Assembly: GCA_963753345.1 (NCBI GenBank)
Contig: CAVWBU010000015.1
Coordinates: 96,001-160,000 of the forward strand
Length of the DNA stretch: 64,000 bases
Direction: 5' to 3'
DNA from: an uncultured Fibrobacterota bacterium
GTDB lineage: Bacteria; Fibrobacterota; Chitinivibrionia; Chitinivibrionales; FEN-1185
Shown here: positions 1 through 64,000 of the stretch, one piece after another
Position numbering within the stretch: position 1 is the first letter of the stretch
How the letters are laid out: every line of letters begins with the position of its first letter
Translations under genes and position numbers: made by a program
Notes under the pieces: model-generated
The model's input: the letters and a program-made list of their open reading frames with translations, nothing else
The model's database searches: none
Told to the model about the DNA's origin: nothing

Positions 1-1
1 G

Positions 2-850
2 GCGCAGGACATAGATCAGGTGATCATCGATATTCTGGGGCTGCGGGCGGGCCGGCGCAACCTCAAGGCGTGGCGGGACTACGTCGACCGCGTGATCAAC
101 GCGGAAAAAACGGTGAATATCGCCATCGTGGGAAAATATTCCGAACTGCTTGACGCGTACAAATCGATTCATGAATCTCTCAACCACGCCGGCGCGTTTC
201 ACAGCGCGAAAGTCAAAATACTGAGCGTGTCGGCCGAAGACATCGAAAGAAACGGCGCCGACAAAATTCTCACGGATGCCGACGGCATATTGGTGCCCGG
301 CGGATTCGGGGGCAGAGGCGTTGAAGGTAAAATTCTCGCCGTGAAATACGCGCGGGAAAACAAGGTGCCGTATTTCGGCATCTGTTACGGCATGCATATG
401 GCAGTGATCGAATTCGCCCGCAATGTCCTGAAGCTTGAGTGCGCCGACACCACGGAGAACAACGCGGAAACAAAGTACCCCGTCATCCATTTGATGGAGG
501 AACAGAAACGCATCATGAACCTGGGCGGCACAATGCGCCTCGGCGCTTTCCCCTGCACGCTCAAGAAAGGGACTGCAGCGCGCAAGGCATACGGCAAAGA
601 TCAGATCAGCGAACGCCACCGCCACCGGTATGAATACAACAACGATTATCGGGAACAATTCGAGAAGGCCGGACTTGTCGTATGCGGTGAATCGCCGGAC
701 GGCATGCTTGTGGAAATGGTGGAAATAGAAAATCATCCATGGTTCGTGGCCGTGCAGTTTCACCCGGAATTCAAGTCGAGGCCGGTTGATCCGCATCCGC
801 TGTTCAGGGATTTTGTGGGGGCGAGTATTAAGTATGGCGGGAAGAAATAG
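2..850 (+). CDS. pyrG: CTP synthase, C-terminal glutaminase domain (5' truncated by window edge)
   Basis: Motifs IAIVGKY, LVPGGFGGRG, GICYGMH, GGTMRLG, ERHRHRYE, QFHPEFKSRP. Confidence 0.97.
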   Translation, partial: AQDIDQVIIDILGLRAGRRNLKAWRDYVDRVINAEKTVNIAIVGKYSELLDAYKSIHESLNHAGAFHSAKVKILSVSAEDIERNGADKILTDADGILVPGGFGGRGVEGKILAVKYARENKVPYFGICYGMHMAVIEFARNVLKLECADTTENNAETKYPVIHLMEEQKRIMNLGGTMRLGAFPCTLKKGTAARKAYGKDQISERHRHRYEYNNDYREQFEKAGLVVCGESPDGMLVEMVEIENHPWFVAVQFHPEFKSRPVDPHPLFRDFVGASIKYGGKK

Positions 851-858
851 AGATAAGA

Positions 859-1298
859 TTCTTGGTGGGGGAAGTATCCCCCCTGCCTGCGGCCCTGCGG
901 TCCTCCGGCACCCCCTCCTGGGTGCTCCCCATGATGGTGCAGCGGCGAGCGCAATACATGGTTGAGGGGGCACCCACGAGGAGCAGTTGAAAAGTTGAAA
1001 CGTTGAACAGTTGAAGAGTTGAAAAACAAAGAAAGAAACGTTGGTTGATGTATGCGAATGCGGGTTGGCGCGAGAAGAAGTAGTTGACTGAAAGGAATTC
1101 TGTTACCGCGCGTTAGGTGGACCGGAGGGTGAGCTAAAGCGAATTGCCGGTCGACCCGGCCGAAAGGCATAGGGCGATCCGGCAACGAGGCCGAACGGCC
1201 GAGCCCGAAGGAAGACCGACCCGACCCCGAGCGAAGTCGAGGGGGAGGGGAACGCCCAATTCTTATCGTATCTTGTAAAGCGGTGCCCCCACCAAGAA
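859..1298 (+). repeat. Bipartite structured intergenic element, copy E1 (module A 864-985, AGTTGAAA tandem linker 985-1024, module B about 1064-1260), bounded by a 13-bp inverted repeat
   Basis: Shares A motifs (GTGGGGGAAG..CCCCCT, GGTCCTCCG, CCCCCTCCTGGGT, GGCACCCACG) and B motifs (CCGCGCGTTAGG, GGGGAACGCCCA) with other loci; TTCTTGGTGGGGG 859-871 / CCCCCACCAAGAA 1286-1298. Confidence 0.9.
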
Positions 1299-1340
1299 CT
1301 ACTGATTGATATTTAAACTTAACAATAGGCAGTGATATCC

Positions 1341-2744
1341 ATGAGCACCCTCATCGACGGCATGGGCGAACAGTGCGGCATCTTCGGGATTTTCAACAGC
1401 CACGAAGCAGCGGAACTGACCTACCTCGGCCTGTACGCGCTCCAGCACCGCGGCCAGGAAAGTTCCGGCATCGCGGTGTCGAACCAGACCACCGTCACTA
1501 TGTACAAGGCAATGGGCCTGGTGAACCAGGTTTTCAAGCATCAGAGTTCGATTGACAATCTCAAAGGATCGAGCGCCATCGGCCACAACCGGTACTCCAC
1601 CACGGGATCGTCCGATCTCGCCAACGCCCAGCCGATTCTCGTCAACTGCCGCATGGGCCAGATAGCGGCCGCCCACAACGGCAACCTTACCAACACCGCG
1701 GCGCTCCGCACCGAAATGGAGAACGACGGTTCAATTTTCTCCTCGACGACCGACACCGAGGTAATCGTGCACCTCATCGCGCGGTCGAAGCGCGAAACCG
1801 TGGACGCCATGATCCTTGACGCGCTCTCGCGCGTCAAGGGGGCGTATTCCATTTTGTTCCTTACCAAGGACGCGCTGTACGGCGCGCGCGACCCGCGGGG
1901 CTTTAGGCCGCTCATCCTTGGAAGGACAGGCGACATTTCGTTCCTGTCGTCGGAGACCTGCGCGTTCGACCTGGTGGGAGCGTCGATCGAGCGCGAGGTG
2001 AAGCCGGGTGAGATGGTGCGTATTGACAAGAACGGAATCCAGAGCTTTTCCATCCCCGTGTTCGAACGCATCAAGCGTCCGTCGTACTGCATCTTCGAAT
2101 ACATTTACTTTTCGCGCCCCGATTCGTTCGTGTTCGGTGAAAACGTGGACAAGATACGGCGGAGGCTCGGCCGCCAACTCGCCAAGGAGCACCCAGTCAA
2201 GAGCGCGGACTTCGTGATGGGCGTTCCCGACTCGGCGACAACGGCCGCGCTCGGGTTCGCGCAGGAGAGCGATCTCAGGTTCGACATCGGGCTCATCCGC
2301 AACCACTATGTGGGCAGGACCTTCATCCAGCCCGTCCAGGCGGGAAGGGACCTCGGGGTACGCATCAAGTTCAATCCTGTCAAGGGCGTTCTCAAGGGCA
2401 AGAAAGTTGTCGTTGTCGACGATTCCATTGTGCGCGGCACCACCATGCGGAAGATTGTGCAGCTCCTTCGCACGGCGGAACCTGCCGAGATCCACCTCCG
2501 CATTTCGTCGCCGCCCATTGTGAGCCCGTGCTTCTACGGCATCGACATGCCCACCAAGAAGGAACTCATCGCCTCGGAGAAAACGGTCGAGGAAATCCGT
2601 AAGTACCTCGAGGTGGATTCGCTCGGCTACCTTTCCATAGACGGCCTGCTATCGGTTGTCAACGAACCGCGCTCGAATTTCTGCGCCGCGTGCTTTACGG
2701 GGGAATATCCGGTTGAGGTTTCCGGCGAGAAAGGTCACTGCTAA
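1341..2744 (+). CDS. purF: Amidophosphoribosyltransferase
   Basis: N-terminal EQCGIFG, LQHRGQESSG, HNGNLTN, CIFEYIYFSRPDS, VVVDDSIVRGTT, CFYGIDMP, CAACFTG. Confidence 0.97.
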   Translation: MSTLIDGMGEQCGIFGIFNSHEAAELTYLGLYALQHRGQESSGIAVSNQTTVTMYKAMGLVNQVFKHQSSIDNLKGSSAIGHNRYSTTGSSDLANAQPILVNCRMGQIAAAHNGNLTNTAALRTEMENDGSIFSSTTDTEVIVHLIARSKRETVDAMILDALSRVKGAYSILFLTKDALYGARDPRGFRPLILGRTGDISFLSSETCAFDLVGASIEREVKPGEMVRIDKNGIQSFSIPVFERIKRPSYCIFEYIYFSRPDSFVFGENVDKIRRRLGRQLAKEHPVKSADFVMGVPDSATTAALGFAQESDLRFDIGLIRNHYVGRTFIQPVQAGRDLGVRIKFNPVKGVLKGKKVVVVDDSIVRGTTMRKIVQLLRTAEPAEIHLRISSPPIVSPCFYGIDMPTKKELIASEKTVEEIRKYLEVDSLGYLSIDGLLSVVNEPRSNFCAACFTGEYPVEVSGEKGHC

Positions 2745-2761
2745 TTTCAGGAGTGTTTTTT

Positions 2762-3184
2762 GTGGGGGAAGGTTCCCCCTCGCTCCGGCCCGTCGCTCCG
2801 TCAAATCTCTGCTCGTTGGTCCTTACGCGCCGGTCCTCCGCTACCCCCTCCTGGGTAGCCGCCTTGACAAAGCAGCTGCGAGATCAAACATTGTTGTGGC
2901 GGCACCCACGAAGAGCAATGGTAAAAGAGTTGAGAAGTTGAGTAGTTGATAACTGGTAGTTGATTGATCTCTTGGGTATTTCGATTGGCGTGAGAAGAAG
3001 TGGTTGACTGACAAGACTCCTTCTGCCGCGCGTTAGGCAGGACTGGAGGTCCCGCTAGAGCGGGATGCCGCCCGGACCCGGCCGCTACTGCGGCATAGGG
3101 CCGAGGCGGCCCGAGGCCGAAGGCCGAGACCGGAAGGACGGCCGACCGGAGCCTGCGTCTTGACGAAGGCTCGGGAAACGCCCA
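2762..3184 (+). repeat. Bipartite structured intergenic element, copy E2 (A 2762-2916, AGTTGA linker, B 2983-3184)
   Basis: Same conserved blocks as E1; lies between convergent purF and ychF. Confidence 0.9.
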
Positions 3185-3199
3185 CCTTGATGATTTGAA

Positions 3200-4270
3200 C
3201 TAGACATTGAAACGAATCGACAAAATATCGCCGTCCTTGACAATGTATTCCTTGCCCTCCATCCTGAATTTCCCCGCGTCCTTGACGCCCTGTTCCGATC
3301 CCGCGGCAACGAGATCGTCGTAGGAGAAGCACTCTGCGCGGATGAAGCCGCGCGCAAGGTCGGTATGGATGGCGGCGGCGGCCTCGACCGCGGTGACGCC
3401 CCGCACGATCTCCCAGGCGCGCACCTCGTCTTCCCCAACGGTAAAGAAGCTTATATATCCGAGCGTCTCGTACGCGACAAGCGTGAGCCGGTCGGCCGCA
3501 GATTCACCGATTCCCATGTCGTCCATGAATGCCTGAATCTCCGCGGCATCGGTAAGCCGCGAGAGTTCCATCTCGAAATTCCCCGCGCATTCGATGATCT
3601 TGTAGCGGCCGGCCAGCTCCTTGACCAGCGCCGGGTCCTTCTTGAACCGGTCTTCACTGGAGTTGACGATAAGGAAGAGCGGCTTCTGGGTAAGGAGCTG
3701 GAAACCGCGGAGCATTTTCTTCTCGTCGGCCGAGAATTCGAGCGTGCGGATAGGCTGCATGGCGGTAAGCGCTTCCATAATTCTTTTAAGCAGCTTTTCC
3801 TCGGAGGCCAATGCCGGCGTCATGCCGCCCTTTGCGGATGCGGCTATCTTTGCTATCCGGTTTTCCGCGATGATCTGGTCCGACAGCAAGAGCTCCTCCT
3901 CGATGGCCTGCAGGTCGGCCGCAGGCGAGGGGGCGATGGAAGGATCGGGCGCAAAATTCCTGAGAACAACCGCAAGGCTGTCCATGGTTTTTACAAGGCG
4001 CATAAGGTCCGGAGCGAACAGCTCCTGTTTCTTCGACTCGTCACGTTCCACGCCCACGAAATCGACCAGCTCGATTCTGGCGTACACGGTTTTTTTCGGA
4101 TTGTACATCCGCGAAAGCTTGGTGATCCGCTCGTCGCGCACGTCAACAACAGCGACGTTCGGTTCAGCTTTCGCCGCGGCGTAGGCCGAGACAAGCGCCT
4201 GGGATTTCGACAGCGCGTTGAAAATGGTGGTGGTGCCGGATTTTGGAAGACCGATAAGGCCGATTTTCAA
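3200..4270 (-). CDS. ychF: YchF/Obg-family ATPase homologue with a degenerate P-loop
   Basis: DERITKLSRMYNPKK, ISFFTVGEDEVRAW, IHTDLARGFIRAE, EGKEYIVKDGDI..RFNV; Walker A reads GLPKSGTTT. Confidence 0.9.
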   Translation of the reverse strand: MKIGLIGLPKSGTTTIFNALSKSQALVSAYAAAKAEPNVAVVDVRDERITKLSRMYNPKKTVYARIELVDFVGVERDESKKQELFAPDLMRLVKTMDSLAVVLRNFAPDPSIAPSPAADLQAIEEELLLSDQIIAENRIAKIAASAKGGMTPALASEEKLLKRIMEALTAMQPIRTLEFSADEKKMLRGFQLLTQKPLFLIVNSSEDRFKKDPALVKELAGRYKIIECAGNFEMELSRLTDAAEIQAFMDDMGIGESAADRLTLVAYETLGYISFFTVGEDEVRAWEIVRGVTAVEAAAAIHTDLARGFIRAECFSYDDLVAAGSEQGVKDAGKFRMEGKEYIVKDGDILSIRFNV

Positions 4271-4420
4271 GCAGGGCTCCTTTGAGAATGAGAATAAGGG
4301 GAGGATGAAAATAGAAGATGCGGAAGAAAGGCAGGGGAGGAGAAACGGGGGAAGAGATCCGCGTGGGCTGAGTGGATAGTATGCCGATGGGTTTTACGGT
4401 GATGTGCGGGGAGGATTTAG

Positions 4421-4588
4421 TGCCAACGTGTGCCGCACTGCCCGCCGTGCCCGCCTATAATCTCGCCACCCCACGGAAGCCACGACGGAGTCTTCGACAC
4501 GGCTGGCTGACATGACGGGTGTCGAAACCGTCATGTCAAGCGGGCATGGCGCGGCTGCGTGAGTTGGTGGCCCGTGTATGTGGCATTT
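4421..4588 (-). other. attC-like recombination site (imperfect hairpin with bulged bases)
   Basis: Minus strand reads GCCACCAAC...GCCGCGCCATGCCCGC...GCGGGCACGGCGGGC...CGTTGGCA just downstream of ORF 4649; internal perfect hairpin TGACATGACGG/CCGTCATGTCA. Confidence 0.65.
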
Positions 4589-4648
4589 GTTTCTTGGCGC
4601 GCGTCAAATTTTGTCTTTTCAATAAAACTTTGCAAAATATAGCAATAT

Positions 4649-5083
4649 TTAGTGCTTCTTGTGCAATGTTATTGTAGGTAAAACCCATTCTCCTTTGGCA
4701 TTTTGTTTTAACGATTGAAGCTGTGCGTTGGAGAGGCTGTCGTAGTATGTTGTAATGCTATCTCCCTTTATCAGAATCCTTAATGGACCACACTCCCATT
4801 GCTCTACCTTGTCGTTTATGCAGTGGGACATCGTGACTCCGCCAGCTCCGAAATTGCCAATTGAATCTGGGTGAGACGGCTGCATCCCTGCAACATCTTG
4901 CGGAGTAAGATAGAAATCAAGATTACTGGAATAAACGGAAAGACTTGGGTAGAAAATAGCTCCGCTATCAACGGCCAAGGAACCCCTATAAGCTATGAGT
5001 TCGCTAGATGTATCCCAGCAACACGAAAAGAAACTAAAGGGAAGAAACATAAGAAAGAGGCCGGAAAAGTTACTTCTGTACAT
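4649..5083 (-). CDS. Hypothetical protein, possible lipoprotein (cassette ORF2)
   Basis: ATG at 5083; hydrophobic N-terminus ending FFSCC; no recognisable family. Confidence 0.6.
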   Translation of the reverse strand: MYRSNFSGLFLMFLPFSFFSCCWDTSSELIAYRGSLAVDSGAIFYPSLSVYSSNLDFYLTPQDVAGMQPSHPDSIGNFGAGGVTMSHCINDKVEQWECGPLRILIKGDSITTYYDSLSNAQLQSLKQNAKGEWVLPTITLHKKH

Positions 5084-5642
5084 TATTGCCCCATTGTTTG
5101 AAATATCCGAAGTCAAGGATAAGTCCAATTGTTAACCCAGATTGATAAGGCTCCGTAAAACCAGTTGTGAATATTTCGAAAAATTCTCCGATTGCCATAA
5201 ATGGAAGGGGCGAAAACATGATATTGTCCCCAATCTTATAAACAGCCGAAGTCTTATTGAGTTCCAAATATCTATTGCTTTCAAGCCAAACACCTCGGTA
5301 AATACTATGGGCTATTCCGATACCGCCATAAACATCGAGCATGAACTTCCACCATTTCCATAATCTGCCATAACATGGCACCAATTCGTCATACAATTGG
5401 GTAGGCGTTACCGATACTTTGTGAAATGTATATGTCTCATCGGCGTGGGAATAAATGATCTTGATCAAATGTTTATGAATTGTACCGTTGAGTTCGAAAG
5501 AGAATCCTGTCATTGAACTGTCTTCCAGCAAGAGCATTTCCGAAACCTTGGAAGAAACCCAAATTGATGAAAAATCTTCGGAGGAATTGCATATGGAAAT
5601 CAACGAAAAGACAAAGATCAGAAATTCAATCATTACTTTCAT
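5070..5642 (-). CDS. Hypothetical secreted or membrane protein (cassette ORF1)
   Basis: About 190-aa ORF in AT-rich DNA, signal-peptide-like N-terminus, short overlap with ORF2. Confidence 0.6.
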   Translation of the reverse strand: MKVMIEFLIFVFSLISICNSSEDFSSIWVSSKVSEMLLLEDSSMTGFSFELNGTIHKHLIKIIYSHADETYTFHKVSVTPTQLYDELVPCYGRLWKWWKFMLDVYGGIGIAHSIYRGVWLESNRYLELNKTSAVYKIGDNIMFSPLPFMAIGEFFEIFTTGFTEPYQSGLTIGLILDFGYFKQWGNNVQK

Positions 5643-5915
5643 TGAAATGACCTTGACATGCGCAAACAAAGATTTCTAATAACTGTGAAAATCAGCGCGC
5701 GTCTCTTCAATGCCACAAACATGGACACCAACTACAGGTATGTCGCGATTCCACATTCCACCCAAAATGGCTTCTTATCCTACTTATCGCCGATGGCAGT
5801 CATACAGTTGATAACAAAACAATTCATGCGTTCCCTGGAAGCAAGGACAATTGCAAAAGCGGACCCAGCGAAGAAAGTGACAAAGACATGAAGTAAGTAA
5901 GTGCATGGTGCCACC

Positions 5916-6071
5916 ACTCTTCGTGGGTGCCGCCTCAGCGATGTATGGTCTCGCAGCTGCTTTGCCAAGGCGGCTACCCAGGAGGGGGTAGCGGAGGACC
6001 GGCGCGTAAGAACCAACGAGCAGCGATTTGAGGGAGCGATGGGCCGGAGCGAGGGGGAGCCATCCCCCGAC
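5916..6071 (-). repeat. Structured intergenic element, copy E3 (module A only)
   Basis: Reverse complement closely matches E2 module A, including both loop sequences. Confidence 0.9.
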
Positions 6072-6176
6072 GAACCTGTTTTTCTTTGATCAAACTCCGC
6101 TCTTTTCCCGTCCACCCCCTTTCCCATTCCAACCGCGCATGGCTTCTTGTATTTTCATAGTGAGGAACCACGCCCA

Positions 6177-7475
6177 ATGCAATCGCCCTTTCCCTTCCGA
6201 CAACGTCTGTTTCGCAATGGTGCGGGACTTTTACCGGCCCTCTGGTTTGTGCTGCTTGTTCCACGTCTGCTCTCAGCCGAGCCCATCGTGCTCACCGGCA
6301 AAATGGTCCCTGCGCTGCTCGGTAAAACCATCGCGGGCCTGCGCGTGACCGGTCGCGCGGGCGCCTGCATCCCTTTCCAGATCGACCAGGTCGTCAACGA
6401 TGATTACGTGTGTCCGTCGGGCAAGGAGCCCAACACGGGCAGCGGCATTCTTGACACGTGCGACGAGATAGTGTTCCTGTGGGATGACGCGGACACTGTC
6501 GAGCCCAAGGGCCCGGCGGGGACGGGGAGCGGGGTCTGGGTCAGAATCAGCCACGGTATTGAATCGCGCTACGTGTGTCTCGTCGACAACGCGGCACTTC
6601 CGCGCTCCACGGTGTCGTACATCGACTACGACGACGCCGCGCAGCTCGTGACAACGCCCTACTACTATGCGACGTTCGGCCGCAACCGGTTCCATTTCAC
6701 GCGCGCGGGCGTCATGGACTTTGCCAGCGACAAGTTCGTCAACGTCACCAACGAGCTGCGCATCAAGATCTTTCTGCGGGCGCTGTGGGGCCTTTTGCCC
6801 ATCAGCTACACCGAAAACAGCATGGTCTGTTTTGTAAAGCGCTACAAGGCCGGCCCGATCCGGCTCATCAGGCGCGGCGATTTTCACCTCAACCTCGGAT
6901 TGTTCATTCAGGGGAGCAGGGCGGCGGTGAACCAGATCTGCTACCCGCAGCTGGTGAGGGTGCCCGTGTACGTCAATCTGCCGTTCCGGTTTAAAACGCT
7001 TTTTTCCGAAGCCTACATAGAAATGACCCCGGTGATCCGGCAGGAGGCCGACGATTTTTCATTCCGCGTGACGAGCCACGGCTTGTGTTTTCCAATGGGC
7101 CGTAACCAGCACATCGATACGCTGGTTGCCCTCAATCCCAACCGCACCTGCATGATCATGAGCAATGCCACCCTCGGCTACGGCTGGCTGCTCGACGCGG
7201 CCATGGCCCCAGAGTTGATTTCCGGCAGCGGGTACTGTATAAAGATCCCGTCGGATCGGGATGGCGCAGGACAATGCGGGTTCAGACTCGGAGTGCGCGA
7301 CCTGCCCAAGGGGTATTATCTCATCGGAAACTGGGTTCTGTTCTCAAAGGACGGAGCGGCAGGTCTGCCGGACGCGTGCGACCGTCTTTCCAATATGGCA
7401 GCGGTTGCGGTCGAGGGAAACCCCGCGCAGATGAACAACCAGCTCGACAGGGTTTTTGCATTCCACAAGAAATAG
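6177..7475 (+). CDS. Hypothetical secreted protein
   Basis: Long ORF with genome-typical codon usage and an N-terminal hydrophobic segment; start uncertain. Confidence 0.7.
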   Translation: MQSPFPFRQRLFRNGAGLLPALWFVLLVPRLLSAEPIVLTGKMVPALLGKTIAGLRVTGRAGACIPFQIDQVVNDDYVCPSGKEPNTGSGILDTCDEIVFLWDDADTVEPKGPAGTGSGVWVRISHGIESRYVCLVDNAALPRSTVSYIDYDDAAQLVTTPYYYATFGRNRFHFTRAGVMDFASDKFVNVTNELRIKIFLRALWGLLPISYTENSMVCFVKRYKAGPIRLIRRGDFHLNLGLFIQGSRAAVNQICYPQLVRVPVYVNLPFRFKTLFSEAYIEMTPVIRQEADDFSFRVTSHGLCFPMGRNQHIDTLVALNPNRTCMIMSNATLGYGWLLDAAMAPELISGSGYCIKIPSDRDGAGQCGFRLGVRDLPKGYYLIGNWVLFSKDGAAGLPDACDRLSNMAAVAVEGNPAQMNNQLDRVFAFHKK

Positions 7476-7491
7476 CGGCGGGTCCACGGGC

Positions 7492-8451
7492 ATGAAGAAG
7501 AAAAAGACGAGGGTCGTGGACTGGGATCGGTTTTCGCTTGCGCAACTGTGCAAACGGATCATCTCCCTCGATGTTCCGTTTGGTGAGCTTGCGGAATCCC
7601 TGCAAAACAAGACGTATGCCCTGTGCGTGGAAGGAAAATGCAGGAGCGCAACGCGCGAACTTGGCCGCATGGTTGAATTCTTCGAGACCAGGCAGGGCAA
7701 GAGCGAGGATGAGCGCCGTGATCTGGCGGACATCTGCATTCTGATTGGCGAAGTGAACCAGTATATCGGAGCGTTCAAACAGAGCATCAAATGGTTCTGG
7801 AGGGCGGCTGCGGCGTTCGGAGGCTATGCCATGCCCTTCCATAACCTTGCCACGTCGTTTATGGAGCTCGGCGACATCAAAAACGCGATTGCAAGCCTCG
7901 AACGGGAAACAGCGCTCGAACCGGGAAATTATTTTTCCCGGTTGCGGCTCGCCGATTTGTACGAACGCAGGGGCGAGGCGAATAAAGTCGAAAAGTGCCT
8001 CGAAAGCCTGCTTCAGCGAAACCCGGACAACATCCAGGCGCTTCACAGGCTCATTTCGCATTACGAACAACAGAAACCGGCAATAAACGTGAAGCTCCTC
8101 AGGCGCCGGCTCCTGTCGGTGAGCAGGAAGTTCAGCGAGATGGAAATGGTGATCGTGGTCTACCACCTGTGCAGGGAAGAACAGTTTGACAAGGCCCTGC
8201 GTTTCCTTGACGTCAAGCTGGGCGAGAATCCGGCAATGACCATGCTGTACCTTCTCAAGGCGCACGTGTTCGGGCGGTTGCACCGGTTCTCCATGAAACG
8301 CCGGGAGCTGGCCCAGTTTAAACGCCGCTGCTGGGGAAAACCCGAGTACATGCAGAGCAAACTTGACGAATTCGAACACGTGTTCGGGAAAAAGGCGGTG
8401 GAAAATCTGGGGAAGATATTGATGGTGACAAATCCGAATATAAATAACTAA
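7492..8451 (+). CDS. Tetratricopeptide-repeat protein
   Basis: TPR-like helices, e.g. FHNLATSFMELGDIKNAIASLERETALEPGN and LESLLQRNPDNIQALHRL. Confidence 0.75.
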   Translation: MKKKKTRVVDWDRFSLAQLCKRIISLDVPFGELAESLQNKTYALCVEGKCRSATRELGRMVEFFETRQGKSEDERRDLADICILIGEVNQYIGAFKQSIKWFWRAAAAFGGYAMPFHNLATSFMELGDIKNAIASLERETALEPGNYFSRLRLADLYERRGEANKVEKCLESLLQRNPDNIQALHRLISHYEQQKPAINVKLLRRRLLSVSRKFSEMEMVIVVYHLCREEQFDKALRFLDVKLGENPAMTMLYLLKAHVFGRLHRFSMKRRELAQFKRRCWGKPEYMQSKLDEFEHVFGKKAVENLGKILMVTNPNINN

Positions 8452-8467
8452 ACAATTAGTTTTCTTA

Positions 8468-8986
8468 GTGGGGGAGGTATCCCCCTCGCTCCGGTCCGGT
8501 CGCGCTGTTTGTAAATCACCATCCAGAATGTGCGCGCCCGGTCCTCCGCTACCCCCCTCCTGGGTGGCCCCCAAGTAAGTTTGTTTGCAAGAAAGTTGCT
8601 TCGGTTGGGGGGCACCCACGGAGAGCAGTTGAAAAGAAAAAGCGTTGAAAAGTTGGAAAGCCAATGCCCGAAAACAGGACATGGGAAACCAAGTGTCATT
8701 GCGAGCGCAGCGAAGCAATCACCCTACAACTTTTACCTAAAAGAACCTTGTCTGATTTGCTGCGCATGCCGATTGGCGCAATAAATATGAATTGACAGAA
8801 TAGATTCCCTCTGCCGCGCGCTAGGGGCGACTGGAGGTCCCGCCATAGCGGGATGCCGCCCGGGCCCGCCGCTGCTGCGGCATAGGGCCGGGGCGGGCCC
8901 GAGGCCGCAGGCCGACGACCCTTGGAAGCACCCGAAGGGGTGGACCGGAAGGAGAACCGACCCCGCAAAGCGGGGGAACGCCCAAT
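8468..8986 (+). repeat. Bipartite structured intergenic element, copy E4 (A 8468-8607, B 8771-8986)
   Basis: Conserved A and B blocks; B carries an extra CCC-GAA-GGG hairpin insertion. Confidence 0.9.
8695..8720 (+). repeat. REP-like short palindrome inside the E4 linker
   Basis: GTCATTGCGAGCGCAGCGAAGCAATC, with ATTGC/GCAAT arms; resembles a widespread REP-type repeat (from recollection). Confidence 0.5.
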
Positions 8987-9012
8987 TCTTATAACTAAAA
9001 GAAACCAAAATA

Positions 9013-10485
9013 ATGTCATCACCTATTCGCGTCAGATTTGCTCCATCACCCACAGGATACCTCCATGTGGGCGGGGCGAGGACCGCGCTGTTCAATTACC
9101 TTTTTGCAAAGCACAGCGGCGGGACGTTTATTCTCCGGATCGAAGACACCGACCGGTCCCGTTTCGTCGAAGGCGCACTCAGGGAAATCTACGACGGTCC
9201 TGCATGGCTCGGCCTTTCGTGGGACGAGGGGCCGGATGTGGGCGGCAATTTCGGCCCCTATGTCCAATCGGAGCGCCTCGACCTCTATCAGAAATACGCG
9301 GGAGATCTTCTGGACAGGGGTTTGGCCTACCGTTGCTTCTGCACCCCGCAGCGTCTCGAAGAGGTGAGGCGTGACCGCGAAAAGGCAAAGATGCTTACCG
9401 GGTATGATCGGCATTGCCGCGACCTAGACAAAGAGGAAGTCGCAAACAGCCTGAAGGAAGGGAAGAAGTACACGGTCAGGCTTAAGGTTCCCCTGGACAG
9501 AAACATTGTGTTTAGCGACATGATAAGGGGGTCCATAGAATACAAAAGCGATGTGCTCGACGACCTTGTTCTCCTCAAGTCGGACGGGTTTCCCACCTAC
9601 CATCTCGCAAACGTGGTTGACGATCACGAAATGAAAATATCGCATGTGCTGCGCGGCGACGAGTGGATTTCGTCAACGCCGCGCCACATCCTGCTGTACG
9701 AGGCATTCGGATGGACGCCGCCCGCGTTCGCGCACATGCCCGTGATACTCGACCCGTCCGGTGGAAAACTGTCAAAACGCAAGGGCGCGGCGTCGGTGAC
9801 GGATTACCGGAACAGGGGCATCCTGCCGGAGGCGCTGTTCAATTTTCTGGCGCTGCTCGGCTGGTCGCCGGGCGGCGGCGACGAGCGCGAGAAAATGACG
9901 CGCCAGGAAATCATCGAGGCATTCGCGCTCGACAAGATTTCTCCCAAGGCCGCGGTGCTCGACGAAAAGAAGCTCGACTGGATGAACGGACGGTACATGG
10001 CCGAATATCCCGCTGAGCGGCTTGTTGCTGATGTCTGCAGGCTGTGGAAGGAAAAGCAGACCATTGCCCCGGACAGGAGCGAAAGCGACCCGTACCTGCT
10101 CGCCGTGGTGCGAATGTTCAAGGACAGGTCAAAGCGCATTAACGAAATCGCTGATAATTCAGTGTATTTTTTTCACGATCCGGCGACATATGAGGAAAAG
10201 GCAGCCACGAAACATTTCACATTGCAGGCGGCAGAAATTCTGGAAATGTTGGCTGATAAGATAGCTGTGCTTGAACCCTATTCCAAGGATTCGCTTGATG
10301 CTCTTATTCATGCTTGCGCTTCTGATACGGGTTCACAGATAGGAGATCTTATTCATCCGACAAGACTGGCCGTGAGCGGCGTGAGTTTTGGACCGGGGTT
10401 GTTTGAGATGATGGAAACTATAGGTAAAGAAACTGTGGTGAGGAGAATAAGAAAGGCAATTGATAAAATAAGAAAGAAAGATTGA
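9013..10485 (+). CDS. gltX: Glutamate--tRNA ligase
   Basis: RVRFAPSPTGYLHVGG, RIEDTD, PTYHLANVVDDH, RGDEW, KLSKR. Confidence 0.97.
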   Translation: MSSPIRVRFAPSPTGYLHVGGARTALFNYLFAKHSGGTFILRIEDTDRSRFVEGALREIYDGPAWLGLSWDEGPDVGGNFGPYVQSERLDLYQKYAGDLLDRGLAYRCFCTPQRLEEVRRDREKAKMLTGYDRHCRDLDKEEVANSLKEGKKYTVRLKVPLDRNIVFSDMIRGSIEYKSDVLDDLVLLKSDGFPTYHLANVVDDHEMKISHVLRGDEWISSTPRHILLYEAFGWTPPAFAHMPVILDPSGGKLSKRKGAASVTDYRNRGILPEALFNFLALLGWSPGGGDEREKMTRQEIIEAFALDKISPKAAVLDEKKLDWMNGRYMAEYPAERLVADVCRLWKEKQTIAPDRSESDPYLLAVVRMFKDRSKRINEIADNSVYFFHDPATYEEKAATKHFTLQAAEILEMLADKIAVLEPYSKDSLDALIHACASDTGSQIGDLIHPTRLAVSGVSFGPGLFEMMETIGKETVVRRIRKAIDKIRKKD

Positions 10486-10488
10486 TTT

Positions 10489-10836
10489 GGTGGGGGAAGT
10501 TTCCCCCTGCCTGCGGCCCTACGGTCCTCCGGCACCCCCTCGTGGGTGGCCCCCAAGGAAGTTGATTTGCAAGAAAGATGCCTCGGTTGGGGGGCACCCA
10601 CGAAGAGCGGCTGTAGTTAATAATCAAATGACAAGAGGTTAATTCCCTCTTTGTAAGGAAAGCGGGGAAAACCTTCTGTCCGCGCGTTAGGGGCGACTGG
10701 AGGTCCCGCTGAGGCGGGATGCCGCCCGGACCCGGCCCTGTGGGCCATAGGGCCGTGGCGGCCCGAGGGCGGAGCCCGAGACCGGAAGGAGAACCGACCC
10801 GAGCCCGAGCGCAAGCACGGGCGAGGGGAACGCCCA
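10489..10836 (+). repeat. Bipartite structured intergenic element, copy E5 (A 10489-10608, B 10680-10836)
   Basis: Conserved A and B blocks; begins 4 bp after the gltX stop. Confidence 0.9.
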
Positions 10837-10876
10837 GTCTTTCTTACTATACCAAAAAGGAAAAAGAGAGAACATC

Positions 10877-12590
10877 ATGACAGAAGAAAAAGTAAATCAG
10901 ATTGCACCAGAATCCGAAAAACCCGCAAACTTCATCCGCGAGATCATCGCGCAGGACCTCGCATCGGGCAAGGTGAAGAAAGTGGTAACGAGGTTCCCGC
11001 CCGAGCCCAACGGCTATCTGCACATCGGACACGCCAAGGCCATAAGCATAGATTTCGGAATGGCCATGGAATTCGGCGGCGAATGCCACCTACGCTACGA
11101 CGACACCAACCCGAGCAAGGAAGACCAGGAATATGTGGACGCCATCCAGCAGGACGTACGGTGGCTCGGCTACGACTGGGGAAAGCACCTCTATTATGCG
11201 TCCGATTACTTCCAGCAGATGTACGAGTGGGCGGTGCACATGATAAAGGCCGGCACGGCATACGTGTGCGACCTTTCTGCCGACCAGATGCGCGAGTACC
11301 GGGGCACGCTTACGCAGCCGGGAAAAGAAAGCCCGTATCGCAACCGCACCGTAGTGGAGAACCTCGATCTGTTCGAGCGCATGCGCAAAGGGGAGTTTCC
11401 GGACGGCTCCCGTACCCTCCGGGCAAAAATAGACATGGCATCGCCGAACCTTAACATGCGCGACCCCGCCATGTACCGCATCGTCAAGAAACCCCATCAT
11501 CGCCAGGGCGATGCATGGTGCATCTATCCAATGTACGACTGGGCCCAGGGCAACGAGGACGCCATAGAAGGGCGTCACGCATTCCCTCTGTTCGCTCGAA
11601 TTCGAGAACCACCGGCCGCTGTACGACTGGTTCTTAAAACATGCGCCGGTGCCGTGCATTCCCCAGCAGCGGGAGTTCGCGCGTCTCAATCTCACCTATA
11701 CCGTCATGAGCAAGCGCAAACTGCTCCAGCTGGTGGAGGAGAAATATGTAAGCGGCTGGGACGATCCGCGCATGCCGACGATATGCGGCATGCGGCGGCG
11801 CGGGTACGCGCCCGAGGCGATCCGCGCGTTCTGCGAAAAAATCGGCGTTGCCAAACGCGACAGCATGGTCGAGGTTGCCCTGCTAGAGCATTGCGTGCGC
11901 GAAGATCTCAACAGGCGTACGCCGCGTGCCATGGCCGTGCTGCATCCGCTCAAGGTCGTCATCGACAATTATGCGGACGGTAAAACCGAAGAGCTTGACG
12001 CGGTGAACAATCCCGAGGACCCTTCGATGGGGAGCAGGAAGGTTCCGTTCTCGAAAGTGCTTTACATCGAGAAAGAAGATTTCATGCTCGATCCGCCCAA
12101 GAAATTCTTCCGTCTTTCACCCGGCAGGGAAGTGCGGCTTCGGTATGCGTATTTCATCACCTGCACGTCGGTGGAAAAGGATGCCGCGGGTACGGTGACC
12201 GCCGTGCACTGCACTTACGACCCCGCCACGCGGGGCGGTGCCGCGCCCGACGGCCGCTCGCCAAAGTCAACCATGCACTGGGTTTCGGCGCAGCATTCGG
12301 TCTCCGCGGCAATCCGGCTCTACGACTATCTCCTGACAAAGGAAAACCCGGCGGACGTCGCCGAGGGCATGGATTTCAAATCGCTCATCAATCCGCAGTC
12401 GCTCGTCGCGGTGAACGACGCCCGTCTGGAGCCGGCGCTCGCGCATGCAATGCCGGGCGACAGATTCCAGTTCGAGCGGGTGGGATATTTCTGCGCGGAT
12501 ACGGTCGACTCAAAACCGGGGAAACCGGTGTTCAATAGGACGGTGTCGCTGAAGGATACGTGGGCGAAGATACAGAAGAAGCAGAAGTGA
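10877..12590 (+). CDS. glnS: Glutamine--tRNA ligase with an apparent +1 frameshift near 11570-11572
   Basis: [17 protein letters not shown] in ORF 10877; [17 protein letters not shown] and FQFERVGYF in ORF 11649; removing one G restores [24 protein letters not shown]. Confidence 0.92.
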
Positions 12591-12605
12591 AATTCCACAT
12601 AAAAT

Positions 12606-12650
12606 AAAAATCCCGTTTCCCTGCCTTTGCAAGTGGAAACGGGATCTTTT
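12606..12650. terminator. Probable bidirectional intrinsic terminator
   Basis: Stem ATCCCGTTTCC/GGAAACGGGAT flanked by A and T runs between convergent genes. Confidence 0.7.
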
Positions 12651-12683
12651 ATCGGAAACCGCAACCTTCCGGTAAGGCTCTGC

Positions 12684-12989
12684 TTACCAGCGTCCGCCGC
12701 CGCCTCCTCCTCCGAACCCGCCTTTGCCGCGTCCGCCTTCCGGCTTTGGACGGGCCTCATTGACGGTGAGCGCGCGGCCTTCGAGCTCTTTGCCGTTCAT
12801 GGCTGCGATGGCTGCCTGTGCTTCCTGGTCCGAACCCATTTCCACGAAGCCGAACCCCTTTGACCTACCAGAGTCCCGGTCGGTGATGACCTTGGCCGAG
12901 GCTACTGTCCCGAACCCTGCGAACATTTCCTGCAGCGAGCTGTCGCTAACGCTGTAGGGCAGGTTGCCTACATACAACTTGTTACCCAT
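12684..12989 (-). CDS. RNA recognition motif (RRM) RNA-binding protein with Gly-rich tail
   Basis: RNP2 KLYVGNL, RNP1 KGFGFVEM, LTVNEARP. Confidence 0.95.
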   Translation of the reverse strand: MGNKLYVGNLPYSVSDSSLQEMFAGFGTVASAKVITDRDSGRSKGFGFVEMGSDQEAQAAIAAMNGKELEGRALTVNEARPKPEGGRGKGGFGGGGGGGRW

Positions 12990-13150
12990 CGAAACACTCC
13001 TTTAGGGCAGATGGTGACACTGTACGGTTGCCACGGCGATGACTCACCGTGCAACCGCTTTCGTTGATAATATAGTTTCCTCGCGAAGGTAAAGCACTTT
13101 TTTTGATTTTTAGGTGGTTTTTCGGAAATCCGGGTCCGGCGGTTCCGGAT

Positions 13151-14353
13151 CTAGCGGGCGATGAGAAACGGCACAACGCCGATGCGGTTGCCGCACGAAA
13201 AGAATTCCACATAATATGTCCCGGGCCTTATTCCCTTAAGGTCAAGCTCTGCGTATCCACCCCCGTACCCCTGCTTGACAAAAGCAGGTTGTGCAATCAT
13301 GGTTCCCCTTGCATCAACAAGCGTGAACGAAACGCGGCCAATGTCAAGCCCGGTACCGGCGATTCGCCAGCGGCGGGCTCCACAGGAGGTGATGGACAAC
13401 CCGTCGATCGCCGGAGGACGGCCTCCAGATGCAGCGCTGGTCGTTCCCATCACCGCGTCGCGCACTTCGCCGAGGAATTTCGGGACCACGGTGTAGGGGT
13501 CCCCCGAAAGGGCCTCAAGCAGCAGGTACCCGGTAAAACCTCCGGTCCGAAGAATGTTCACCACGTCCGGCAGGTCGTTCTCCACGTTCTGCTTGATGAG
13601 GAAATTCGTCGCATACGGCAAGGCGGCCGCGAGGTCGGCGTCCAGGTTGGCGGTGACGAAAGAGCCGGTGTCGAGAAGGACGCCGAAATTTGAAGAGTTT
13701 ACGAGTCCGACGAGCGTGATGATCTGTGCCGCCGTGGTGAGCAGGTCGGCGTGGTTCTGCACCACGATTTTCACACCGTAAGGTTGCGCGTAGTCGGCGC
13801 ACTGCTTCATGCAATCGGCCGTCCAGGCTGCGACCTCGTTCCAACTGTTCGCCGAGCCCGAAGGCAGGGGCCCGCAGAAGACGCGCAGCACGGGCGCGCC
13901 GAGTTTGGCCGCCACGCCGACCCAGTTCTTGACAAGCTGGACATCCGCAGCGCGGGCCGCCGCGTCGGTGGAGGCGAAGTTGTCGTTTACCCCGGTGCCG
14001 CTGATGGCGATGCCCGACGCGGCGGCCTTGTCCTTGACACTCGCGATATATGCGTCGGAGGGAACGGCCGGGTATCCCGGGAAGTAGTATCCCTGCATGT
14101 CGATGGCGTCGAACCCGTTTGTTTTGCAGAAGTCAATTGCGTCGGCAAGGGTCATTCCCGGCGATACGCCGTTTGCGCCGTTGGTGAGCAACGTGTTGAA
14201 AGAATAACAGTTGAGGCTGATCTTGTAGGGCCCGCCGTAATAAGATACGGCAAGGGAGCTCTGAGCGAACGCACTCCGCGCGTACAATGGCATTCCCATC
14301 GCAGCGGCAAGCGGCACCAGCGATGCGGCGGAGACGAATTCTCTTCTGTTCAT
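13151..14353 (-). CDS. Sugar phosphate isomerase/epimerase (xylose-isomerase-like TIM barrel) with Tat signal and T9SS-like C-terminal domain
   Basis: MNRREFV Tat motif; KISLNCYSF, AAKLGAPVLRVFCG, QNH, LLDTGSF; C-terminal PGTYYVEF. Confidence 0.8.
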   Translation of the reverse strand: MNRREFVSAASLVPLAAAMGMPLYARSAFAQSSLAVSYYGGPYKISLNCYSFNTLLTNGANGVSPGMTLADAIDFCKTNGFDAIDMQGYYFPGYPAVPSDAYIASVKDKAAASGIAISGTGVNDNFASTDAAARAADVQLVKNWVGVAAKLGAPVLRVFCGPLPSGSANSWNEVAAWTADCMKQCADYAQPYGVKIVVQNHADLLTTAAQIITLVGLVNSSNFGVLLDTGSFVTANLDADLAAALPYATNFLIKQNVENDLPDVVNILRTGGFTGYLLLEALSGDPYTVVPKFLGEVRDAVMGTTSAASGGRPPAIDGLSITSCGARRWRIAGTGLDIGRVSFTLVDARGTMIAQPAFVKQGYGGGYAELDLKGIRPGTYYVEFFSCGNRIGVVPFLIAR

Positions 14354-14374
14354 GGTGTCTCCAATCCTGCGATG

Positions 14375-17155
14375 CTACTGCACCACCACAATTCGTTTTG
14401 CAATGGAGAATTGCCCGTCGGCGACACACCGCACGATGTAAACCCCGTTGCCGACGGTGCCGGTCGCCGAAGCACCGGGCAACTGAATGGAATGCCATCC
14501 CTGTGCGCGCGGTGCTGAAGGCATGCGCACAACTGCTCTTCCGTTCGCGCCGAGCACTTCGACCGTCACGTTCGCCTGCCTGCCGATAAAATACCGGATG
14601 ATGCCTCCATGCGCGGCTACGTTAAATGCGGGCAAAGAAGCATTGTCGAGCTGCTGCACAGTCCGTCCGAATGAAACCGCAGTGTAGTCCGGCACAGGAT
14701 ATACCGTGTACGCGGCGGTGGCCGTGCCGTTGAGGCCCACGCCCGTCGCCGAAACCGTGACCATTCCCGCATCAAACGTAGAGCGCACTGCGATCTTGCA
14801 CATGCCGCCCTCGGCAAGCATGTACGGATCGCCGGGATTGGCGCCGGCGTCCTGATTGGCGCCGCCGCGGTAGGTGCAGGGCCCGGAAACGCTGAAGTTG
14901 ATCTGGTTGGTTGCCGTGGGAACCCAGAGGTTGGTTGCATCCGCAACGGTTGCAAGGATAAACGCGCAGTCGGAACCGTTGGCCGTTATCTTGAACACCT
15001 CGCCGTTCGGCTTGACAAGCGGCGGTTCAACGGTGAGCAGGACATGGTCGGCCGCGCCGGCGGTCTTCTTCTCGTCAAAGCAGACCGTGTTGCCCGCAGA
15101 GTCCAGGCCTTCGGCCCGGAGCGTCCCCGCCGCCCACGTCACGTTGTCCCACCAGCACTGGTACGGCAATGACGTGGACGTGTTCGTCTTATCGTCGTTG
15201 TCGGTCAATTCGGGATTGGGCTTTTTCACGCCGAGACTTGTGCCGTTCAAAAGGAGCCGCACGCTGTCGCAATTGCTGAAAACGTTGACCCGTACAACGC
15301 CCGTCCGGTTCCAATGATGGGCGATGGCAACCGAGGGTTTTACCTTATAGGGTATCCATGCGGCCCTGTAGATGTAATAGATGAATTTCGGGATGCGGCT
15401 GAAATCCATGATCGACGTTCCGAACGACCTGCCCAAGCCGGTTTCGCCCGGCGACTCTGCCAAATACCAGTGCGCCAGGCCGAACGCGTTCGCCTTGATG
15501 TCGTTCTTCCAGTTCTGCAAATATTCGCCGGCAAACAAGAGCTCGTTGTCGTAGTCGTAACGGAACCCCTTGGTGCCCCATCCCTCCGCGCCCCAGCCCG
15601 GGAAATCGGTGCACAGCGAGTTGAGCTTCTGGCCGGCTTCGCATCCTGTCAATGAGCACGAGATCAGGTCGGAAACCTTGTCCTGGCAGGCGCGCAGATA
15701 CCCGCGGTCCGACTGCGGGTGCTGCGTGATGGGGTCCCACAGTTTCGCGAGGTCTTTGAGCGACTGGGCATAGCTCGCGGTGATGCCGGCGTTGCTCACT
15801 TCCCAGGCGAGAATGCTCGGGTTGTTCCGGTCGCGCACGATCATGTCGCGGTGGCATTCGTTCTTGAGCAGGCACGAGGGTTCGGTGCCGGTCACGGTCG
15901 CAAACGACCCTTCGCCTTCGCCGCTGGGCTGGACGATCATGACGCCGTACGCGTCGCCGGCCTCCACCAGCTCGCGGCTGTGGCATGAATGACCCGGTCT
16001 CCAGAGCCTGGCGCCGCATGCCGCGGCAAGCTTGACGTCGCGCCACTGCTGTTCCTCGGGTACGGCCGAACCGAGCGCGGGATAGTCGTAGCGGCTGGCC
16101 ACTCCCCACAGGTAATGCTGATGGCCGTTGATATAGGGGAAATTGATGTCCCAGGTGATCACCCGGATGCCCAGCGGGCTCTGGAAGACGTCGACCGTGG
16201 TATTCCCGACTTTCACGATGTGAAAGACTTTGTAGAGGTACGGCGTGCCCCATGGGCTGTTTGCCGGATACCACAGGTGCGGGTTCGGAATGTCGCCGGA
16301 CTGGTCGAACACGAAACTTGAGTCCGCGGCGATTGACTGCGAGCTTGTCTTTGTCAAGACAACCGTGTTGGCCGAGTCAACCACCTTCGTAGTGAGCGTG
16401 ACCACCTCGGCCGCGCCGCTTTCATTCTGAACATTGGTCATCATCCTCACCGTGGCCGAGGCATCGGTGGCCGAGACCGTGCCCACGCAGGTGCCCCATT
16501 TATTGACAACCGAATACACGTTCTGCGGAACATACACCTTGTCGGTGATGTGCATCCACACGGGCCGGAACAGCCCCCCGTCATTCTGGCCGAATCTGAA
16601 CGACATGGAGAAATTCGGGTCGGCAAAGAGCACGCCGGCATTACTGCTGATGCGCACCGCAAGAACGTTGTCGGCGCCGCCGAACGTCACCTTGCCGGTG
16701 ACGTCAACGATAAACGGGATGAACCCGATCACGTGCGTTGCCTGAGGGTTCACCACGCTGTTACCGGGGATAAAGGTGCCGTTGATGTACACCGCGCAAC
16801 CCACATGCGCGCCCTCGAACTCGATGAAGATGTTTCTTGACGCATAGGCGTTATCGAGCGTGAAGTGCTTCCGATACCAGGCCATGCCGCTCCAGGCGCC
16901 GCCCGTGCCTGCCGCTGTATTGGTGTAGGTGTCCATGTCGTTCCAGCAGTGGGGAATGCCCACCGTGGTCCAGCCCACGTCGCTGAACGTTGGTGCCTGG
17001 GCGCCCACGGGATCGCTCTTGGTGAACTTCCAGGGCGTTGCGCCCATGTTGATCTTCACCCGGTTGCTCGGTTCGCCGGTGTAGATTTCGGCCATGCAAA
17101 CAGAAATGGCTGCTGACAGAATAAGAAACGCGCTTGTAAGCAGGCGGATCCTCAT
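14375..17155 (-). CDS. Secreted glycoside hydrolase family 2-like protein with C-terminal sorting-like domain
   Basis: WYRKHF, IEFEG, GGLFRPVWM, LWYP..PYLY, RDMIVRDRNNPSILAWE, WAAGTLRAEG; C-terminal GNGVYIVR; ATG at 17155 with signal peptide. Confidence 0.85.
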   Translation of the reverse strand: MRIRLLTSAFLILSAAISVCMAEIYTGEPSNRVKINMGATPWKFTKSDPVGAQAPTFSDVGWTTVGIPHCWNDMDTYTNTAAGTGGAWSGMAWYRKHFTLDNAYASRNIFIEFEGAHVGCAVYINGTFIPGNSVVNPQATHVIGFIPFIVDVTGKVTFGGADNVLAVRISSNAGVLFADPNFSMSFRFGQNDGGLFRPVWMHITDKVYVPQNVYSVVNKWGTCVGTVSATDASATVRMMTNVQNESGAAEVVTLTTKVVDSANTVVLTKTSSQSIAADSSFVFDQSGDIPNPHLWYPANSPWGTPYLYKVFHIVKVGNTTVDVFQSPLGIRVITWDINFPYINGHQHYLWGVASRYDYPALGSAVPEEQQWRDVKLAAACGARLWRPGHSCHSRELVEAGDAYGVMIVQPSGEGEGSFATVTGTEPSCLLKNECHRDMIVRDRNNPSILAWEVSNAGITASYAQSLKDLAKLWDPITQHPQSDRGYLRACQDKVSDLISCSLTGCEAGQKLNSLCTDFPGWGAEGWGTKGFRYDYDNELLFAGEYLQNWKNDIKANAFGLAHWYLAESPGETGLGRSFGTSIMDFSRIPKFIYYIYRAAWIPYKVKPSVAIAHHWNRTGVVRVNVFSNCDSVRLLLNGTSLGVKKPNPELTDNDDKTNTSTSLPYQCWWDNVTWAAGTLRAEGLDSAGNTVCFDEKKTAGAADHVLLTVEPPLVKPNGEVFKITANGSDCAFILATVADATNLWVPTATNQINFSVSGPCTYRGGANQDAGANPGDPYMLAEGGMCKIAVRSTFDAGMVTVSATGVGLNGTATAAYTVYPVPDYTAVSFGRTVQQLDNASLPAFNVAAHGGIIRYFIGRQANVTVEVLGANGRAVVRMPSAPRAQGWHSIQLPGASATGTVGNGVYIVRCVADGQFSIAKRIVVVQ

Positions 17156-17361
17156 AACGGTTTTCCTCCGGTTTGTGGGCGGGCGAGGCTCCTGTCGGAA
17201 GATGACGCCGATTGCGGGTGAGCAGCCATCCCCGGCGGCTTCTCCATAATATAAGAGAAAACCATTGCGGGTTCCTGGGAAAACTTGCGCGTTTGGTAAG
17301 GAACTGGTTTCACGGGGCAATCGCGGCTGCACGCCGCGAACTATTTTGAACAACCGATGCC

Positions 17362-17922
17362 ATGAAATCCTCCTCTTCATCCATTTTGCTTCGCGCTGTC
17401 GTCCGTCATCCACTCACCGATGTCACGCTTTTTGCAGGACAAACCGCATCCGGCATGGTTGTGGCGGGCATTTGCTTCGGCATGGTCAGGTCGCTTGGTC
17501 GACAACATGCGCAGGACTCGACAATACCCGAATTGCAGGAGTGGACCGGATTTGTAAAGGATTTCCTATCCGGTGGTGTGCGGTCGCTCAAAGAATTACC
17601 GCTGGATTTCACAGGATTCACGCCATTTGCAAAATCAGTTGCCGCCGCGTGCCAAAGAATTTCTTATGGCGCCACGGTGTCGTACTCACAGCTTGCCGCA
17701 ATGGCAGGACACCCGGATGCCGTCCGCGCTGCAGCATCGGTAATGCGAAATAATAGGTTTCCGCTGGCCGTGCCTTGCCACCGGGTGATTGCGAAGAATG
17801 GACGACCTGGCGGATTCATGGGGACAAGAACGGGCAAGCCTCTAGCGCTCAAGGCGGCACTGCTCGATATGGAACGAAAGGCCCTCGGTTTCCGTTCCCT
17901 TACAAAAAACCTGGCTCCCTGA
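17362..17922 (+). CDS. ogt: Methylated-DNA--protein-cysteine methyltransferase
   Basis: ISYGATVSYSQLA, VRAAAS, active-site VPCHRVI. Confidence 0.9.
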   Translation: MKSSSSSILLRAVVRHPLTDVTLFAGQTASGMVVAGICFGMVRSLGRQHAQDSTIPELQEWTGFVKDFLSGGVRSLKELPLDFTGFTPFAKSVAAACQRISYGATVSYSQLAAMAGHPDAVRAAASVMRNNRFPLAVPCHRVIAKNGRPGGFMGTRTGKPLALKAALLDMERKALGFRSLTKNLAP

Positions 17923-17954
17923 CCAACTGCCCACAAAAATTACTAAGAACAGTA

Positions 17955-17983
17955 TTGAAAATCGTGCACTGTAGTGGTATAAT
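17955..17983 (+). promoter_or_regulatory. Candidate sigma70 promoter
   Basis: TTGAAA-17 bp-TATAAT with extended -10 TG, upstream of the PilZ gene. Confidence 0.55.
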
Positions 17984-18041
17984 CATTCTGCCGGTATACA
18001 GACCGTTGCCGGCATAGCACACTTTTCCCCTTGGCGCGTCA

Positions 18042-18425
18042 ATGAACATGGAGCCGGTTATGGCAAAGCGTGAATCCGCCCACGATCGACGAATTCACCC
18101 GAGACTTCCCTGCAATTCGTCGCCTTTTCAGGTGTCTTTCAGGTGCAACGGCGGGGACATGTCGGCATTTGTCGAGGATATTTCGTCCATGGGCGCCAGG
18201 CTGCGCATGAATAAGGCATCGGAGCACATTCCTTTTCTCATCCAGGGGGAGTTTACCTACACGTTTCATACCGCGCTCGGTCCCACGCAATGCAAGGCGA
18301 AAACAGTGTGGGTGCAGCGCAAGGGCGTTGAATTCTTCTGGGGTGTGGAGTTCCTGAGGCTCGACTCAAACGACAACAATCCCCTCAACGTTATTATCAA
18401 GGATTTAAGCACGCAGGCGATGTGA
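18042..18425 (+). CDS. PilZ domain protein
   Basis: RRIHPR (RxxxR) and DISSMG (DxSxxG) motifs, GVEF. Confidence 0.85.
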   Translation: MNMEPVMAKRESAHDRRIHPRLPCNSSPFQVSFRCNGGDMSAFVEDISSMGARLRMNKASEHIPFLIQGEFTYTFHTALGPTQCKAKTVWVQRKGVEFFWGVEFLRLDSNDNNPLNVIIKDLSTQAM

Positions 18426-18521
18426 GGTGAAAAGTTGAGGAGTTGAGAAGTTAAAACGGGAATGCTGCAGGCTCGTATCGGCTGTCCGGAAGAAATTTCC
18501 TCTAGCTTCTTCTTCCGAAAT

Positions 18522-18712
18522 AACCTCACCCCCGGCCCCTCTCCGCCCGGAGAGGGGAGAAGCAAAAGAACAAAAAAAGGTATTTGGAAAGGCGCGGTCT
18601 AACCGAAATCAGGTTCCCCAACGATGAAATCTTGAATGATGCCAAAGGTGCTTCAAAAAATAGGTGCCCGAAAATTCCCCTCTCCGGGCGGAGAGGGGCC
18701 GGGGGTGAGGTT
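18522..18712. repeat. REP-like doublet: perfect 37-bp inverted repeat with internal palindrome
   Basis: AACCTCACCCCCGGCCCCTCTCCGCCCGGAGAGGGGA 18522-18558 and its exact reverse complement 18676-18712. Confidence 0.9.
18578..18662 (+). pseudogene. Remnant of a DUF559 (Vsr-like) endonuclease C-terminus
   Basis: Translates RYLERRGLTEIRFPNDEILNDA, then KVLQKI in a shifted frame; matches the DUF559 tail pattern YL...G..V.RF.N.EV....VL..I. Confidence 0.6.
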
Positions 18713-18736
18713 CCAACGGATGTACAAGGTGGTTGC

Positions 18737-18778
18737 AAAAAAAAGGATCTCCGGAGTGTAAAGCTTTGGAGATCCTTT
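18737..18778 (-). terminator. Intrinsic terminator downstream of the PFOR gene
   Basis: Stem AAAGGATCTCC/GGAGATCCTTT; A-run gives a U-tract on the minus strand. Confidence 0.7.
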
Positions 18779-18799
18779 CTCGTTTCAAAACCTGTAGCT

Positions 18800-21700
18800 T
18801 TACATCTGCGTCTCCGCCATCTTCTTCAGCATCGCATACTTCGCATTCACGTTCTTCTGTGCCATTTCCATAAACTTCCCGCTCGCTTCCGGGTTCGTGC
18901 GCTGCAGGATCTTGTATCTGTTCTCGCGCATGGTGTAATCAACAAGCGGCATGGTCGGGTCTTTGCTGTCAAGCTGCAGCGGGTTTTTGCCCGCAGCGGC
19001 GAGCGCGGGATTGTACCGGTACAGCGGCCAGTGGCCGGACGCCACCGCATTCTTCTGCTCCTGGTACCCGTCAAGCATGTCTATGCCCTGGTTGATGCAC
19101 TGGGCATAGCAGAGAACGAGAGCGGGACCTTCGTAGGTCTCGGCCTCCATGAACGCCTTCACCGCCTGCTGCGGGTTTGCGCCGAGCGCGACCTTGGCAA
19201 TAAAAATGTAGCCGTAGCTCATGGCGATAAGGCCCATGTCTTTCTTGAATGTTGGTTTTCCGCCTGCGGCGAATTTCGCGACTGCACCCATAGGAGTGGC
19301 TTTTGATGCCTGGCCGCCGGTGTTGGAATACACCTCGGTGTCGAGCACCATGAGTTTCACGTTGCGGTTTGATGCGAGCACGTGGTCGAGCCCGCCGTAC
19401 CCGATGTCGTAGGCCCAACCGTCACCGCCGAACGCCCACACGGATTTTTTAGCAAGGAAATCGATGACCGACAGGAGCGCCTTTGCGTCGTCGGACTTGT
19501 CTTTTGCAAGGCCGGCCTTTGCGCGGTCGATGCGGGTGCGCTGCGTCTCGATTTTTTCCGCATCGGACTGGTCTGCGCCAAGGATTTCGCCGAGAAGTGT
19601 TTTGATTTCCGGGCCGCACGATCCGGTCTCAATCATTTTCTTCGCGTTCATGGCTGCGATATCGTTGAACTTGTCAACAGCCAGCCTCATGCCGAACGCG
19701 ACTTCGGCCGGGTCTTCGAACAGGGAATTGTTCCATGCGGGCCCGCGGCCGTCCGCCCGTTTGGCGTAGGGAGTTGTGGGAAGGTTGCCGCCGTAAATGG
19801 ACGAGCAGCCAGTTGCGTTGGCAATGATCGCCCGGTCGCCGAACAGTTGCGATACCAGCTTGATATACGGGGTTTCGCCGCAGCCTGCGCATGCGCTTGA
19901 GAATTCGAACAGCGGGCGCACGAACTGGCTGCCCTTCATGGTGTCTGTTTTAAAAAGCTTTGCGTCGGTCTCGGGAATTTTGAGGAAGAACTCCCAGTTT
20001 TTTGCCTCTGCCTCCCGCAGCGGCGTCTGCGGCTTCATGATGATCGCGTCGCCCTTGCCGGTCATGGGGCAATTCTGCACGCACACCCCGCAGCCGGTGC
20101 AGTCTTCAACGGCCACCTGCATCGTGTACTTGAGGCCCGCGTATTCCTTGCCTTTTGCATCTACCGACTTGAACGTCGCGGGCGCGCCTGCAAGGTGTTT
20201 CGGGTCGTATGCTTTGGGCCGTATGGTTGCATGCGGGCACAGCAGGGAGCACCGGTGGCACTGTATGCACACCGCCGGGTTCCACACCGGCACGTTGAGC
20301 GCGATATTGCGTTTTTCGTACTGTGTGGTGGCGGTGGGCCAGATGCCGTCGGCTGGCATCTGCGAGACCTTGACGGTGTGTCCCATCTGCTTGAGCAGCG
20401 TGCCGATCACCTCCTTGACAAACGCAGGCGCGTTGTCGGGCACGGGCTTGATTTCTTCGACAGGGTTGGTAACCTTGTCCGGGTATTCCACCTTGTTGAT
20501 TTCGCTCTGCGCCTTGTCGACCGCGGCGTTGTTCATCTGAAGGACCTTCTCGCCCTTCTTGCCGTACGATTTTTCAATGGCATATTTGATCGACTTGATG
20601 GCCTTGATGTCGTCCATCACCTTTGAAATGCGGAAGAACGCGGTCTGCATGATCACATTGATGCGGCCGCCGAGCCCGAGGCCCTGCGCTATTCCCACCG
20701 CGTCAATCACGAAAAACTGCGCCTTCTTGTCGATGATCTGCTGCTGCACCCGGCCTGGCAGTTTGGACCAGATGGTTGTTGCGTCATATTCGGAGGTGAG
20801 CAGGAACACGCCGCCTTCTTCGAGAAAGCCCAGCATGTCGTATTTCTCAAGGAACGAGTAATTGTGGCAGGCGATAAAATTGGCTTTGGTGATGAGATAG
20901 GGACGGCGTATGGGCTTGGGCCCGAAACGGAGGTGCGACACCGTGACCGCGCCGGCCTTCTTGGAGTCGTACACGAAATAGCCCTGCGCAAAGTTCGGGG
21001 TCTGCTCGCCGATGATCTTGATGGAATTCTTGTTCGCGCCGACCGTGCCGTCGGAACCGAGACCGAAGAACAGGGCGCGGTGCGTCTCCTTGTCTTCAAC
21101 GCTGAAGTTGCCGTCAAAAGCTATTGATGCGCCCATGACGTCGTCGTCCGGGCCCACCATGAAATGGTTTTTTGGTTTGTCTTTTGCGAGTTCGTCGAAA
21201 ATGCCCTTGACCATTGCGGGCGTGAACTCGGCTGAACCGAGACCGTAGCGTCCGCCGATGATTTTAGGATACTGTTTGAGCGCGGACGTTCCCTCGCTCA
21301 TTGCCTCGCCGAGAGCGGTGCGCACGTCTTCGTACAGAGGCTCGCCGAGCGAACCGGGTTCTTTTGTCCTGTCGAGGACCGCGATTTTCTGGACCGTGCC
21401 GGGAAGCGCATTGACAAATGCTTTCGCGTCGAACGGCCGGAACAGGTGGACTTTGAGCACGCCGGTCTTTGCGCCCTTGGCGTTGAGGTATTCCACCGTG
21501 TCCTGCACGGTTTCGCCGCCCGAGCCCATGATGATGATCACACGGTCCGCGTCCTTCGCGCCTTCATAGTCGAACAGGCGGTACTGCCGGCCCGTGAGCT
21601 TTGCGAATTTGTCCATGGCCGCCTGGACAATGCCGGGGCATGCCGCATAGAACTTGTTGACGGTTTCGCGTCCAGTAAAATAGACGTCCGGGTTCTGCGA

Positions 21701-22357
21701 CGTGCCGCGGAGCGTGGGATGGTCGGGCGACATGCCGCGGCTGCGGAATGCGCGGATGTCCTCCTCGTCGATCATGGCGCGCATGTCGTCGAACGTGAGT
21801 TCTTCGATCTTCTGCACTTCATGCGAGGTGCGGAAACCGTCGTAAAAATGAAGGAACGGGATGCGCGATTTGAGCGTGGAGGACTGGGCGATAAGTGCGA
21901 AGTCCATTGCTTCCTGCACCGAATTGGAGCATATGAGCGCAAACCCGGTCTGCCGGGTGGCCATCACGTCGCTGTGGTCGCCGAAAATATTCAATGCCTG
22001 GCAGGCGAGTGCGCGCGCGGTAACGTGGAAGGCGGTGGGCATGAGCTCGCCGGCGATCTTGAACATGGTCGGGATCATCAGGAGAAGTCCCTGCGACGCG
22101 GTGAAGGTCGTGGTGAGCGTGCCGGTGCACAGGGAACCATGCACCGCGCCGGCCGCGCCCGCTTCGGACTGGAGCTGGGCAACGGTGGGAATTGTCCCCC
22201 AGATGTTCTTTTCGCCCTTTGCCGATTTTTCATCCGCTATTTCGCCCAAACCCGACGAGGGAGTAATGGGGTAGATGGCGATCACTTCGTTTACCGCATG
22301 CGCCACATGCGCGCAGGCGGTGTTGCCTTCGTGGGGGACCATTTTCCGTTGTGCCAT
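18800..22357 (-). CDS. nifJ: Pyruvate:ferredoxin (flavodoxin) oxidoreductase
   Basis: IYPITPSS, QSEAGAAG, GLGSDGTVGANKNS, CIQCHRC..CP, CTGCGVC..CP, ACAGCGETPY, GGDGWAYDIG. Confidence 0.97.
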   Translation of the reverse strand: MAQRKMVPHEGNTACAHVAHAVNEVIAIYPITPSSGLGEIADEKSAKGEKNIWGTIPTVAQLQSEAGAAGAVHGSLCTGTLTTTFTASQGLLLMIPTMFKIAGELMPTAFHVTARALACQALNIFGDHSDVMATRQTGFALICSNSVQEAMDFALIAQSSTLKSRIPFLHFYDGFRTSHEVQKIEELTFDDMRAMIDEEDIRAFRSRGMSPDHPTLRGTSQNPDVYFTGRETVNKFYAACPGIVQAAMDKFAKLTGRQYRLFDYEGAKDADRVIIIMGSGGETVQDTVEYLNAKGAKTGVLKVHLFRPFDAKAFVNALPGTVQKIAVLDRTKEPGSLGEPLYEDVRTALGEAMSEGTSALKQYPKIIGGRYGLGSAEFTPAMVKGIFDELAKDKPKNHFMVGPDDDVMGASIAFDGNFSVEDKETHRALFFGLGSDGTVGANKNSIKIIGEQTPNFAQGYFVYDSKKAGAVTVSHLRFGPKPIRRPYLITKANFIACHNYSFLEKYDMLGFLEEGGVFLLTSEYDATTIWSKLPGRVQQQIIDKKAQFFVIDAVGIAQGLGLGGRINVIMQTAFFRISKVMDDIKAIKSIKYAIEKSYGKKGEKVLQMNNAAVDKAQSEINKVEYPDKVTNPVEEIKPVPDNAPAFVKEVIGTLLKQMGHTVKVSQMPADGIWPTATTQYEKRNIALNVPVWNPAVCIQCHRCSLLCPHATIRPKAYDPKHLAGAPATFKSVDAKGKEYAGLKYTMQVAVEDCTGCGVCVQNCPMTGKGDAIIMKPQTPLREAEAKNWEFFLKIPETDAKLFKTDTMKGSQFVRPLFEFSSACAGCGETPYIKLVSQLFGDRAIIANATGCSSIYGGNLPTTPYAKRADGRGPAWNNSLFEDPAEVAFGMRLAVDKFNDIAAMNAKKMIETGSCGPEIKTLLGEILGADQSDAEKIETQRTRIDRAKAGLAKDKSDDAKALLSVIDFLAKKSVWAFGGDGWAYDIGYGGLDHVLASNRNVKLMVLDTEVYSNTGGQASKATPMGAVAKFAAGGKPTFKKDMGLIAMSYGYIFIAKVALGANPQQAVKAFMEAETYEGPALVLCYAQCINQGIDMLDGYQEQKNAVASGHWPLYRYNPALAAAGKNPLQLDSKDPTMPLVDYTMRENRYKILQRTNPEASGKFMEMAQKNVNAKYAMLKKMAETQM

Positions 22358-22518
22358 GGGAAGCTCCTGCTATGGTTATTAATTTATGTATGATGTGAAT
22401 TGTTGGCGGAAGTATTTTTGAAAACGTGATAAAATACATGAAAGCGGGATAAAGAGCCTAAGAGGAGAGTATTTAAGTGGGGGGAGGTACAGCCTGTCTC
22501 AAAACTCAAGAGAAGATC

Positions 22519-22916
22519 TGGGCGCCCCGCCGAAGACGGCGTCGGTTCTCCTTCCGGTCTCGGCTAAGGCCTCGGGTTGCCGACGGCCCTAGTCGCCCAC
22601 AGGCGAGGGTCGGGCGGCATCGCGCTCTGGCGCGACCTCCAGTCGCCCCTGGCGCGTGCGCAGACGACCGGAGCTTGATTGAATATTTGCAACTGTTTTT
22701 AGGTAGGATAGTTGACAAAAGCGAATGCACCTTAATTCGCTATCGCCGCGAAGCGGCATACCGCAGAGGTTGCGTTGCGAAGGGGCGACGCCGCGCGAGC
22801 GCAAGTCGAGCGCACCAGACGCGCCCCTTTGCTGGAGGGGGTGTGCCCCGAGACCCCGCAGACCGCAGGGCGAGGAGGCTTGGGGCCAGGGGGAAACGCG
22901 AAGCGGTGCCCCCACC
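22519..22916 (-). repeat. Bipartite element, copy E6 (divergent A-like module about 22720-22916, module B 22519-22660)
   Basis: Minus strand has GGGGCGACTGGAGG, GACCGGAAGGAGAACCGAC and GGGGCGCCCA; the A-like part starts GGTGGGGG..TTTCCCCCT and contains CACCCCCTCC. Confidence 0.8.
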
Positions 22917-22948
22917 GGAACCTGTATAATTAATGACAAAATACAGAA

Positions 22949-23884
22949 TTATGAAAGGTCTTGCTTAGTCGGCAAAGAATCTATCATCCCGCCTTTGATC
23001 CCCTTGAAAAGGGCAACATTGTTCGCGAATTGCGCGGCGGTAAAGGGGTCGAACCCGCGGGCAATGCTGTGTAGGAACCCGCCGTTGAACGCGCTGCCGA
23101 TGAGGGTGAGGTCGGCAACGGGTCCTTTACCGGCGGGAATAGGGAACTCCTCGATTTTTCCCTGATAGCCCACGAGGCAGCCCTTGTCGCCGTTCTTGAC
23201 GGCCACGATTGAAACCCCGCGGTCCCACAGAAACCCGATGACGTCGAGCGGGCGCTCGTAGCCGAACAGGGCCTTGGATTCGTCGGGCGCGGAGGGAAGC
23301 ATCACGTCGACAAGGGGGAGCACGCTCCAGAGACATTCCTTGGCGTCGTCGAGCGACCAGAGACGGAGCCGGAGGTTGGGATCGTACGCAACCATGATGT
23401 CGTTGATATGCGCGAGATGGAACGCCTTGAACACGGTGTGGCGGGCGGCCTTTGATACCGACTGGAGCTCGCTTGACGCATACACGATCTTGCTGTTTTC
23501 GATGAGGTCGTCGTAGACAAGCGCCGGGGTGATGGACTGGGCCGCGCTCCCGGGACGGTGGAACAGGTACTCCCGCTCGTCGGTGTTGCGCGGGTTGGTG
23601 AGGTAGACGCCGTTGTATCCCTGGCAGGTGATGGTGTGGTCGATGTTGATGCCCTGACCCACGAGCGCCTCGCGCGCGAACGAATGGAACGGGTCGCACG
23701 CGATCGCCGACACCAGCGACACGGCCGACCCGAGGCGCGCCGCAGCGACCGCGGTGATGATGTCGGCCCCGCCGATTGATTTACGGTAACGGTCCGCGAG
23801 GGCGATGTCGCCGTCGCACCGCATCTCGACGAACGTTTCGCCGATCACGAGAAGGTCGAAATCGCGGACATAGGCAGGTTTCAT
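22949..23884 (-). CDS. PfkB/ribokinase-family protein with degenerate GAGD motif
   Basis: IGETFVE, GGA..AVAAARLG, YDPNLRLRLW, VAVKNGDKG; C-terminal DLTLIGSAFNGG. Confidence 0.85.
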   Translation of the reverse strand: MKPAYVRDFDLLVIGETFVEMRCDGDIALADRYRKSIGGADIITAVAAARLGSAVSLVSAIACDPFHSFAREALVGQGINIDHTITCQGYNGVYLTNPRNTDEREYLFHRPGSAAQSITPALVYDDLIENSKIVYASSELQSVSKAARHTVFKAFHLAHINDIMVAYDPNLRLRLWSLDDAKECLWSVLPLVDVMLPSAPDESKALFGYERPLDVIGFLWDRGVSIVAVKNGDKGCLVGYQGKIEEFPIPAGKGPVADLTLIGSAFNGGFLHSIARGFDPFTAAQFANNVALFKGIKGGMIDSLPTKQDLS

Positions 23885-23994
23885 GGAAAAATTCCAACGT
23901 TCAAATTCAAGACTTCGGTGCTGGAATTGGAGGAGCTTGGACCGTTGCTGTTAAAGTTCCCACTCTCAACTTTCAACTCTTAACCTTCAACTTC

Positions 23995-24339
23995 CTAAAA
24001 CGGCGATTCCATCAGGCACCGCAACGGATCGCGCTTGTCGGAGGAGACTTCCGAGAACTCCACGCCGATCATGTGCTGTTCGCCGATCCGGCATGTCCAT
24101 GCCACTTTCCCTTTGCACCTGGTGGTGCCGAACTGGTTGTTGACTTCTATCAAGAGCTCGGCGCCCTGCGGAATTTCGAGGTGAGGTGTTTCGCCGCCCA
24201 CGGTGAAACGCGCGCCGATTTCCGAGAAGTCAAGCATCGACGCCGGATACCTGGTTCCGTGCACCACGACGGAGGAGGGACACGACACCCTGAGGGCTTT
24301 TCGTCCGGCCCTGCGGCGTTCGGCGTCCTTTGTTTTCAC
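23995..24339 (-). CDS. PilZ domain protein
   Basis: RKALR and DFSEIGA motifs, GVEF; paralogous to 18042-18425. Confidence 0.85.
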   Translation of the reverse strand: MKTKDAERRRAGRKALRVSCPSSVVVHGTRYPASMLDFSEIGARFTVGGETPHLEIPQGAELLIEVNNQFGTTRCKGKVAWTCRIGEQHMIGVEFSEVSSDKRDPLRCLMESPF

Positions 24340-24363
24340 GGTGCGCGTCCGATCCGTACGGCG

Positions 24364-25338
24364 TCATGCCGCCACAGGTGCGGCGGGTTCTGTTGCCAAT
24401 GTCGCATCCACAAACCGGCTCACGAGACGGTCGATGTCGTCCTTCCGCGCCAGCGAGCGAAGCCACTCGTCGGGCACCGATTCGAGACCGTGCGCGATGC
24501 CGGCAAGGCCGCCCGCCACCATGCCCGTGGTGTCGGTGTCGAGGCCGAGGTTGACGGCCGCGAGGAGGATTTCCTTCGTGCTGTGGTATCTGAGCGTGCA
24601 CCACAGGGCCGCCTCCAGCGTGTCGACGATGTATCCCGAGGAGCGGATTTCACTTTCGGCAAGGCCGGGCAGCTCGTGCGAAATGATGCGCATGAAATGC
24701 GGCAGCTCGTTCTTAAAAATCGGATCGTGCGAATAAAAATCGAGGGCCTGCGCCACGGCGCTTTTGTATGCCGCCTCTTTGTCGGGCGTGCCGAGCAGTT
24801 CCCTTACGTAAAGGCAATAAAAACCGCACCCCATTTTGGACCGCGGGTGCGCATGCGTTATCGCCGAGATTTCGTGTGCTCGCGCAAGCAGGTCGGCGGT
24901 GGAACGGGTGCGGAAGTGCATCGCCACGGGGAGCATGCGCATGAGGGAGCCGTTGCCGTTGTCGTCTTCGGAGCGGCCGCCCGAGGCTGCGGCGCTCGCG
25001 CCGCCGTTTTTGATCCTGTCAAGGGCGAGATAGGTGGTGAGTCCCGCATCGAACACGAACCCCGTGGCGGTCCAGTACGATTCGAAAAGCCATTGTGAGA
25101 AAAGCTTGCCCATGGATTCGAGGTCATAGCCGTTCACCATGGTTTCCATGGTACACAGGACAAGAGCCGCGTCATCGGACCAGGTTCCTTCCGGCTGGTC
25201 GTAGCGGCCGTACCCGAGCATGTTCTTGACGGAGCAGAGCGCAAGCTGCTGCCTGGTCGACGATTCCACGGGAACGCCGAGCGCGTCGCCGATGATGCCG
25301 GCGAGGAGTGCGGATTTCATTTTTTCGCGGAGATTCAT
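24364..25338 (-). CDS. ADP-ribosylglycohydrolase family protein
   Basis: GDALGVPVE, GTWSDD, NGNGSLMR, AVNLGLDTDT. Confidence 0.93.
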   Translation of the reverse strand: MNLREKMKSALLAGIIGDALGVPVESSTRQQLALCSVKNMLGYGRYDQPEGTWSDDAALVLCTMETMVNGYDLESMGKLFSQWLFESYWTATGFVFDAGLTTYLALDRIKNGGASAAASGGRSEDDNGNGSLMRMLPVAMHFRTRSTADLLARAHEISAITHAHPRSKMGCGFYCLYVRELLGTPDKEAAYKSAVAQALDFYSHDPIFKNELPHFMRIISHELPGLAESEIRSSGYIVDTLEAALWCTLRYHSTKEILLAAVNLGLDTDTTGMVAGGLAGIAHGLESVPDEWLRSLARKDDIDRLVSRFVDATLATEPAAPVAA

Positions 25339-25600
25339 GGGCGACAGTTAAAATAACATTTAATGGAAACGCCGAACTACTCTTTTTTGAGAATGGAGAT
25401 CGCAAAGGCGGTGTCTGTGCGCTCCGGAATTCAATGCGGTGATGCGTCGCGGGTGGAAATCGTCCCGTCGGGCTTGTGCCGGTTCACCGCCGCGGGCTTT
25501 GACATGGATAAGAGCAACAACATATATTTGGACATTCCGGAATTGAAGAACCCCGCAACCAGCTTCGAGAAGTCGCTCGCTGTGGGATTCGCCCTGAGCA

Positions 25601-26284
25601 ATGCCGCACCCCGAAAAACACCTTGTTATCGCCATCGACGGCCCGGCCGGTTCAGGCAAGAGCTCGACCGCGAAGCTCGTGGCGCAGCGTCTGGGCATAC
25701 TCCATCTTGACACGGGCGCGATGTACAGGGCCGTGACCCTCAAGTGTCTGAGACGCGGCATACCGCACGGCGACCACGGCGCGATTGCCGAGCTTGTGAG
25801 TAACACCGGGATCTCATTCACCGGCGCGCCTGCCGCGATGCGCGTGCTGATGGACGGCGAGGACGTGACAAGCGCGATCCGCAGCGACGAGGTTACCAAG
25901 AACGTTTCGGACTACTGCACCGTGCCGGCGGTGAGGAAGGTGCTGGTGGACCTTCAGCGGAAGATCGGCAAAGGCGGGTCTCTTGTTTGTGAAGGACGCG
26001 ACATCGGCACCGTCGTTTTTCCGAAGGCGCGCCTGAAGTTCTTTATGGTCGCGTCCGACGAGGAGCGGGCCAGAAGACGTCAAAAAGACTTCGCGGCGAT
26101 GGGAATAAAGAAAAGTCTTGATGAGCTTGTTGACGAAATCCGCGCGCGCGACCACAAGGATTCGAGCAGGGAGAACAGCCCACTGTGCAAGGCGGATGAT
26201 GCAGAAGAAATAGACACGACGAATATGACGCTAGACCAACAGGTGAAATACATAGTTGACAAGGCAAGAAAATTGATTGAGTAA
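25601..26284 (+). CDS. cmk: Cytidylate kinase
   Basis: IAIDGPAGSGKSS, LDTGAMYRA, EGRDIGTVVFP; upstream of rpsA. Confidence 0.96.
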   Translation: MPHPEKHLVIAIDGPAGSGKSSTAKLVAQRLGILHLDTGAMYRAVTLKCLRRGIPHGDHGAIAELVSNTGISFTGAPAAMRVLMDGEDVTSAIRSDEVTKNVSDYCTVPAVRKVLVDLQRKIGKGGSLVCEGRDIGTVVFPKARLKFFMVASDEERARRRQKDFAAMGIKKSLDELVDEIRARDHKDSSRENSPLCKADDAEEIDTTNMTLDQQVKYIVDKARKLIE

Positions 26285-26300
26285 AAACAGCAGTAGTTAT

Positions 26301-26481
26301 TTTGCGCAAAAAATGTTTCTTGACTGAATAGAGTTCCGTTTGCGCGCGTTAGGCGGACTGGAGTGGTGCGCTGGAGCGCAGTACCGCCTGATCCCTAGCC
26401 GAAGGCGGTAGGGACAGAGCGGTACCGAGGCCTTGGCCGAGCCCGGAAGGAGGCCGACCCCGCGAAGCGGGGGAACGCCCA
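26301..26481 (+). repeat. Structured intergenic element, copy E7 (module B only)
   Basis: TTGACTGAATAGAGTTCC..GCGCGCGTTAGG..GACTGGAG..GGGGGAACGCCCA between cmk and rpsA. Confidence 0.88.
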
Positions 26482-26557
26482 TGATTATTTTTTTCAGAAT
26501 TTTCATGTTTCTTTAATCATAATCCATTAACCTTAACCCAGTTTTTCAGGAGTATGT

Positions 26558-28399
26558 ATGTCCGAGTCCGAAGCAAAGGCAAAGAAGTCCCTGTCGGCCG
26601 TTGACGCGCAGGGGAACGCCGTCGATCTTTCCGATTTCGAGGAAACGTACTACCAGGCCGACCAGGTCCAGAACACCCTCGAACAGTACAAGGAATCGCT
26701 CGAGGGAATCGAGGAGGGCAAGGTCGTCAAGGGCCGCATCCTCAAGATCACCGAAAAGGAAGTTTTCGTCGATGTCAATTTCAAGTCCGAAGGCATCATC
26801 CCGCTTGCCGAATTCAAGGACGTCGCATCATACAAGGAAGGGGACGAAATCGATGTCTTCCTGGAACAGGTGGAAGACAGCGAGGGCCAGCTTATTCTGT
26901 CCAAGTCGCGCGCCGATTTCCTGCGCGTGTGGGACCGCATATACCAGGCATTCGAGAAACAGGAGACCGTGGAAGGCCGCATCCTTCGCAGGATCAAGGG
27001 CGGCGTGGTGGTGGATCTGTTCGGTGTGGACGCGTTTTTGCCGGGTTCGCAGATCGACCTCCGCCAGATCCCCGACATGGACTCCCTTATCAACAAGACG
27101 TTTAAATTCCGGGTCATCAAGGTCAACAAGGCCCGCCGTAACATCGTGGTGTCGCGCCGCGTGATCCTCGAAGAGGACCGCAACCAGCAGCGCGAGAAGA
27201 TCCTTGCCGAACTGGAAAAGGGTCAGATCCGCGACGGCACGGTGAAGAACATCACCGACTTCGGCGCATTTATCGATCTCGGCGGCGTGGACGGACTGCT
27301 CCACATCACCGACATGTCGTGGGGCCGCGTGAACCACCCGTCCGAAATCGTGGCTCTCGGTGACAAGGTGAAGGTGAAGGTGCTCGACTTCAACGAGAAC
27401 AAGGAGCGCATTTCGCTCGGTCTCAAACAGCTCACCGAGCATCCATGGAAGGGCATCGAGGATAAGTTTCCCGAAGGCGCGCGCGTGCGCGGCAAGATCG
27501 TTTCCATCACCGACTACGGCGCGTTCATGGAGCTCGAAAAGGGAATCGAGGGCCTCATCCATATTTCCGAAATGTCGTGGACCCAGCACATCAAGCACCC
27601 GTCCAAGATCGTGGGCATCGGCGACATCGTGGAGGCCGTGGTGCTCAAGGTCGACAAGGAGAACCAGAAGATTTCCCTCGGGTTCAAGCAGCTCGAGCCC
27701 GATCCGTGGACGAACGTCATCACCGAGTTCCCCGTGGGCACCGTGGTGAAGGGCAAGGTGCGCAACATCGCCGCATTCGGCGCTTTTGTCGAGCTCAAGG
27801 AGGGCGTGGACGGCCTGGTGCACATTTCCGACATGTCGTGGACCAAGAAGGTGAACCATCCCGGCGAGCTCCTTCGCAAAGGCGACACGATCGAGGTGAA
27901 GGTGCTCGACATCGACGTTGACAAGCGCAGGATTTCCCTCGGCGTCAAGCAGCTTACCGAAGACCCGTGGGGCGACCTTGCCAAAGAGTACTCCGTGGGC
28001 ACCGAAATGGAGGGCGAAGTGGCCCGCATCCTCGACCGCGGCATGATTGTGAACCTCTCGGCGACCGTGGAGGGGTTCGTGCCGCTCAACCAGCTCGGCC
28101 AGAGCGTCAACCACCCGTCGGAGGTGTACAAGGTGGGCGACAAGGTTCCGGTCGAGGTTGTGGAATTCGACATGGAGGGCAGGAAGATCATCCTGAGCAT
28201 CGCCGAATACTTCAAGGACAAGGACGAGAATCTGTGGAAGGAATACGAGGCCGCGCACGTGCCGAGGAAGTTGACAAAGGCCGAAAAGGCCGAGGGTCAT
28301 TCCAAGGGTGAAGAGGCGGAGAAGCCGGAAAAGAAGCCCAAGGAAAAGGCGGCACCGGAAGAGAGCGCCGAGAATGCGGAAAAAACGGAAGGGGCTTAA
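26558..28399 (+). CDS. rpsA: 30S ribosomal protein S1
   Basis: Repeated S1 domains (KNITDFGAFIDLGGVDGLLHITDMSW etc.). Confidence 0.98.
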   Translation: MSESEAKAKKSLSAVDAQGNAVDLSDFEETYYQADQVQNTLEQYKESLEGIEEGKVVKGRILKITEKEVFVDVNFKSEGIIPLAEFKDVASYKEGDEIDVFLEQVEDSEGQLILSKSRADFLRVWDRIYQAFEKQETVEGRILRRIKGGVVVDLFGVDAFLPGSQIDLRQIPDMDSLINKTFKFRVIKVNKARRNIVVSRRVILEEDRNQQREKILAELEKGQIRDGTVKNITDFGAFIDLGGVDGLLHITDMSWGRVNHPSEIVALGDKVKVKVLDFNENKERISLGLKQLTEHPWKGIEDKFPEGARVRGKIVSITDYGAFMELEKGIEGLIHISEMSWTQHIKHPSKIVGIGDIVEAVVLKVDKENQKISLGFKQLEPDPWTNVITEFPVGTVVKGKVRNIAAFGAFVELKEGVDGLVHISDMSWTKKVNHPGELLRKGDTIEVKVLDIDVDKRRISLGVKQLTEDPWGDLAKEYSVGTEMEGEVARILDRGMIVNLSATVEGFVPLNQLGQSVNHPSEVYKVGDKVPVEVVEFDMEGRKIILSIAEYFKDKDENLWKEYEAAHVPRKLTKAEKAEGHSKGEEAEKPEKKPKEKAAPEESAENAEKTEGA

Positions 28400-28441
28400 G
28401 GATAAAATTGGGGTAACGGTTGCCGATAACCGACAACAATG

Positions 28442-28473
28442 AACGGCTGCGAATTACCGCAGCCGTTTTTTTT
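28442..28473 (+). terminator. Intrinsic terminator of rpsA
   Basis: AACGGCTGCG/CGCAGCCGTT stem followed by T run. Confidence 0.8.
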
Positions 28474-28549
28474 GTTTCGAGCGTTGATGCGGCTCCAATC
28501 AAAGAGCGTACAGCAGTGAAGGTGTATGTCTCTCGTTCCGGATGGATTT

Positions 28550-29641
28550 CTAGGGCACAAGGTGCCTGAACGCGCCGTCCCGTGCTCCCACCACGTAAAC
28601 GCCGGACGGAAGGCGCGCCAGGGCAGCGGAAAGGGACGAGTGTGCCGGAACGTCAAGCGCACAGGCAAGTCTGCCGTCCAGATGATAAAGACGCAGGCGC
28701 CCATTGACAATACGCGAAGCAGCATGCACGGCGGGCGTCTGGACCTGCAGACCGATATCCGATGCGGAAACAAACACCGGGGCGGCGACGAGAATATCGT
28801 CGCTGGTCGCGCTCACGCCCAGGGAAACTTTGTACGCGCCCGTGTCTTTTGCAATGAGCACCTGGCCGGTGCCCCCCGAAACAGCAGCCACCGGAATTCC
28901 CTGACAGTACCATTGGTACAGCGACGCTCCAGCCGGCGCCTCAAGCCTGTTCTTCTGCTTAACGATCTTGAGCGTGTCGCCCATGAGCATCCCGTACACT
29001 TTCTGGGCCAATTTCAGGTAGCCGGCGGCGGTCGGATGAATGCCGTCTGCAAACAGACCGGGTTGGCCGCTCATCCAGGTGAAAAGATCAATGAGCGGGA
29101 TTCCTTTTGCGAGAGCAACGGTCTTGATTTTCGGCAAAATCTGGTAGTGAATCACCATGCTGTCGATAAAAAGGATCGAGCTATACGCGGGCAGCGGATA
29201 GCATGCCCACACCTTGGGGTTGGAAGAAATGGCGGCGAACGTGTCGACCATTGCCTCGTAATCGCCCACGAATTCGTCCTGGTGGGACGGCCAGTTGTCA
29301 ACCCCGCCGCTCGACTTTGAATCGTTGGTGCCGAGTTCGATGATCACGATTTTCGGCAGAAAGGCCATGGCGGCGGCAAATTCCGTGACGCCGAATGTCC
29401 AGTAGGGCTTGTTGCCGTTCTTGAGCATGGTGGCGCCGGCAACCCCGCAGTTGAGCACGTTGTATCCGGGACCAAGCATCTGCCCGAGCCGCGCCGGATA
29501 GCTCGCGGTGTCGCGGCCGGCCAGCCCGGTGCCGTCGGTTATGCTGTTGCCCACGCACGAGACATGGATGGTGTCGGCCGCGTGGGCGGAAAAGCCGGCG
29601 CAGAAGAAAAGAAAGGTGAGCGCAATAGCGAAGGTTTTCAT
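28550..29641 (-). CDS. Secreted SGNH/GDSL esterase with T9SS-like C-terminal domain
   Basis: CVGNSITDG, LGTNDSK, DGIHP; signal peptide; C-terminal YHLDGR..PSGVYVV. Confidence 0.88.
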   Translation of the reverse strand: MKTFAIALTFLFFCAGFSAHAADTIHVSCVGNSITDGTGLAGRDTASYPARLGQMLGPGYNVLNCGVAGATMLKNGNKPYWTFGVTEFAAAMAFLPKIVIIELGTNDSKSSGGVDNWPSHQDEFVGDYEAMVDTFAAISSNPKVWACYPLPAYSSILFIDSMVIHYQILPKIKTVALAKGIPLIDLFTWMSGQPGLFADGIHPTAAGYLKLAQKVYGMLMGDTLKIVKQKNRLEAPAGASLYQWYCQGIPVAAVSGGTGQVLIAKDTGAYKVSLGVSATSDDILVAAPVFVSASDIGLQVQTPAVHAASRIVNGRLRLYHLDGRLACALDVPAHSSLSAALARLPSGVYVVGARDGAFRHLVP

Positions 29642-29863
29642 AGACGAGTTACCTTGTAAATAGTATAACAAGAAACCGGCTTGGGTGCATGAGATTTTTT
29701 CTATGCCTTGGCTGAGCTTGATATTTTTTTCAAAGGAAAGGGGAACGCCCAATTTTTTTATTATTCTTTTATCCTTCTCTCGTACTTCCTCATAATTCCC
29801 TAACCAAGAAATACTATTTTAGAAAGCTCGCCAACCATGCACTGTCATCGATCGGAGGCGTTT

Positions 29864-30541
29864 GTGAACATCATCGAAACGCGCGCGCTCACCAAGGACT
29901 ACCCCTTGGGGAACACCACGGTGCACGCTTTGCGGGGGATAGACCTTGCCATCGAGAAAGGCGATTTCCTCAGCATCGTGGGCCCGTCGGGAAGCGGCAA
30001 GACCACGCTGCTCAACATCATCGGCTGCATCGATTTTGCCACGAAAGGCAGCGTGCGCGTGGGCGACCGGGAGATCACGTCGCTTGACGACCGGCAAATC
30101 ACCGACATGCGGCTGCACAAGATCGGATTTATCTTCCAGACGTTCAACCTGATTCCGGTGCTCAATGCCCTCGAAAATGTGGAGTTTCCGCTCCTTCTCA
30201 TGAAGAACCGTTCAAAGGCAGACGTAAAGAAGAAAGCCGAAACGCTGCTTGACGAAGTGGGACTCAAGGACTATGGTAGGCACAAGCCCGCCGAACTTTC
30301 GGGCGGCCAGCGCCAGCGGGTCGCCATCGCGCGCGCGCTCGTGACCAATCCGGACATCGTCCTTGCCGACGAGCCCACGGCCAACCTCGACTCGGTGACC
30401 GGCGCCTCGATCCTCGACGCGATGCGGGAAATGAACAAACGGGAGCACACCACCTTCATCTTCTCAACGCACGACGCGAACGTGCTCAAATACGCAAGCC
30501 ACGTGATAAAAATCAAGGACGGCTGCATAAGCAGGGACTAG
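29864..30541 (+). CDS. ABC transporter ATP-binding protein (LolD/MacB-like)
   Basis: GPSGSGKT, LSGGQRQRVAIARAL, ADEPTANLD; GTG start after GGAGG. Confidence 0.95.
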   Translation: MNIIETRALTKDYPLGNTTVHALRGIDLAIEKGDFLSIVGPSGSGKTTLLNIIGCIDFATKGSVRVGDREITSLDDRQITDMRLHKIGFIFQTFNLIPVLNALENVEFPLLLMKNRSKADVKKKAETLLDEVGLKDYGRHKPAELSGGQRQRVAIARALVTNPDIVLADEPTANLDSVTGASILDAMREMNKREHTTFIFSTHDANVLKYASHVIKIKDGCISRD

Positions 30542-30544
30542 GGA

Positions 30545-32077
30545 ATGGACCTTGTTCTCAAGATCGCATGGCGCAACATCATGCGCCACAGGGGCAAGAG
30601 CCTTGTCATCGGCTTGATGCTGTTCGTGGGTGCATTTATCATGACGGTAGGCAACGGTGTGGTGTCGGGAATGGACGCCGGCCTCAGGAAAACGATTGTC
30701 AACAGCTTCACGGGCGACATCGTCCTTATTTCGGACAAGCAGGAAAGCGACAACGTGTTGGATGTCTGGACCACATTCATGAACAAGCCCGTGGCGCCCG
30801 TTTACAATTACATCGACATTAAGAAAGAACTTGCTCGGCAGCCGTACATAGAACGCATTCTGCCGGCCGGAAAAAACCTTGCCATGGTGCTCAACGAGGA
30901 AGGCGGCATGCCGGGAAGCGCATATCTTGTCGGCATCGATTTCGCGCAATACGGCTCAATGTTTCCGGGCAATATCAACGTGGTTGAAGGCAGGCTTCCT
31001 GATAAAGGGGAACATGGAGCGGTTGTGCCGGTCTGGGCGCGCAAGGAATTCGAGGCCTACACCAGCATGTGGTTCCTTTCCGAAGGCCATACGCTCGACA
31101 CCGCCCTTCTCCCCAAGGAAGTGAAGCCCGACATCCCGTCCCTGTTGCCCAGGACCAGCGCCGTGCTTATGGGGTACAACGAAGACAATTCGACCACGGA
31201 TATCCGGCTCGACATCAAGGGTATCATCGAATACAAGGCGCTCAATTCGCTGTGGGGGAAGTTCGTGATTGTGGACATAGAATCGTATCGTCGTTGCTTC
31301 GGGTACTTTGCCGCGTCGGACAAGGTGGATCTATCGGACGACGAGAAAAGACTTTTTTCCATGAGCAGCGAGAATCTGGACGGTCTGTTCACCGCCGACG
31401 CAGTGACGGCCGGGGACCCCGGCGTTGCGCCGAAGAAGGCTGCACTAACACACCCGAAAGAGGTTGACAAAAAACCCTTAGATCTCGATGCGGGTGCCTA
31501 CAACCTGGTGTTCGTTCTCCTCAAGAAGGGGGAAAATCAGGCGCGGGCGCTTGCACGGCTTAATACGGTCCTCAAGGAGAAAAAGCTTGGCGTTCGCGCC
31601 GTCTCATGGAAGAAGGCGCTTGGCGTGGTGGGAAGCATGGCGACCTTGATAAAGGCAGCCCTGTTCATGTTTGTCATGTTTCTGTTCTTCGTGGTTATCA
31701 TCATCATCGTCAACACCCTGAGCATGGCGGCCATCGAGCGCACCGCCGAAATCGGCATGATGCGCGCCGTGGGCGCGAAAAAAGGCTTCATCTCAATGAT
31801 GTTTCTTGCCGAGACTTCCATGCTGTCGTTTGTGTTCGGCGGTGCAGGCATCATCATCGGCATTGTCGGGGTCAACGTTCTTGCACTGTTCAATATCACC
31901 AGCACAAACGACATGGTCCAGCTTCTGTTCGGCGGCGACACGTTTCATCCGCTGCTCACGGCGCTGGACATTCTGCTGTCCGTTGTCCAGCTGGCCATCG
32001 TGACGCTTATCGCGGTCGTGTATCCCGCGCGCGTTGCGCAAAGCATCACTCCGCTTGACGCGGTGGCGAGGGAGTAA
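30545..32077 (+). CDS. ABC transporter permease (FtsX/LolE-like)
   Basis: IAWRNI, ERTAEIGMMRAVG, C-terminal YPAR...PLDA. Confidence 0.9.
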   Translation: MDLVLKIAWRNIMRHRGKSLVIGLMLFVGAFIMTVGNGVVSGMDAGLRKTIVNSFTGDIVLISDKQESDNVLDVWTTFMNKPVAPVYNYIDIKKELARQPYIERILPAGKNLAMVLNEEGGMPGSAYLVGIDFAQYGSMFPGNINVVEGRLPDKGEHGAVVPVWARKEFEAYTSMWFLSEGHTLDTALLPKEVKPDIPSLLPRTSAVLMGYNEDNSTTDIRLDIKGIIEYKALNSLWGKFVIVDIESYRRCFGYFAASDKVDLSDDEKRLFSMSSENLDGLFTADAVTAGDPGVAPKKAALTHPKEVDKKPLDLDAGAYNLVFVLLKKGENQARALARLNTVLKEKKLGVRAVSWKKALGVVGSMATLIKAALFMFVMFLFFVVIIIIVNTLSMAAIERTAEIGMMRAVGAKKGFISMMFLAETSMLSFVFGGAGIIIGIVGVNVLALFNITSTNDMVQLLFGGDTFHPLLTALDILLSVVQLAIVTLIAVVYPARVAQSITPLDAVARE

Positions 32078-32085
32078 GGGTATTT

Positions 32086-33855
32086 ATGACCGCCATTCTC
32101 ACTGTCGCCCTGCGCAACCTCCTGCGCCAGAAACGACGCAGCATCCTTCTCGGCACTGCCATTGCCTTCGGCATGATGATCCTGGTTATCGCTCATTCGT
32201 TTTCGCACGGCATATCCGACGTTATCTTTAATAAGATCCTCAAGTACGCCTCGGGTCACATCAGCGTAGGTTTTTCCCAAAACGGCAACCTGTACCGCAT
32301 GCTGTTCAGCGACGGCGATCGGATGAAATCCATAGTGAAACGGGCCGTTCCCATAATCGCGAGCATGGAGGAAGGCATAGGAATAATTGCGCGCGCCGTT
32401 GGAAACGGCGCAAACGACAACGTGATCATGATCGGTATTGACCCCCGCGGGAGAGGAAGCGAGGAGGAACGGCGGGACGCCATGGAAAACTTTAGGATGC
32501 TCCAGGGGTCTTTCTTCGACCTCTCCCGCACCGACGTGGAAAACCCGATGCTGATTTCCGATTCCAAGGCGAAATCCCTCAACGTGAAGCTTGGGGACCT
32601 CGTGCGCGTCCGGTTTCAGGACGTTCACGGTCAGAACCAGGCGGGCCGGCTCACCGTTGTGGGGGTCTTCAAGCCGGCCAACGTCTTCATGGCCGCGCCA
32701 ATGTTCTTGCATATCAAGAACCTCAAGAGGCTCGCGGGGTACGGTCCGAACGACATCGGCCAGCTTTACATCATGCTCACCACCGACCCCAAGAGAAACG
32801 CGGTGCGGTATGCAGACTCCCTCTACAAGGCCATGGAACCGGGGCTGGCGGCTGCTGCCGGATCGCTGAGGTTTGCCGGAAAAGCCGTCTCTGCAATCGC
32901 GGTGGGATACAGGAACGACTCGCTCCTGCGGTCGGCGCTTGGCGGGCTGCTCAAGAGTGCCTCGGTCGCGCCGGGGAAAAAGGAATTTGCCAAAGACGGC
33001 GTTGTGCTCGGAGCAGACGCTGCCGCGTCGCTCGGCGTGCTTCCAGGCGACACCTGCACCTTCGTGTATCGTCCTAAGTACGAGGCCGCAGACATTGTGG
33101 AAAAACTGCCGGTAACGCAAGTCCTCGCTCCGTCGGCCCTTGTTCCCGGCACTATTGCGCTTGTCAACGAAAACAGGTTTTACGGTTTCTTTTACGACCA
33201 TTGGCCGCGTCCACTTGATTCCGACAGTGCAGTGCTGCCGCGAAAAGACAGCCCGCTGTACGCAGCGTTCGCGCCTGAATGGATCCTGCTCAAGCGCACC
33301 AAAACCACCGCGGAAATGCAGAAGCAGACGAGGGAGGTGGCCAAGTTGCGCACGCGCGCGTTTACGGTGAAGGTCCAGTCTATGTATGAAAGTGCAAGCA
33401 TGGTGGTGAACCTCGAATACGCTCTCAATTTCATTACGTTTGGCGCGGTGATGGTGCTGTTCTTCATCATCCTCATCGGGGTGGTCAATACGCTTCGCAT
33501 GACCATACGGGAACGCACGCGCGAGATCGGCACCATGCGCGCCATCGGCATGCAGAAGACTGATGTACGCAATTTGCTCCTTCTCGAAACGTATTTTCTC
33601 GCGCTGTTTTCAACGCTCACCGGCACGCTTGCCGCGTTCGGCGTCATGACAGCGCTTTCTTTTGTCAAAATAGATCCGCAGGATAACCCGCTGGGCATGA
33701 TCCTCGTGAACGGCCATCTCAACTTTGCACCCACCGTGGCGGGAACCGTGGGCTACCTGATTCTTATTCAGCTCATCGCCGTGGCCACGGCCTATTTCCC
33801 GGCGAGACGCGCGGCCAATCTTTCCGCTGCCGCGGCGTTCAGGCACTATGAGTGA
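32086..33855 (+). CDS. ABC transporter permease (FtsX/LolE-like)
   Basis: ALRNLLRQKRRS, ERTREIGTMRAIG, FPARRAA. Confidence 0.9.
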   Translation: MTAILTVALRNLLRQKRRSILLGTAIAFGMMILVIAHSFSHGISDVIFNKILKYASGHISVGFSQNGNLYRMLFSDGDRMKSIVKRAVPIIASMEEGIGIIARAVGNGANDNVIMIGIDPRGRGSEEERRDAMENFRMLQGSFFDLSRTDVENPMLISDSKAKSLNVKLGDLVRVRFQDVHGQNQAGRLTVVGVFKPANVFMAAPMFLHIKNLKRLAGYGPNDIGQLYIMLTTDPKRNAVRYADSLYKAMEPGLAAAAGSLRFAGKAVSAIAVGYRNDSLLRSALGGLLKSASVAPGKKEFAKDGVVLGADAAASLGVLPGDTCTFVYRPKYEAADIVEKLPVTQVLAPSALVPGTIALVNENRFYGFFYDHWPRPLDSDSAVLPRKDSPLYAAFAPEWILLKRTKTTAEMQKQTREVAKLRTRAFTVKVQSMYESASMVVNLEYALNFITFGAVMVLFFIILIGVVNTLRMTIRERTREIGTMRAIGMQKTDVRNLLLLETYFLALFSTLTGTLAAFGVMTALSFVKIDPQDNPLGMILVNGHLNFAPTVAGTVGYLILIQLIAVATAYFPARRAANLSAAAAFRHYE

Positions 33856-33870
33856 TCATGAGGGGGACTA

Positions 33871-34629
33871 TTGATGAAGAAGACGATGGTGATCTTGCTT
33901 GCACTGTGTCTGCCCACTGCCGCTGCGCCCACCATAGCCAGCCTGCTCGAAAAAATCGAGGCAAGCCACAAGATGATGTCCGACATTAAGGCCAGCGTCA
34001 CGCTCACGCAGCAGAAGTCCAACCAGGGGATCAAGCAGTTCAACGTGTTGTATTACCGCCGCGACGCCGACGATTCATATTTGATCATCATGACCGCACC
34101 GGAATCCGATAAGGGTAATGGCTACCTGCGCGTCGGCGACAATTTCTGGATGTACCGCGCAAACACCCGCACGTTCCAGCCTATCAACAGGGACGAGGGC
34201 ATTGCCGGCTCGAACGCCAAGGGTGAGGATTTCGAGCGCCGGCCGGTCACCGAATTGTACGAGGCGCTCAAGGATTCGTCGGGAAGGGAAACCGTGACCG
34301 AAGAGAAACTGGGCCAGATTCCCGTGTACGCGTTCGAGGTCAAGGCAAAGGTGAATGACGTGGACTATCCCAGAAAAAAATTCTGGGTACGCGTCGACAA
34401 TGCGTTCGTGCTCAAGGAGGAAGACTATTCGTCGTCGGGTACGCTCATGCAGACCGCTCGCTGTCTCAAGTACTCGATAATCAAAGGCCGTTGTATTCCG
34501 GTGGTGCAGGTGTACGTTGACGAATTCGAAAAAGGCAACATGACCAAGGTGGAAATCCGCGGTGTTTCCACGAAAAACCTCGATCGCCGTATATTTACAA
34601 AGGCGTATCTCGAAGACTTGAGCAAGTGA
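33871..34629 (+). CDS. Outer membrane lipoprotein-sorting (LolA-like) protein
   Basis: Signal peptide, APESDKGNGYL..NFWMY, IFTKAYL; follows the LolCDE-like genes. Confidence 0.75.
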   Translation: MMKKTMVILLALCLPTAAAPTIASLLEKIEASHKMMSDIKASVTLTQQKSNQGIKQFNVLYYRRDADDSYLIIMTAPESDKGNGYLRVGDNFWMYRANTRTFQPINRDEGIAGSNAKGEDFERRPVTELYEALKDSSGRETVTEEKLGQIPVYAFEVKAKVNDVDYPRKKFWVRVDNAFVLKEEDYSSSGTLMQTARCLKYSIIKGRCIPVVQVYVDEFEKGNMTKVEIRGVSTKNLDRRIFTKAYLEDLSK

Positions 34630-34793
34630 AAGCGTGTATTGGTGAACGCCTGAATCACCAAGCAGCATTTCGCCGGGGAGACATGCAGTGCACGGAGAAG
34701 AGATTCGGGCGTTGACAGTTGACGGTTGACGGCAAATCACCGACGTTTGAAAAAAGGTTTAAGCATTTCAATCTGTAATCTGGACTTTGGAAT

Positions 34794-35540
34794 ATGAATT
34801 TGTTTGACATTCTTGTCATCGCCCAGCTTTCCCTTGCCGCCATTGTCTTCATGTTCCTCATGTTTATCAACGCTCCCTACGGTCGGTACGTTCGGAAAGG
34901 GTGGGGGCCGGCAATTCCGGCCCGGTTCGCATGGATGACCATGGAATTCCCCGCATTCTTTGTGATTGCATTTCTGGTCATTGCGAATGCGGAAAAGGCT
35001 GGATTATTCGGCGTCCTGTTTCTTTTGATGTGGGAAGCGCATTATGTGTATCGCGTCTGGATATATCCGTTCTTAATCTCGTCTCCGAAAAAGCCGTTTC
35101 CGCTCGTGCTCGTGTTTTTTGCCATCTGTTTCAATACACTCAACGGCACCATAAATGGGGGCAGCCTCGTCGACATGGGCGCGTGGTACACGGCGCACCG
35201 GTGGGCCCTTGATCTTCACATGATTGTCGGATGTATTATGTTCGTTGCCGGGTTCGTCATTCATGCCCATTCCGATACACTGCTCCGGCATCTTCAACGC
35301 GGAGAATATGTCGTGCCTGGCGGCGGAATGTTCCGCTTTGTGTCAAGTCCGAATTACTTTGGAGAAATGGTCGAATGGACCGGATGGGCCGTGGCCACAT
35401 GGTCTGTGGCGGGCCTGGCGTTTGCTGTCTTCACAATTGCGAACCTGCTACCCCGAGCGGTGAGCAATCACCGCTGGTATCAAAAAACCTTTTCGGAATA
35501 TCCGGCCGATCGCAAAATCCTCATCCCGTTTCTCTGGTGA
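34794..35540 (+). CDS. Steroid 5-alpha-reductase family membrane protein
   Basis: APYGRY, AWMTMEFP, HYVYR, PGGGMFRFVSSPNYFGEMVEW, NLLPRAVSNHRWY. Confidence 0.88.
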   Translation: MNLFDILVIAQLSLAAIVFMFLMFINAPYGRYVRKGWGPAIPARFAWMTMEFPAFFVIAFLVIANAEKAGLFGVLFLLMWEAHYVYRVWIYPFLISSPKKPFPLVLVFFAICFNTLNGTINGGSLVDMGAWYTAHRWALDLHMIVGCIMFVAGFVIHAHSDTLLRHLQRGEYVVPGGGMFRFVSSPNYFGEMVEWTGWAVATWSVAGLAFAVFTIANLLPRAVSNHRWYQKTFSEYPADRKILIPFLW

Positions 35541-35558
35541 CGTGCCGAAAGGCCCGAC

Positions 35559-38069
35559 ATGCAACTGCCGATTTACAATTGCGCCAGCGACATTCTCGCG
35601 GCTTTGCGGGACAAGAAGCGCCTCATTGTTCGTGCACCCACCGGCTCGGGCAAGTCGACGCAGGTGCCGCAGATGATGTTGGATTCCGGGCTTTTCGACG
35701 GCCAGATCCTCGTATTGCAGCCGCGCAGGCTCGCTGCGCGCATGCTCGCGGCCCGCGTGGCCGAGGAACGGGGGAGCACCCTTGGCGCGGAGATCGGGTT
35801 CCAGACGCGGTTCGAGACGCTCGTGTCTCCGGAAACGCGCGTGCGATTCATCACCGAGGGGATCCTTCCGAGGATGCTCCTGTCGAACAGGAGTCTTTCA
35901 GGCGTGTCGGCCGTGGTGTTCGACGAATTCCACGAGCGAAGCCTTGCCACCGACGTCGGGCTTGCGCTTGCAAAGAACCTGCAGGCGTCATTACGGCCCG
36001 ATCTTTTCATCGCGGTAATGTCGGCTACCATGGACGTCTTGCCGGTTGCCGCCTTCCTGGGAAGTCCGGCGGTCGTCGAATCCGCGGGCCGCGTATTCCC
36101 CATAGACATCCGCTATTCATCGTCGATGCCGTCTGTAAAGACGCCGGTATGGGATATGGCCGCGTCCGCCGCCTCAAGTCTCATCGCGGCCGGCGCAGAA
36201 GGCGACATTCTTGTTTTCATGCCGGGCGCGTACGAGATCCGACGGACCGTGGAGGCAATCGGCCGGAGCGTGCGGTCGGAGAGCGCTGCGGTCATGCCGC
36301 TGTACGGCGATCTCCCCGCAGACCGCCAGCACTTGGTGATGGAACACTTGACACGAAGGAAGATCATCGTTGCCACGAACATCGCGGAAACGTCGCTTAC
36401 CATTCCGGGCGTGCGGCACGTCATCGACAGCGGGCTTGCTCGAATCAGCCGGCATGATCCCGGCCGCGGGTTCAATACGCTTTTCACCGAGCCGATAAGC
36501 ATGGATTCCGCTGACCAGCGCGCGGGCCGCGCGGGTCGCGAGGCGCCGGGCATATGCGTGCGGTTGTGGACGCAGGCGTATCAGGCGGGCCGGCCGCGGC
36601 GATCCGCGCCGGAGGTGGGGAGGGTTGATCTTGCGGAGACAGTCCTTCACCTTCGGATGACCGGCTATGGTTCGCCGCAGGAATTTCTCTGGTTTGAGAA
36701 ACCGCCCGAAGCCGCGCTGCAAGCGGCAAACGAACTGCTCGCACTTCTCGGGGCTTTCGATTCTTCCGGAGAAGTCACCGGTCTCGGAAGAGAAATGTCC
36801 GAGTTTCCCATGCATCCGAGGCTTTCGCGGCTGCTTCTTGAGGCGGGCAGACGGGGAGCGTCTCTGCTCGCGTCGTTTGCCGCCGCGCTCCTGTCGGAGC
36901 GTTCCGCGCTGGCCGGCAAGCCCGAGTATCCCGAGGAAGCGCACCGCCACGAGATCGCTTCCGACTTTTACGGACAGTACTGTCTTTTTGAAAAGGTCCG
37001 GCAGAGCTCTTTTGATCCGGCGATGTGTGCGAGGTATGCGGTAAACGCCGGGGCGGCGCGAAACATCCTGCGCACACAGGCCCTTTTTCTCCAGATGTGC
37101 AGGCGCAAGGGTCTGCATACGAGGGAGGCGGCCGACGCGCCGCTCGCGCTTGCGGAAAGCCTGCTTCTTGCGTATCCGGATCACCTTGCAGTCCGTAAAG
37201 ACAAAGGGACGCTCATCTGCAGGCTGCGCGAGGGTCGGCACGGCGAGCTTGCGAAAGACAGCCTTGCCCGCAGCGCTGAGTTCTTGGTTGCGGCCGAGAT
37301 CCGCGAAACCAAGGACCGCAAGCAGCAGCGCGCGACCGTTCTCTCGCTCGCCACCGAAATCCAGAGGGAATGGCTCACGACTCATTTTGCGGATAGGATG
37401 CGCGAGGATTCGGGCCTCGAATGGGACCCGGCAACTCAGTCCGTGGAACAGCGCGAGCGGGCATGGTGCCTCGATGTGTTGATAGATGAGAAAATGGTGC
37501 CGGTTGCCGATCCGGCCGCTGCCGGAGATCTGCTCGCGCATACCATTATTGAAAGGAATATGCCGTTGTCGAGCTGGAACAGTGAGGCTGATGATTTTGT
37601 CAACCGGGTCCGCTGGGTCGCCGAGAAGCTGCCGAACGAGGCATTGCCGCTCTTTGCAGAAGAAGACCGTAAGCTGGTGATTCACGCATTGTGCGAAGGG
37701 GAGCGACGGTACGAAAAAGTTAAGGACAAGCCTGTGTTGCCGTTTCTTTTGGAACTGTTGAGCGCAAAGCAACGGGGGCTGCTTGATTCATTCGCTCCGG
37801 CCGAGATAGAACTTCCCTCTGGCCGGCGCATGAGAATAACGTACGGGCCCGGAAAGCAGCCGCGCGGCCGCACGCGCATCCAGGACCTTTACGGAATGCG
37901 AAGCACCCCGGCCGTGGGCAACGGGAACGTGCCGGTCCTCATTGAAATTCTCGCGCCAAGCAACCGCCCCGTCCAGGTCACCGACGATCTGGAGAGTTTC
38001 TGGAAAGTCCATTACCCGGAAATCAAGAAGACTTTGTCAAGAAGGTATCCGAAGCATGAGTGGCGATAA
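35559..38069 (+). CDS. hrpB: ATP-dependent helicase HrpB
   Basis: APTGSGKST, QPRRLAAR, DEFHERS, MSAT, ATNIAETSLTI, QRAGRAGR, C-terminal RYPKHEW. Confidence 0.95.
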   Translation: MQLPIYNCASDILAALRDKKRLIVRAPTGSGKSTQVPQMMLDSGLFDGQILVLQPRRLAARMLAARVAEERGSTLGAEIGFQTRFETLVSPETRVRFITEGILPRMLLSNRSLSGVSAVVFDEFHERSLATDVGLALAKNLQASLRPDLFIAVMSATMDVLPVAAFLGSPAVVESAGRVFPIDIRYSSSMPSVKTPVWDMAASAASSLIAAGAEGDILVFMPGAYEIRRTVEAIGRSVRSESAAVMPLYGDLPADRQHLVMEHLTRRKIIVATNIAETSLTIPGVRHVIDSGLARISRHDPGRGFNTLFTEPISMDSADQRAGRAGREAPGICVRLWTQAYQAGRPRRSAPEVGRVDLAETVLHLRMTGYGSPQEFLWFEKPPEAALQAANELLALLGAFDSSGEVTGLGREMSEFPMHPRLSRLLLEAGRRGASLLASFAAALLSERSALAGKPEYPEEAHRHEIASDFYGQYCLFEKVRQSSFDPAMCARYAVNAGAARNILRTQALFLQMCRRKGLHTREAADAPLALAESLLLAYPDHLAVRKDKGTLICRLREGRHGELAKDSLARSAEFLVAAEIRETKDRKQQRATVLSLATEIQREWLTTHFADRMREDSGLEWDPATQSVEQRERAWCLDVLIDEKMVPVADPAAAGDLLAHTIIERNMPLSSWNSEADDFVNRVRWVAEKLPNEALPLFAEEDRKLVIHALCEGERRYEKVKDKPVLPFLLELLSAKQRGLLDSFAPAEIELPSGRRMRITYGPGKQPRGRTRIQDLYGMRSTPAVGNGNVPVLIEILAPSNRPVQVTDDLESFWKVHYPEIKKTLSRRYPKHEWR

Positions 38070-38094
38070 AGAGTTTCAATAATACTTAGAAAAA

Positions 38095-38513
38095 ATTGGG
38101 CGTTCCCCCAAATGCTCGCACGCATCGTGGTGCGTGCATTTGGGGTCGGTCTCCCTTCGGGCTCGGCCTTCGGCCTCGTTGCCGCTTGTCCCTACCGCCT
38201 TCGGCTAGGGATCACGCGGCAATTCGCTCTAGCTCATCCTCCGGTCCACCTAACGCGCGGCAACGGAATTCTATTAAGTCAATCATTTTGTCTGGCGCCA
38301 ATCGGCATCCACAATATATCAGTAAGGATTTTTCTTGCATTTTCTACTTTTCAACTACTCTCCGTGGGTGCCCCCCAACCGAAGCATCTTTCTTGCAAAT
38401 AAACTTCCTTGGGGGCCACCCAGGAGGGGGTAGCGGAGGACCGGCCGCGTTATTGTAGGTTTGGACAATTGAAAAATGCGGCCGGGCCGGAGCGAGGGGG
38501 AAACTTCCCCCTC
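38095..38513 (-). repeat. Bipartite structured intergenic element, copy E8 (A 38357-38513, B 38095-38303)
   Basis: Reverse complement has all conserved A and B blocks; directly downstream of hisG. Confidence 0.9.
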
Positions 38514-38527
38514 CTAGAGGTATTCTA

Positions 38528-39397
38528 TTAAGGAATTACTTTATTCACCGGATACTCAACAATTCCGGTCGCGCCGGCGCGCTTGAGCAGGGGAATGATC
38601 TTCTTGATCTCGTCCACGCGGATCACGGTCTCCACGGCGCACCATTTCGCATCCGACAAGTTCGAAACCGTGGGGTTGTGCAGGGCGGGAAGAACCGTAA
38701 GCACGCGGCTGAGAGCCGATTTCTGGACGTTGCACTTGAGACCGGCGTAGTTTTCCGCGTTGAGTGTGCCCTGAAGCAGGATGGTGATATTTTCCAGCTT
38801 CCGCCGCTTCGCCTCGTTTTCCCATGAGCTTTTGTTCGCGATGAGAATGGTCATGGTCTCCATGAGAACGTCGATCACGCGGAGGCGGTTGGCGCGCAGC
38901 GAGGAACCGGTTTCGGTGATGTCGACAATGGCGTCGACAAGACGCGGCGGCTTTACTTCCGTGGCGCCCCAGGAAAACTCGACGTCGACCGGGATTTTTT
39001 TCGCCCGGAAGTACCGTTTCGTGGTTGAAACCAGCTCGGTTGCAATGCGTTTGCCCTTGAGATCGGACGGTTTCCTGAAAGGCGAGTTTTCCGATACGGC
39101 AAGGACCCATTTGCACCGCTGGCGAGACGACTTGGAATACTCGAGCTCGCACACGCGCACCACTTTCGCATTGTTCTCAATTGTCCAGTCGAGGCCGGTA
39201 ATTCCCGCGTCCAGGATCCCCTGTTCCACGTAACGAGGTATCTCCTGCGGCCGCATGAGGATCAGGTCGAGCTCCGGGTCGTCGGACGCCGGGAAATATG
39301 ATCGCTCGTCGGCACGGATGTGAATGTCCGCCTTCTGGAACAGCTCGATGGTCGGGACTTGCAGGCTTCCCTTGGGGAGGCCGAGGGTGAGTTTCAT
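38528..39397 (-). CDS. hisG: ATP phosphoribosyltransferase (long form)
   Basis: [47 protein letters not shown]. Confidence 0.95.
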
Positions 39398-39415
39398 AAC
39401 GAAATCCTTGAAAAA

Positions 39416-39509
39416 GTGAATGCGCGAATGCGTATATGCGTGGATGCGAGGGAGAATGAAAACTGACCGTGAACCTGCGTTTTCCGCATCAACGCATCTA
39501 CGCATACAC
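39416..39509. repeat. Inverted arrays of degenerate 8-mers (GTNNATGC x4 ... GCATNNAC x3)
   Basis: gtgaatgc gcgaatgc gtatatgc gtggatgc (39416-39447) versus gcatcaac gcatctac gcatacac (39486-39509). Confidence 0.75.
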
Positions 39510-39514
39510 GATTT

Positions 39515-40717
39515 TTATTTTCCCAATTGTTCCTTAAACGCCTTTGTCAGCGCCGGAAGAATTTCCAGGGCATCGCCCACGATGCCGAGATTGGCGATCT
39601 GAAAAATGTCGGCTGCCGGGTCTTTGTTGATGGCGATGATATAATCGGCCGACTGCATGCCCGCCATGTGCTGCACCGATCCGGAAATGCCGCACGCAAC
39701 GTACAGTTTCGGACACACGGTCTTTCCCGTTTGTCCAACCTGGTGGGAATAGGGGACCCAGCCGGCGTCGACTGCGGCGCGGCTTGCGCCGACCGCACCG
39801 CCAAGCACGGACGCGAGATCGAACAAAAGCTGCATGTTCTTCGGGTCCTGCATGCCGCGGCCTCCCGACACGATGATGTCGGCCTCGGTGATATTGACCG
39901 TTGAGGACGCTTCCTTCACAACATTCACAATAGTTGTTCGGATTGGAATGTCCGAATCCGCAACATCGACGACCGCGACTTCGCCGGTACGGCCATCGTC
40001 CTGCGCCGCCTGCTTCATTACCTTGTGCCGCACCGTTGCCATCTGCGGCCGGTGATGCGGGCAGACGATGGTCGCCATCAGGTTGCCGCCGAACGCAGGC
40101 CGCGTGCCCAAGAGCAGGCGCTTTTCCGCGTCCACTTCAAGCTTTGTGCAGTCGGCCGTGAGTCCGCCCCACACGCGCGCTGCCACTTTCGGGATAAAGG
40201 AGCGCCCGATCGCCGTGGCGCCTGCAAGCACAATGCCTGGTTTTTCCTTGTCGATATATTCCGCGAGGACCCGGCCGTAGCTGTCGTCGTGGAAATGCGC
40301 GAGCTTCGCAGCGTTGTAATACACCACACGGTCGGCGCCGAACTTGACAAGCGCGTTCGCCGCGAGGTGCATGTTGTTGCCGAGCAGCACGGCAACAAGC
40401 TTTTCACCGAGCCGGTCGGCCAGCTTTCTTCCTTCGCCAAGCATCTCGTACGACACACCCGCTATTGCGCCCTCGCGCTGCTCAACGAATACGGCCACGT
40501 TCTTGTATGCCGAAACGTCAACCGCCCGTGCCGATGCATCTTTCGCAATAGTAATGGCCTGATACTTCTTGCACGCTTCGACGCAGGCAGCGCAAAGGTT
40601 GCACGTTGCCTCGTCGATCACGGCTTTCTTGCCGGCAATCGTGATCGCGTTCTGACTGCATGCACGCACGCACAGCGAGCACCCGATGCATTTTTCAAGA
40701 TCGACTCTTATGCCCAT
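39515..40717 (-). CDS. etfA: Electron transfer flavoprotein alpha subunit with N-terminal ferredoxin domain
   Basis: CIGCSLCVRAC, CNLCAACVEAC, GLTADCT, RPAFGGN, QVGQTGKTV, GISGSVQH. Confidence 0.95.
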   Translation of the reverse strand: MGIRVDLEKCIGCSLCVRACSQNAITIAGKKAVIDEATCNLCAACVEACKKYQAITIAKDASARAVDVSAYKNVAVFVEQREGAIAGVSYEMLGEGRKLADRLGEKLVAVLLGNNMHLAANALVKFGADRVVYYNAAKLAHFHDDSYGRVLAEYIDKEKPGIVLAGATAIGRSFIPKVAARVWGGLTADCTKLEVDAEKRLLLGTRPAFGGNLMATIVCPHHRPQMATVRHKVMKQAAQDDGRTGEVAVVDVADSDIPIRTTIVNVVKEASSTVNITEADIIVSGGRGMQDPKNMQLLFDLASVLGGAVGASRAAVDAGWVPYSHQVGQTGKTVCPKLYVACGISGSVQHMAGMQSADYIIAINKDPAADIFQIANLGIVGDALEILPALTKAFKEQLGK

Positions 40718-40731
40718 CGGTCAAGGTTCCT

Positions 40732-41523
40732 TTACCGTAGTACGCCGAGATCGAGAATGACAGACTTGATCTTGTTAACCATAGCTGCAGTTTCTCCGCT
40801 CACTTTTTCGCCGCCGCTCTTTCGCTGCGGGACAAACGACCGCAGCACCTGCGTGGGGCTGCCCTTGAGACCGATTTTCTCTCCATCGGGCTTGAGGGAT
40901 TCGGCGTTAAGCACGGTCACCGCGGCTTTCTTTGCCCGCATCTTGCCTTTAAGCGAGGCCATGCGCGGTACGTTGATCTCCTTGACAACCGTGATAAGGC
41001 CTGGCAGCGGCATCTCAACGATCTCATAGCCGTCTTCCATCATCCGTTCAATACGTATTGTCGACTCCGAAATTTGCTCGACTCTTCTCACCCATGCGAC
41101 AAACGGGATCCCGAGCATCTCCGCGACGCCCGGTCCCACCTGGGCCGTGTCGCCGTCGATCGCCTGCTTTCCGCAGATGATGAGATCGATTTTACCGAGG
41201 GTCTTTATTGCCGTGGAAAGCGTGTATGATGTCGCCCAGGTGTCGGAACCGGCAAAGGCGCGGTCGGTCACCAGATACGCCTCGTCGGCGCCTAGCGCGA
41301 TCGCGCTCTTGAGCGCCTCTTCCGCCTGCGGCGGGCCCATGGAGATCACCTTGACCGTTGCGCTGCCGAGCCGCTCCCTGATGCGCAGCGCTTCTTCAAT
41401 CGCGTATTCGTCGAACGGATTCACCACGGCCTCAACCCCGTCGCGTATGAGCGTGCCGGTGTCCGGATTGATCTTTACCTGCGTGGTGCCGGGCACCTGC
41501 TTGATGCAAACGACGATATTCAC
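40732..41523 (-). CDS. etfB: Electron transfer flavoprotein beta subunit
   Basis: VCIKQVP, NPFDEYAIEEA, GKQAIDGDTAQVG. Confidence 0.96.
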   Translation of the reverse strand: MNIVVCIKQVPGTTQVKINPDTGTLIRDGVEAVVNPFDEYAIEEALRIRERLGSATVKVISMGPPQAEEALKSAIALGADEAYLVTDRAFAGSDTWATSYTLSTAIKTLGKIDLIICGKQAIDGDTAQVGPGVAEMLGIPFVAWVRRVEQISESTIRIERMMEDGYEIVEMPLPGLITVVKEINVPRMASLKGKMRAKKAAVTVLNAESLKPDGEKIGLKGSPTQVLRSFVPQRKSGGEKVSGETAAMVNKIKSVILDLGVLR

Positions 41524-41657
41524 GAAGATTGCTCCCCGACTTGCTATTTACAGATAATAATCATTCGGGCTGATGAAACAAACGTCAAAAATACTTGATG
41601 AGGGGATGAGAGGCAATGGCGGGTATGGTGAATTGCTTATTTGCTGTTTGGAACAAT

Positions 41658-42101
41658 TTATTTCACGTATAGCATTTCCTTCTTTCGCATCTTCTTTCTG
41701 TCCTTCTCCGTCTCGTGATCGTATCCCAGCAGATGAAACATTCCATGCACGAACAGCCGCTGCACTTCATTCGCATAGGTCACCTTGTATTCTTTTGCCT
41801 GTGCCACGGCCCTTTGCAAGGAAATGTAAATTTCGCCGAGCAGATCGGATTCGTCGTAGTTGAAGGACATCACGTCCGTGGCGCGGTCCTTGTGGCGGAA
41901 CATTGCGTTGAGCTTTTTGATGGCCCGGTCGGAACAGAGGATGACATGGGTCTTTTGAGTGAAAGAGATATGTTCGCGATTGCAAATGAGGCGAGCCGTG
42001 CTGATGATTGCATTCCTCGGGCAGGGGAGTGAGTCACACGCATGGAAAATGGCCACGGGATTGTGCAAGGCTCGTTTTCGTGATTTGATTTGTTGAGTCA
42101 T
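41658..42101 (-). CDS. ybeY: rRNA maturation RNase YbeY
   Basis: TDVMSF, LGEIYIS, HGMFHLLGYDH; start uncertain. Confidence 0.92.
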   Translation of the reverse strand: MTQQIKSRKRALHNPVAIFHACDSLPCPRNAIISTARLICNREHISFTQKTHVILCSDRAIKKLNAMFRHKDRATDVMSFNYDESDLLGEIYISLQRAVAQAKEYKVTYANEVQRLFVHGMFHLLGYDHETEKDRKKMRKKEMLYVK

Positions 42102-42221
42102 GAAGACGGGTCTCTTTGATATTGGATAGGTATGAATATACGTCACATTATTGGTGTTCTTCTAGCCTGATCCCATGCATTTCAACGGCGTTCCTCCTTC
42201 ATACGAGACTTTTTTCAACTA

Positions 42222-42338
42222 TCGCTCGTGGGTGCCGCCACAACAATGCATGGTCTTGCAGCTACTTTGTCAAGGCGGTCACCCTGGAGGGGGTAGCGGA
42301 GGACCGCAGGGCCGGAGCGAGGGGGAAACTTCCCCCGC
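42222..42338 (-). repeat. Structured intergenic element, copy E9 (module A only)
   Basis: Reverse complement GGGGGAAGTTTCCCCCTCGCTCCGGCCCTGCGGTCCTCCGCTACCCCCTCC...GGCGGCACCCACG. Confidence 0.88.
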
Positions 42339-42467
42339 TTAAAAGTGTTTTCTATCATTGGCAAAAATCATTAGCGGATTCACAAACGTACACACCGAAC
42401 CGCCCCGGCCAAACGGCTAAATAGTATTTTGATTCCACAAACATTCTCATCGGAGCAGGTTAGCTCA

Positions 42468-43736
42468 ATGATCCGTTCCTCAAAATCAAGAATTCTTCTC
42501 CTTACGTCGCTCATTATTTTATATAGTGGTCTCAATTGTTTTTCCATGCTCCTGGTCCCCATGGACGATTCGCAGACCGACCACCTCAAGGCCTACGGCC
42601 TCGCGTACAAGATGCTCAAAGCCGGCGCAAAGGTGTACTGGCTGCTCAATTACAAATGCGGCTCGTTTGCAACCGACGATTCACGAGAGTTCGAACTCAA
42701 GGCCCGGCTTGACGGGGTGGAAATCACGCACATCTCCACACAGGAGTGGGCCGGTATCCTCGAAGTGATCGAAAACAGCAACATGGAGCGCGTGACCCTC
42801 GAAAAGGCGCCGCGCATCGCGGTGTACTCGCCGCCCACCGAGAAGCCGTGGGACGATGCCGTGGTCCTTGCGCTCACCTATGCAGATATCCCGTTCGACA
42901 AGGTGTACGACAAGGAGGTGGTGGCGGGCAAACTTTCCGAGTACGACTGGCTGCACCTGCACCACGAGGACTTTACCGGGCAGTACAGCAAGTTCTACTC
43001 CCATCATAACGAGCCGTGGTACCAGGAAATGAAGATGGAACTCGAGAAAACCGCCAAGGAGCTCGGGTTCAAGAAGGTGACCGACTGCAAAAAGGCCGTG
43101 GCGCTGGCCATACGGAACTATGTCCAGAAGGGCGGTTTTCTTTTTGCCATGTGCTGCGCCACCAACACGCTTGACATCGCGCTCGCCGCGCTGGGGACCG
43201 ATATCGTGGACGCGGTGTTCGACGGCGACGGCGTCGACCCGAACTATGCGGCCAAGCTCAATTACGGCAATTGCCTGGCGTTCGAGAACTTCACGATCCA
43301 GACAAGCCCCTACGAATTCTATTTCGACAACATCGACGTCAACCGGGTCAACACGGCTATGCGGCTGCCAGCTCTCGATTTCACGCTGTTCGATTTCAGC
43401 GCGAAGCTCGATCCGGTGCCGTCCATGCTCGTGCAGGACCATCGGCAAACGATAAAAGGCTATACCGGCGTGTGCACGTCGTTCAACCGCAAGGTGATCA
43501 AAAAGAGCATCGTGGTGCTTGGGAGCGTGCCCGGCACCGACTGCGTCAACTATCTCCACGGCGTGCTCGGCAAGGGCCAGTTCGCGTTTCTCGGCGGACA
43601 CGACCCGGAAGCCTACGAACACGCAATTCACGATCCGCCCACCGACCTGCGCCTCCACAGGACTTCGCCGGGATACCGGCTTATTCTCAATAACGTCCTG
43701 TTTCCGGCGGCGGAGAAAAAAGAGAAGAAGACATAG
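42468..43736 (+). CDS. Conserved hypothetical secreted protein (FCB-group family often labelled 'asparagine synthetase B'; function unverified)
   Basis: PMDDSQTDHLKAYG, PWDDAV, DWLHLHHEDFTGQY, GGHDPE, PGYRLILNNVLFPAA. Confidence 0.7.
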   Translation: MIRSSKSRILLLTSLIILYSGLNCFSMLLVPMDDSQTDHLKAYGLAYKMLKAGAKVYWLLNYKCGSFATDDSREFELKARLDGVEITHISTQEWAGILEVIENSNMERVTLEKAPRIAVYSPPTEKPWDDAVVLALTYADIPFDKVYDKEVVAGKLSEYDWLHLHHEDFTGQYSKFYSHHNEPWYQEMKMELEKTAKELGFKKVTDCKKAVALAIRNYVQKGGFLFAMCCATNTLDIALAALGTDIVDAVFDGDGVDPNYAAKLNYGNCLAFENFTIQTSPYEFYFDNIDVNRVNTAMRLPALDFTLFDFSAKLDPVPSMLVQDHRQTIKGYTGVCTSFNRKVIKKSIVVLGSVPGTDCVNYLHGVLGKGQFAFLGGHDPEAYEHAIHDPPTDLRLHRTSPGYRLILNNVLFPAAEKKEKKT

Positions 43737-43793
43737 TTTGAAAATGCCGTAAAGGATCGGAAAGTCCGAGAGTCCAAAGGCCGGGGTGAACTG

Positions 43794-45107
43794 ATGGCTC
43801 GTTTCAAGTGGTTGACGGACGCAAAACGGCGCGCCGTGGCGGGCTGGTGCATGTACGACTGGGCGAATTCAGCGTTCGCCGTGGTGGTGCTCACCGCATT
43901 TTTTCCCTATCTGTTCAAAACGTTTTGGGACAGCGGCGCCGACGCGGCCCTCAACACAGCGCGTCTCGGCATGGGAGATTCGATCTCAGGGCTGTTGGTG
44001 GCGTTCCTGTCGCCGTTGCTGGGCGCCCTGGCGGATGCCGGAAGGGCTAAGAAGAAATTTCTGTTGTTCTTCATGACGCTCGGGACACTAATGACCGGTG
44101 CGATATTTTTTGCGGGCGCCGGAGCATGGGTGGCGGCGATCGGCCTTTTTATCGCGGCAAATATCGGGTTCGCGTGCGGGAATCTTTTTTACGATTCACT
44201 TCTTGTCGACGTTGCCCCTCGGACCGAAATGGACTACGTCTCCTCGCTCGGATATGCCACGGGCTATGTCGGCGGCGGACTTCTTTTTCTCATGGACATC
44301 ATTCTCGTCACGTTCTGGAAACGCGCCGGTTTCGCAAACCAGGTCGACGCGGCAAGGACCGGATTTATACTGGTGGCGGTATGGTGGCTGATATTTTCGT
44401 TGCCACTTCTCATGTTTGTCAAGGAGCAGGGAGCCTCTTCCCGGGGTAGTCCCGTTTCCGTGATTGCCGCCGGGATACAAAGGCTGTGGAACACGTTCCG
44501 AAAAATTCTCGGCAACCGTCTCTTGATCATTTTCATCATCGCGTTCTGGCTGTACATGGACGGCGTATATACCGTGATCACCATGTCGGTCAATTTTGGT
44601 TTGTCAATTGGAATCTCATCTCAGATTCTGATGCTAACCATTCTCCTTGTGCAGTTCGTCGCCTTCCCGGCCGCCATCGGTTTTGGTCGCCTCGCACGCG
44701 CCATTGGGGGCGGAACGGCGATTCTTGCTGGCATTGCCATCTACATCGTCGTGTGCGCCGTCGGCTTCTTCGTGCTCCGCAATGCGGCGCAGTTTGTGGT
44801 ACTTGCCTGTCTTGTGGGAATGGTCCAGGGAGGCGTGCAGGCCCTGAGCAGGTCCTATTTTGCAAAAATCGTTCCTGCGGAGGATGCAGCGGAGTACTTC
44901 GGTTTTCTCAACCTGATCAGCAGGTTTTCCATCGTTCTGGGCCCCGTGCTGGTCGGCGTGACAACACTTTTCTGCCGCAGGATGGGCGCGGGGAATGTTC
45001 TGTCTCAACGGCTGGGCATGTCGTCGATCACGGTCCTGTTTGCCGCCGGAGGGTTTCTCTTGCTGCTTGCGGAACAGGAACGAAGGCGCAGGAGCGCGGT
45101 CGCATGA
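43794..45107 (+). CDS. MFS transporter (UMF1-like)
   Basis: WCMYDWANSAF, FYDSLL, GGVQALSRS, EYFGF; many hydrophobic helices. Confidence 0.88.
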   Translation: MARFKWLTDAKRRAVAGWCMYDWANSAFAVVVLTAFFPYLFKTFWDSGADAALNTARLGMGDSISGLLVAFLSPLLGALADAGRAKKKFLLFFMTLGTLMTGAIFFAGAGAWVAAIGLFIAANIGFACGNLFYDSLLVDVAPRTEMDYVSSLGYATGYVGGGLLFLMDIILVTFWKRAGFANQVDAARTGFILVAVWWLIFSLPLLMFVKEQGASSRGSPVSVIAAGIQRLWNTFRKILGNRLLIIFIIAFWLYMDGVYTVITMSVNFGLSIGISSQILMLTILLVQFVAFPAAIGFGRLARAIGGGTAILAGIAIYIVVCAVGFFVLRNAAQFVVLACLVGMVQGGVQALSRSYFAKIVPAEDAAEYFGFLNLISRFSIVLGPVLVGVTTLFCRRMGAGNVLSQRLGMSSITVLFAAGGFLLLLAEQERRRRSAVA

Positions 45108-45724
45108 AGCGTAACGACGCCAGCGGCATCGAGACCAATTTCGAGGTCCGCTCGCTGGACGCGAAGATCCCGCTGGAAGAGTATAGCCGCCTTCCCAAGA
45201 ATCCGCTGTATATTATTCTTGACAATCTGCGAAGCGCATTTAATGTTGGCGCAATTTTCAGGCTCTGCGACGTGATGCGCGTCCAGGGCCTTTTCCTGTG
45301 CGGGTACACGGCGTGCCCGCCTCATTGCAAATTGGCGAAAACCTCGCTGGGCACCATCGACTACGTTCCCTGGAGAAAGTTCGAGAGCGCGGAACAGGCC
45401 GTGTTTTTCCTCAAAGAACGCGGGATTCCCGTGTGGGCTGCGGAGACGACTTCCCAATCGAAACCCTACGACGCCGTTGTCTACCCGGTCCGGCTCGGCG
45501 TGGTGTTCGGGAACGAGGCGCTCGGAGTGGAAAGGAAAGTGCTTGATTTATGCGATGAGATCGTGGAAATACCGGTGTACGGGTTCAAGAACTCGCTCAA
45601 CGTGGCGAGCTCATGCGCGGTGATTGGATGCCGGATACTTGCGGAAATGCGAAACAAAAATCACCCCGCCGGGAGCGGCGCGGTGATTTTCCGTAAGGGC
45701 ACGGAGCAGAAGGGTCAGTTGTAA
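45104..45724 (+). CDS. TrmH/SpoU family RNA methyltransferase
   Basis: LDNLRSAFNVGAIFR, FGNEALG, EIP..GFKNSLNVA; ATGA overlap with MFS stop. Confidence 0.9.
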   Translation: MKRNDASGIETNFEVRSLDAKIPLEEYSRLPKNPLYIILDNLRSAFNVGAIFRLCDVMRVQGLFLCGYTACPPHCKLAKTSLGTIDYVPWRKFESAEQAVFFLKERGIPVWAAETTSQSKPYDAVVYPVRLGVVFGNEALGVERKVLDLCDEIVEIPVYGFKNSLNVASSCAVIGCRILAEMRNKNHPAGSGAVIFRKGTEQKGQL

Positions 45725-45933
45725 TTCCGCGGCGGGCGGAACGAGAAGCGTTTCTCGTCGCGGACCTTTTTCCTGCGCGACGCATTCATCTTTCTCTTTC
45801 GTTCCTCGCTCGGTTTCTCGTAGTGACGGTATTTCTTGATGTCGGAAAGAATGCCTGCACGCTCGCAGGTCTTTGTAAAGCGGCGAAGCGCCTTTTCAAA
45901 TGGCTCGTCTTCTTTGAGAATAATGCCGTTCAT
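45715..45933 (-). CDS. rpsU: 30S ribosomal protein S21
   Basis: EPFEKALRRF, HYEKPSEERKRK. Confidence 0.93.
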   Translation of the reverse strand: MNGIILKEDEPFEKALRRFTKTCERAGILSDIKKYRHYEKPSEERKRKMNASRRKKVRDEKRFSFRPPRNYN

Positions 45934-46020
45934 GACTTCATCACCTGCTTTCCTCGTGAAGATTTTTCCCACAACAAAAATAAGTTCCTCGTATACAAAT
46001 AGCAAGAGGAGACTTGACCA

Positions 46021-48006
46021 CTAGTCCAGCCCCCGTTTTCTGCGAAGGATCCACTCGACTGCCCACAGCCCGAAAATTGCGGTGAGAAGCACCCAGGTCT
46101 GCCGGACGTGAAAATACTGCGCAACGGTCAAGCGTTTCCCCTGCGGCCGGGCGGCAAAGGCCGAAAGAACCGTCCGTGCGTTTCCCGGCCGGAGCGGCGC
46201 GGCAATTTCGCCGAGAAGGAGCGCGTTCTGCGATTGGACGCACAGCTCCGGACTGGAAGCCCCGACGTACACCGTGTCCGAAAACGAACGCATGGCCCCG
46301 TTGACGGATGCGCCGCATGTAAAGGTATAGGTGCCCGCGTCAAGAGGCGGGAGCTTGACGACTGCCCGGTTCTCGGGATCCATGCCGGTAACGGCGAACC
46401 AGGAGTCGAAGCGGATTTTTCCGGACGACGCAACCGTAAACCGGACTCGCGGCGCGGCAGTGCCCGCGGAAAAGGATGAAGGGCCGAAAGCAGGGGGCAG
46501 CAGCACGGTAAAGGTGATGGAATCCCGCTCGAAAAGCTCCGCTTCCTTGGGGTAGGCGGCGAGGTTGTCCCGAAGGTTGGCCACGAGCCGCTGTTTCACA
46601 AAAGAAGTGAGACAGTTCAGCAGCGCCGGCGTCTCACGCTCCCTGGCAACCGAGAGTGGCAGGAAGTCGGAACGCCACAGCCCCCGCGCGAACACGGCGG
46701 CCGCGTCATGGCCCGCGAACGACCCGGCCGCCAGAAAAGGGATCGTGTCCGGCTGCCGGGCCGGGCCGCCCTCGCGTCTGACAAGAGCCCACAGCACGGT
46801 GCAGCGGTGTGCAGGAAACGCGGACAAGCAGGTCTGGACGCGAGAGGGAGGTGCGAGGTCCATGGCGGCGAATCTTGCGAAGAGGGTGTCGTAGGGATCG
46901 GCTGGCGCAAGAGAAAACGATACGGGAGTCGTTTCAACCCGGCTTGAGCAGGGGGCGGCGCCGAGGAGCATCACCACGCCGCGGGGGCCAAGATCGCGGA
47001 GTCGCTCGAACGCAGCGCTGGCGCAGTCAAACAGAAACAGCGCGTCGCAGCGACCGCCGTTCTGCGGCGCGAGGCTCCATTGGCCGTCTTCAGCAAGCGC
47101 ATTCGTGAGAAAGCGCCGGTCAAGAAGGGGCGAGGAGGAATACACGGCCGCAACGAACCGATGGGGAACAACCGTTTGGGAGAAGTACGGCACCGAGCGC
47201 AGCGTGTCTGCGGCGTTTTCGGTGAGCACCGAGTACACATGTCTGCCTTCGGGCCCGGGCGGCAGTTTCAGTACGACGGTGTCGGAAAAATATCCGGAAT
47301 CAACGGGAATTGATTTTCGCACTACGGGAACTCCGTGGCGCCTGCACGTCATAACAAGCGTGCGCCGCGCAGGCGCGAATCCCCGCGTTTCCACGGTGAC
47401 CGCGGAGGCCGAATCGAGCGCCATGCTTTCCGGCAGGCCAAGGATCTCCGTTTGAAGATACGGCCGGGGAGCAATTGCGGGCAGTTCCAAATAGCGGCAC
47501 GACTTGTCCCGCAGGCCGCCCTGGGGGAGCGAGACATTGGAAAAATTGCCGTCGGAAACGATCAGAATAAACGGCGCGTCGCGGAGTGCGGGATCGTTCG
47601 TCGAATCCGGAAGCGAACTTTGCAGATCGGAAAACCTGATTTCTCCCGGATTCCGGCAGACGCGAAGAGAGTCGCCGAAACAGTAGAATTGGAACCTGGG
47701 ACCGCCGGTGCCGGTGCGGCCGAGCGAGTCAAGGCTTCTGAGAAAGGGCAGGACCGCAACGTCGGGCCGAAACAGCTGCATGCTCATCGACGCATCCACG
47801 AGCACCGGAATCGTTTTCCCTTTGGTTTCCAGCTGTTCAAAGGTGATGACGGGTTCGAAGAATGCGAGCAGGAGCGTGGTGATCATCAGCGCACGGACCG
47901 CGAGAAAAAGAAACGCGGGAAGCCTGCCGCGGCGCCGGACGTAGAAGAATGCCGCAAGCACGGCGCCGGCGGCTACCAGACAAATTGCGAGCATCGAGAT
48001 GAGCAT
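46021..48006 (-). CDS. Hypothetical membrane-anchored protein, degenerate vWA-like
   Basis: N-terminal TM helices, VLVDASMSM, LIVSDGN, C-terminal EWILRRKRGL. Confidence 0.7.
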   Translation of the reverse strand: MLISMLAICLVAAGAVLAAFFYVRRRGRLPAFLFLAVRALMITTLLLAFFEPVITFEQLETKGKTIPVLVDASMSMQLFRPDVAVLPFLRSLDSLGRTGTGGPRFQFYCFGDSLRVCRNPGEIRFSDLQSSLPDSTNDPALRDAPFILIVSDGNFSNVSLPQGGLRDKSCRYLELPAIAPRPYLQTEILGLPESMALDSASAVTVETRGFAPARRTLVMTCRRHGVPVVRKSIPVDSGYFSDTVVLKLPPGPEGRHVYSVLTENAADTLRSVPYFSQTVVPHRFVAAVYSSSPLLDRRFLTNALAEDGQWSLAPQNGGRCDALFLFDCASAAFERLRDLGPRGVVMLLGAAPCSSRVETTPVSFSLAPADPYDTLFARFAAMDLAPPSRVQTCLSAFPAHRCTVLWALVRREGGPARQPDTIPFLAAGSFAGHDAAAVFARGLWRSDFLPLSVARERETPALLNCLTSFVKQRLVANLRDNLAAYPKEAELFERDSITFTVLLPPAFGPSSFSAGTAAPRVRFTVASSGKIRFDSWFAVTGMDPENRAVVKLPPLDAGTYTFTCGASVNGAMRSFSDTVYVGASSPELCVQSQNALLLGEIAAPLRPGNARTVLSAFAARPQGKRLTVAQYFHVRQTWVLLTAIFGLWAVEWILRRKRGLD

Positions 48007-48017
48007 GTGTGTCCCGG

Positions 48018-49652
48018 CTACCGGGCGCGGCGGCCGGCCAGCGGATTGACAAGTGCGGTGTTTTTCCTCCAGTAACGGTCGTTTGGCGCCGGAAAATCGG
48101 TGGTGTAGTGCAGGCCCCGGCTCTCGTGGCGCATAAGGGCCGACGCCACGATAAGTTTCGCGGTCGTTACGATGTTCCTGAGTTCGAGAAGCCGCGGGGT
48201 TATCCTGGTTCGCTTGTAGAAATTCTCCGTCTCCCTTTCGAGAAAGGCGATGCGCCGCATGGCGCGCGCAAGGCGCAGGTTCGACCGCACAATGCCCACA
48301 TAGTCCCACATCACGCTCTGCACCTCGGTGATGTTGTGCGAGAGGAGCACCCATTCTTCGTTGTCAATGGTCCCGCTGTCGTCCCAGGCGGGAATCATGG
48401 CGTGGGGCATAGGCGGGATGGCGCGGACCCTGTCAATCGCTTCGTCGGCCGCTCGCCGCGAGAACACAAGCGCCTCCAGCAGCGAATTCGACGCGAGCCG
48501 GTTGGCGCCGTGGATGCCGGTGCAGGCGACTTCACCGCACGCATACAGGTTGGGTATGGTGCTTTGGCCGTTGGTATCCACCTTGATGCCGCCGCACAGA
48601 AAATGAGCCGCGGGCACCACGGGAATAAGGTCGCGGGTGATATCGATACCCAACTCTTTGCATCGTGCGTAAATGGTGGGGAAATGCCGCCGCGTCCTTG
48701 AGGCCGGAATGTGCCGTATGTCAAGATAAACGCAGCTGTCGCCCGACTTCTTCAATTCGTTGTCGATGGCCCGGGCAACGATGTCACGTGTTGCAAGAGA
48801 CCTCATGGGGTGATACCGGTTCATAAATTCAACGCCGCGCGAATCTTTGAGAACCGCTCCAAATCCCCGCAGGGCCTCGGAAATCAGAAACGAACCGCCG
48901 TGTTCGTGATACAGGGTGGTGGGGTGGAACTGGATGAACTCCATGTTTTCTATTGTTGCGCCGGCCCGATAGGCCATTGCCACGCCGTCTCCCGTGGCGA
49001 TTTCTGGATTCGTGGTGTGGAGATACACTCTGCCGCATCCGCCCGTGGTGAAGCAGGTGATTTTTGCCTGCACCGCGAAAATGGCCCTTTGCACCGTGTC
49101 GAGCACATACATGCCGTAACATCGGTTTCTGCCCCGTGAAGACCTGCCGTGGATATGGTGATCGGTTATCAATTCGACGCCGCAATGGTTTTCGTACAGC
49201 GTGATGTTGCGCATGCGGCGCAACTGTTTGATGAGCGATTCCTCAACAGCCCTCCCGGTGCAATCGCGCATGTGAACGATCCGGTTGGCCGAATGCCCAC
49301 CTTCGCGGCCGAGGTCAAGGTGGTGCGGAGCGCTGGAGCTTTTGGAGGTTGAAAAATGCGTTCCCCATTCGACAAGTTCTTCGATTCGCTCCGGTGCTTC
49401 GCTCGCCAGGATGCGGACCGCCTCCTGGTTGCACAACCCTGCTCCTGCGACAAGCGTGTCGTGCACATGGCTTTCGATGCTGTCGTTCGGGTCGAGAACG
49501 CATGCGATGCCGCCCTGCGCATGGTTCGTATTGGACTCACTGTCGGTTTTTTTGGTGATCATTATCACCGATCCCACCCTTGCCGCGCGAATGGCAAAAC
49601 TGAGTCCGGCAATGCCGCTTCCGACGATGAGAAAATCGCACGATGTTTTCAT
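48018..49652 (-). CDS. nadB: L-aspartate oxidase
   Basis: GSGIAGL, AQGGIA, REGGHS, QFHPT, LISEALRG, HGANRLASNSLLE, ESRGLHY. Confidence 0.96.
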   Translation of the reverse strand: MKTSCDFLIVGSGIAGLSFAIRAARVGSVIMITKKTDSESNTNHAQGGIACVLDPNDSIESHVHDTLVAGAGLCNQEAVRILASEAPERIEELVEWGTHFSTSKSSSAPHHLDLGREGGHSANRIVHMRDCTGRAVEESLIKQLRRMRNITLYENHCGVELITDHHIHGRSSRGRNRCYGMYVLDTVQRAIFAVQAKITCFTTGGCGRVYLHTTNPEIATGDGVAMAYRAGATIENMEFIQFHPTTLYHEHGGSFLISEALRGFGAVLKDSRGVEFMNRYHPMRSLATRDIVARAIDNELKKSGDSCVYLDIRHIPASRTRRHFPTIYARCKELGIDITRDLIPVVPAAHFLCGGIKVDTNGQSTIPNLYACGEVACTGIHGANRLASNSLLEALVFSRRAADEAIDRVRAIPPMPHAMIPAWDDSGTIDNEEWVLLSHNITEVQSVMWDYVGIVRSNLRLARAMRRIAFLERETENFYKRTRITPRLLELRNIVTTAKLIVASALMRHESRGLHYTTDFPAPNDRYWRKNTALVNPLAGRRAR

Positions 49653-49667
49653 GGGGCAGGCGCCGGT

Positions 49668-50288
49668 CTAGCGGACGGCCGCGCCCGGATGGGGCAGACG
49701 CGCCTTCTGGCCAAGATAGCCGCCGTGGTGGCGAAGGCCGAACTGTTCTTTGGAGAATTTTCTTTTTTCCATGAGGACGAGGGCTAACGCGTCGCCGAGC
49801 GCCATCATGACGGCAGTGGAGGCGGTCGGCGTGAGCCCCAGCGTGCAGGGCTCGGTGATTTCCCCCATGTTGATCACCACGTTGCACAGCGACCGGATGG
49901 ATGAATCGGGGTGCGACGTGATGCCGATGATGGCATGGATGCCGAGGCCCCGGCTCCGTTCGAGCATTTCGATGACCTCGCGGGTCTTGCCGCTGGTGGA
50001 AAACGCCATGATGACGTCGCCTTTGTCCAGAAGCCCGAGGTCGCCGTGCGCCGATTCACCCGGATGCAGAAAACAGGAAGGCGTGCCCGTGGAACACAGC
50101 GTTCCGGCAATTTTCTGCGCGATGTCGCCGGCTTTTCCCATTCCTGTCGTGACCACTTTGTTTCTGCACCTGAGAAGGATGTCGATGGCCTTGGAGAAGT
50201 TCCCGTCGATTCTGACGTTTTGTATGGCGTCTGCCTCGGCGGCAAGGATCTGGCGGGCCCGTTTCCGAATATCATTCATAGTTGTCAA
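49668..50288 (-). CDS. KpsF/GutQ-type SIS-domain sugar-phosphate isomerase (no CBS domains)
   Basis: TGMGKAG, FLHPGESAHGDLG, LTPTAST, GDALA, HHGGYLG. Confidence 0.88.
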   Translation of the reverse strand: MTTMNDIRKRARQILAAEADAIQNVRIDGNFSKAIDILLRCRNKVVTTGMGKAGDIAQKIAGTLCSTGTPSCFLHPGESAHGDLGLLDKGDVIMAFSTSGKTREVIEMLERSRGLGIHAIIGITSHPDSSIRSLCNVVINMGEITEPCTLGLTPTASTAVMMALGDALALVLMEKRKFSKEQFGLRHHGGYLGQKARLPHPGAAVR

Positions 50289-50454
50289 ACCTTTGGTTTC
50301 GGCGTGCAGATTTAAAAGAATACGCCTGCATTCTCATGGCGAGGCGAGGAAGCACCGTACAAATATAAATCACAGGGGAAAAACGGTGCACATGGTATTT
50401 GAGCGGCACCGGGAGCCTGGGGCGGTCTTTCCCGACGGGATTGCAAGCGATGCG

Positions 50455-51837
50455 CTAGACCAGCGGAATGATTTGCTCTTCTACGCGGGTGACCTTGCTC
50501 TTGAGCTCGGCGTCGGAGAGCAGGTCGGATTCGATTTTCCTGCACGCGTGGATGACGGTGGAATAGTCGCGGCCGCCGAAATCCAACCCGATGGTGCGGA
50601 GCGATTGCTTTGTCCATTTTTTGCATAGATACATGGCAACGGAACGAGGCAGCGAGACGTCCCTTTTGCGGGTATGGGCGGTGAGCTGGTTGGGGCTTGT
50701 GCAGAACACTTCGGCCACTTTTTGCTGGATAAAACTTACCGAGACGCGCTGATCTTTTCGTGAAATCACATCTCCGCAGATTTCTTTCGCCACGTCAAGG
50801 GAGATGTCCTTCCCGGTGAACGATGAAGAAGCGATGAGCTTGATGAGGGTGCCTTCCAGTTCGCGGATGTTGGAAGTTATATGGCCCGCCACATACTGGA
50901 TGACTTCATCGGGGAGGGAAAGGCCGTCCGTTTCCGCCTTCTTGCGGAGGATCGCCATGCGCGTTTCCAAATTGGGCGGCTGGATATCGGCGATGAGACC
51001 GCCCATGAACCTGTTGATAATATGCTCCATCATGTCGGTTATCTTGTCCGGCGAGCGGTCTGAGGAAAGGATGATTTGCTTCTTTTCAAGGAGGAGCCTG
51101 TTGAAAATGCGGAAGAATTCCTTTTGTGTGCCCGGTTTGCCGCCCAGGAAATGGATGTCATCGATGAGCAGGAGGTCGACATCGTTGAATTTCTTGTAGA
51201 ATGAGGTTGAATCCTTCTTTTCAACAACATAACCGATATATTGCGTGGTGAATTCCTCGCTTGTCATATAAAGCACGTGGTCTGCCGTATTCTCAGTCTG
51301 GGCAAAATGCCCGATGGCTTGAAGAAGATGCGTTTTCCCGAGTCCGGTTCCCCCGTGAATGACAAGGGGATTGAAGGTCGTTCTTCCAGGGGCTTCGGCA
51401 ACCGCCATTGCGGCTGCGTGCGCCATCCTGTTGCCGTCACCCACAATGTACCTATCGAAGATGTAATTAGGGTGAAACTGTCCTTTCTTTTCAACGGATT
51501 GAGGAATTTTCCGCAATTGTGCTTCGGATATCGTCCGGGCAAGCGGCTGCACGATCTTCCAGTCTTTCTCGGTGGGGGAGAATGTGAGGGACTGAAAAGA
51601 AATCGAACATTCCGGGAGTGCGTTTCTTATTATGCCGGAAAAGTGTTGTTCCATAAAATCCGCAAAAAACTGGTTGGGCACAAGAACGCTGACGTGCCCT
51701 TCGGGAGATATAAAAAGATCGGTTGTACGGAACCACGTTTCGAACGAAGAAGGGGGGATTTTTTTTTGTATTATCCGAAGACACTCCTGCCACAAAGAAC
51801 TGGTTGAAATCGCGCAAGATAGGTTGTTCGTCAACAT
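50455..51837 (-). CDS. dnaA: Chromosomal replication initiator DnaA
   Basis: FETWF, FNPLVIHGGTGLGKTHLLQAIG, LLIDDIHF, SNIRELEG, FGGRDYSTVIHA. Confidence 0.97.
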   Translation of the reverse strand: MLTNNLSCAISTSSLWQECLRIIQKKIPPSSFETWFRTTDLFISPEGHVSVLVPNQFFADFMEQHFSGIIRNALPECSISFQSLTFSPTEKDWKIVQPLARTISEAQLRKIPQSVEKKGQFHPNYIFDRYIVGDGNRMAHAAAMAVAEAPGRTTFNPLVIHGGTGLGKTHLLQAIGHFAQTENTADHVLYMTSEEFTTQYIGYVVEKKDSTSFYKKFNDVDLLLIDDIHFLGGKPGTQKEFFRIFNRLLLEKKQIILSSDRSPDKITDMMEHIINRFMGGLIADIQPPNLETRMAILRKKAETDGLSLPDEVIQYVAGHITSNIRELEGTLIKLIASSSFTGKDISLDVAKEICGDVISRKDQRVSVSFIQQKVAEVFCTSPNQLTAHTRKRDVSLPRSVAMYLCKKWTKQSLRTIGLDFGGRDYSTVIHACRKIESDLLSDAELKSKVTRVEEQIIPLV

Positions 51838-52105
51838 GTTGTCAACATCCAGATATTATTAACTATGCGGTGGGGAAAGAATTGCCGAAATATCTAATCT
51901 AGCTTATTAGTTGACTTTATTATTGATTTGTTATTCATCGTAATGTCAGTGCGTTAGTTGATATTGTCAAATACTGACAGCCGCATCGTTATGGATGCTA
52001 CACCACTTATTAACATGCTCTCAACGAGTTGTCAACAATAAGTTATCAACACTAAATATTTACTTCAGGGCTTCGATAATATAATTACCCTTGTACTTAT
52101 GTCAA
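51828..52105. promoter_or_regulatory. AT-rich dnaA upstream region with phased DnaA-box-like 9-mers (possible autoregulatory region or oriC) and a candidate promoter
   Basis: TCGTCAACA 51828, TTGTCAACA 51839, TTATTAACA 52007, TTGTCAACA 52029, TTATCAACA 52043; minus-strand TTGACA(52105)-16 bp-TATATT. Confidence 0.6.
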
Positions 52106-52531
52106 AGGTTTTTTTTCACCATTCTGTAATCGGAATGTAACAATCCTGTGTCAATTTACTTTTTGAAGAAGCAAGCGTATTTCCCTGTGTGTAAAGTGTT
52201 TTTTCATTGTCAAAACAGCCCAATATCGGGAAGTAAAGCCCCGGTTTCCGCGATGCCCGTAATTGCGGCATTCCTTGCAGGGCGGTTTGACGGGGCGGGA
52301 GAGGCGGTTTGACGCAACGACATTTTACAAACAGAGCGGTTTAGGGACTTGGTAAATGGCGCGGATCGATGGTGCAGGTTCGCAGGCGGTAAGAAAAAAA
52401 AATAGCAACGTATGAGGATATCGTTTGGATTTTGTTAGAATAGTTCGCCGTGCATGGAGTCCCCAACGTTGAAGATGCAATTTTGTGGGTTTGCTGGAAA
52501 CATTTGATATGCTCGTGTCGGGGTATGATCC

Positions 52532-53510
52532 CTATTGATTGGCAGTCTGCTTCTTAGGCAGAAAGCGGTACCCGATCCACAGACGGTGGATAAGAAGGCC
52601 TGGATACGTTGTGCTTATTCCAAGATCGTATCCGGCGAAAAGGGGGTTGTCATTCATATGGCGCAATTCCAATCCAGTGTGGATACAGTTTCCAATGTCC
52701 GAAAAGTACCCGAAATCGGTGCTGTATCCCAAAAGGAAACCGAATATCTTGTATATCTTTAGCGAAACCATGGTCTTGAAAACTTCATAGTTGTACCCCG
52801 ACGAGGTATAAAACGACTCCCCTGACTTCAAGGTAAGCGTATATTCCGCCGACCCGTTGAGCAGATCATCAAACAATTTCAATCGAAGTCCTAGCTTTGA
52901 GTTGCCGTCAATATACATTTGCTGCCAAAAAGTGCAGGTGGCCATGGCTGTGGCCGAGATGGAGACACAATTGAAGAAGAATGGTGTGAGGATCCCCAGT
53001 CCTCCTCGCGTGACGAGAAAATTTGATGAACCGCCGTAACCGTCGGGCAACATTTCTGCTCCGATATCAATGAGGATGCCGGCGGAGCCGAACTTTGGGA
53101 GGTTGCCGCCCAGCGCAATTTGGCAGCTGGGATTCGAAAATGTGAATTGGCTGTTATAACTTACGCCGGAAGATGTGGCCTGTCCCGACTGCGGTTCCGA
53201 CCGGGGATATTCCTGTACCCATGAGGCCAAATCCTGCGCCGAATCTTCCGAGAAACGGGAACAGATATTTCACCGATGCGAGAGTATACCGGTATCCGAG
53301 AGGAGTGGCGTTGATGGTGTACGCGGAGGGAACGTCTATTTCTCCCGTAAGCGCCGGATTCGCCCACCAACCGCCGGGCGTCCACAGGTTCTCCAAGTAC
53401 GTAGTACGCTGGTACAGAAAATAAAGACTGTCGTTTGCGGCCTCGGTGGCGCCCGCAAACAAAGCGCAGATGAGGGATAGCGCGGCAAAGTTTCTGGAAG
53501 TGCAGATCAT
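52532..53510 (-). CDS. Hypothetical outer-membrane beta-barrel-like protein with an apparent frameshift near 53200
   Basis: Signal peptide from ATG 53510 and WWANPAL in one frame; alternating beta-strand pattern ending WIGYRF in the overlapping frame. Confidence 0.55.
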
Positions 53511-53514
53511 GGTA

Positions 53515-54435
53515 CTACAGTTTGAGATAGACCTTGAATTGGAGCAGGCGCTGTTGAATCGCTGCGATGGCCGACTGCAACTCCACGAGATGTTTTCCAA
53601 TGTCTTCAATATCGTTTTTCCAGAGAATGTTGGCTGGATTCCTGAGGGAGGCGGAGAGCGCGGCAAGCGTGTCCGCGCTCCTGCGCAGCGTTGAGGCGAG
53701 CGCGGTAATTTCTCCGAGCCGCGTCCTGGTGCTTTCGACATATTCCGGCGCCGCGGTTGCCAATGACCTGGTCATGGTCGTCGTTGACTTCACGAATGAG
53801 TTTAGTGACCGTACCTGTGCATCGGCAGTGAAGCCCGCATTCCGCGTCATGCCCAGGACCATTGTTGAAATCGAATCGGCCGAAGATACGGCCTGGTTGA
53901 CTTGTGCAACAAAAGATTTCTGCGTACCTGCGCCGTGCGCCAGCGTCTCGCTGACAGCGAGAAAGGTATCGATGACCCCTCGCAGCTGCAGGGCATTGTT
54001 GAGCGCTTCGGAAACGCCGGGATAAAACGTGCCGACAAGAGTATCCCTTACGGGAATGAGCGGCGCGGCGGAATCACCGCAATCGATCAGGATCACTCTG
54101 TCTCCCATCAGGCCTTCGTCCATGTTGACAATAAGATATCCCCGATGGATTGGAATCGGCATAGTGCTCTTGACGGTTACATAGGCACGCATTGTCTTCC
54201 CGGCATAATCGCTTTTCCACTCGATTTTCTTCGCCGTTCCGAACTCGACTCCACGCACACGGACCGGATCCTGATACCTGAGGTTGCCGATCTCCTTGAA
54301 AGCCACCACGCGTGTTTCGCCGTGAGAAAGCAGGGGACGCAGACCGTAGAAAAGGATGACCGCGACGATAAGAAGGAAAAGCGTGATGATCATGTAACCG
54401 AGTTTTCTGTCCGACATGCATGTAAGATATGTCAT
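53515..54435 (-). CDS. MlaD/MCE family protein
   Basis: N-terminal TM helix, F..IGNL...DPVRVRGVEFG, GLMGDRVI, helical tail. Confidence 0.85.
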   Translation of the reverse strand: MTYLTCMSDRKLGYMIITLFLLIVAVILFYGLRPLLSHGETRVVAFKEIGNLRYQDPVRVRGVEFGTAKKIEWKSDYAGKTMRAYVTVKSTMPIPIHRGYLIVNMDEGLMGDRVILIDCGDSAAPLIPVRDTLVGTFYPGVSEALNNALQLRGVIDTFLAVSETLAHGAGTQKSFVAQVNQAVSSADSISTMVLGMTRNAGFTADAQVRSLNSFVKSTTTMTRSLATAAPEYVESTRTRLGEITALASTLRRSADTLAALSASLRNPANILWKNDIEDIGKHLVELQSAIAAIQQRLLQFKVYLKL

Positions 54436-54559
54436 AGCTCGAAGGGAATCAAGACCGGTTGGGAACAGACCCTGCGCCGGTGCGGCGGGCTATTGACATG
54501 CTGCCACATGCGCGGTGAAACTTCATGTCCTCGTCTTCGCAGATTTCCGAGGCGCTGCG

Positions 54560-55372
54560 TTACCGGCACTCGATGAAGTCCGTCTTCCTGTCCCGGAACG
54601 CGGTGCGCACCTCGGGGGCAAAACCGTGCAACGCGAGAGCGGAAGACACATGAGCGATTGCGAGGCTGTGCGAATTGTGGTCCTTGCTCAAATGGGAGAG
54701 CACCACGATCCGCGGCACCGCGCGGGACGCGGCGCAAATCTTGACAAGCGCCTGAGCCGCCTGTTCGTTGGAAAGGTGGCCCGAGTCGGAAGCAATCCGT
54801 TGTTTGTTGGCACGGGGCCTGTACGGATTGTTCCAGAGCATGTCGGTGTCGTGGTTTGATTCCAGCACGATGCAGTTGCAGTCGGCAAAGTAACGCACCA
54901 TGGCATCGGGAAAGCATCCGAGATCAGTGGCGAACGAAACGCGCAGCAGGGGTTTCTCGGAGGGAAAGAACATAAATCCGCAGGTAATCCCTTGCGCGTC
55001 GTGGTCCACGGCAAAGGGGGAGAACTTGATTGTGCCGATCGAGAAGCCTCGGCATGAAAACGTTTTTACCCGCACGCCGGCGGTGCGGTTTTTGTTCATG
55101 AGAGCATCGAGCACCGTTTCGTTGTTTTCGTGAACGAACAGCGGCACGCCATGCTCTTTGCAAAGGCTGAGTGCGCTTGCGTTGAGGTGGTCGGAGTGCA
55201 GGTGGGTAACGACCAGGGCCTGCAGGTCAGAAAACGCCATGCCGATTTCGGCAAGCGCCGATGTCAGGCCGCGCCTGCTGAAGCCGCCTGCGTCGATGAG
55301 CAGGCGCGTGGCCCCGTGCTCCACAAAGGTGCAATTCGCGCTCGACCCGCTGCGGAGCACGCACAGTCTCAT
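54560..55372 (-). CDS. MBL-fold metallo-hydrolase (YycJ/WalJ-like)
   Basis: LRSGSSANC, THLHSDH, HDA, TDLG, LESNHD, GHLSN, HLSKDHN. Confidence 0.9.
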   Translation of the reverse strand: MRLCVLRSGSSANCTFVEHGATRLLIDAGGFSRRGLTSALAEIGMAFSDLQALVVTHLHSDHLNASALSLCKEHGVPLFVHENNETVLDALMNKNRTAGVRVKTFSCRGFSIGTIKFSPFAVDHDAQGITCGFMFFPSEKPLLRVSFATDLGCFPDAMVRYFADCNCIVLESNHDTDMLWNNPYRPRANKQRIASDSGHLSNEQAAQALVKICAASRAVPRIVVLSHLSKDHNSHSLAIAHVSSALALHGFAPEVRTAFRDRKTDFIECR

Positions 55373-57450
55373 GGCGCGGCCGTTTCCTGGACGCCTGTTT
55401 TGCCCAGCGCCTGCGCCACGATTCTGGAAAGCATTGCAGTGTCGAACGGTTTCTGCAATACGGCCGCTATGCCCTCGGACCGTATCTCCTGCAGCTCTCC
55501 CGACATGCTGTAACCGCTCGAAAGGATCGCCTTCACATGAGGATCTATGGTTCGCAATTTTCTGAAGAACTCGCGTCCGTTCATGCCTTCCATGATCATG
55601 TCGATGATAAAAAGGTCTTCGGCAATTGCGTGGGTGCTGTAATATTCAAGCGCCTTGGTGCCGGTCTCGAACTCCCGCACCGAATAGCCCAGCGCCGTGA
55701 GCATTTCACGGCAGATGAGGCGGATCGACTCGTCGTTGTCGATGACGACGATCGTTCCTGTTCCGCGCACGAGCCTGTAACCGGTCTCGGCGCGGTCACG
55801 CTGCAGCGCATTTGGATCAACGGGGAAATACACGGTGATGTCCGAGCCGCATCCCTTTTCCGAGCGGACGTCGATGTATCCGTTATGGCTGGTCACCGAG
55901 CCGTATACGCTTGCCAGCCCCAGGCCGTAGCCCTGTCCTGTCTCTTTTGTTGTAAAAAAAGGTTCAAAGAGCCTTGCCTTCGTATGTTCGTCCATGCCCA
56001 CGCCCGTGTCGCTCACGCACACGGCGATGTACGGACCGTGCGAAGCCGTAGGATGGGCCTTCCGCAGAAGATCGTCGAGGTCGCGGTTCTCGGTTGAAAA
56101 AGTAAGCGCGCCGCCCTCGGGCATTGCGTCGCGGGAATTCATGGCAAGGTTGAGCAGAATGTTCTGCACCTGCGTCGGATCGCCGATCATGGCCGGATTT
56201 TCCGCGGCAAGATCGAGCACGACCTTTACCTTTTCGTCAAGCGAATGCTGGAGGAGAAGGGAAATGTGGGAAATCGTTTCGTGAATGTCCATGCCGGTTT
56301 TCCGGATTCTTCCCTTGCGGGCAAAGGCGAGGAGCTGCGCCGTGAGTTCGGCCGCCTTGCGGGCGCTTGAAAGAATGGCCGACGAGTATTTATCCAGCTT
56401 GGGGTTGTCCTTTGCGAACCTTTGTCGGATCATCTCGGCGTACCCCGATATGGCCCCAAGAATGTTGTTGAAATCGTGGGCCACGCCGCCGGCGAGCTGA
56501 CCAATCGCCTCAAGCGTCTGCGCGTGCCTGAGCTGGCCTTCGAGAACCGATTTTTCCTGCTCGGTTGTCAGTTGATCCATGCGCATACGCACAATGCCCG
56601 TCATCTCGAGGACGAGCGCGGTCTCGGCCTCGGTCCATTCGCGCTCCCGGTCGCGGTCGGAAAACGAAAAGAATGAATGGTCTTCGCGGTTGAAAACCAC
56701 GAGCAGCACGGACCGGATGCCGTGCGTGGCGAAGTAGGCGCCGACGGATTCGCGGATCGGTTCGGGAATGTTGTTCCGTGAAAGCCGGGCGAGTCCTGTT
56801 GCGTACAACGACGACACGCTGCGGAAAATCGTGAGGGGTATTTTTTCGCCGAGGAAGCTGTCGAGACCGGCGGCGCCCCACTGCACTTTGCAGACCGACG
56901 ACGAGGCATCGCCGTCGTATTCGTAATAGCTTGCGCGGCTCACGTTGAGAAATTGCCCGAGAATGGCCAGCAGCCGCGTGATAAGTTCTTCTTTCGTAAG
57001 TGATTTGTCCGCCGCAACCCTCCATATTTCCGCGCGAACCGCATGGTAACGGTTCTCGTCGAAGGGAAGGCCGATTTGTTGTTTACCGACCGGCATGCCG
57101 GGCATGACTTCCACGATTCCGTCGATTGTTGCGCGGCGGTTGACATGCGGTATAGCCGTCACGACACGGCTGGTGCCGTCGGAAAACGCCACGGCCGCCA
57201 GCGATGGCTGGCCCGATGAGATCGCGCGGCCGGCCGGGCATGCCGTGCACGGCGACGAACGGGAATGCCAGACATCGTAACAATGCCGCCCCATAATCTT
57301 GTCGGGAGGGAGGCCGCGTTCCGCGAGAGCGGCGCGATTAGCCCAGGCAATGCGGTGGTCTTTGCCGAGAATCAGGATGCTTTCGGGCATGCAATTGAGG
57401 ACGTCGTTATTGACATCAGCAAACGGTTGTGGTTTTTTACGTGGCGGCAT
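55369..57450 (-). CDS. PAS/GAF hybrid sensor histidine kinase with receiver domain
   Basis: GQLAGGVAHDFNNIL, NLAMNSRDAM, DTGVGM, FEPFFTTK, GLGL; receiver ending KPF. Confidence 0.93.
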   Translation of the reverse strand: MPPRKKPQPFADVNNDVLNCMPESILILGKDHRIAWANRAALAERGLPPDKIMGRHCYDVWHSRSSPCTACPAGRAISSGQPSLAAVAFSDGTSRVVTAIPHVNRRATIDGIVEVMPGMPVGKQQIGLPFDENRYHAVRAEIWRVAADKSLTKEELITRLLAILGQFLNVSRASYYEYDGDASSSVCKVQWGAAGLDSFLGEKIPLTIFRSVSSLYATGLARLSRNNIPEPIRESVGAYFATHGIRSVLLVVFNREDHSFFSFSDRDREREWTEAETALVLEMTGIVRMRMDQLTTEQEKSVLEGQLRHAQTLEAIGQLAGGVAHDFNNILGAISGYAEMIRQRFAKDNPKLDKYSSAILSSARKAAELTAQLLAFARKGRIRKTGMDIHETISHISLLLQHSLDEKVKVVLDLAAENPAMIGDPTQVQNILLNLAMNSRDAMPEGGALTFSTENRDLDDLLRKAHPTASHGPYIAVCVSDTGVGMDEHTKARLFEPFFTTKETGQGYGLGLASVYGSVTSHNGYIDVRSEKGCGSDITVYFPVDPNALQRDRAETGYRLVRGTGTIVVIDNDESIRLICREMLTALGYSVREFETGTKALEYYSTHAIAEDLFIIDMIMEGMNGREFFRKLRTIDPHVKAILSSGYSMSGELQEIRSEGIAAVLQKPFDTAMLSRIVAQALGKTGVQETAAP

Positions 57451-57541
57451 GGTACGAAACAATATTAATCGTGCGCCTGAAATCAAACAAGAATAATCGG
57501 GGAAAAGAATCGCGCACGCAACGCGATGGGAAGTCGCGATC

Positions 57542-58306
57542 CTAGATTTTTCCTATGGACGAACTCTGAACCCAGCCGGAGAGTCCGGTCGGCAGGCTCA
57601 CGAACGACCAGTCGTTGATGGTCTTTTGCACCCTGAATTTCGTCCCTTCGTGCACGGTGAAGATCACCTTGGAACCGTTCGGCTCGTTCTTTGCCTCGAG
57701 CGACGGTGACAGGACCACGGCATATTCGACCCGTTCGCTGTTGTAAATCTTGACGCCCGCCGACACGCCGACCGCCGCACCAAAGAGGAGCACAAGGCTC
57801 GACAGGTAGATGAGCCACAGCCGAGCGTTTGAGGACGCGTACAGACCAGCCGCGAACATGATGCCGAGCGCAAGCAACAGGAAAAACAGGAGCCACAGCT
57901 GGGCGCTGAGCGGCAGAAAGGTGTGAAGTCTGAGGAGGACAGCCTCAAAAAAGGTCTTCTCGGGGGCCGGGATGCGGTCGGTGATGGCGGCACTGGTAAA
58001 TCTGATGTTGGCCTGTATTTCCGGGTCGTTCGGCGAGAGACGGTGCGCCCGCTCGTACGCGAGCAGGGCGAGGCCGACCTTTTTGAGCCGGTAGTACGAA
58101 TTGCCGAGGTTGAAGTAGACCGCGCTGTTTGTAAAGCCCGACGAAAGGATCTGCTCGTAGTAAAACGCGGCGCTGTCGTAGGCCTGGCGTTCGTACAGCG
58201 CATTCGCCTTTTCGAACCAGAAATTGACCGGCGCGCAATCGGAGCGGCCCGCAAAGAGCCCCAGCGCACAAAGCGCGCCGCACAGGAGAACGTTCCGCCG
58301 CATCAT
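57542..58306 (-). CDS. batE: BatE-like TPR/SH3 protein
   Basis: YFNLGNSYYR TPR, TM segments, VHEGTKF..GWV SH3-like end; position in bat cluster. Confidence 0.82.
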   Translation of the reverse strand: MMRRNVLLCGALCALGLFAGRSDCAPVNFWFEKANALYERQAYDSAAFYYEQILSSGFTNSAVYFNLGNSYYRLKKVGLALLAYERAHRLSPNDPEIQANIRFTSAAITDRIPAPEKTFFEAVLLRLHTFLPLSAQLWLLFFLLLALGIMFAAGLYASSNARLWLIYLSSLVLLFGAAVGVSAGVKIYNSERVEYAVVLSPSLEAKNEPNGSKVIFTVHEGTKFRVQKTINDWSFVSLPTGLSGWVQSSSIGKI

Positions 58307-60139
58307 GATGCCTCCGGTTTCCGTTTTGCAAAATCGCGGACGAGACGGCCCGTTTTTTCGAGCATGCCGGCGCGCGCGGCCGCGTCGAGCGGCCGCATGC
58401 CGAAGCGGAACACGTCCATGCTCTCAAGAAACGACACCAGCCTGTCCACAAGGTCCGCGGCCGCGTGCCGTTCCAACAGCTGATGCCGGAGTTCGTCGAG
58501 GGTCGCGCCGGTTGCGGAAAATCCGAACTTGTGCGTGATGAAGTCTTCGAGGCATCCGGAAATTTTCGCGCAAAAGTCTGTCGCGGGCATTGATGCCGCA
58601 TTTTTCCGGAGTCCGGCAATGGTCCTTATGGCCGTTACGGCAGCTTTCTGCCGGAGGGCCAGAGACGCGTCTTTTTCGTAGCGCTGCGCCTGTATTTTGT
58701 ACAAAAGCGAAAAAACAGCGATAAGGAATGGGAGCGGAAACAGGATGATGAAAATGGGGTTTCGGTACGGCCGGTCCGTTTGCCTGCCGCCGGCAAGGCT
58801 GGTCTTGATATACCGGATGTCCTGGCCCACCTGACGGATCTCTTCCTGGGTGAGGTAGCGTGTCTGGCCGGCGGCAATGGTCTTGCCCTTGGTGACCGCT
58901 ATCGATATGGGGTCGGAGCTAAGCGTTTTGTAAACCGCCGCCGAGGGGTCGAAATACACCCAGGAAAGCGGCGGAACGCTCAACGTTCCTTCCTGCCGCG
59001 GAATAAGCAGGTATTTGTATCCCTTGAGGCAGGTGATGCCGTTTTGCGTGGTGTCGACCGACACGTGCTTTTCGGGTGCGAATACTTCGCAGTCGGAAAG
59101 CTGCGGAATCGACACGTCGCCCATGCTGCCGGGCCGTGTTCCTCCGCGGATGGAAACCGAAAGCGTGACCGCCTCTCCCGAAGGGACGGTCTTCGGGTCC
59201 GCGCCCACGTTCATGGAAAACGAGCCGACCGCGCCGGAAAATCCCGCAGGCGGGGGCGGGAGCTGGCTCGAATGGATGACGATGCCGTTTGACAGCAACG
59301 CTCTTTGCGATCTGCTGCACGCCGCCGCCGAAGAACTGGTCGGCATCCGGGAAGAAATCGTCGAACGGACTGACGCCCCTCCGTCCCTGGACCCGTTTGA
59401 GACTGGCGTATTCGAAGGAAACGGGAGGAATGGCAAGGTCGCCGCCGGCAATGGGAAAAAGCGCGTACTGCATTTTTACCGCCAGTTCCTTTTCGCCGTT
59501 TGAGACCTCCATGGCCATTTTGGACGGCAACTGGTTAAAGAGACGCACCACGGCAAAATCCCTGCTCATGCTTTTTTCCAGCCTGTCGCACAATGCCGCC
59601 AGTCCCTGCATCGACAGCTGGACCTGGGCGCCCGGTTTCTGGGCGACCTTGACGGTAAGGAGCGTCTGCTCTCCCTGATAGAGGTTTCTCTTCGACACTG
59701 CGAGAACAACGTGCACTTCCGCGGCCTGCGGCGCTTCCTTGCCCACGGTGATGGTAAAGGGGTTCGAGGAGTATGTCTTTCCGTCAACGACCGCCTTGAG
59801 AGCGGGGAAGGTGAAAGAACCCACTTTCTTCGGCGCAATGGAATAATAGAACGAGTACGTGATGCTCACGCTCTGCATCATTTTTCCGTTTATCGATTGG
59901 ATGGATTGCGACGACGACGAGTTCTGGTTCGTGCCCAGAACGTCGAAATCGTCGCTCTTGGGGACCTGCGGCGCGGACAATCCGGAAAGCTCTTTGTTGC
60001 TCACGATCTGCGCCGTCACCTGGATGCGTTCGCCGAGCATCACCGAGGTTCTGTCGGCCGAAGCGGAGAATGAGATATCCTGTGCGAAGGCCGGCGCGAA
60101 CGCGCAGAAAATGGCAAACGGTAAAAAAGTCCGGATCAC
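58303..60139 (-). CDS. batD: BatD family protein with an apparent frameshift near 59290-59300
   Basis: N-half (ORF 58919-60139) and C-half (FSGAVGSF, YLLIPRQEG, YFDP, DIRYIK) lie in overlapping frames. Confidence 0.8.
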
Positions 60140-60151
60140 CCTCGATTCCCC

Positions 60152-61003
60152 CTACCAGTCTTTCTCAGTCTTCTTTTCCACGGCCGCGCCGATTTTCTGC
60201 GGCTTTTTGTTCAAATCCTTGTCGTCGTCCGAGAACTGCTCGATGAGCCGCCTGGCCTGGTCTTTCTTCATGTCTTCCTGCTTCTGCTGCTGCGGCGTGG
60301 GTTCTGGTTTCTGCTGGTCGTTTTTATTCTGGTCCTGCTGTTGGTTTTGCTGCTGGTTGTTCTTATCCTGTTGGTTCTTGTTCTGCTGGTTTTTGTTTTG
60401 ATCCTGATTCTTTTTGTCCTGATTATCCTTGTTTTTCTGGTCATTCTGGTTCTTGTTGTCTTTGTTCTGCTTGTTGTCCTTATTATTCTGCTGTTGTTCC
60501 ATCTGCTTGATTTTTTTCTGCACAAGCTGTACGTTCCATTTCGCGTCCCTGTCGGACGGCCGCAGATCGAGCGACTTAATATAATTCTCAAGCGCGGCCT
60601 TGTATTTCTCCATGGCCTGCTGATTGTTCTGCGCGGACAGCTGCTCTCCCTGCATGTAAAGCGCGTCGCCGAGGTCGTAGTGCAGCGAGGCCAAGGCCTT
60701 CTTGTCTTTGGTTTCCTTTGCCTGGTTGTACGTCTCCTCGGCCTTGTCGTACTGGCCGAGCCGGTATTGCGCGGACCCCTTGTTCATTTTGAGCTTGGGC
60801 TCGGCCGGGTATTCGAGGATCAGGTTGTCGTATGCTTTGAGGGCGCTGTCGTAGTTTTTGGTTTCGTATTGCTTGTTTGCCGCCTTGTTTTTTGAATACA
60901 GCTCGTCCGAGAATGAAACAGGCGTGACTGCGGCAACAATGAAGGCGGCAACGATGCAGGTCGTGCATGAAAGCAGTTTGTAAAGTAATGGTTGCGGATG
61001 CAT
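60152..61003 (-). CDS. batC: BatC-like TPR protein with Q/N/K/D-rich linker
   Basis: TPR repeats, YIKSLDLRPSDRDAKWN, low-complexity linker, terminal EKDW; start uncertain. Confidence 0.78.
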   Translation of the reverse strand: MHPQPLLYKLLSCTTCIVAAFIVAAVTPVSFSDELYSKNKAANKQYETKNYDSALKAYDNLILEYPAEPKLKMNKGSAQYRLGQYDKAEETYNQAKETKDKKALASLHYDLGDALYMQGEQLSAQNNQQAMEKYKAALENYIKSLDLRPSDRDAKWNVQLVQKKIKQMEQQQNNKDNKQNKDNKNQNDQKNKDNQDKKNQDQNKNQQNKNQQDKNNQQQNQQQDQNKNDQQKPEPTPQQQKQEDMKKDQARRLIEQFSDDDKDLNKKPQKIGAAVEKKTEKDW

Positions 61004-61005
61004 GA

Positions 61006-62028
61006 TTACTCTATGCGGCCTTTCCATTGCTGCTTGGACTTGACAAGCTCGGGAACAAAAAATTCCAGAAGAAGAAAGAACAGCGCGATAGCGAGGAAAA
61101 CCTGGTATTGCTCTTCGAAAATGTTCATGCGGTCGGTCCCGAGCTCGTTTTTCTCAAGTTTGGCAATTTCGCCGTAGATCGCAGGCATGTCGAGAGCGGT
61201 GCCTGCGTGGAAGTACTTGCCGTGACCTTCGCCGGCGATTTTTTCGAGCATGAGCGGATTAAGCCGCGTCATCACCAGATTACCTTCGGCGTCCTTTTTG
61301 TAGGAGATATTTCCCTTGCCTTTGTTAAGCGGAATGGGCGCTCCGCCTTCTGCGCCGAGCCCCACGGTGTAAATCTTAATGCCGAATTGCGCGGCCTTAG
61401 CCGCCGCGCTCGCCGCGTCGCCCTCGTTTTCTTCGCCGTCCGAAAGGATAATGAGGACCCGGGACTTGCTTTTCTGGGTACGGAACGCCTCGACGGATTG
61501 ATTGATGGCCTGATCGATAGCTGTTCCCTGGGTCTGCACCCAGTCGGTGGTGATGACGCTCAGAAACATTTTCGCGGCGCCGTAATCCAGAGTAAGCGGG
61601 CACTGTATGAAGCTTTCTCCTGCGAAGACCACGATACCCACGCGGTCGCCCCGTAACAGGTCGATGAGTTTCGCTATTTCAAATTTTGCGCGTTCGAGCC
61701 GGTTCGGCGCAATGTCTTCCGCGAGCATGCTCCGGGAAATATCGAGTGCCACGATCACGTCGACGCCCTTGCGTTCCACAACTTCGGTTTTCACGCCGAA
61801 CCTGGGCTGCGCCAGCGCGATCACCGCGAAGAATACAAAGCCCGTGAACAGGACCCACTTGAGGACCTGCTGCTGGAGGAGTTTCTCCGGCGTGAGGCGA
61901 CGCATGAGGTCGGGCGCGGCGAAACGCGACAGCGCAGCCCGCTTCCACTGGTGGGCGAGGATAAACAGGCCCGCAAGGAGCGGAATGCAGAACATGAGCC
62001 AGAAATATGCCGGACTGCCGAACCTCAT
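61006..62028 (-). CDS. batB: BatB-like vWA domain protein
   Basis: DISRSM MIDAS, PNRLERAK, PLTLDY, LSDGE. Confidence 0.85.
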   Translation of the reverse strand: MRFGSPAYFWLMFCIPLLAGLFILAHQWKRAALSRFAAPDLMRRLTPEKLLQQQVLKWVLFTGFVFFAVIALAQPRFGVKTEVVERKGVDVIVALDISRSMLAEDIAPNRLERAKFEIAKLIDLLRGDRVGIVVFAGESFIQCPLTLDYGAAKMFLSVITTDWVQTQGTAIDQAINQSVEAFRTQKSKSRVLIILSDGEENEGDAASAAAKAAQFGIKIYTVGLGAEGGAPIPLNKGKGNISYKKDAEGNLVMTRLNPLMLEKIAGEGHGKYFHAGTALDMPAIYGEIAKLEKNELGTDRMNIFEEQYQVFLAIALFFLLLEFFVPELVKSKQQWKGRIE

Positions 62029-62052
62029 GGTTTGTTACCTTTGTCCCCGCAA

Positions 62053-62172
62053 GTAAATGCGTGTGTGCGTAAAAGCGTATATGCGGGAAGACCGGGTTGA
62101 TTGAACATGGTATGGTTTTTTTTCAAACGCATTTCCGCCTCCTCGCATATATGCATTCTCGCATCCACGCAT
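62053..62172. repeat. Inverted arrays of degenerate 8-mers, same type as 39416-39509
   Basis: gtaaatgc gtgtgtgc gtaaaagc gtatatgc (62053-62084) versus gcatttcc gcctcctc gcatatat gcattctc gcatccac (62129-62168). Confidence 0.7.
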
Positions 62173-63176
62173 CATGGAATTCTTCTGAACCACGTATTCG
62201 ACAGCAGGCTTTCGGCGAACAGAAGAACACATCCCGCAATGAGCCAGGGAAAAAACCTGTCCGCGTAGCTGGTATACAGTTTGGTCTTGATTTCCGTTTT
62301 TTCCATTTTGTCTATGGTGTCGTAGATTTCCCTGAGTTTCTCCGCGTTCTGCGCCCTGAAGAACTTGCCGCCCGTCGCCGCGGCGATGTCGGCAAGCAGT
62401 TGTTCGTCGAGGTCCGACTGGACGTTTTGAATTTGGGTGCCGACAACCTTGCCGGTAAACCGGTCCACAATCTGCATCGGGTAGGGGATCATGCCCTCTT
62501 TGCCTACGCCGATGGTGTAAATCTTGATGCCGAGTTCTGCGGCGGCCTTTGCCGCGGCGAGCGGCGCGATTTCGCCGAAGTTGTTTCCGCCGTCGGTGAG
62601 AAGAATCATCACCTTGCTCTTTGCGGGCGTGTCCTTGATCCGGTTGGCAGCGGTTGCTATCGCGGTTCCGATGGCCGTGGCATCGCCGAAGTCCTCGAAG
62701 TCTATTTTGTCGACAAACTGGGTAAGGACGTTGTAGTCAAGGGTGAGCGGGCACTTGGTGTAGCTGCGTTTGGCGAATATCACGAGCCCGATGCGGTCGT
62801 TGCGGCGTTTCTTGATGAAATCCTTGATCGTCTCTTTTGCAACAAACAGCCTGTTGTTCGGCTGAAAATCGAGCGAGCGCATGCTGAACGACACGTCGAG
62901 GATGAGCATGATGTCAACGCCCTCGGTGGTCACCTCTTCCTCGGACGTGCCCTGCTGTGGGCGGGCAAGCGCAACGGCGAGAAGGCCGATGCCCGCACAG
63001 CGGAGCACGAACGGCACATGGCGCAGGTGGACAAAGCGCGAGGCCGGGATCTTCTTGAGGGTTGACAGATCTGAAAAATGAACCGCAGGCCGGTTTTTTT
63101 CGCGGCGCAGGTAGACCCACACCATGGGAACCCACGCGACAAGCAGGAGCAGGTACCAGGGGTCCCTAAGAAGCAT
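62172..63176 (-). CDS. batA: BatA-like vWA domain protein
   Basis: ALARPQ, DVSFSM, TAIGTAIATA, ILLTDG, TGGKFFRA, IDKMEKT. Confidence 0.88.
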   Translation of the reverse strand: MLLRDPWYLLLLVAWVPMVWVYLRREKNRPAVHFSDLSTLKKIPASRFVHLRHVPFVLRCAGIGLLAVALARPQQGTSEEEVTTEGVDIMLILDVSFSMRSLDFQPNNRLFVAKETIKDFIKKRRNDRIGLVIFAKRSYTKCPLTLDYNVLTQFVDKIDFEDFGDATAIGTAIATAANRIKDTPAKSKVMILLTDGGNNFGEIAPLAAAKAAAELGIKIYTIGVGKEGMIPYPMQIVDRFTGKVVGTQIQNVQSDLDEQLLADIAAATGGKFFRAQNAEKLREIYDTIDKMEKTEIKTKLYTSYADRFFPWLIAGCVLLFAESLLSNTWFRRIP

Positions 63177-64000
63177 GGTCCCTCCGCGCGGGTGCCTGTC
63201 CGGCCGCCGGCGGAACGGCCGCAGGGCTTTTGTCGACAGACGGCAGCGGTCTGGTCCGCTCAAGAAAGGCCCGCGCCTCGGGGCCGAAACGATTCGCCGT
63301 ATCGTTGTCCGGAAGCCACTTGGCGAATTTGACCGGGTCGGTAGTTGAAAAGAACCAGTCGAGCACCTTTCGGTCCGCAGGCTCGAGCGGCGAGCGCTTC
63401 ACCCATTCGAGCATCTCGTAGGTGGTGAATTCGGCGGCGTTGACGTCGAACCTGCGCTCTATGTATCGTTTGACGATTTCCGACAGTTCAAACGCGTATT
63501 CCCTGATCATGCCCTTTGCCGGATAGTTTTTCGCCTCAAGGAGCGCCAGCGCGGCAATGGCCTCTTCATAGGGAGGCTTTCGCGGGATCTGGGGAACGGG
63601 TTTGGCTTTTTTCGACAGGAAACGGCGGCCGAGAACAACGGCAGTGACAAGCGCACTTATGACGAGAACCAGCCACAGCCAGGCAAAGGACGGCCTGCCC
63701 ACGCTCTGCTGGGGCTTGAGATCCTTGATCGACGCGGTGTCGGGCGAGGAAACCAAAAGGACGCGCAGGGGAACGGCCTGGGTGCGGAGCGTTTCGGCAG
63801 TTTTCTCTTTTGTCACATAGAAATCGAGCGCCGGAATAGTGCACGGCTCGGCGGTGTAGGTGGTGACGGAATAGTGGAAAACAACGCTGTCGGCGTTCTT
63901 CATTTCCTTCCTGTCCGATGTCCATTCCTTCACCGAGAGCGCGCCGAAGCCGTTGTCCGTTGGCGGCGGGGTGATCTGGCTTCCGGGCGGCACGACCAGC
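63166..64000 (-). CDS. Bat-cluster-associated membrane protein (5' truncated by window edge)
   Basis: IKDLKP, TM helix, PPYEEA, RYIERRF..AAEFTT, DPVKFAK; typical of the gene upstream of batA. Confidence 0.75.
   Translation of the reverse strand, partial: LVVPPGSQITPPPTDNGFGALSVKEWTSDRKEMKNADSVVFHYSVTTYTAEPCTIPALDFYVTKEKTAETLRTQAVPLRVLLVSSPDTASIKDLKPQQSVGRPSFAWLWLVLVISALVTAVVLGRRFLSKKAKPVPQIPRKPPYEEAIAALALLEAKNYPAKGMIREYAFELSEIVKRYIERRFDVNAAEFTTYEMLEWVKRSPLEPADRKVLDWFFSTTDPVKFAKWLPDNDTANRFGPEARAFLERTRPLPSVDKSPAAVPPAAGQAPARRDHAS

Follow-up and report, generated by a model that had tools for sequence, protein, structure and literature searches.

The eight elements that recur along this stretch of DNA raise the question of whether selection acts on their folded structure, and, if so, what kind of element they are. 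The window, that is, the whole stretch of 64,000 nucleotides analyzed here (contig CAVWBU010000015.1, positions 96,001 to 160,000), belongs to a 4.5 Mb MAG from the Chitinivibrionales, Fibrobacterota (G000; 94.26% complete). Its elements, E1 to E8, were numbered by coordinate in a preliminary description made from the sequence, and are built from two units, module A and module B, the latter being present in seven of them. General background on bacterial interspersed repeats is given in PMC3184786 and PMC2267715.

Organization of the elements

The features of the window are as follows (coordinates, strand, description):

861..991, +, module A of E1 (nhmmer 94.0 bits)
985..1026, +, GTTGA array with an 8-nt period between A and B; also at ~2925-2950 and ~8628-8660
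1052..1107, +, conserved block 5′ of B in E1, with GGCGC, TTGAC and GAATAGA-like motifs; other upstream blocks at 2975-3027, 8763-8815, 26291-26343 and 38259-38313 (−)
1108..1262, +, module B of E1, B1 type (cmsearch 127.5 bits; 1106-1260 by nhmmer); P1 GCGTT/AACGC; CCA end
2758..2923, +, module A of E2, GCCGCC/GGCGGC variant (nhmmer 127.0 bits)
3028..3188, +, module B of E2 (150.2 bits; single-sequence fold −83.7 kcal/mol, z −3.34); P1 3030-3034/3177-3181, P3 3050-3055/3060-3065, P7 3115-3118/3122-3125, CCA 3182-3184
5911..6073, −, E3, module A alone with no B behind it (nhmmer 112.2 bits)
8464..8633, +, module A of E4, GCCCCC/GGGGGC variant (nhmmer 131.5 bits)
8816..8988, +, module B of E4 (109.6 bits), with an additional hairpin inserted past P7
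10486..10615, +, module A of E5 (nhmmer 107.4 bits)
10682..10840, +, module B of E5 (144.1 bits), without the conserved upstream block
22515..22657, −, module B of E6, B2 type (118.7 bits); P1 GCGCC/GGCGC
26344..26485, +, module B of E7 (110.9 bits), between cmk and rpsA
38093..38258, −, module B of E8 (127.0 bits)
38350..38516, −, module A of E8 (nhmmer 142.3 bits)
42214..42342, −, module A without B, beyond the range of the preliminary description (nhmmer 106.1 bits)

Across G000 there were 396 matches to module B and 277 to module A, which together occupy ~2.2% of the genome. The parts follow a mosaic order in which A comes first, then the GTTGA array of 8-nt period, the conserved block of 55 nt and finally B. 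For 192 of the 277 A copies a same-strand B follows within 600 nt, with a median of 113 nt for the spacer. Downstream of 266 A copies, GTTGA occurred 1.67 times per 80 nt versus 0.03 for TCAAC, and its spacing was most often 8 nt (179 times). The upstream block is conserved in a position profile of 281 copies and its motif is present in 180 of 285, while 45 of 204 full-length B copies (around one fifth, including E5) lack the GGCG motif. No covariation was found inside the block, in which one small hairpin was the only notable item, nor did the positions of a possible helix joining the block to the 3′ tail co-vary. Module B also forms head-to-head B2/B1 doublets, which are long inverted repeats of the module itself: of 33 divergent B neighbor pairs no more than 2 kb apart, 22 are separated by 114-119 nt.

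Compensatory changes in the helices

The preliminary description had reported compensatory base changes in several module B helices, and all of the variants that it listed are present in the seven window copies. The first hairpin is TCCCGC/GCGGGA in E2, E4 and E5, TCGCGC/GCGCGA in E6 and TGCGC/GCGCA in E7, and the next helix is TGCCGG/CCGGCA in E1, TGCCGC/GCGGCA in E8 and TACCGC/GCGGTA in E7. The small hairpin GGCC/GGCC, which is GGGC/GCCC in E5, was likewise found, as was a terminal hairpin of variable length with CCC/GGG closing. The proposed GCGTT/AACGC pairing corresponds to the closing helix, for which the GCGCC/GGCGC version in E6 had been overlooked. The covariation claimed for module A, GCCCCC/GGGGGC versus GCCGCC/GGCGGC, extends across the genome: among 257 copies, this pair is CG 192 times and GC 62 times.

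We then extended the comparison of module B to 133 copies in a covariance-model alignment with 39 helix pairs. In this alignment 90.6% of helix cells were paired, compared with 76.0% in shuffles, none of 500 shuffles matching the observed level, and partners that had been slid paired in only 35.0-47.5% of cells. Changes on both sides occurred in 28 of the 39 pairs, and 72 further standard pair types were counted across them. The commonest versions were TCCCGC/GCGGGA (41 copies), GTGCGC/GCGCAT (16) and CCGCGC/GCGCGG (14) for P3; GCCGCC/GGCGGC (35), TGCCGG/CCGGCA (26) and GCTGCC/GGCAGC (17) for P4; and GCGTT/AACGC (82) and GCGCC/GGCGC (33) for P1; rarer variants, such as TCGTGC/GCACGA, CCGCGT/ACGCGG and GCGGCC/GGCCGC, are complementary too. 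Against a tree-aware null that we built ourselves (60 null alignments), 15 of the 39 structure pairs reached E<0.05, versus 16 of 10,839 other column pairs, so the covariation outlasts correction for kinship.

A structure-blind nhmmer alignment of 183 copies gave 88.9% pairing compared with 41-50% for slid partners, and a long-range pair was recovered blind, namely columns 19 and 108, where 94 copies have TA and 63 have CG. RNAalifold, run on the match columns of the nhmmer alignment, recovered P3 and part of P9 and nothing else; this shortfall is due to indels, and the covariance-model alignment was taken in its place. Relatives in other genera retain the helices but build them from different base pairs, for example P1 as GCGCA/UGCGC. 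Orthologous copies also differ: P4 at the E5 locus is GCCGCC/GGCGGC in G000 and GCTGCC/GGCAGC in G005, the E4 orthologue in G001 bears different helix variants, and the module A at the E4 locus is GCCCCC in G000 and the GCCGCC variant in G001. On the tree we counted 91 double changes, a figure inflated by recombination because the copies are divided into subfamilies and have a mosaic appearance.

This subfamily structure is strong and yields high scores for unpaired columns as well, which raises the possibility that there is no structural selection and that the covariation reflects linked sites hitch-hiking in a few multiplied subfamilies, together with alignment bias. The 16 non-structure pairs that pass the tree-aware null and the bias of a model-based alignment towards its own model would both fit such an account. 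However, the far higher passing rate among structure pairs, the additional standard pair types with complementary minor variants, the pairing in the structure-blind alignment and the retention of helices with other base pairs in other genera all argue against it; it is already disfavored, and we consider it highly improbable. The helix variants, the tree-aware null, the structure-blind alignment, the other genera and the orthologous copies thus support the earlier proposal that selection acts on the structure of module B and not on its sequence alone.

Fold, strand and ends of module B

Module B is a non-coding unit of about 140-195 nt with at least eight helices (10 in the covariance model, one of them long-range). 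Its 5-bp closing helix, P1, is followed by an unpaired CCA; P1b is a short helix, and the long-range P2 is broken by a conserved purine loop, GGA/GGA or GGA/GAA. The remainder consists of two hairpins (P3 and P7), the P4-P6 arm, which is long and bulged, and the variable terminal hairpin P9, which is predicted to stack beside P1. Junction bases are conserved and purine-purine (G-A) mismatch motifs are present. The core shared across genera reads GCG..AGG...GAC.GGAGG ... CC.GAAGGA...CCGACC ... CGCCCA; in an alignment of 20 rows with seven other genomes represented, 18 keep CGCCCA. Of 133 copies, 126 have CCA directly after P1; beyond it conservation stops and T/C-rich sequence begins.

For 158 of 206 module B copies, folding is more favorable on the given strand than on its complement, by 2.8 kcal/mol on average, and the non-standard cells among the 133 copies are G-A/A-G in 187 cases versus C-T/T-C in 10. 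G-T and A-C cells are near balance (114 vs 82), so that wobble pairs leave the strand undecided. For module A, the opposite strand folds better in 149 of 199 copies, a result at odds with a single A-to-B transcript. A coding reading of module B was rejected, since no frame is steadily open and lengths modulo 3 are 66/75/65.

Insertion sites and spread among relatives

Comparison of matching loci shows that the element is inserted relative to its relatives. The E1 site is short or otherwise filled in G003, G005, G002 and G004. The E7 element is missing at the matching site in L001, L024 and L040, this site being empty in L001 and L024, while E6 is shared with L040 at the matching place. E5 has orthologues in G001 and G005, its module A in G001 being reduced to the first hairpin alone; judged from coordinates, the E5 intergenic region is ~390 nt in G000 compared with a few tens of nt in G003. 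No target-site duplication was seen between filled and empty sites, where divergence of the flanks keeps the junctions from being located.

Within the genus, four of the five other species have at least 48 matches each and G003 has none. Across the phylum, a match was found in 27 of 151 sampled genomes, almost all of them from this order, throughout which weaker multi-copy relatives occur. The sequencing runs listed for the stretch (10, all DNA, from four studies) included four in which depth over the elements was tens of times that of the flanks; contigs break at the repeats, and those of these four runs gave no clean filled-versus-empty joint.

Searches for partner genes and known families

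At gathering score, Rfam 15, whose families include TwoAYGGAY (RF01731), HEARO and the IS605-orfB motifs, gave no match in the whole window, and at E≤1 over 800-11000 its sole match was hammerhead HH9 at 6933-7000, outside the elements (19.8 bits; gathering 52). G000 contained no match to the Y1 (RAYT) transposase PF01797, for which control matches were obtained in 6 of 14 genomes, nor to the TnpB-type PF07282 or the reverse transcriptase PF00078. No multi-copy protein family was found in the genome, its largest near-identical cluster having five members. Insertion sequences are often absent from MAGs. The six ORFs between A and B copies that lie 1.5-2.0 kb apart are ordinary, unrelated genes with no transposase by Pfam, and the neighbors of low-copy relatives in other genera are also unrelated, with one DDE transposase at one locus (L140). 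Viral contigs gave no matches to a B pattern.

Several known classes were considered and set aside on these grounds. A REP/BIME would be expected to be a single 20-40 nt palindrome accompanied by a RAYT gene, which does not describe a 140-195 nt unit with a 10-helix model and no such gene; a MITE parent insertion sequence was rejected given the lack of a transposase between distant A and B and of a multi-copy protein family; and an IS200/IS605 omega RNA and a retroelement-borne RNA (SINE-like, retron or group II intron) were rejected on the absence of PF07282 and PF00078 matches in G000, respectively. A tRNA cloverleaf was rejected because ARAGORN found no tRNA gene in the window, and Fibro-purF is a different motif. 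The literature searched on Chitinivibrionia repeats and on Fibrobacteres non-coding RNA motifs gave no description of the element. The trait of a generic structured non-coding RNA, significant covariation in several helices, is present in module B, as is one tRNA-like trait, the unpaired 3′ CCA past the closing stem.

Genomic context

Context was counted from our own gene calls, and the counts are rough because the caller (the second used) covers only 75% of the genome, the first having covered 65%. On these calls, the stop codon of a co-oriented gene precedes the start of A by a median of 22 nt (n = 177), and in tandem gene contexts the co-oriented copies outnumber the others, 107 vs 34 for A and 116 vs 67 for B. 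The 67 B copies opposing both neighboring genes indicate that orientation is a bias and not a rule. Terminator-like sites were not enriched over 700-11000 (10 vs 13.5 expected), and reading the B end as an intrinsic terminator was rejected, since a hairpin with a T run was found at one B end only in that range (10819-10835). Sigma-70, sigma-54, ECF-type and Bacteroidota-type promoter readings of the upstream block, as well as an IHF site, were judged by eye to have unfit spacing.

Possible nature of module B

On balance, we favor the reading that module B belongs to a family of interspersed, non-coding intergenic elements that is specific to this lineage, and that it functions through the compact folding of a single strand, most probably RNA. 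Such an element would be transcribed with its neighboring genes or from its conserved upstream block, and its junction core may be recognized by a protein or nuclease. It could serve or exploit the biology of transcript ends, through stabilization, processing or punctuation between genes, and might multiply as a non-autonomous selfish element via a trans-acting factor, its copies often recombining. A more specific version, which we consider quite unlikely, is that B is no passive repeat but a working RNA part, a tRNA-like or ribozyme-like module with a conserved junction core, P9 stacked on P1 and a free CCA, cut from transcripts by RNase P or another nuclease, with a SINE-like spread across the order and with A and the B2 form as divergent partners; ~400 transcription units would therefore be punctuated or insulated.

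Alternatively, the module may act at the DNA level as a MITE- or REP-like mobile element, its hairpins forming in single-stranded DNA while it is replicated or transposed and serving a transposase as recognition signals, in the manner of IS200/IS605 or REP-RAYT systems, with any RNA being incidental. The hundreds of copies, patchy even inside one genus, their variable presence at orthologous sites, the fixed-distance doublets that look like long inverted repeats and a weak terminal similarity of 6-7 nt (TTGGCG in the upstream block, CGCCCAA at the end of B), at positions that do not co-vary, would all be consistent with this, and tandem G-A mismatches are stable in DNA as well. Nonetheless, the genome yielded none of the three enzyme genes sought and no protein family in many copies, ordinary and unrelated genes lie between widely separated A and B copies as well as next to the low-copy relatives, target-site duplications were not seen at sites whose diverged flanks obscure the junctions, and, to our knowledge, transposase hairpin signals need less than a junction-conserved fold of eight helices with a long-range pairing. 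We regard a DNA-level element as unlikely. Less likely still is that B and its upstream block form an independent small-RNA gene driven by a promoter of its own, the A-B and B2-B1 arrangements being divergently transcribed pairs. It would account for an upstream block that is conserved in sequence without covariation and that, between G000 and G001, is more conserved than the B body, for the sharp end of conservation at CCA, and for doublets at a fixed distance; but a simple pattern scan found no sigma-70-like hexamer pair in the block, about one fifth of full-length copies lack the block, no canonical terminator follows B, and we know of no precedent for ~400 genes for one small RNA. The Pseudomonas TwoAYGGAY RNAs likewise form divergent doublets, in favor of such a gene.

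Module B is a well-supported motif that Rfam does not contain. Known bacterial interspersed repeats that fold are mostly simple palindromes, and module B stands apart with its 150 nt, many helices and conserved junction core, and because its relatives occur throughout an order of uncultured bacteria from peat and sediment. Its elements fill intergenic regions that stay short in a sister species; in practice, such repeats break assemblies, swell intergenic length and confuse gene calling in MAGs of this kind.

Comparison with known systems

BOX elements of Streptococcus pneumoniae and BIME/REP of enterobacteria are modular intergenic mosaics, enriched at gene 3′ ends, predicted to fold and present in 100 to several hundred copies. 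Module B resembles both in being part of a folding, multi-repeat intergenic mosaic of high copy number. However, a REP comprises one hairpin of ~35 nt and depends on a RAYT gene, none of which was found in G000, and the BOX modules are unrelated to module B in sequence; we know of none in either group with an eight-helix fold and conserved junction bases. The guide-RNA scaffolds of IS200/IS605 elements (TnpB and IscB omega RNAs) are structured RNAs of ~150 nt at the end of a mobile element, and their gene-less derivatives allow the RNA to outnumber the protein gene. Module B is of similar size, but it has no variable unpaired guide segment, its neighboring genes are unrelated and its genome has no TnpB-type domain. 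In a tRNA-like minihelix, an acceptor stem stacked on a hairpin carries a 3′ CCA; module B similarly has P1 directly 3′ of P9 on one strand with a near-invariant CCA after it, whereas its P1 is 5 bp long, it lacks a discriminator base and its other helices do not form a cloverleaf.

The closest parallel is with TwoAYGGAY (RF01731) of Pseudomonas, which a recent preprint describes as a multi-hairpin, covarying element of tens to 202 copies per genome, whose copy number differs widely between close strains and whose function is unknown (bioRxiv 10.64898/2026.09.22.753630). The same source reports frequent divergent doublets at a median distance of 249 bp and a fixed-orientation short-repeat array upstream, with larger repeats alongside. 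The covarying multi-hairpin fold, the many copies, the large differences in copy number between close relatives, the divergent doublets, the upstream short-repeat array and the larger repeats alongside are common to both. On the other hand, module B has no sequence or model match to TwoAYGGAY and no AYGGAY loops, belongs to another phylum and reaches ~400 copies; its doublets keep a fixed distance of 114-119 nt, and the consulted part of the preprint describes no counterpart of the module A partner or the CCA end. Together they make two cases of multi-copy structured elements with divergent doublets beside short-repeat arrays, a parallel that hints at a wider class yet to be explained.

Organisation and abundance of the composite repeats

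A repeat scan of the window revealed composite intergenic repeats in which, read in the direction of the repeats, module A (~165 nt) is followed by a GTTGA run, a conserved block of ~55 nt and module B (~140-195 nt, starting GCGTTAGG and ending GGGAACGCCCA); the window contains seven copies of each module. The source genome, G000, is an assembly of 4,516,072 bases in 55 contigs that is 94.26% complete (window, G000:C15:96001-160000). Iterated nhmmer searches of it gave 396 matches to module B, 266 of which extend to the end of the model, and 277 matches to module A, 265 of them full length. The 99 B matches that break off near model position 120 are in reality full-length and belong to a second subfamily, B2, which has the closing helix GCGCC/GGCGC (91 of 99) and a terminal hairpin of the CCGCCGCCG...CGGCGG type. 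Together, the two modules account for 99,865 bases, or 2.2% of the genome.

Of the 277 A copies, 192 have a module B copy downstream on their own strand, at most 600 nt away, with a median spacer of 113 nt. The GTTGA words after A recur with an 8-nt period on one strand only (1.67 vs 0.03 per 80 nt; background ~0.2 per 145 nt). Neighbouring B copies at most 2 kb apart form 43 tandem, 33 divergent and 14 convergent pairs; 22 of the divergent pairs are spaced 114-119 nt, these doublets typically combining B2 on one strand with B1, the subfamily closed by GCGTT/AACGC, on the other, while convergent pairs are all at least 669 nt apart.

Some A-B spacers contain a small hairpin repeat, GTCATTGCGAGCGCAGCGAAGCAATC, seen at window 8690-8730, in several more A-B spacers of G000, and in a congeneric species (G004, L126) at the site of E1, the first of the window elements E1-E8; these are numbered by coordinate, and E3 consists of module A alone. 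Conservation often continues beyond B2-type copies into an additional stretch, GATCTTCTCTTGAGTTTTGAGACAGGCTG...CTTCCCCC (window 22440-22515, minus strand, and after many B2 copies outside the window), possibly one more module of the mosaic. Upstream of E6, a GC-rich, module-A-like stretch, GGTGGGGGCACCGCTTCGCGTTTCCCCC, lies at 22780-22910 (minus strand), where the module A profile gives no match.

Module B has a conserved fold supported by covariation

Watson-Crick-type pairs ranked top by mutual information in a structure-blind nhmmer alignment of 183 distinct full-length copies, among them a long-range pair, 19-108 (TA 94, CG 63), and columns 23-104 (GC 164, AT 15). A nested model drawn from these values and the window copies was made into a covariance model, R1. 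Its helices are P1, which closes the fold, P1b, P2, P3, P4-P6 as one long bulged arm, P7 and the base of P9, with P2 divided by a loop of purines (GGA/GGA or GGA/GAA). Searching the window and 20 further 20-kb segments of G000 with R1 yielded 133 copies, in 126 of which an unpaired CCA follows P1; conservation ends exactly there.

The helix variants listed in the preliminary description were each found at their place in the window copies, and the closing helix GCGTT/AACGC is as described there, although a change to GCGCC/GGCGC in E6 had been overlooked. Among the 133 copies, standard pairs fill 90.6% of 5,026 helix cells, compared with an average of 76.0% in 500 shuffles, none of which reached the observed value, and with 35.0-47.5% when the 3′ partners were slid by 1-3 columns; changes on both sides occur in 28 of the 39 pairs. 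Since the repeat copies are related and the alignment had been fitted to the model, two controls were added. The first, a self-made test resembling R-scape, combined a FastTree tree, Fitch reconstruction and a G-test with APC correction against 60 null alignments, in which the tree and the number of substitutions on each branch were preserved and the substitutions were scattered over columns. With phylogeny thus accounted for, under which the covariation might have vanished, 15 of 39 structure pairs remained significant (E<0.05; in P1, P1b, P3, P4, P5, P6 with one pair, P7 and P9). The same threshold was passed by 16 of 10,839 non-structure pairs, mostly neighbouring columns, with 120-132 and 121-131 extending P9. 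In the second control, a structure-blind nhmmer alignment, 88.9% of cells were paired vs 41-50% when slid. The helix variants are complementary as sets, down to minor ones such as TCGTGC/GCACGA and CCGCGT/ACGCGG. The pairing tests, the tree-aware null and the structure-blind alignment therefore support the earlier inference that structure is under selection.

Identical P3 and P4 variants are found in B1 and B2 alike, which points to recombination between copies, so that the tally of 91 double changes along the branches of the tree overstates the independent events. A count independent of recombination, that of distinct standard pair types, gave 72 beyond the first over the 39 pairs. Module A covaries too, as had been proposed: among 257 copies, columns 103-143 hold CG in 192 and GC in 62, columns 30-78 GC in 180 and AT in 29, and columns 10-19 GC in 237 and AT in 16.

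Strand and nature of the folded molecule

In 158 of 206 module B copies the given strand gives a better fold than the complementary one, and the non-standard helix cells of the module comprise 187 G-A or A-G vs 10 C-T or T-C, including a tandem G-A variant of P3 (GTGAGC/GCGAAT) in 23 copies; the G-T (114) and A-C (82) cells do not decide the strand. No reading frame is open throughout module B, and its lengths are evenly spread modulo 3. The folding bias, the G-A cells, the lack of a coding frame and the end of conservation at CCA fit a single-stranded, strand-specific molecule, which we infer to be RNA. In module A, by contrast, the complement of the given strand has the better fold in 149 of 199 copies, although G-T occurs on the given strand at several covarying pairs.

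Flanks and gene context

Sequence conservation extends over the 55 nt upstream of module B (GGCGC, TTGAC, GAATAGATTTC, TGCCGCGCG), the motif of this block being present in 180 of 285 copies; within it, one small hairpin was the only covariation found. Downstream of B the sequence is T/C-rich. Simple scans detected no sigma-70-like site in the upstream block and no excess of terminators.

Gene context was taken from rough, self-made gene calls covering 75% of the genome. Where the preceding gene has the same orientation, its stop lies a median of 22 nt before module A (n=177). The median distance from the end of module B to the following gene is 34 nt where that gene is convergent, measured to its end (n=188), and 97 nt where it is co-oriented (n=176). 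In tandem gene pairs, where alone orientation is informative, co-oriented copies outnumber opposite ones (A, 107 vs 34; B, 116 vs 67), and 114 of the 353 B copies with both neighbours called lie in convergent intergenic regions. In a single case, an endonuclease/exonuclease/phosphatase family gene (L101:385-1569; G000:C47:84184-85368) separates an A copy from a B copy 1.9 kb away.

The gene after E1 (1332-2744, plus strand) shows an N-terminal CGIFG motif in alignment, by which it may be purF. The Fibro-purF RNA motif is known upstream of purF in Fibrobacter (PMC7668255); an Rfam 15 search found none at this gene.

Distribution and mobility

R1 matched 17 of 61 genomes, G000 included. Four of the five other species of the genus have at least 48 matches each, while G003 (99% complete) has none; the other two genera of the family have none (0/2), and weaker matches (1-18) occur in several further genera of the order. 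A second covariance model, R2, built from 20 rows including seven relatives from other genomes, matched 27 of the 151 genomes sampled from the phylum, nearly all of the 27 being from the same order, with up to 18 of 21 scored candidates matching in single genomes of other genera and 3 of 55 genomes, all weakly, in the large family f10. These relatives retain the helices with other pairs, as well as the unpaired core, and the genes beside them in other genera have nothing in common. Module B is essentially confined to one order of Fibrobacterota.

The rpsA gene (ribosomal protein S1; window 26558-28399) has its best relatives in L040 (Chitinivibrionales bacterium, 98%), then L001 (Fibrobacteres bacterium) and L024 (uncultured Fibrobacterota bacterium), both 92%, followed by Chitinispirillaceae records; three repeats within it (27359-27970; 261-nt spacing, 64-73% identity) are ordinary S1 domains. 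The cmk-rpsA gap measures ~20-30 nt in L001 and L024 and holds E7 and its upstream block in the window. In L040 (6990-7120), it holds a different repeat of ~60-95 nt, with ~10 copies in G000, so that the same intergenic site has been filled by two repeat families.

The E1 composite (~460 nt) is without counterpart in the sister species compared (G002-G005): its site measures ~25 nt in G003 and holds ~90-100 nt of unrelated sequence in G005 and G002 and ~290 nt of other sequence in G004. E5 is common to G000, G001 and G005, lacking the body of A and having a different terminal hairpin in G001, and showing paired changes in P3 and P4 in G005. E4 is shared with G001, where A and B are both other subfamily variants between similar flanks and upstream block. 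No target duplication was seen at the compared sites, where exact junctions cannot be placed. Module B is mobile, or at least copied, with a putative function and a putative copying agent.

The DNA sequencing runs that contain the window come, by their labels, from metagenomes of peat, freshwater sediment and soil. Several small contigs of G000 (C4, C5, C39, C43 and others) duplicate parts of larger ones at 70% protein identity or more, and probably stem from strain variants or from a sister population that entered the assembly during binning (contamination 4.79%).

Comparison with known systems

Module B is a new, well-supported family of structured elements. Rfam 15 gave no match to the elements, and the module B pattern gave none in viral contigs. 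G000 contains no multi-copy protein family, and searches of it for a Y1 transposase, a TnpB-type domain and a reverse transcriptase found none, metagenome-assembled genomes often lacking insertion sequences; in this genome, REP-RAYT, omega-RNA and retroelement membership is not supported. For a MITE, no parent insertion sequence was found, and terminal similarity amounts to 6-7 nt between the upstream block (TTGGCG) and the end of B (CGCCCAA), at positions that do not covary. REP/BIME, BOX, Correia and ERIC elements are intergenic, modular and folding like module B, but simpler. The nearest parallel in the sources consulted, a likeness in organisation, is the extended TwoAYGGAY element of Pseudomonas, of unknown function. 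It is multi-copy within genomes, covaries and forms divergent doublets, and it is preceded by arrays of short repeats in fixed orientation and accompanied by larger repeats (bioRxiv 10.64898/2026.09.22.753630).
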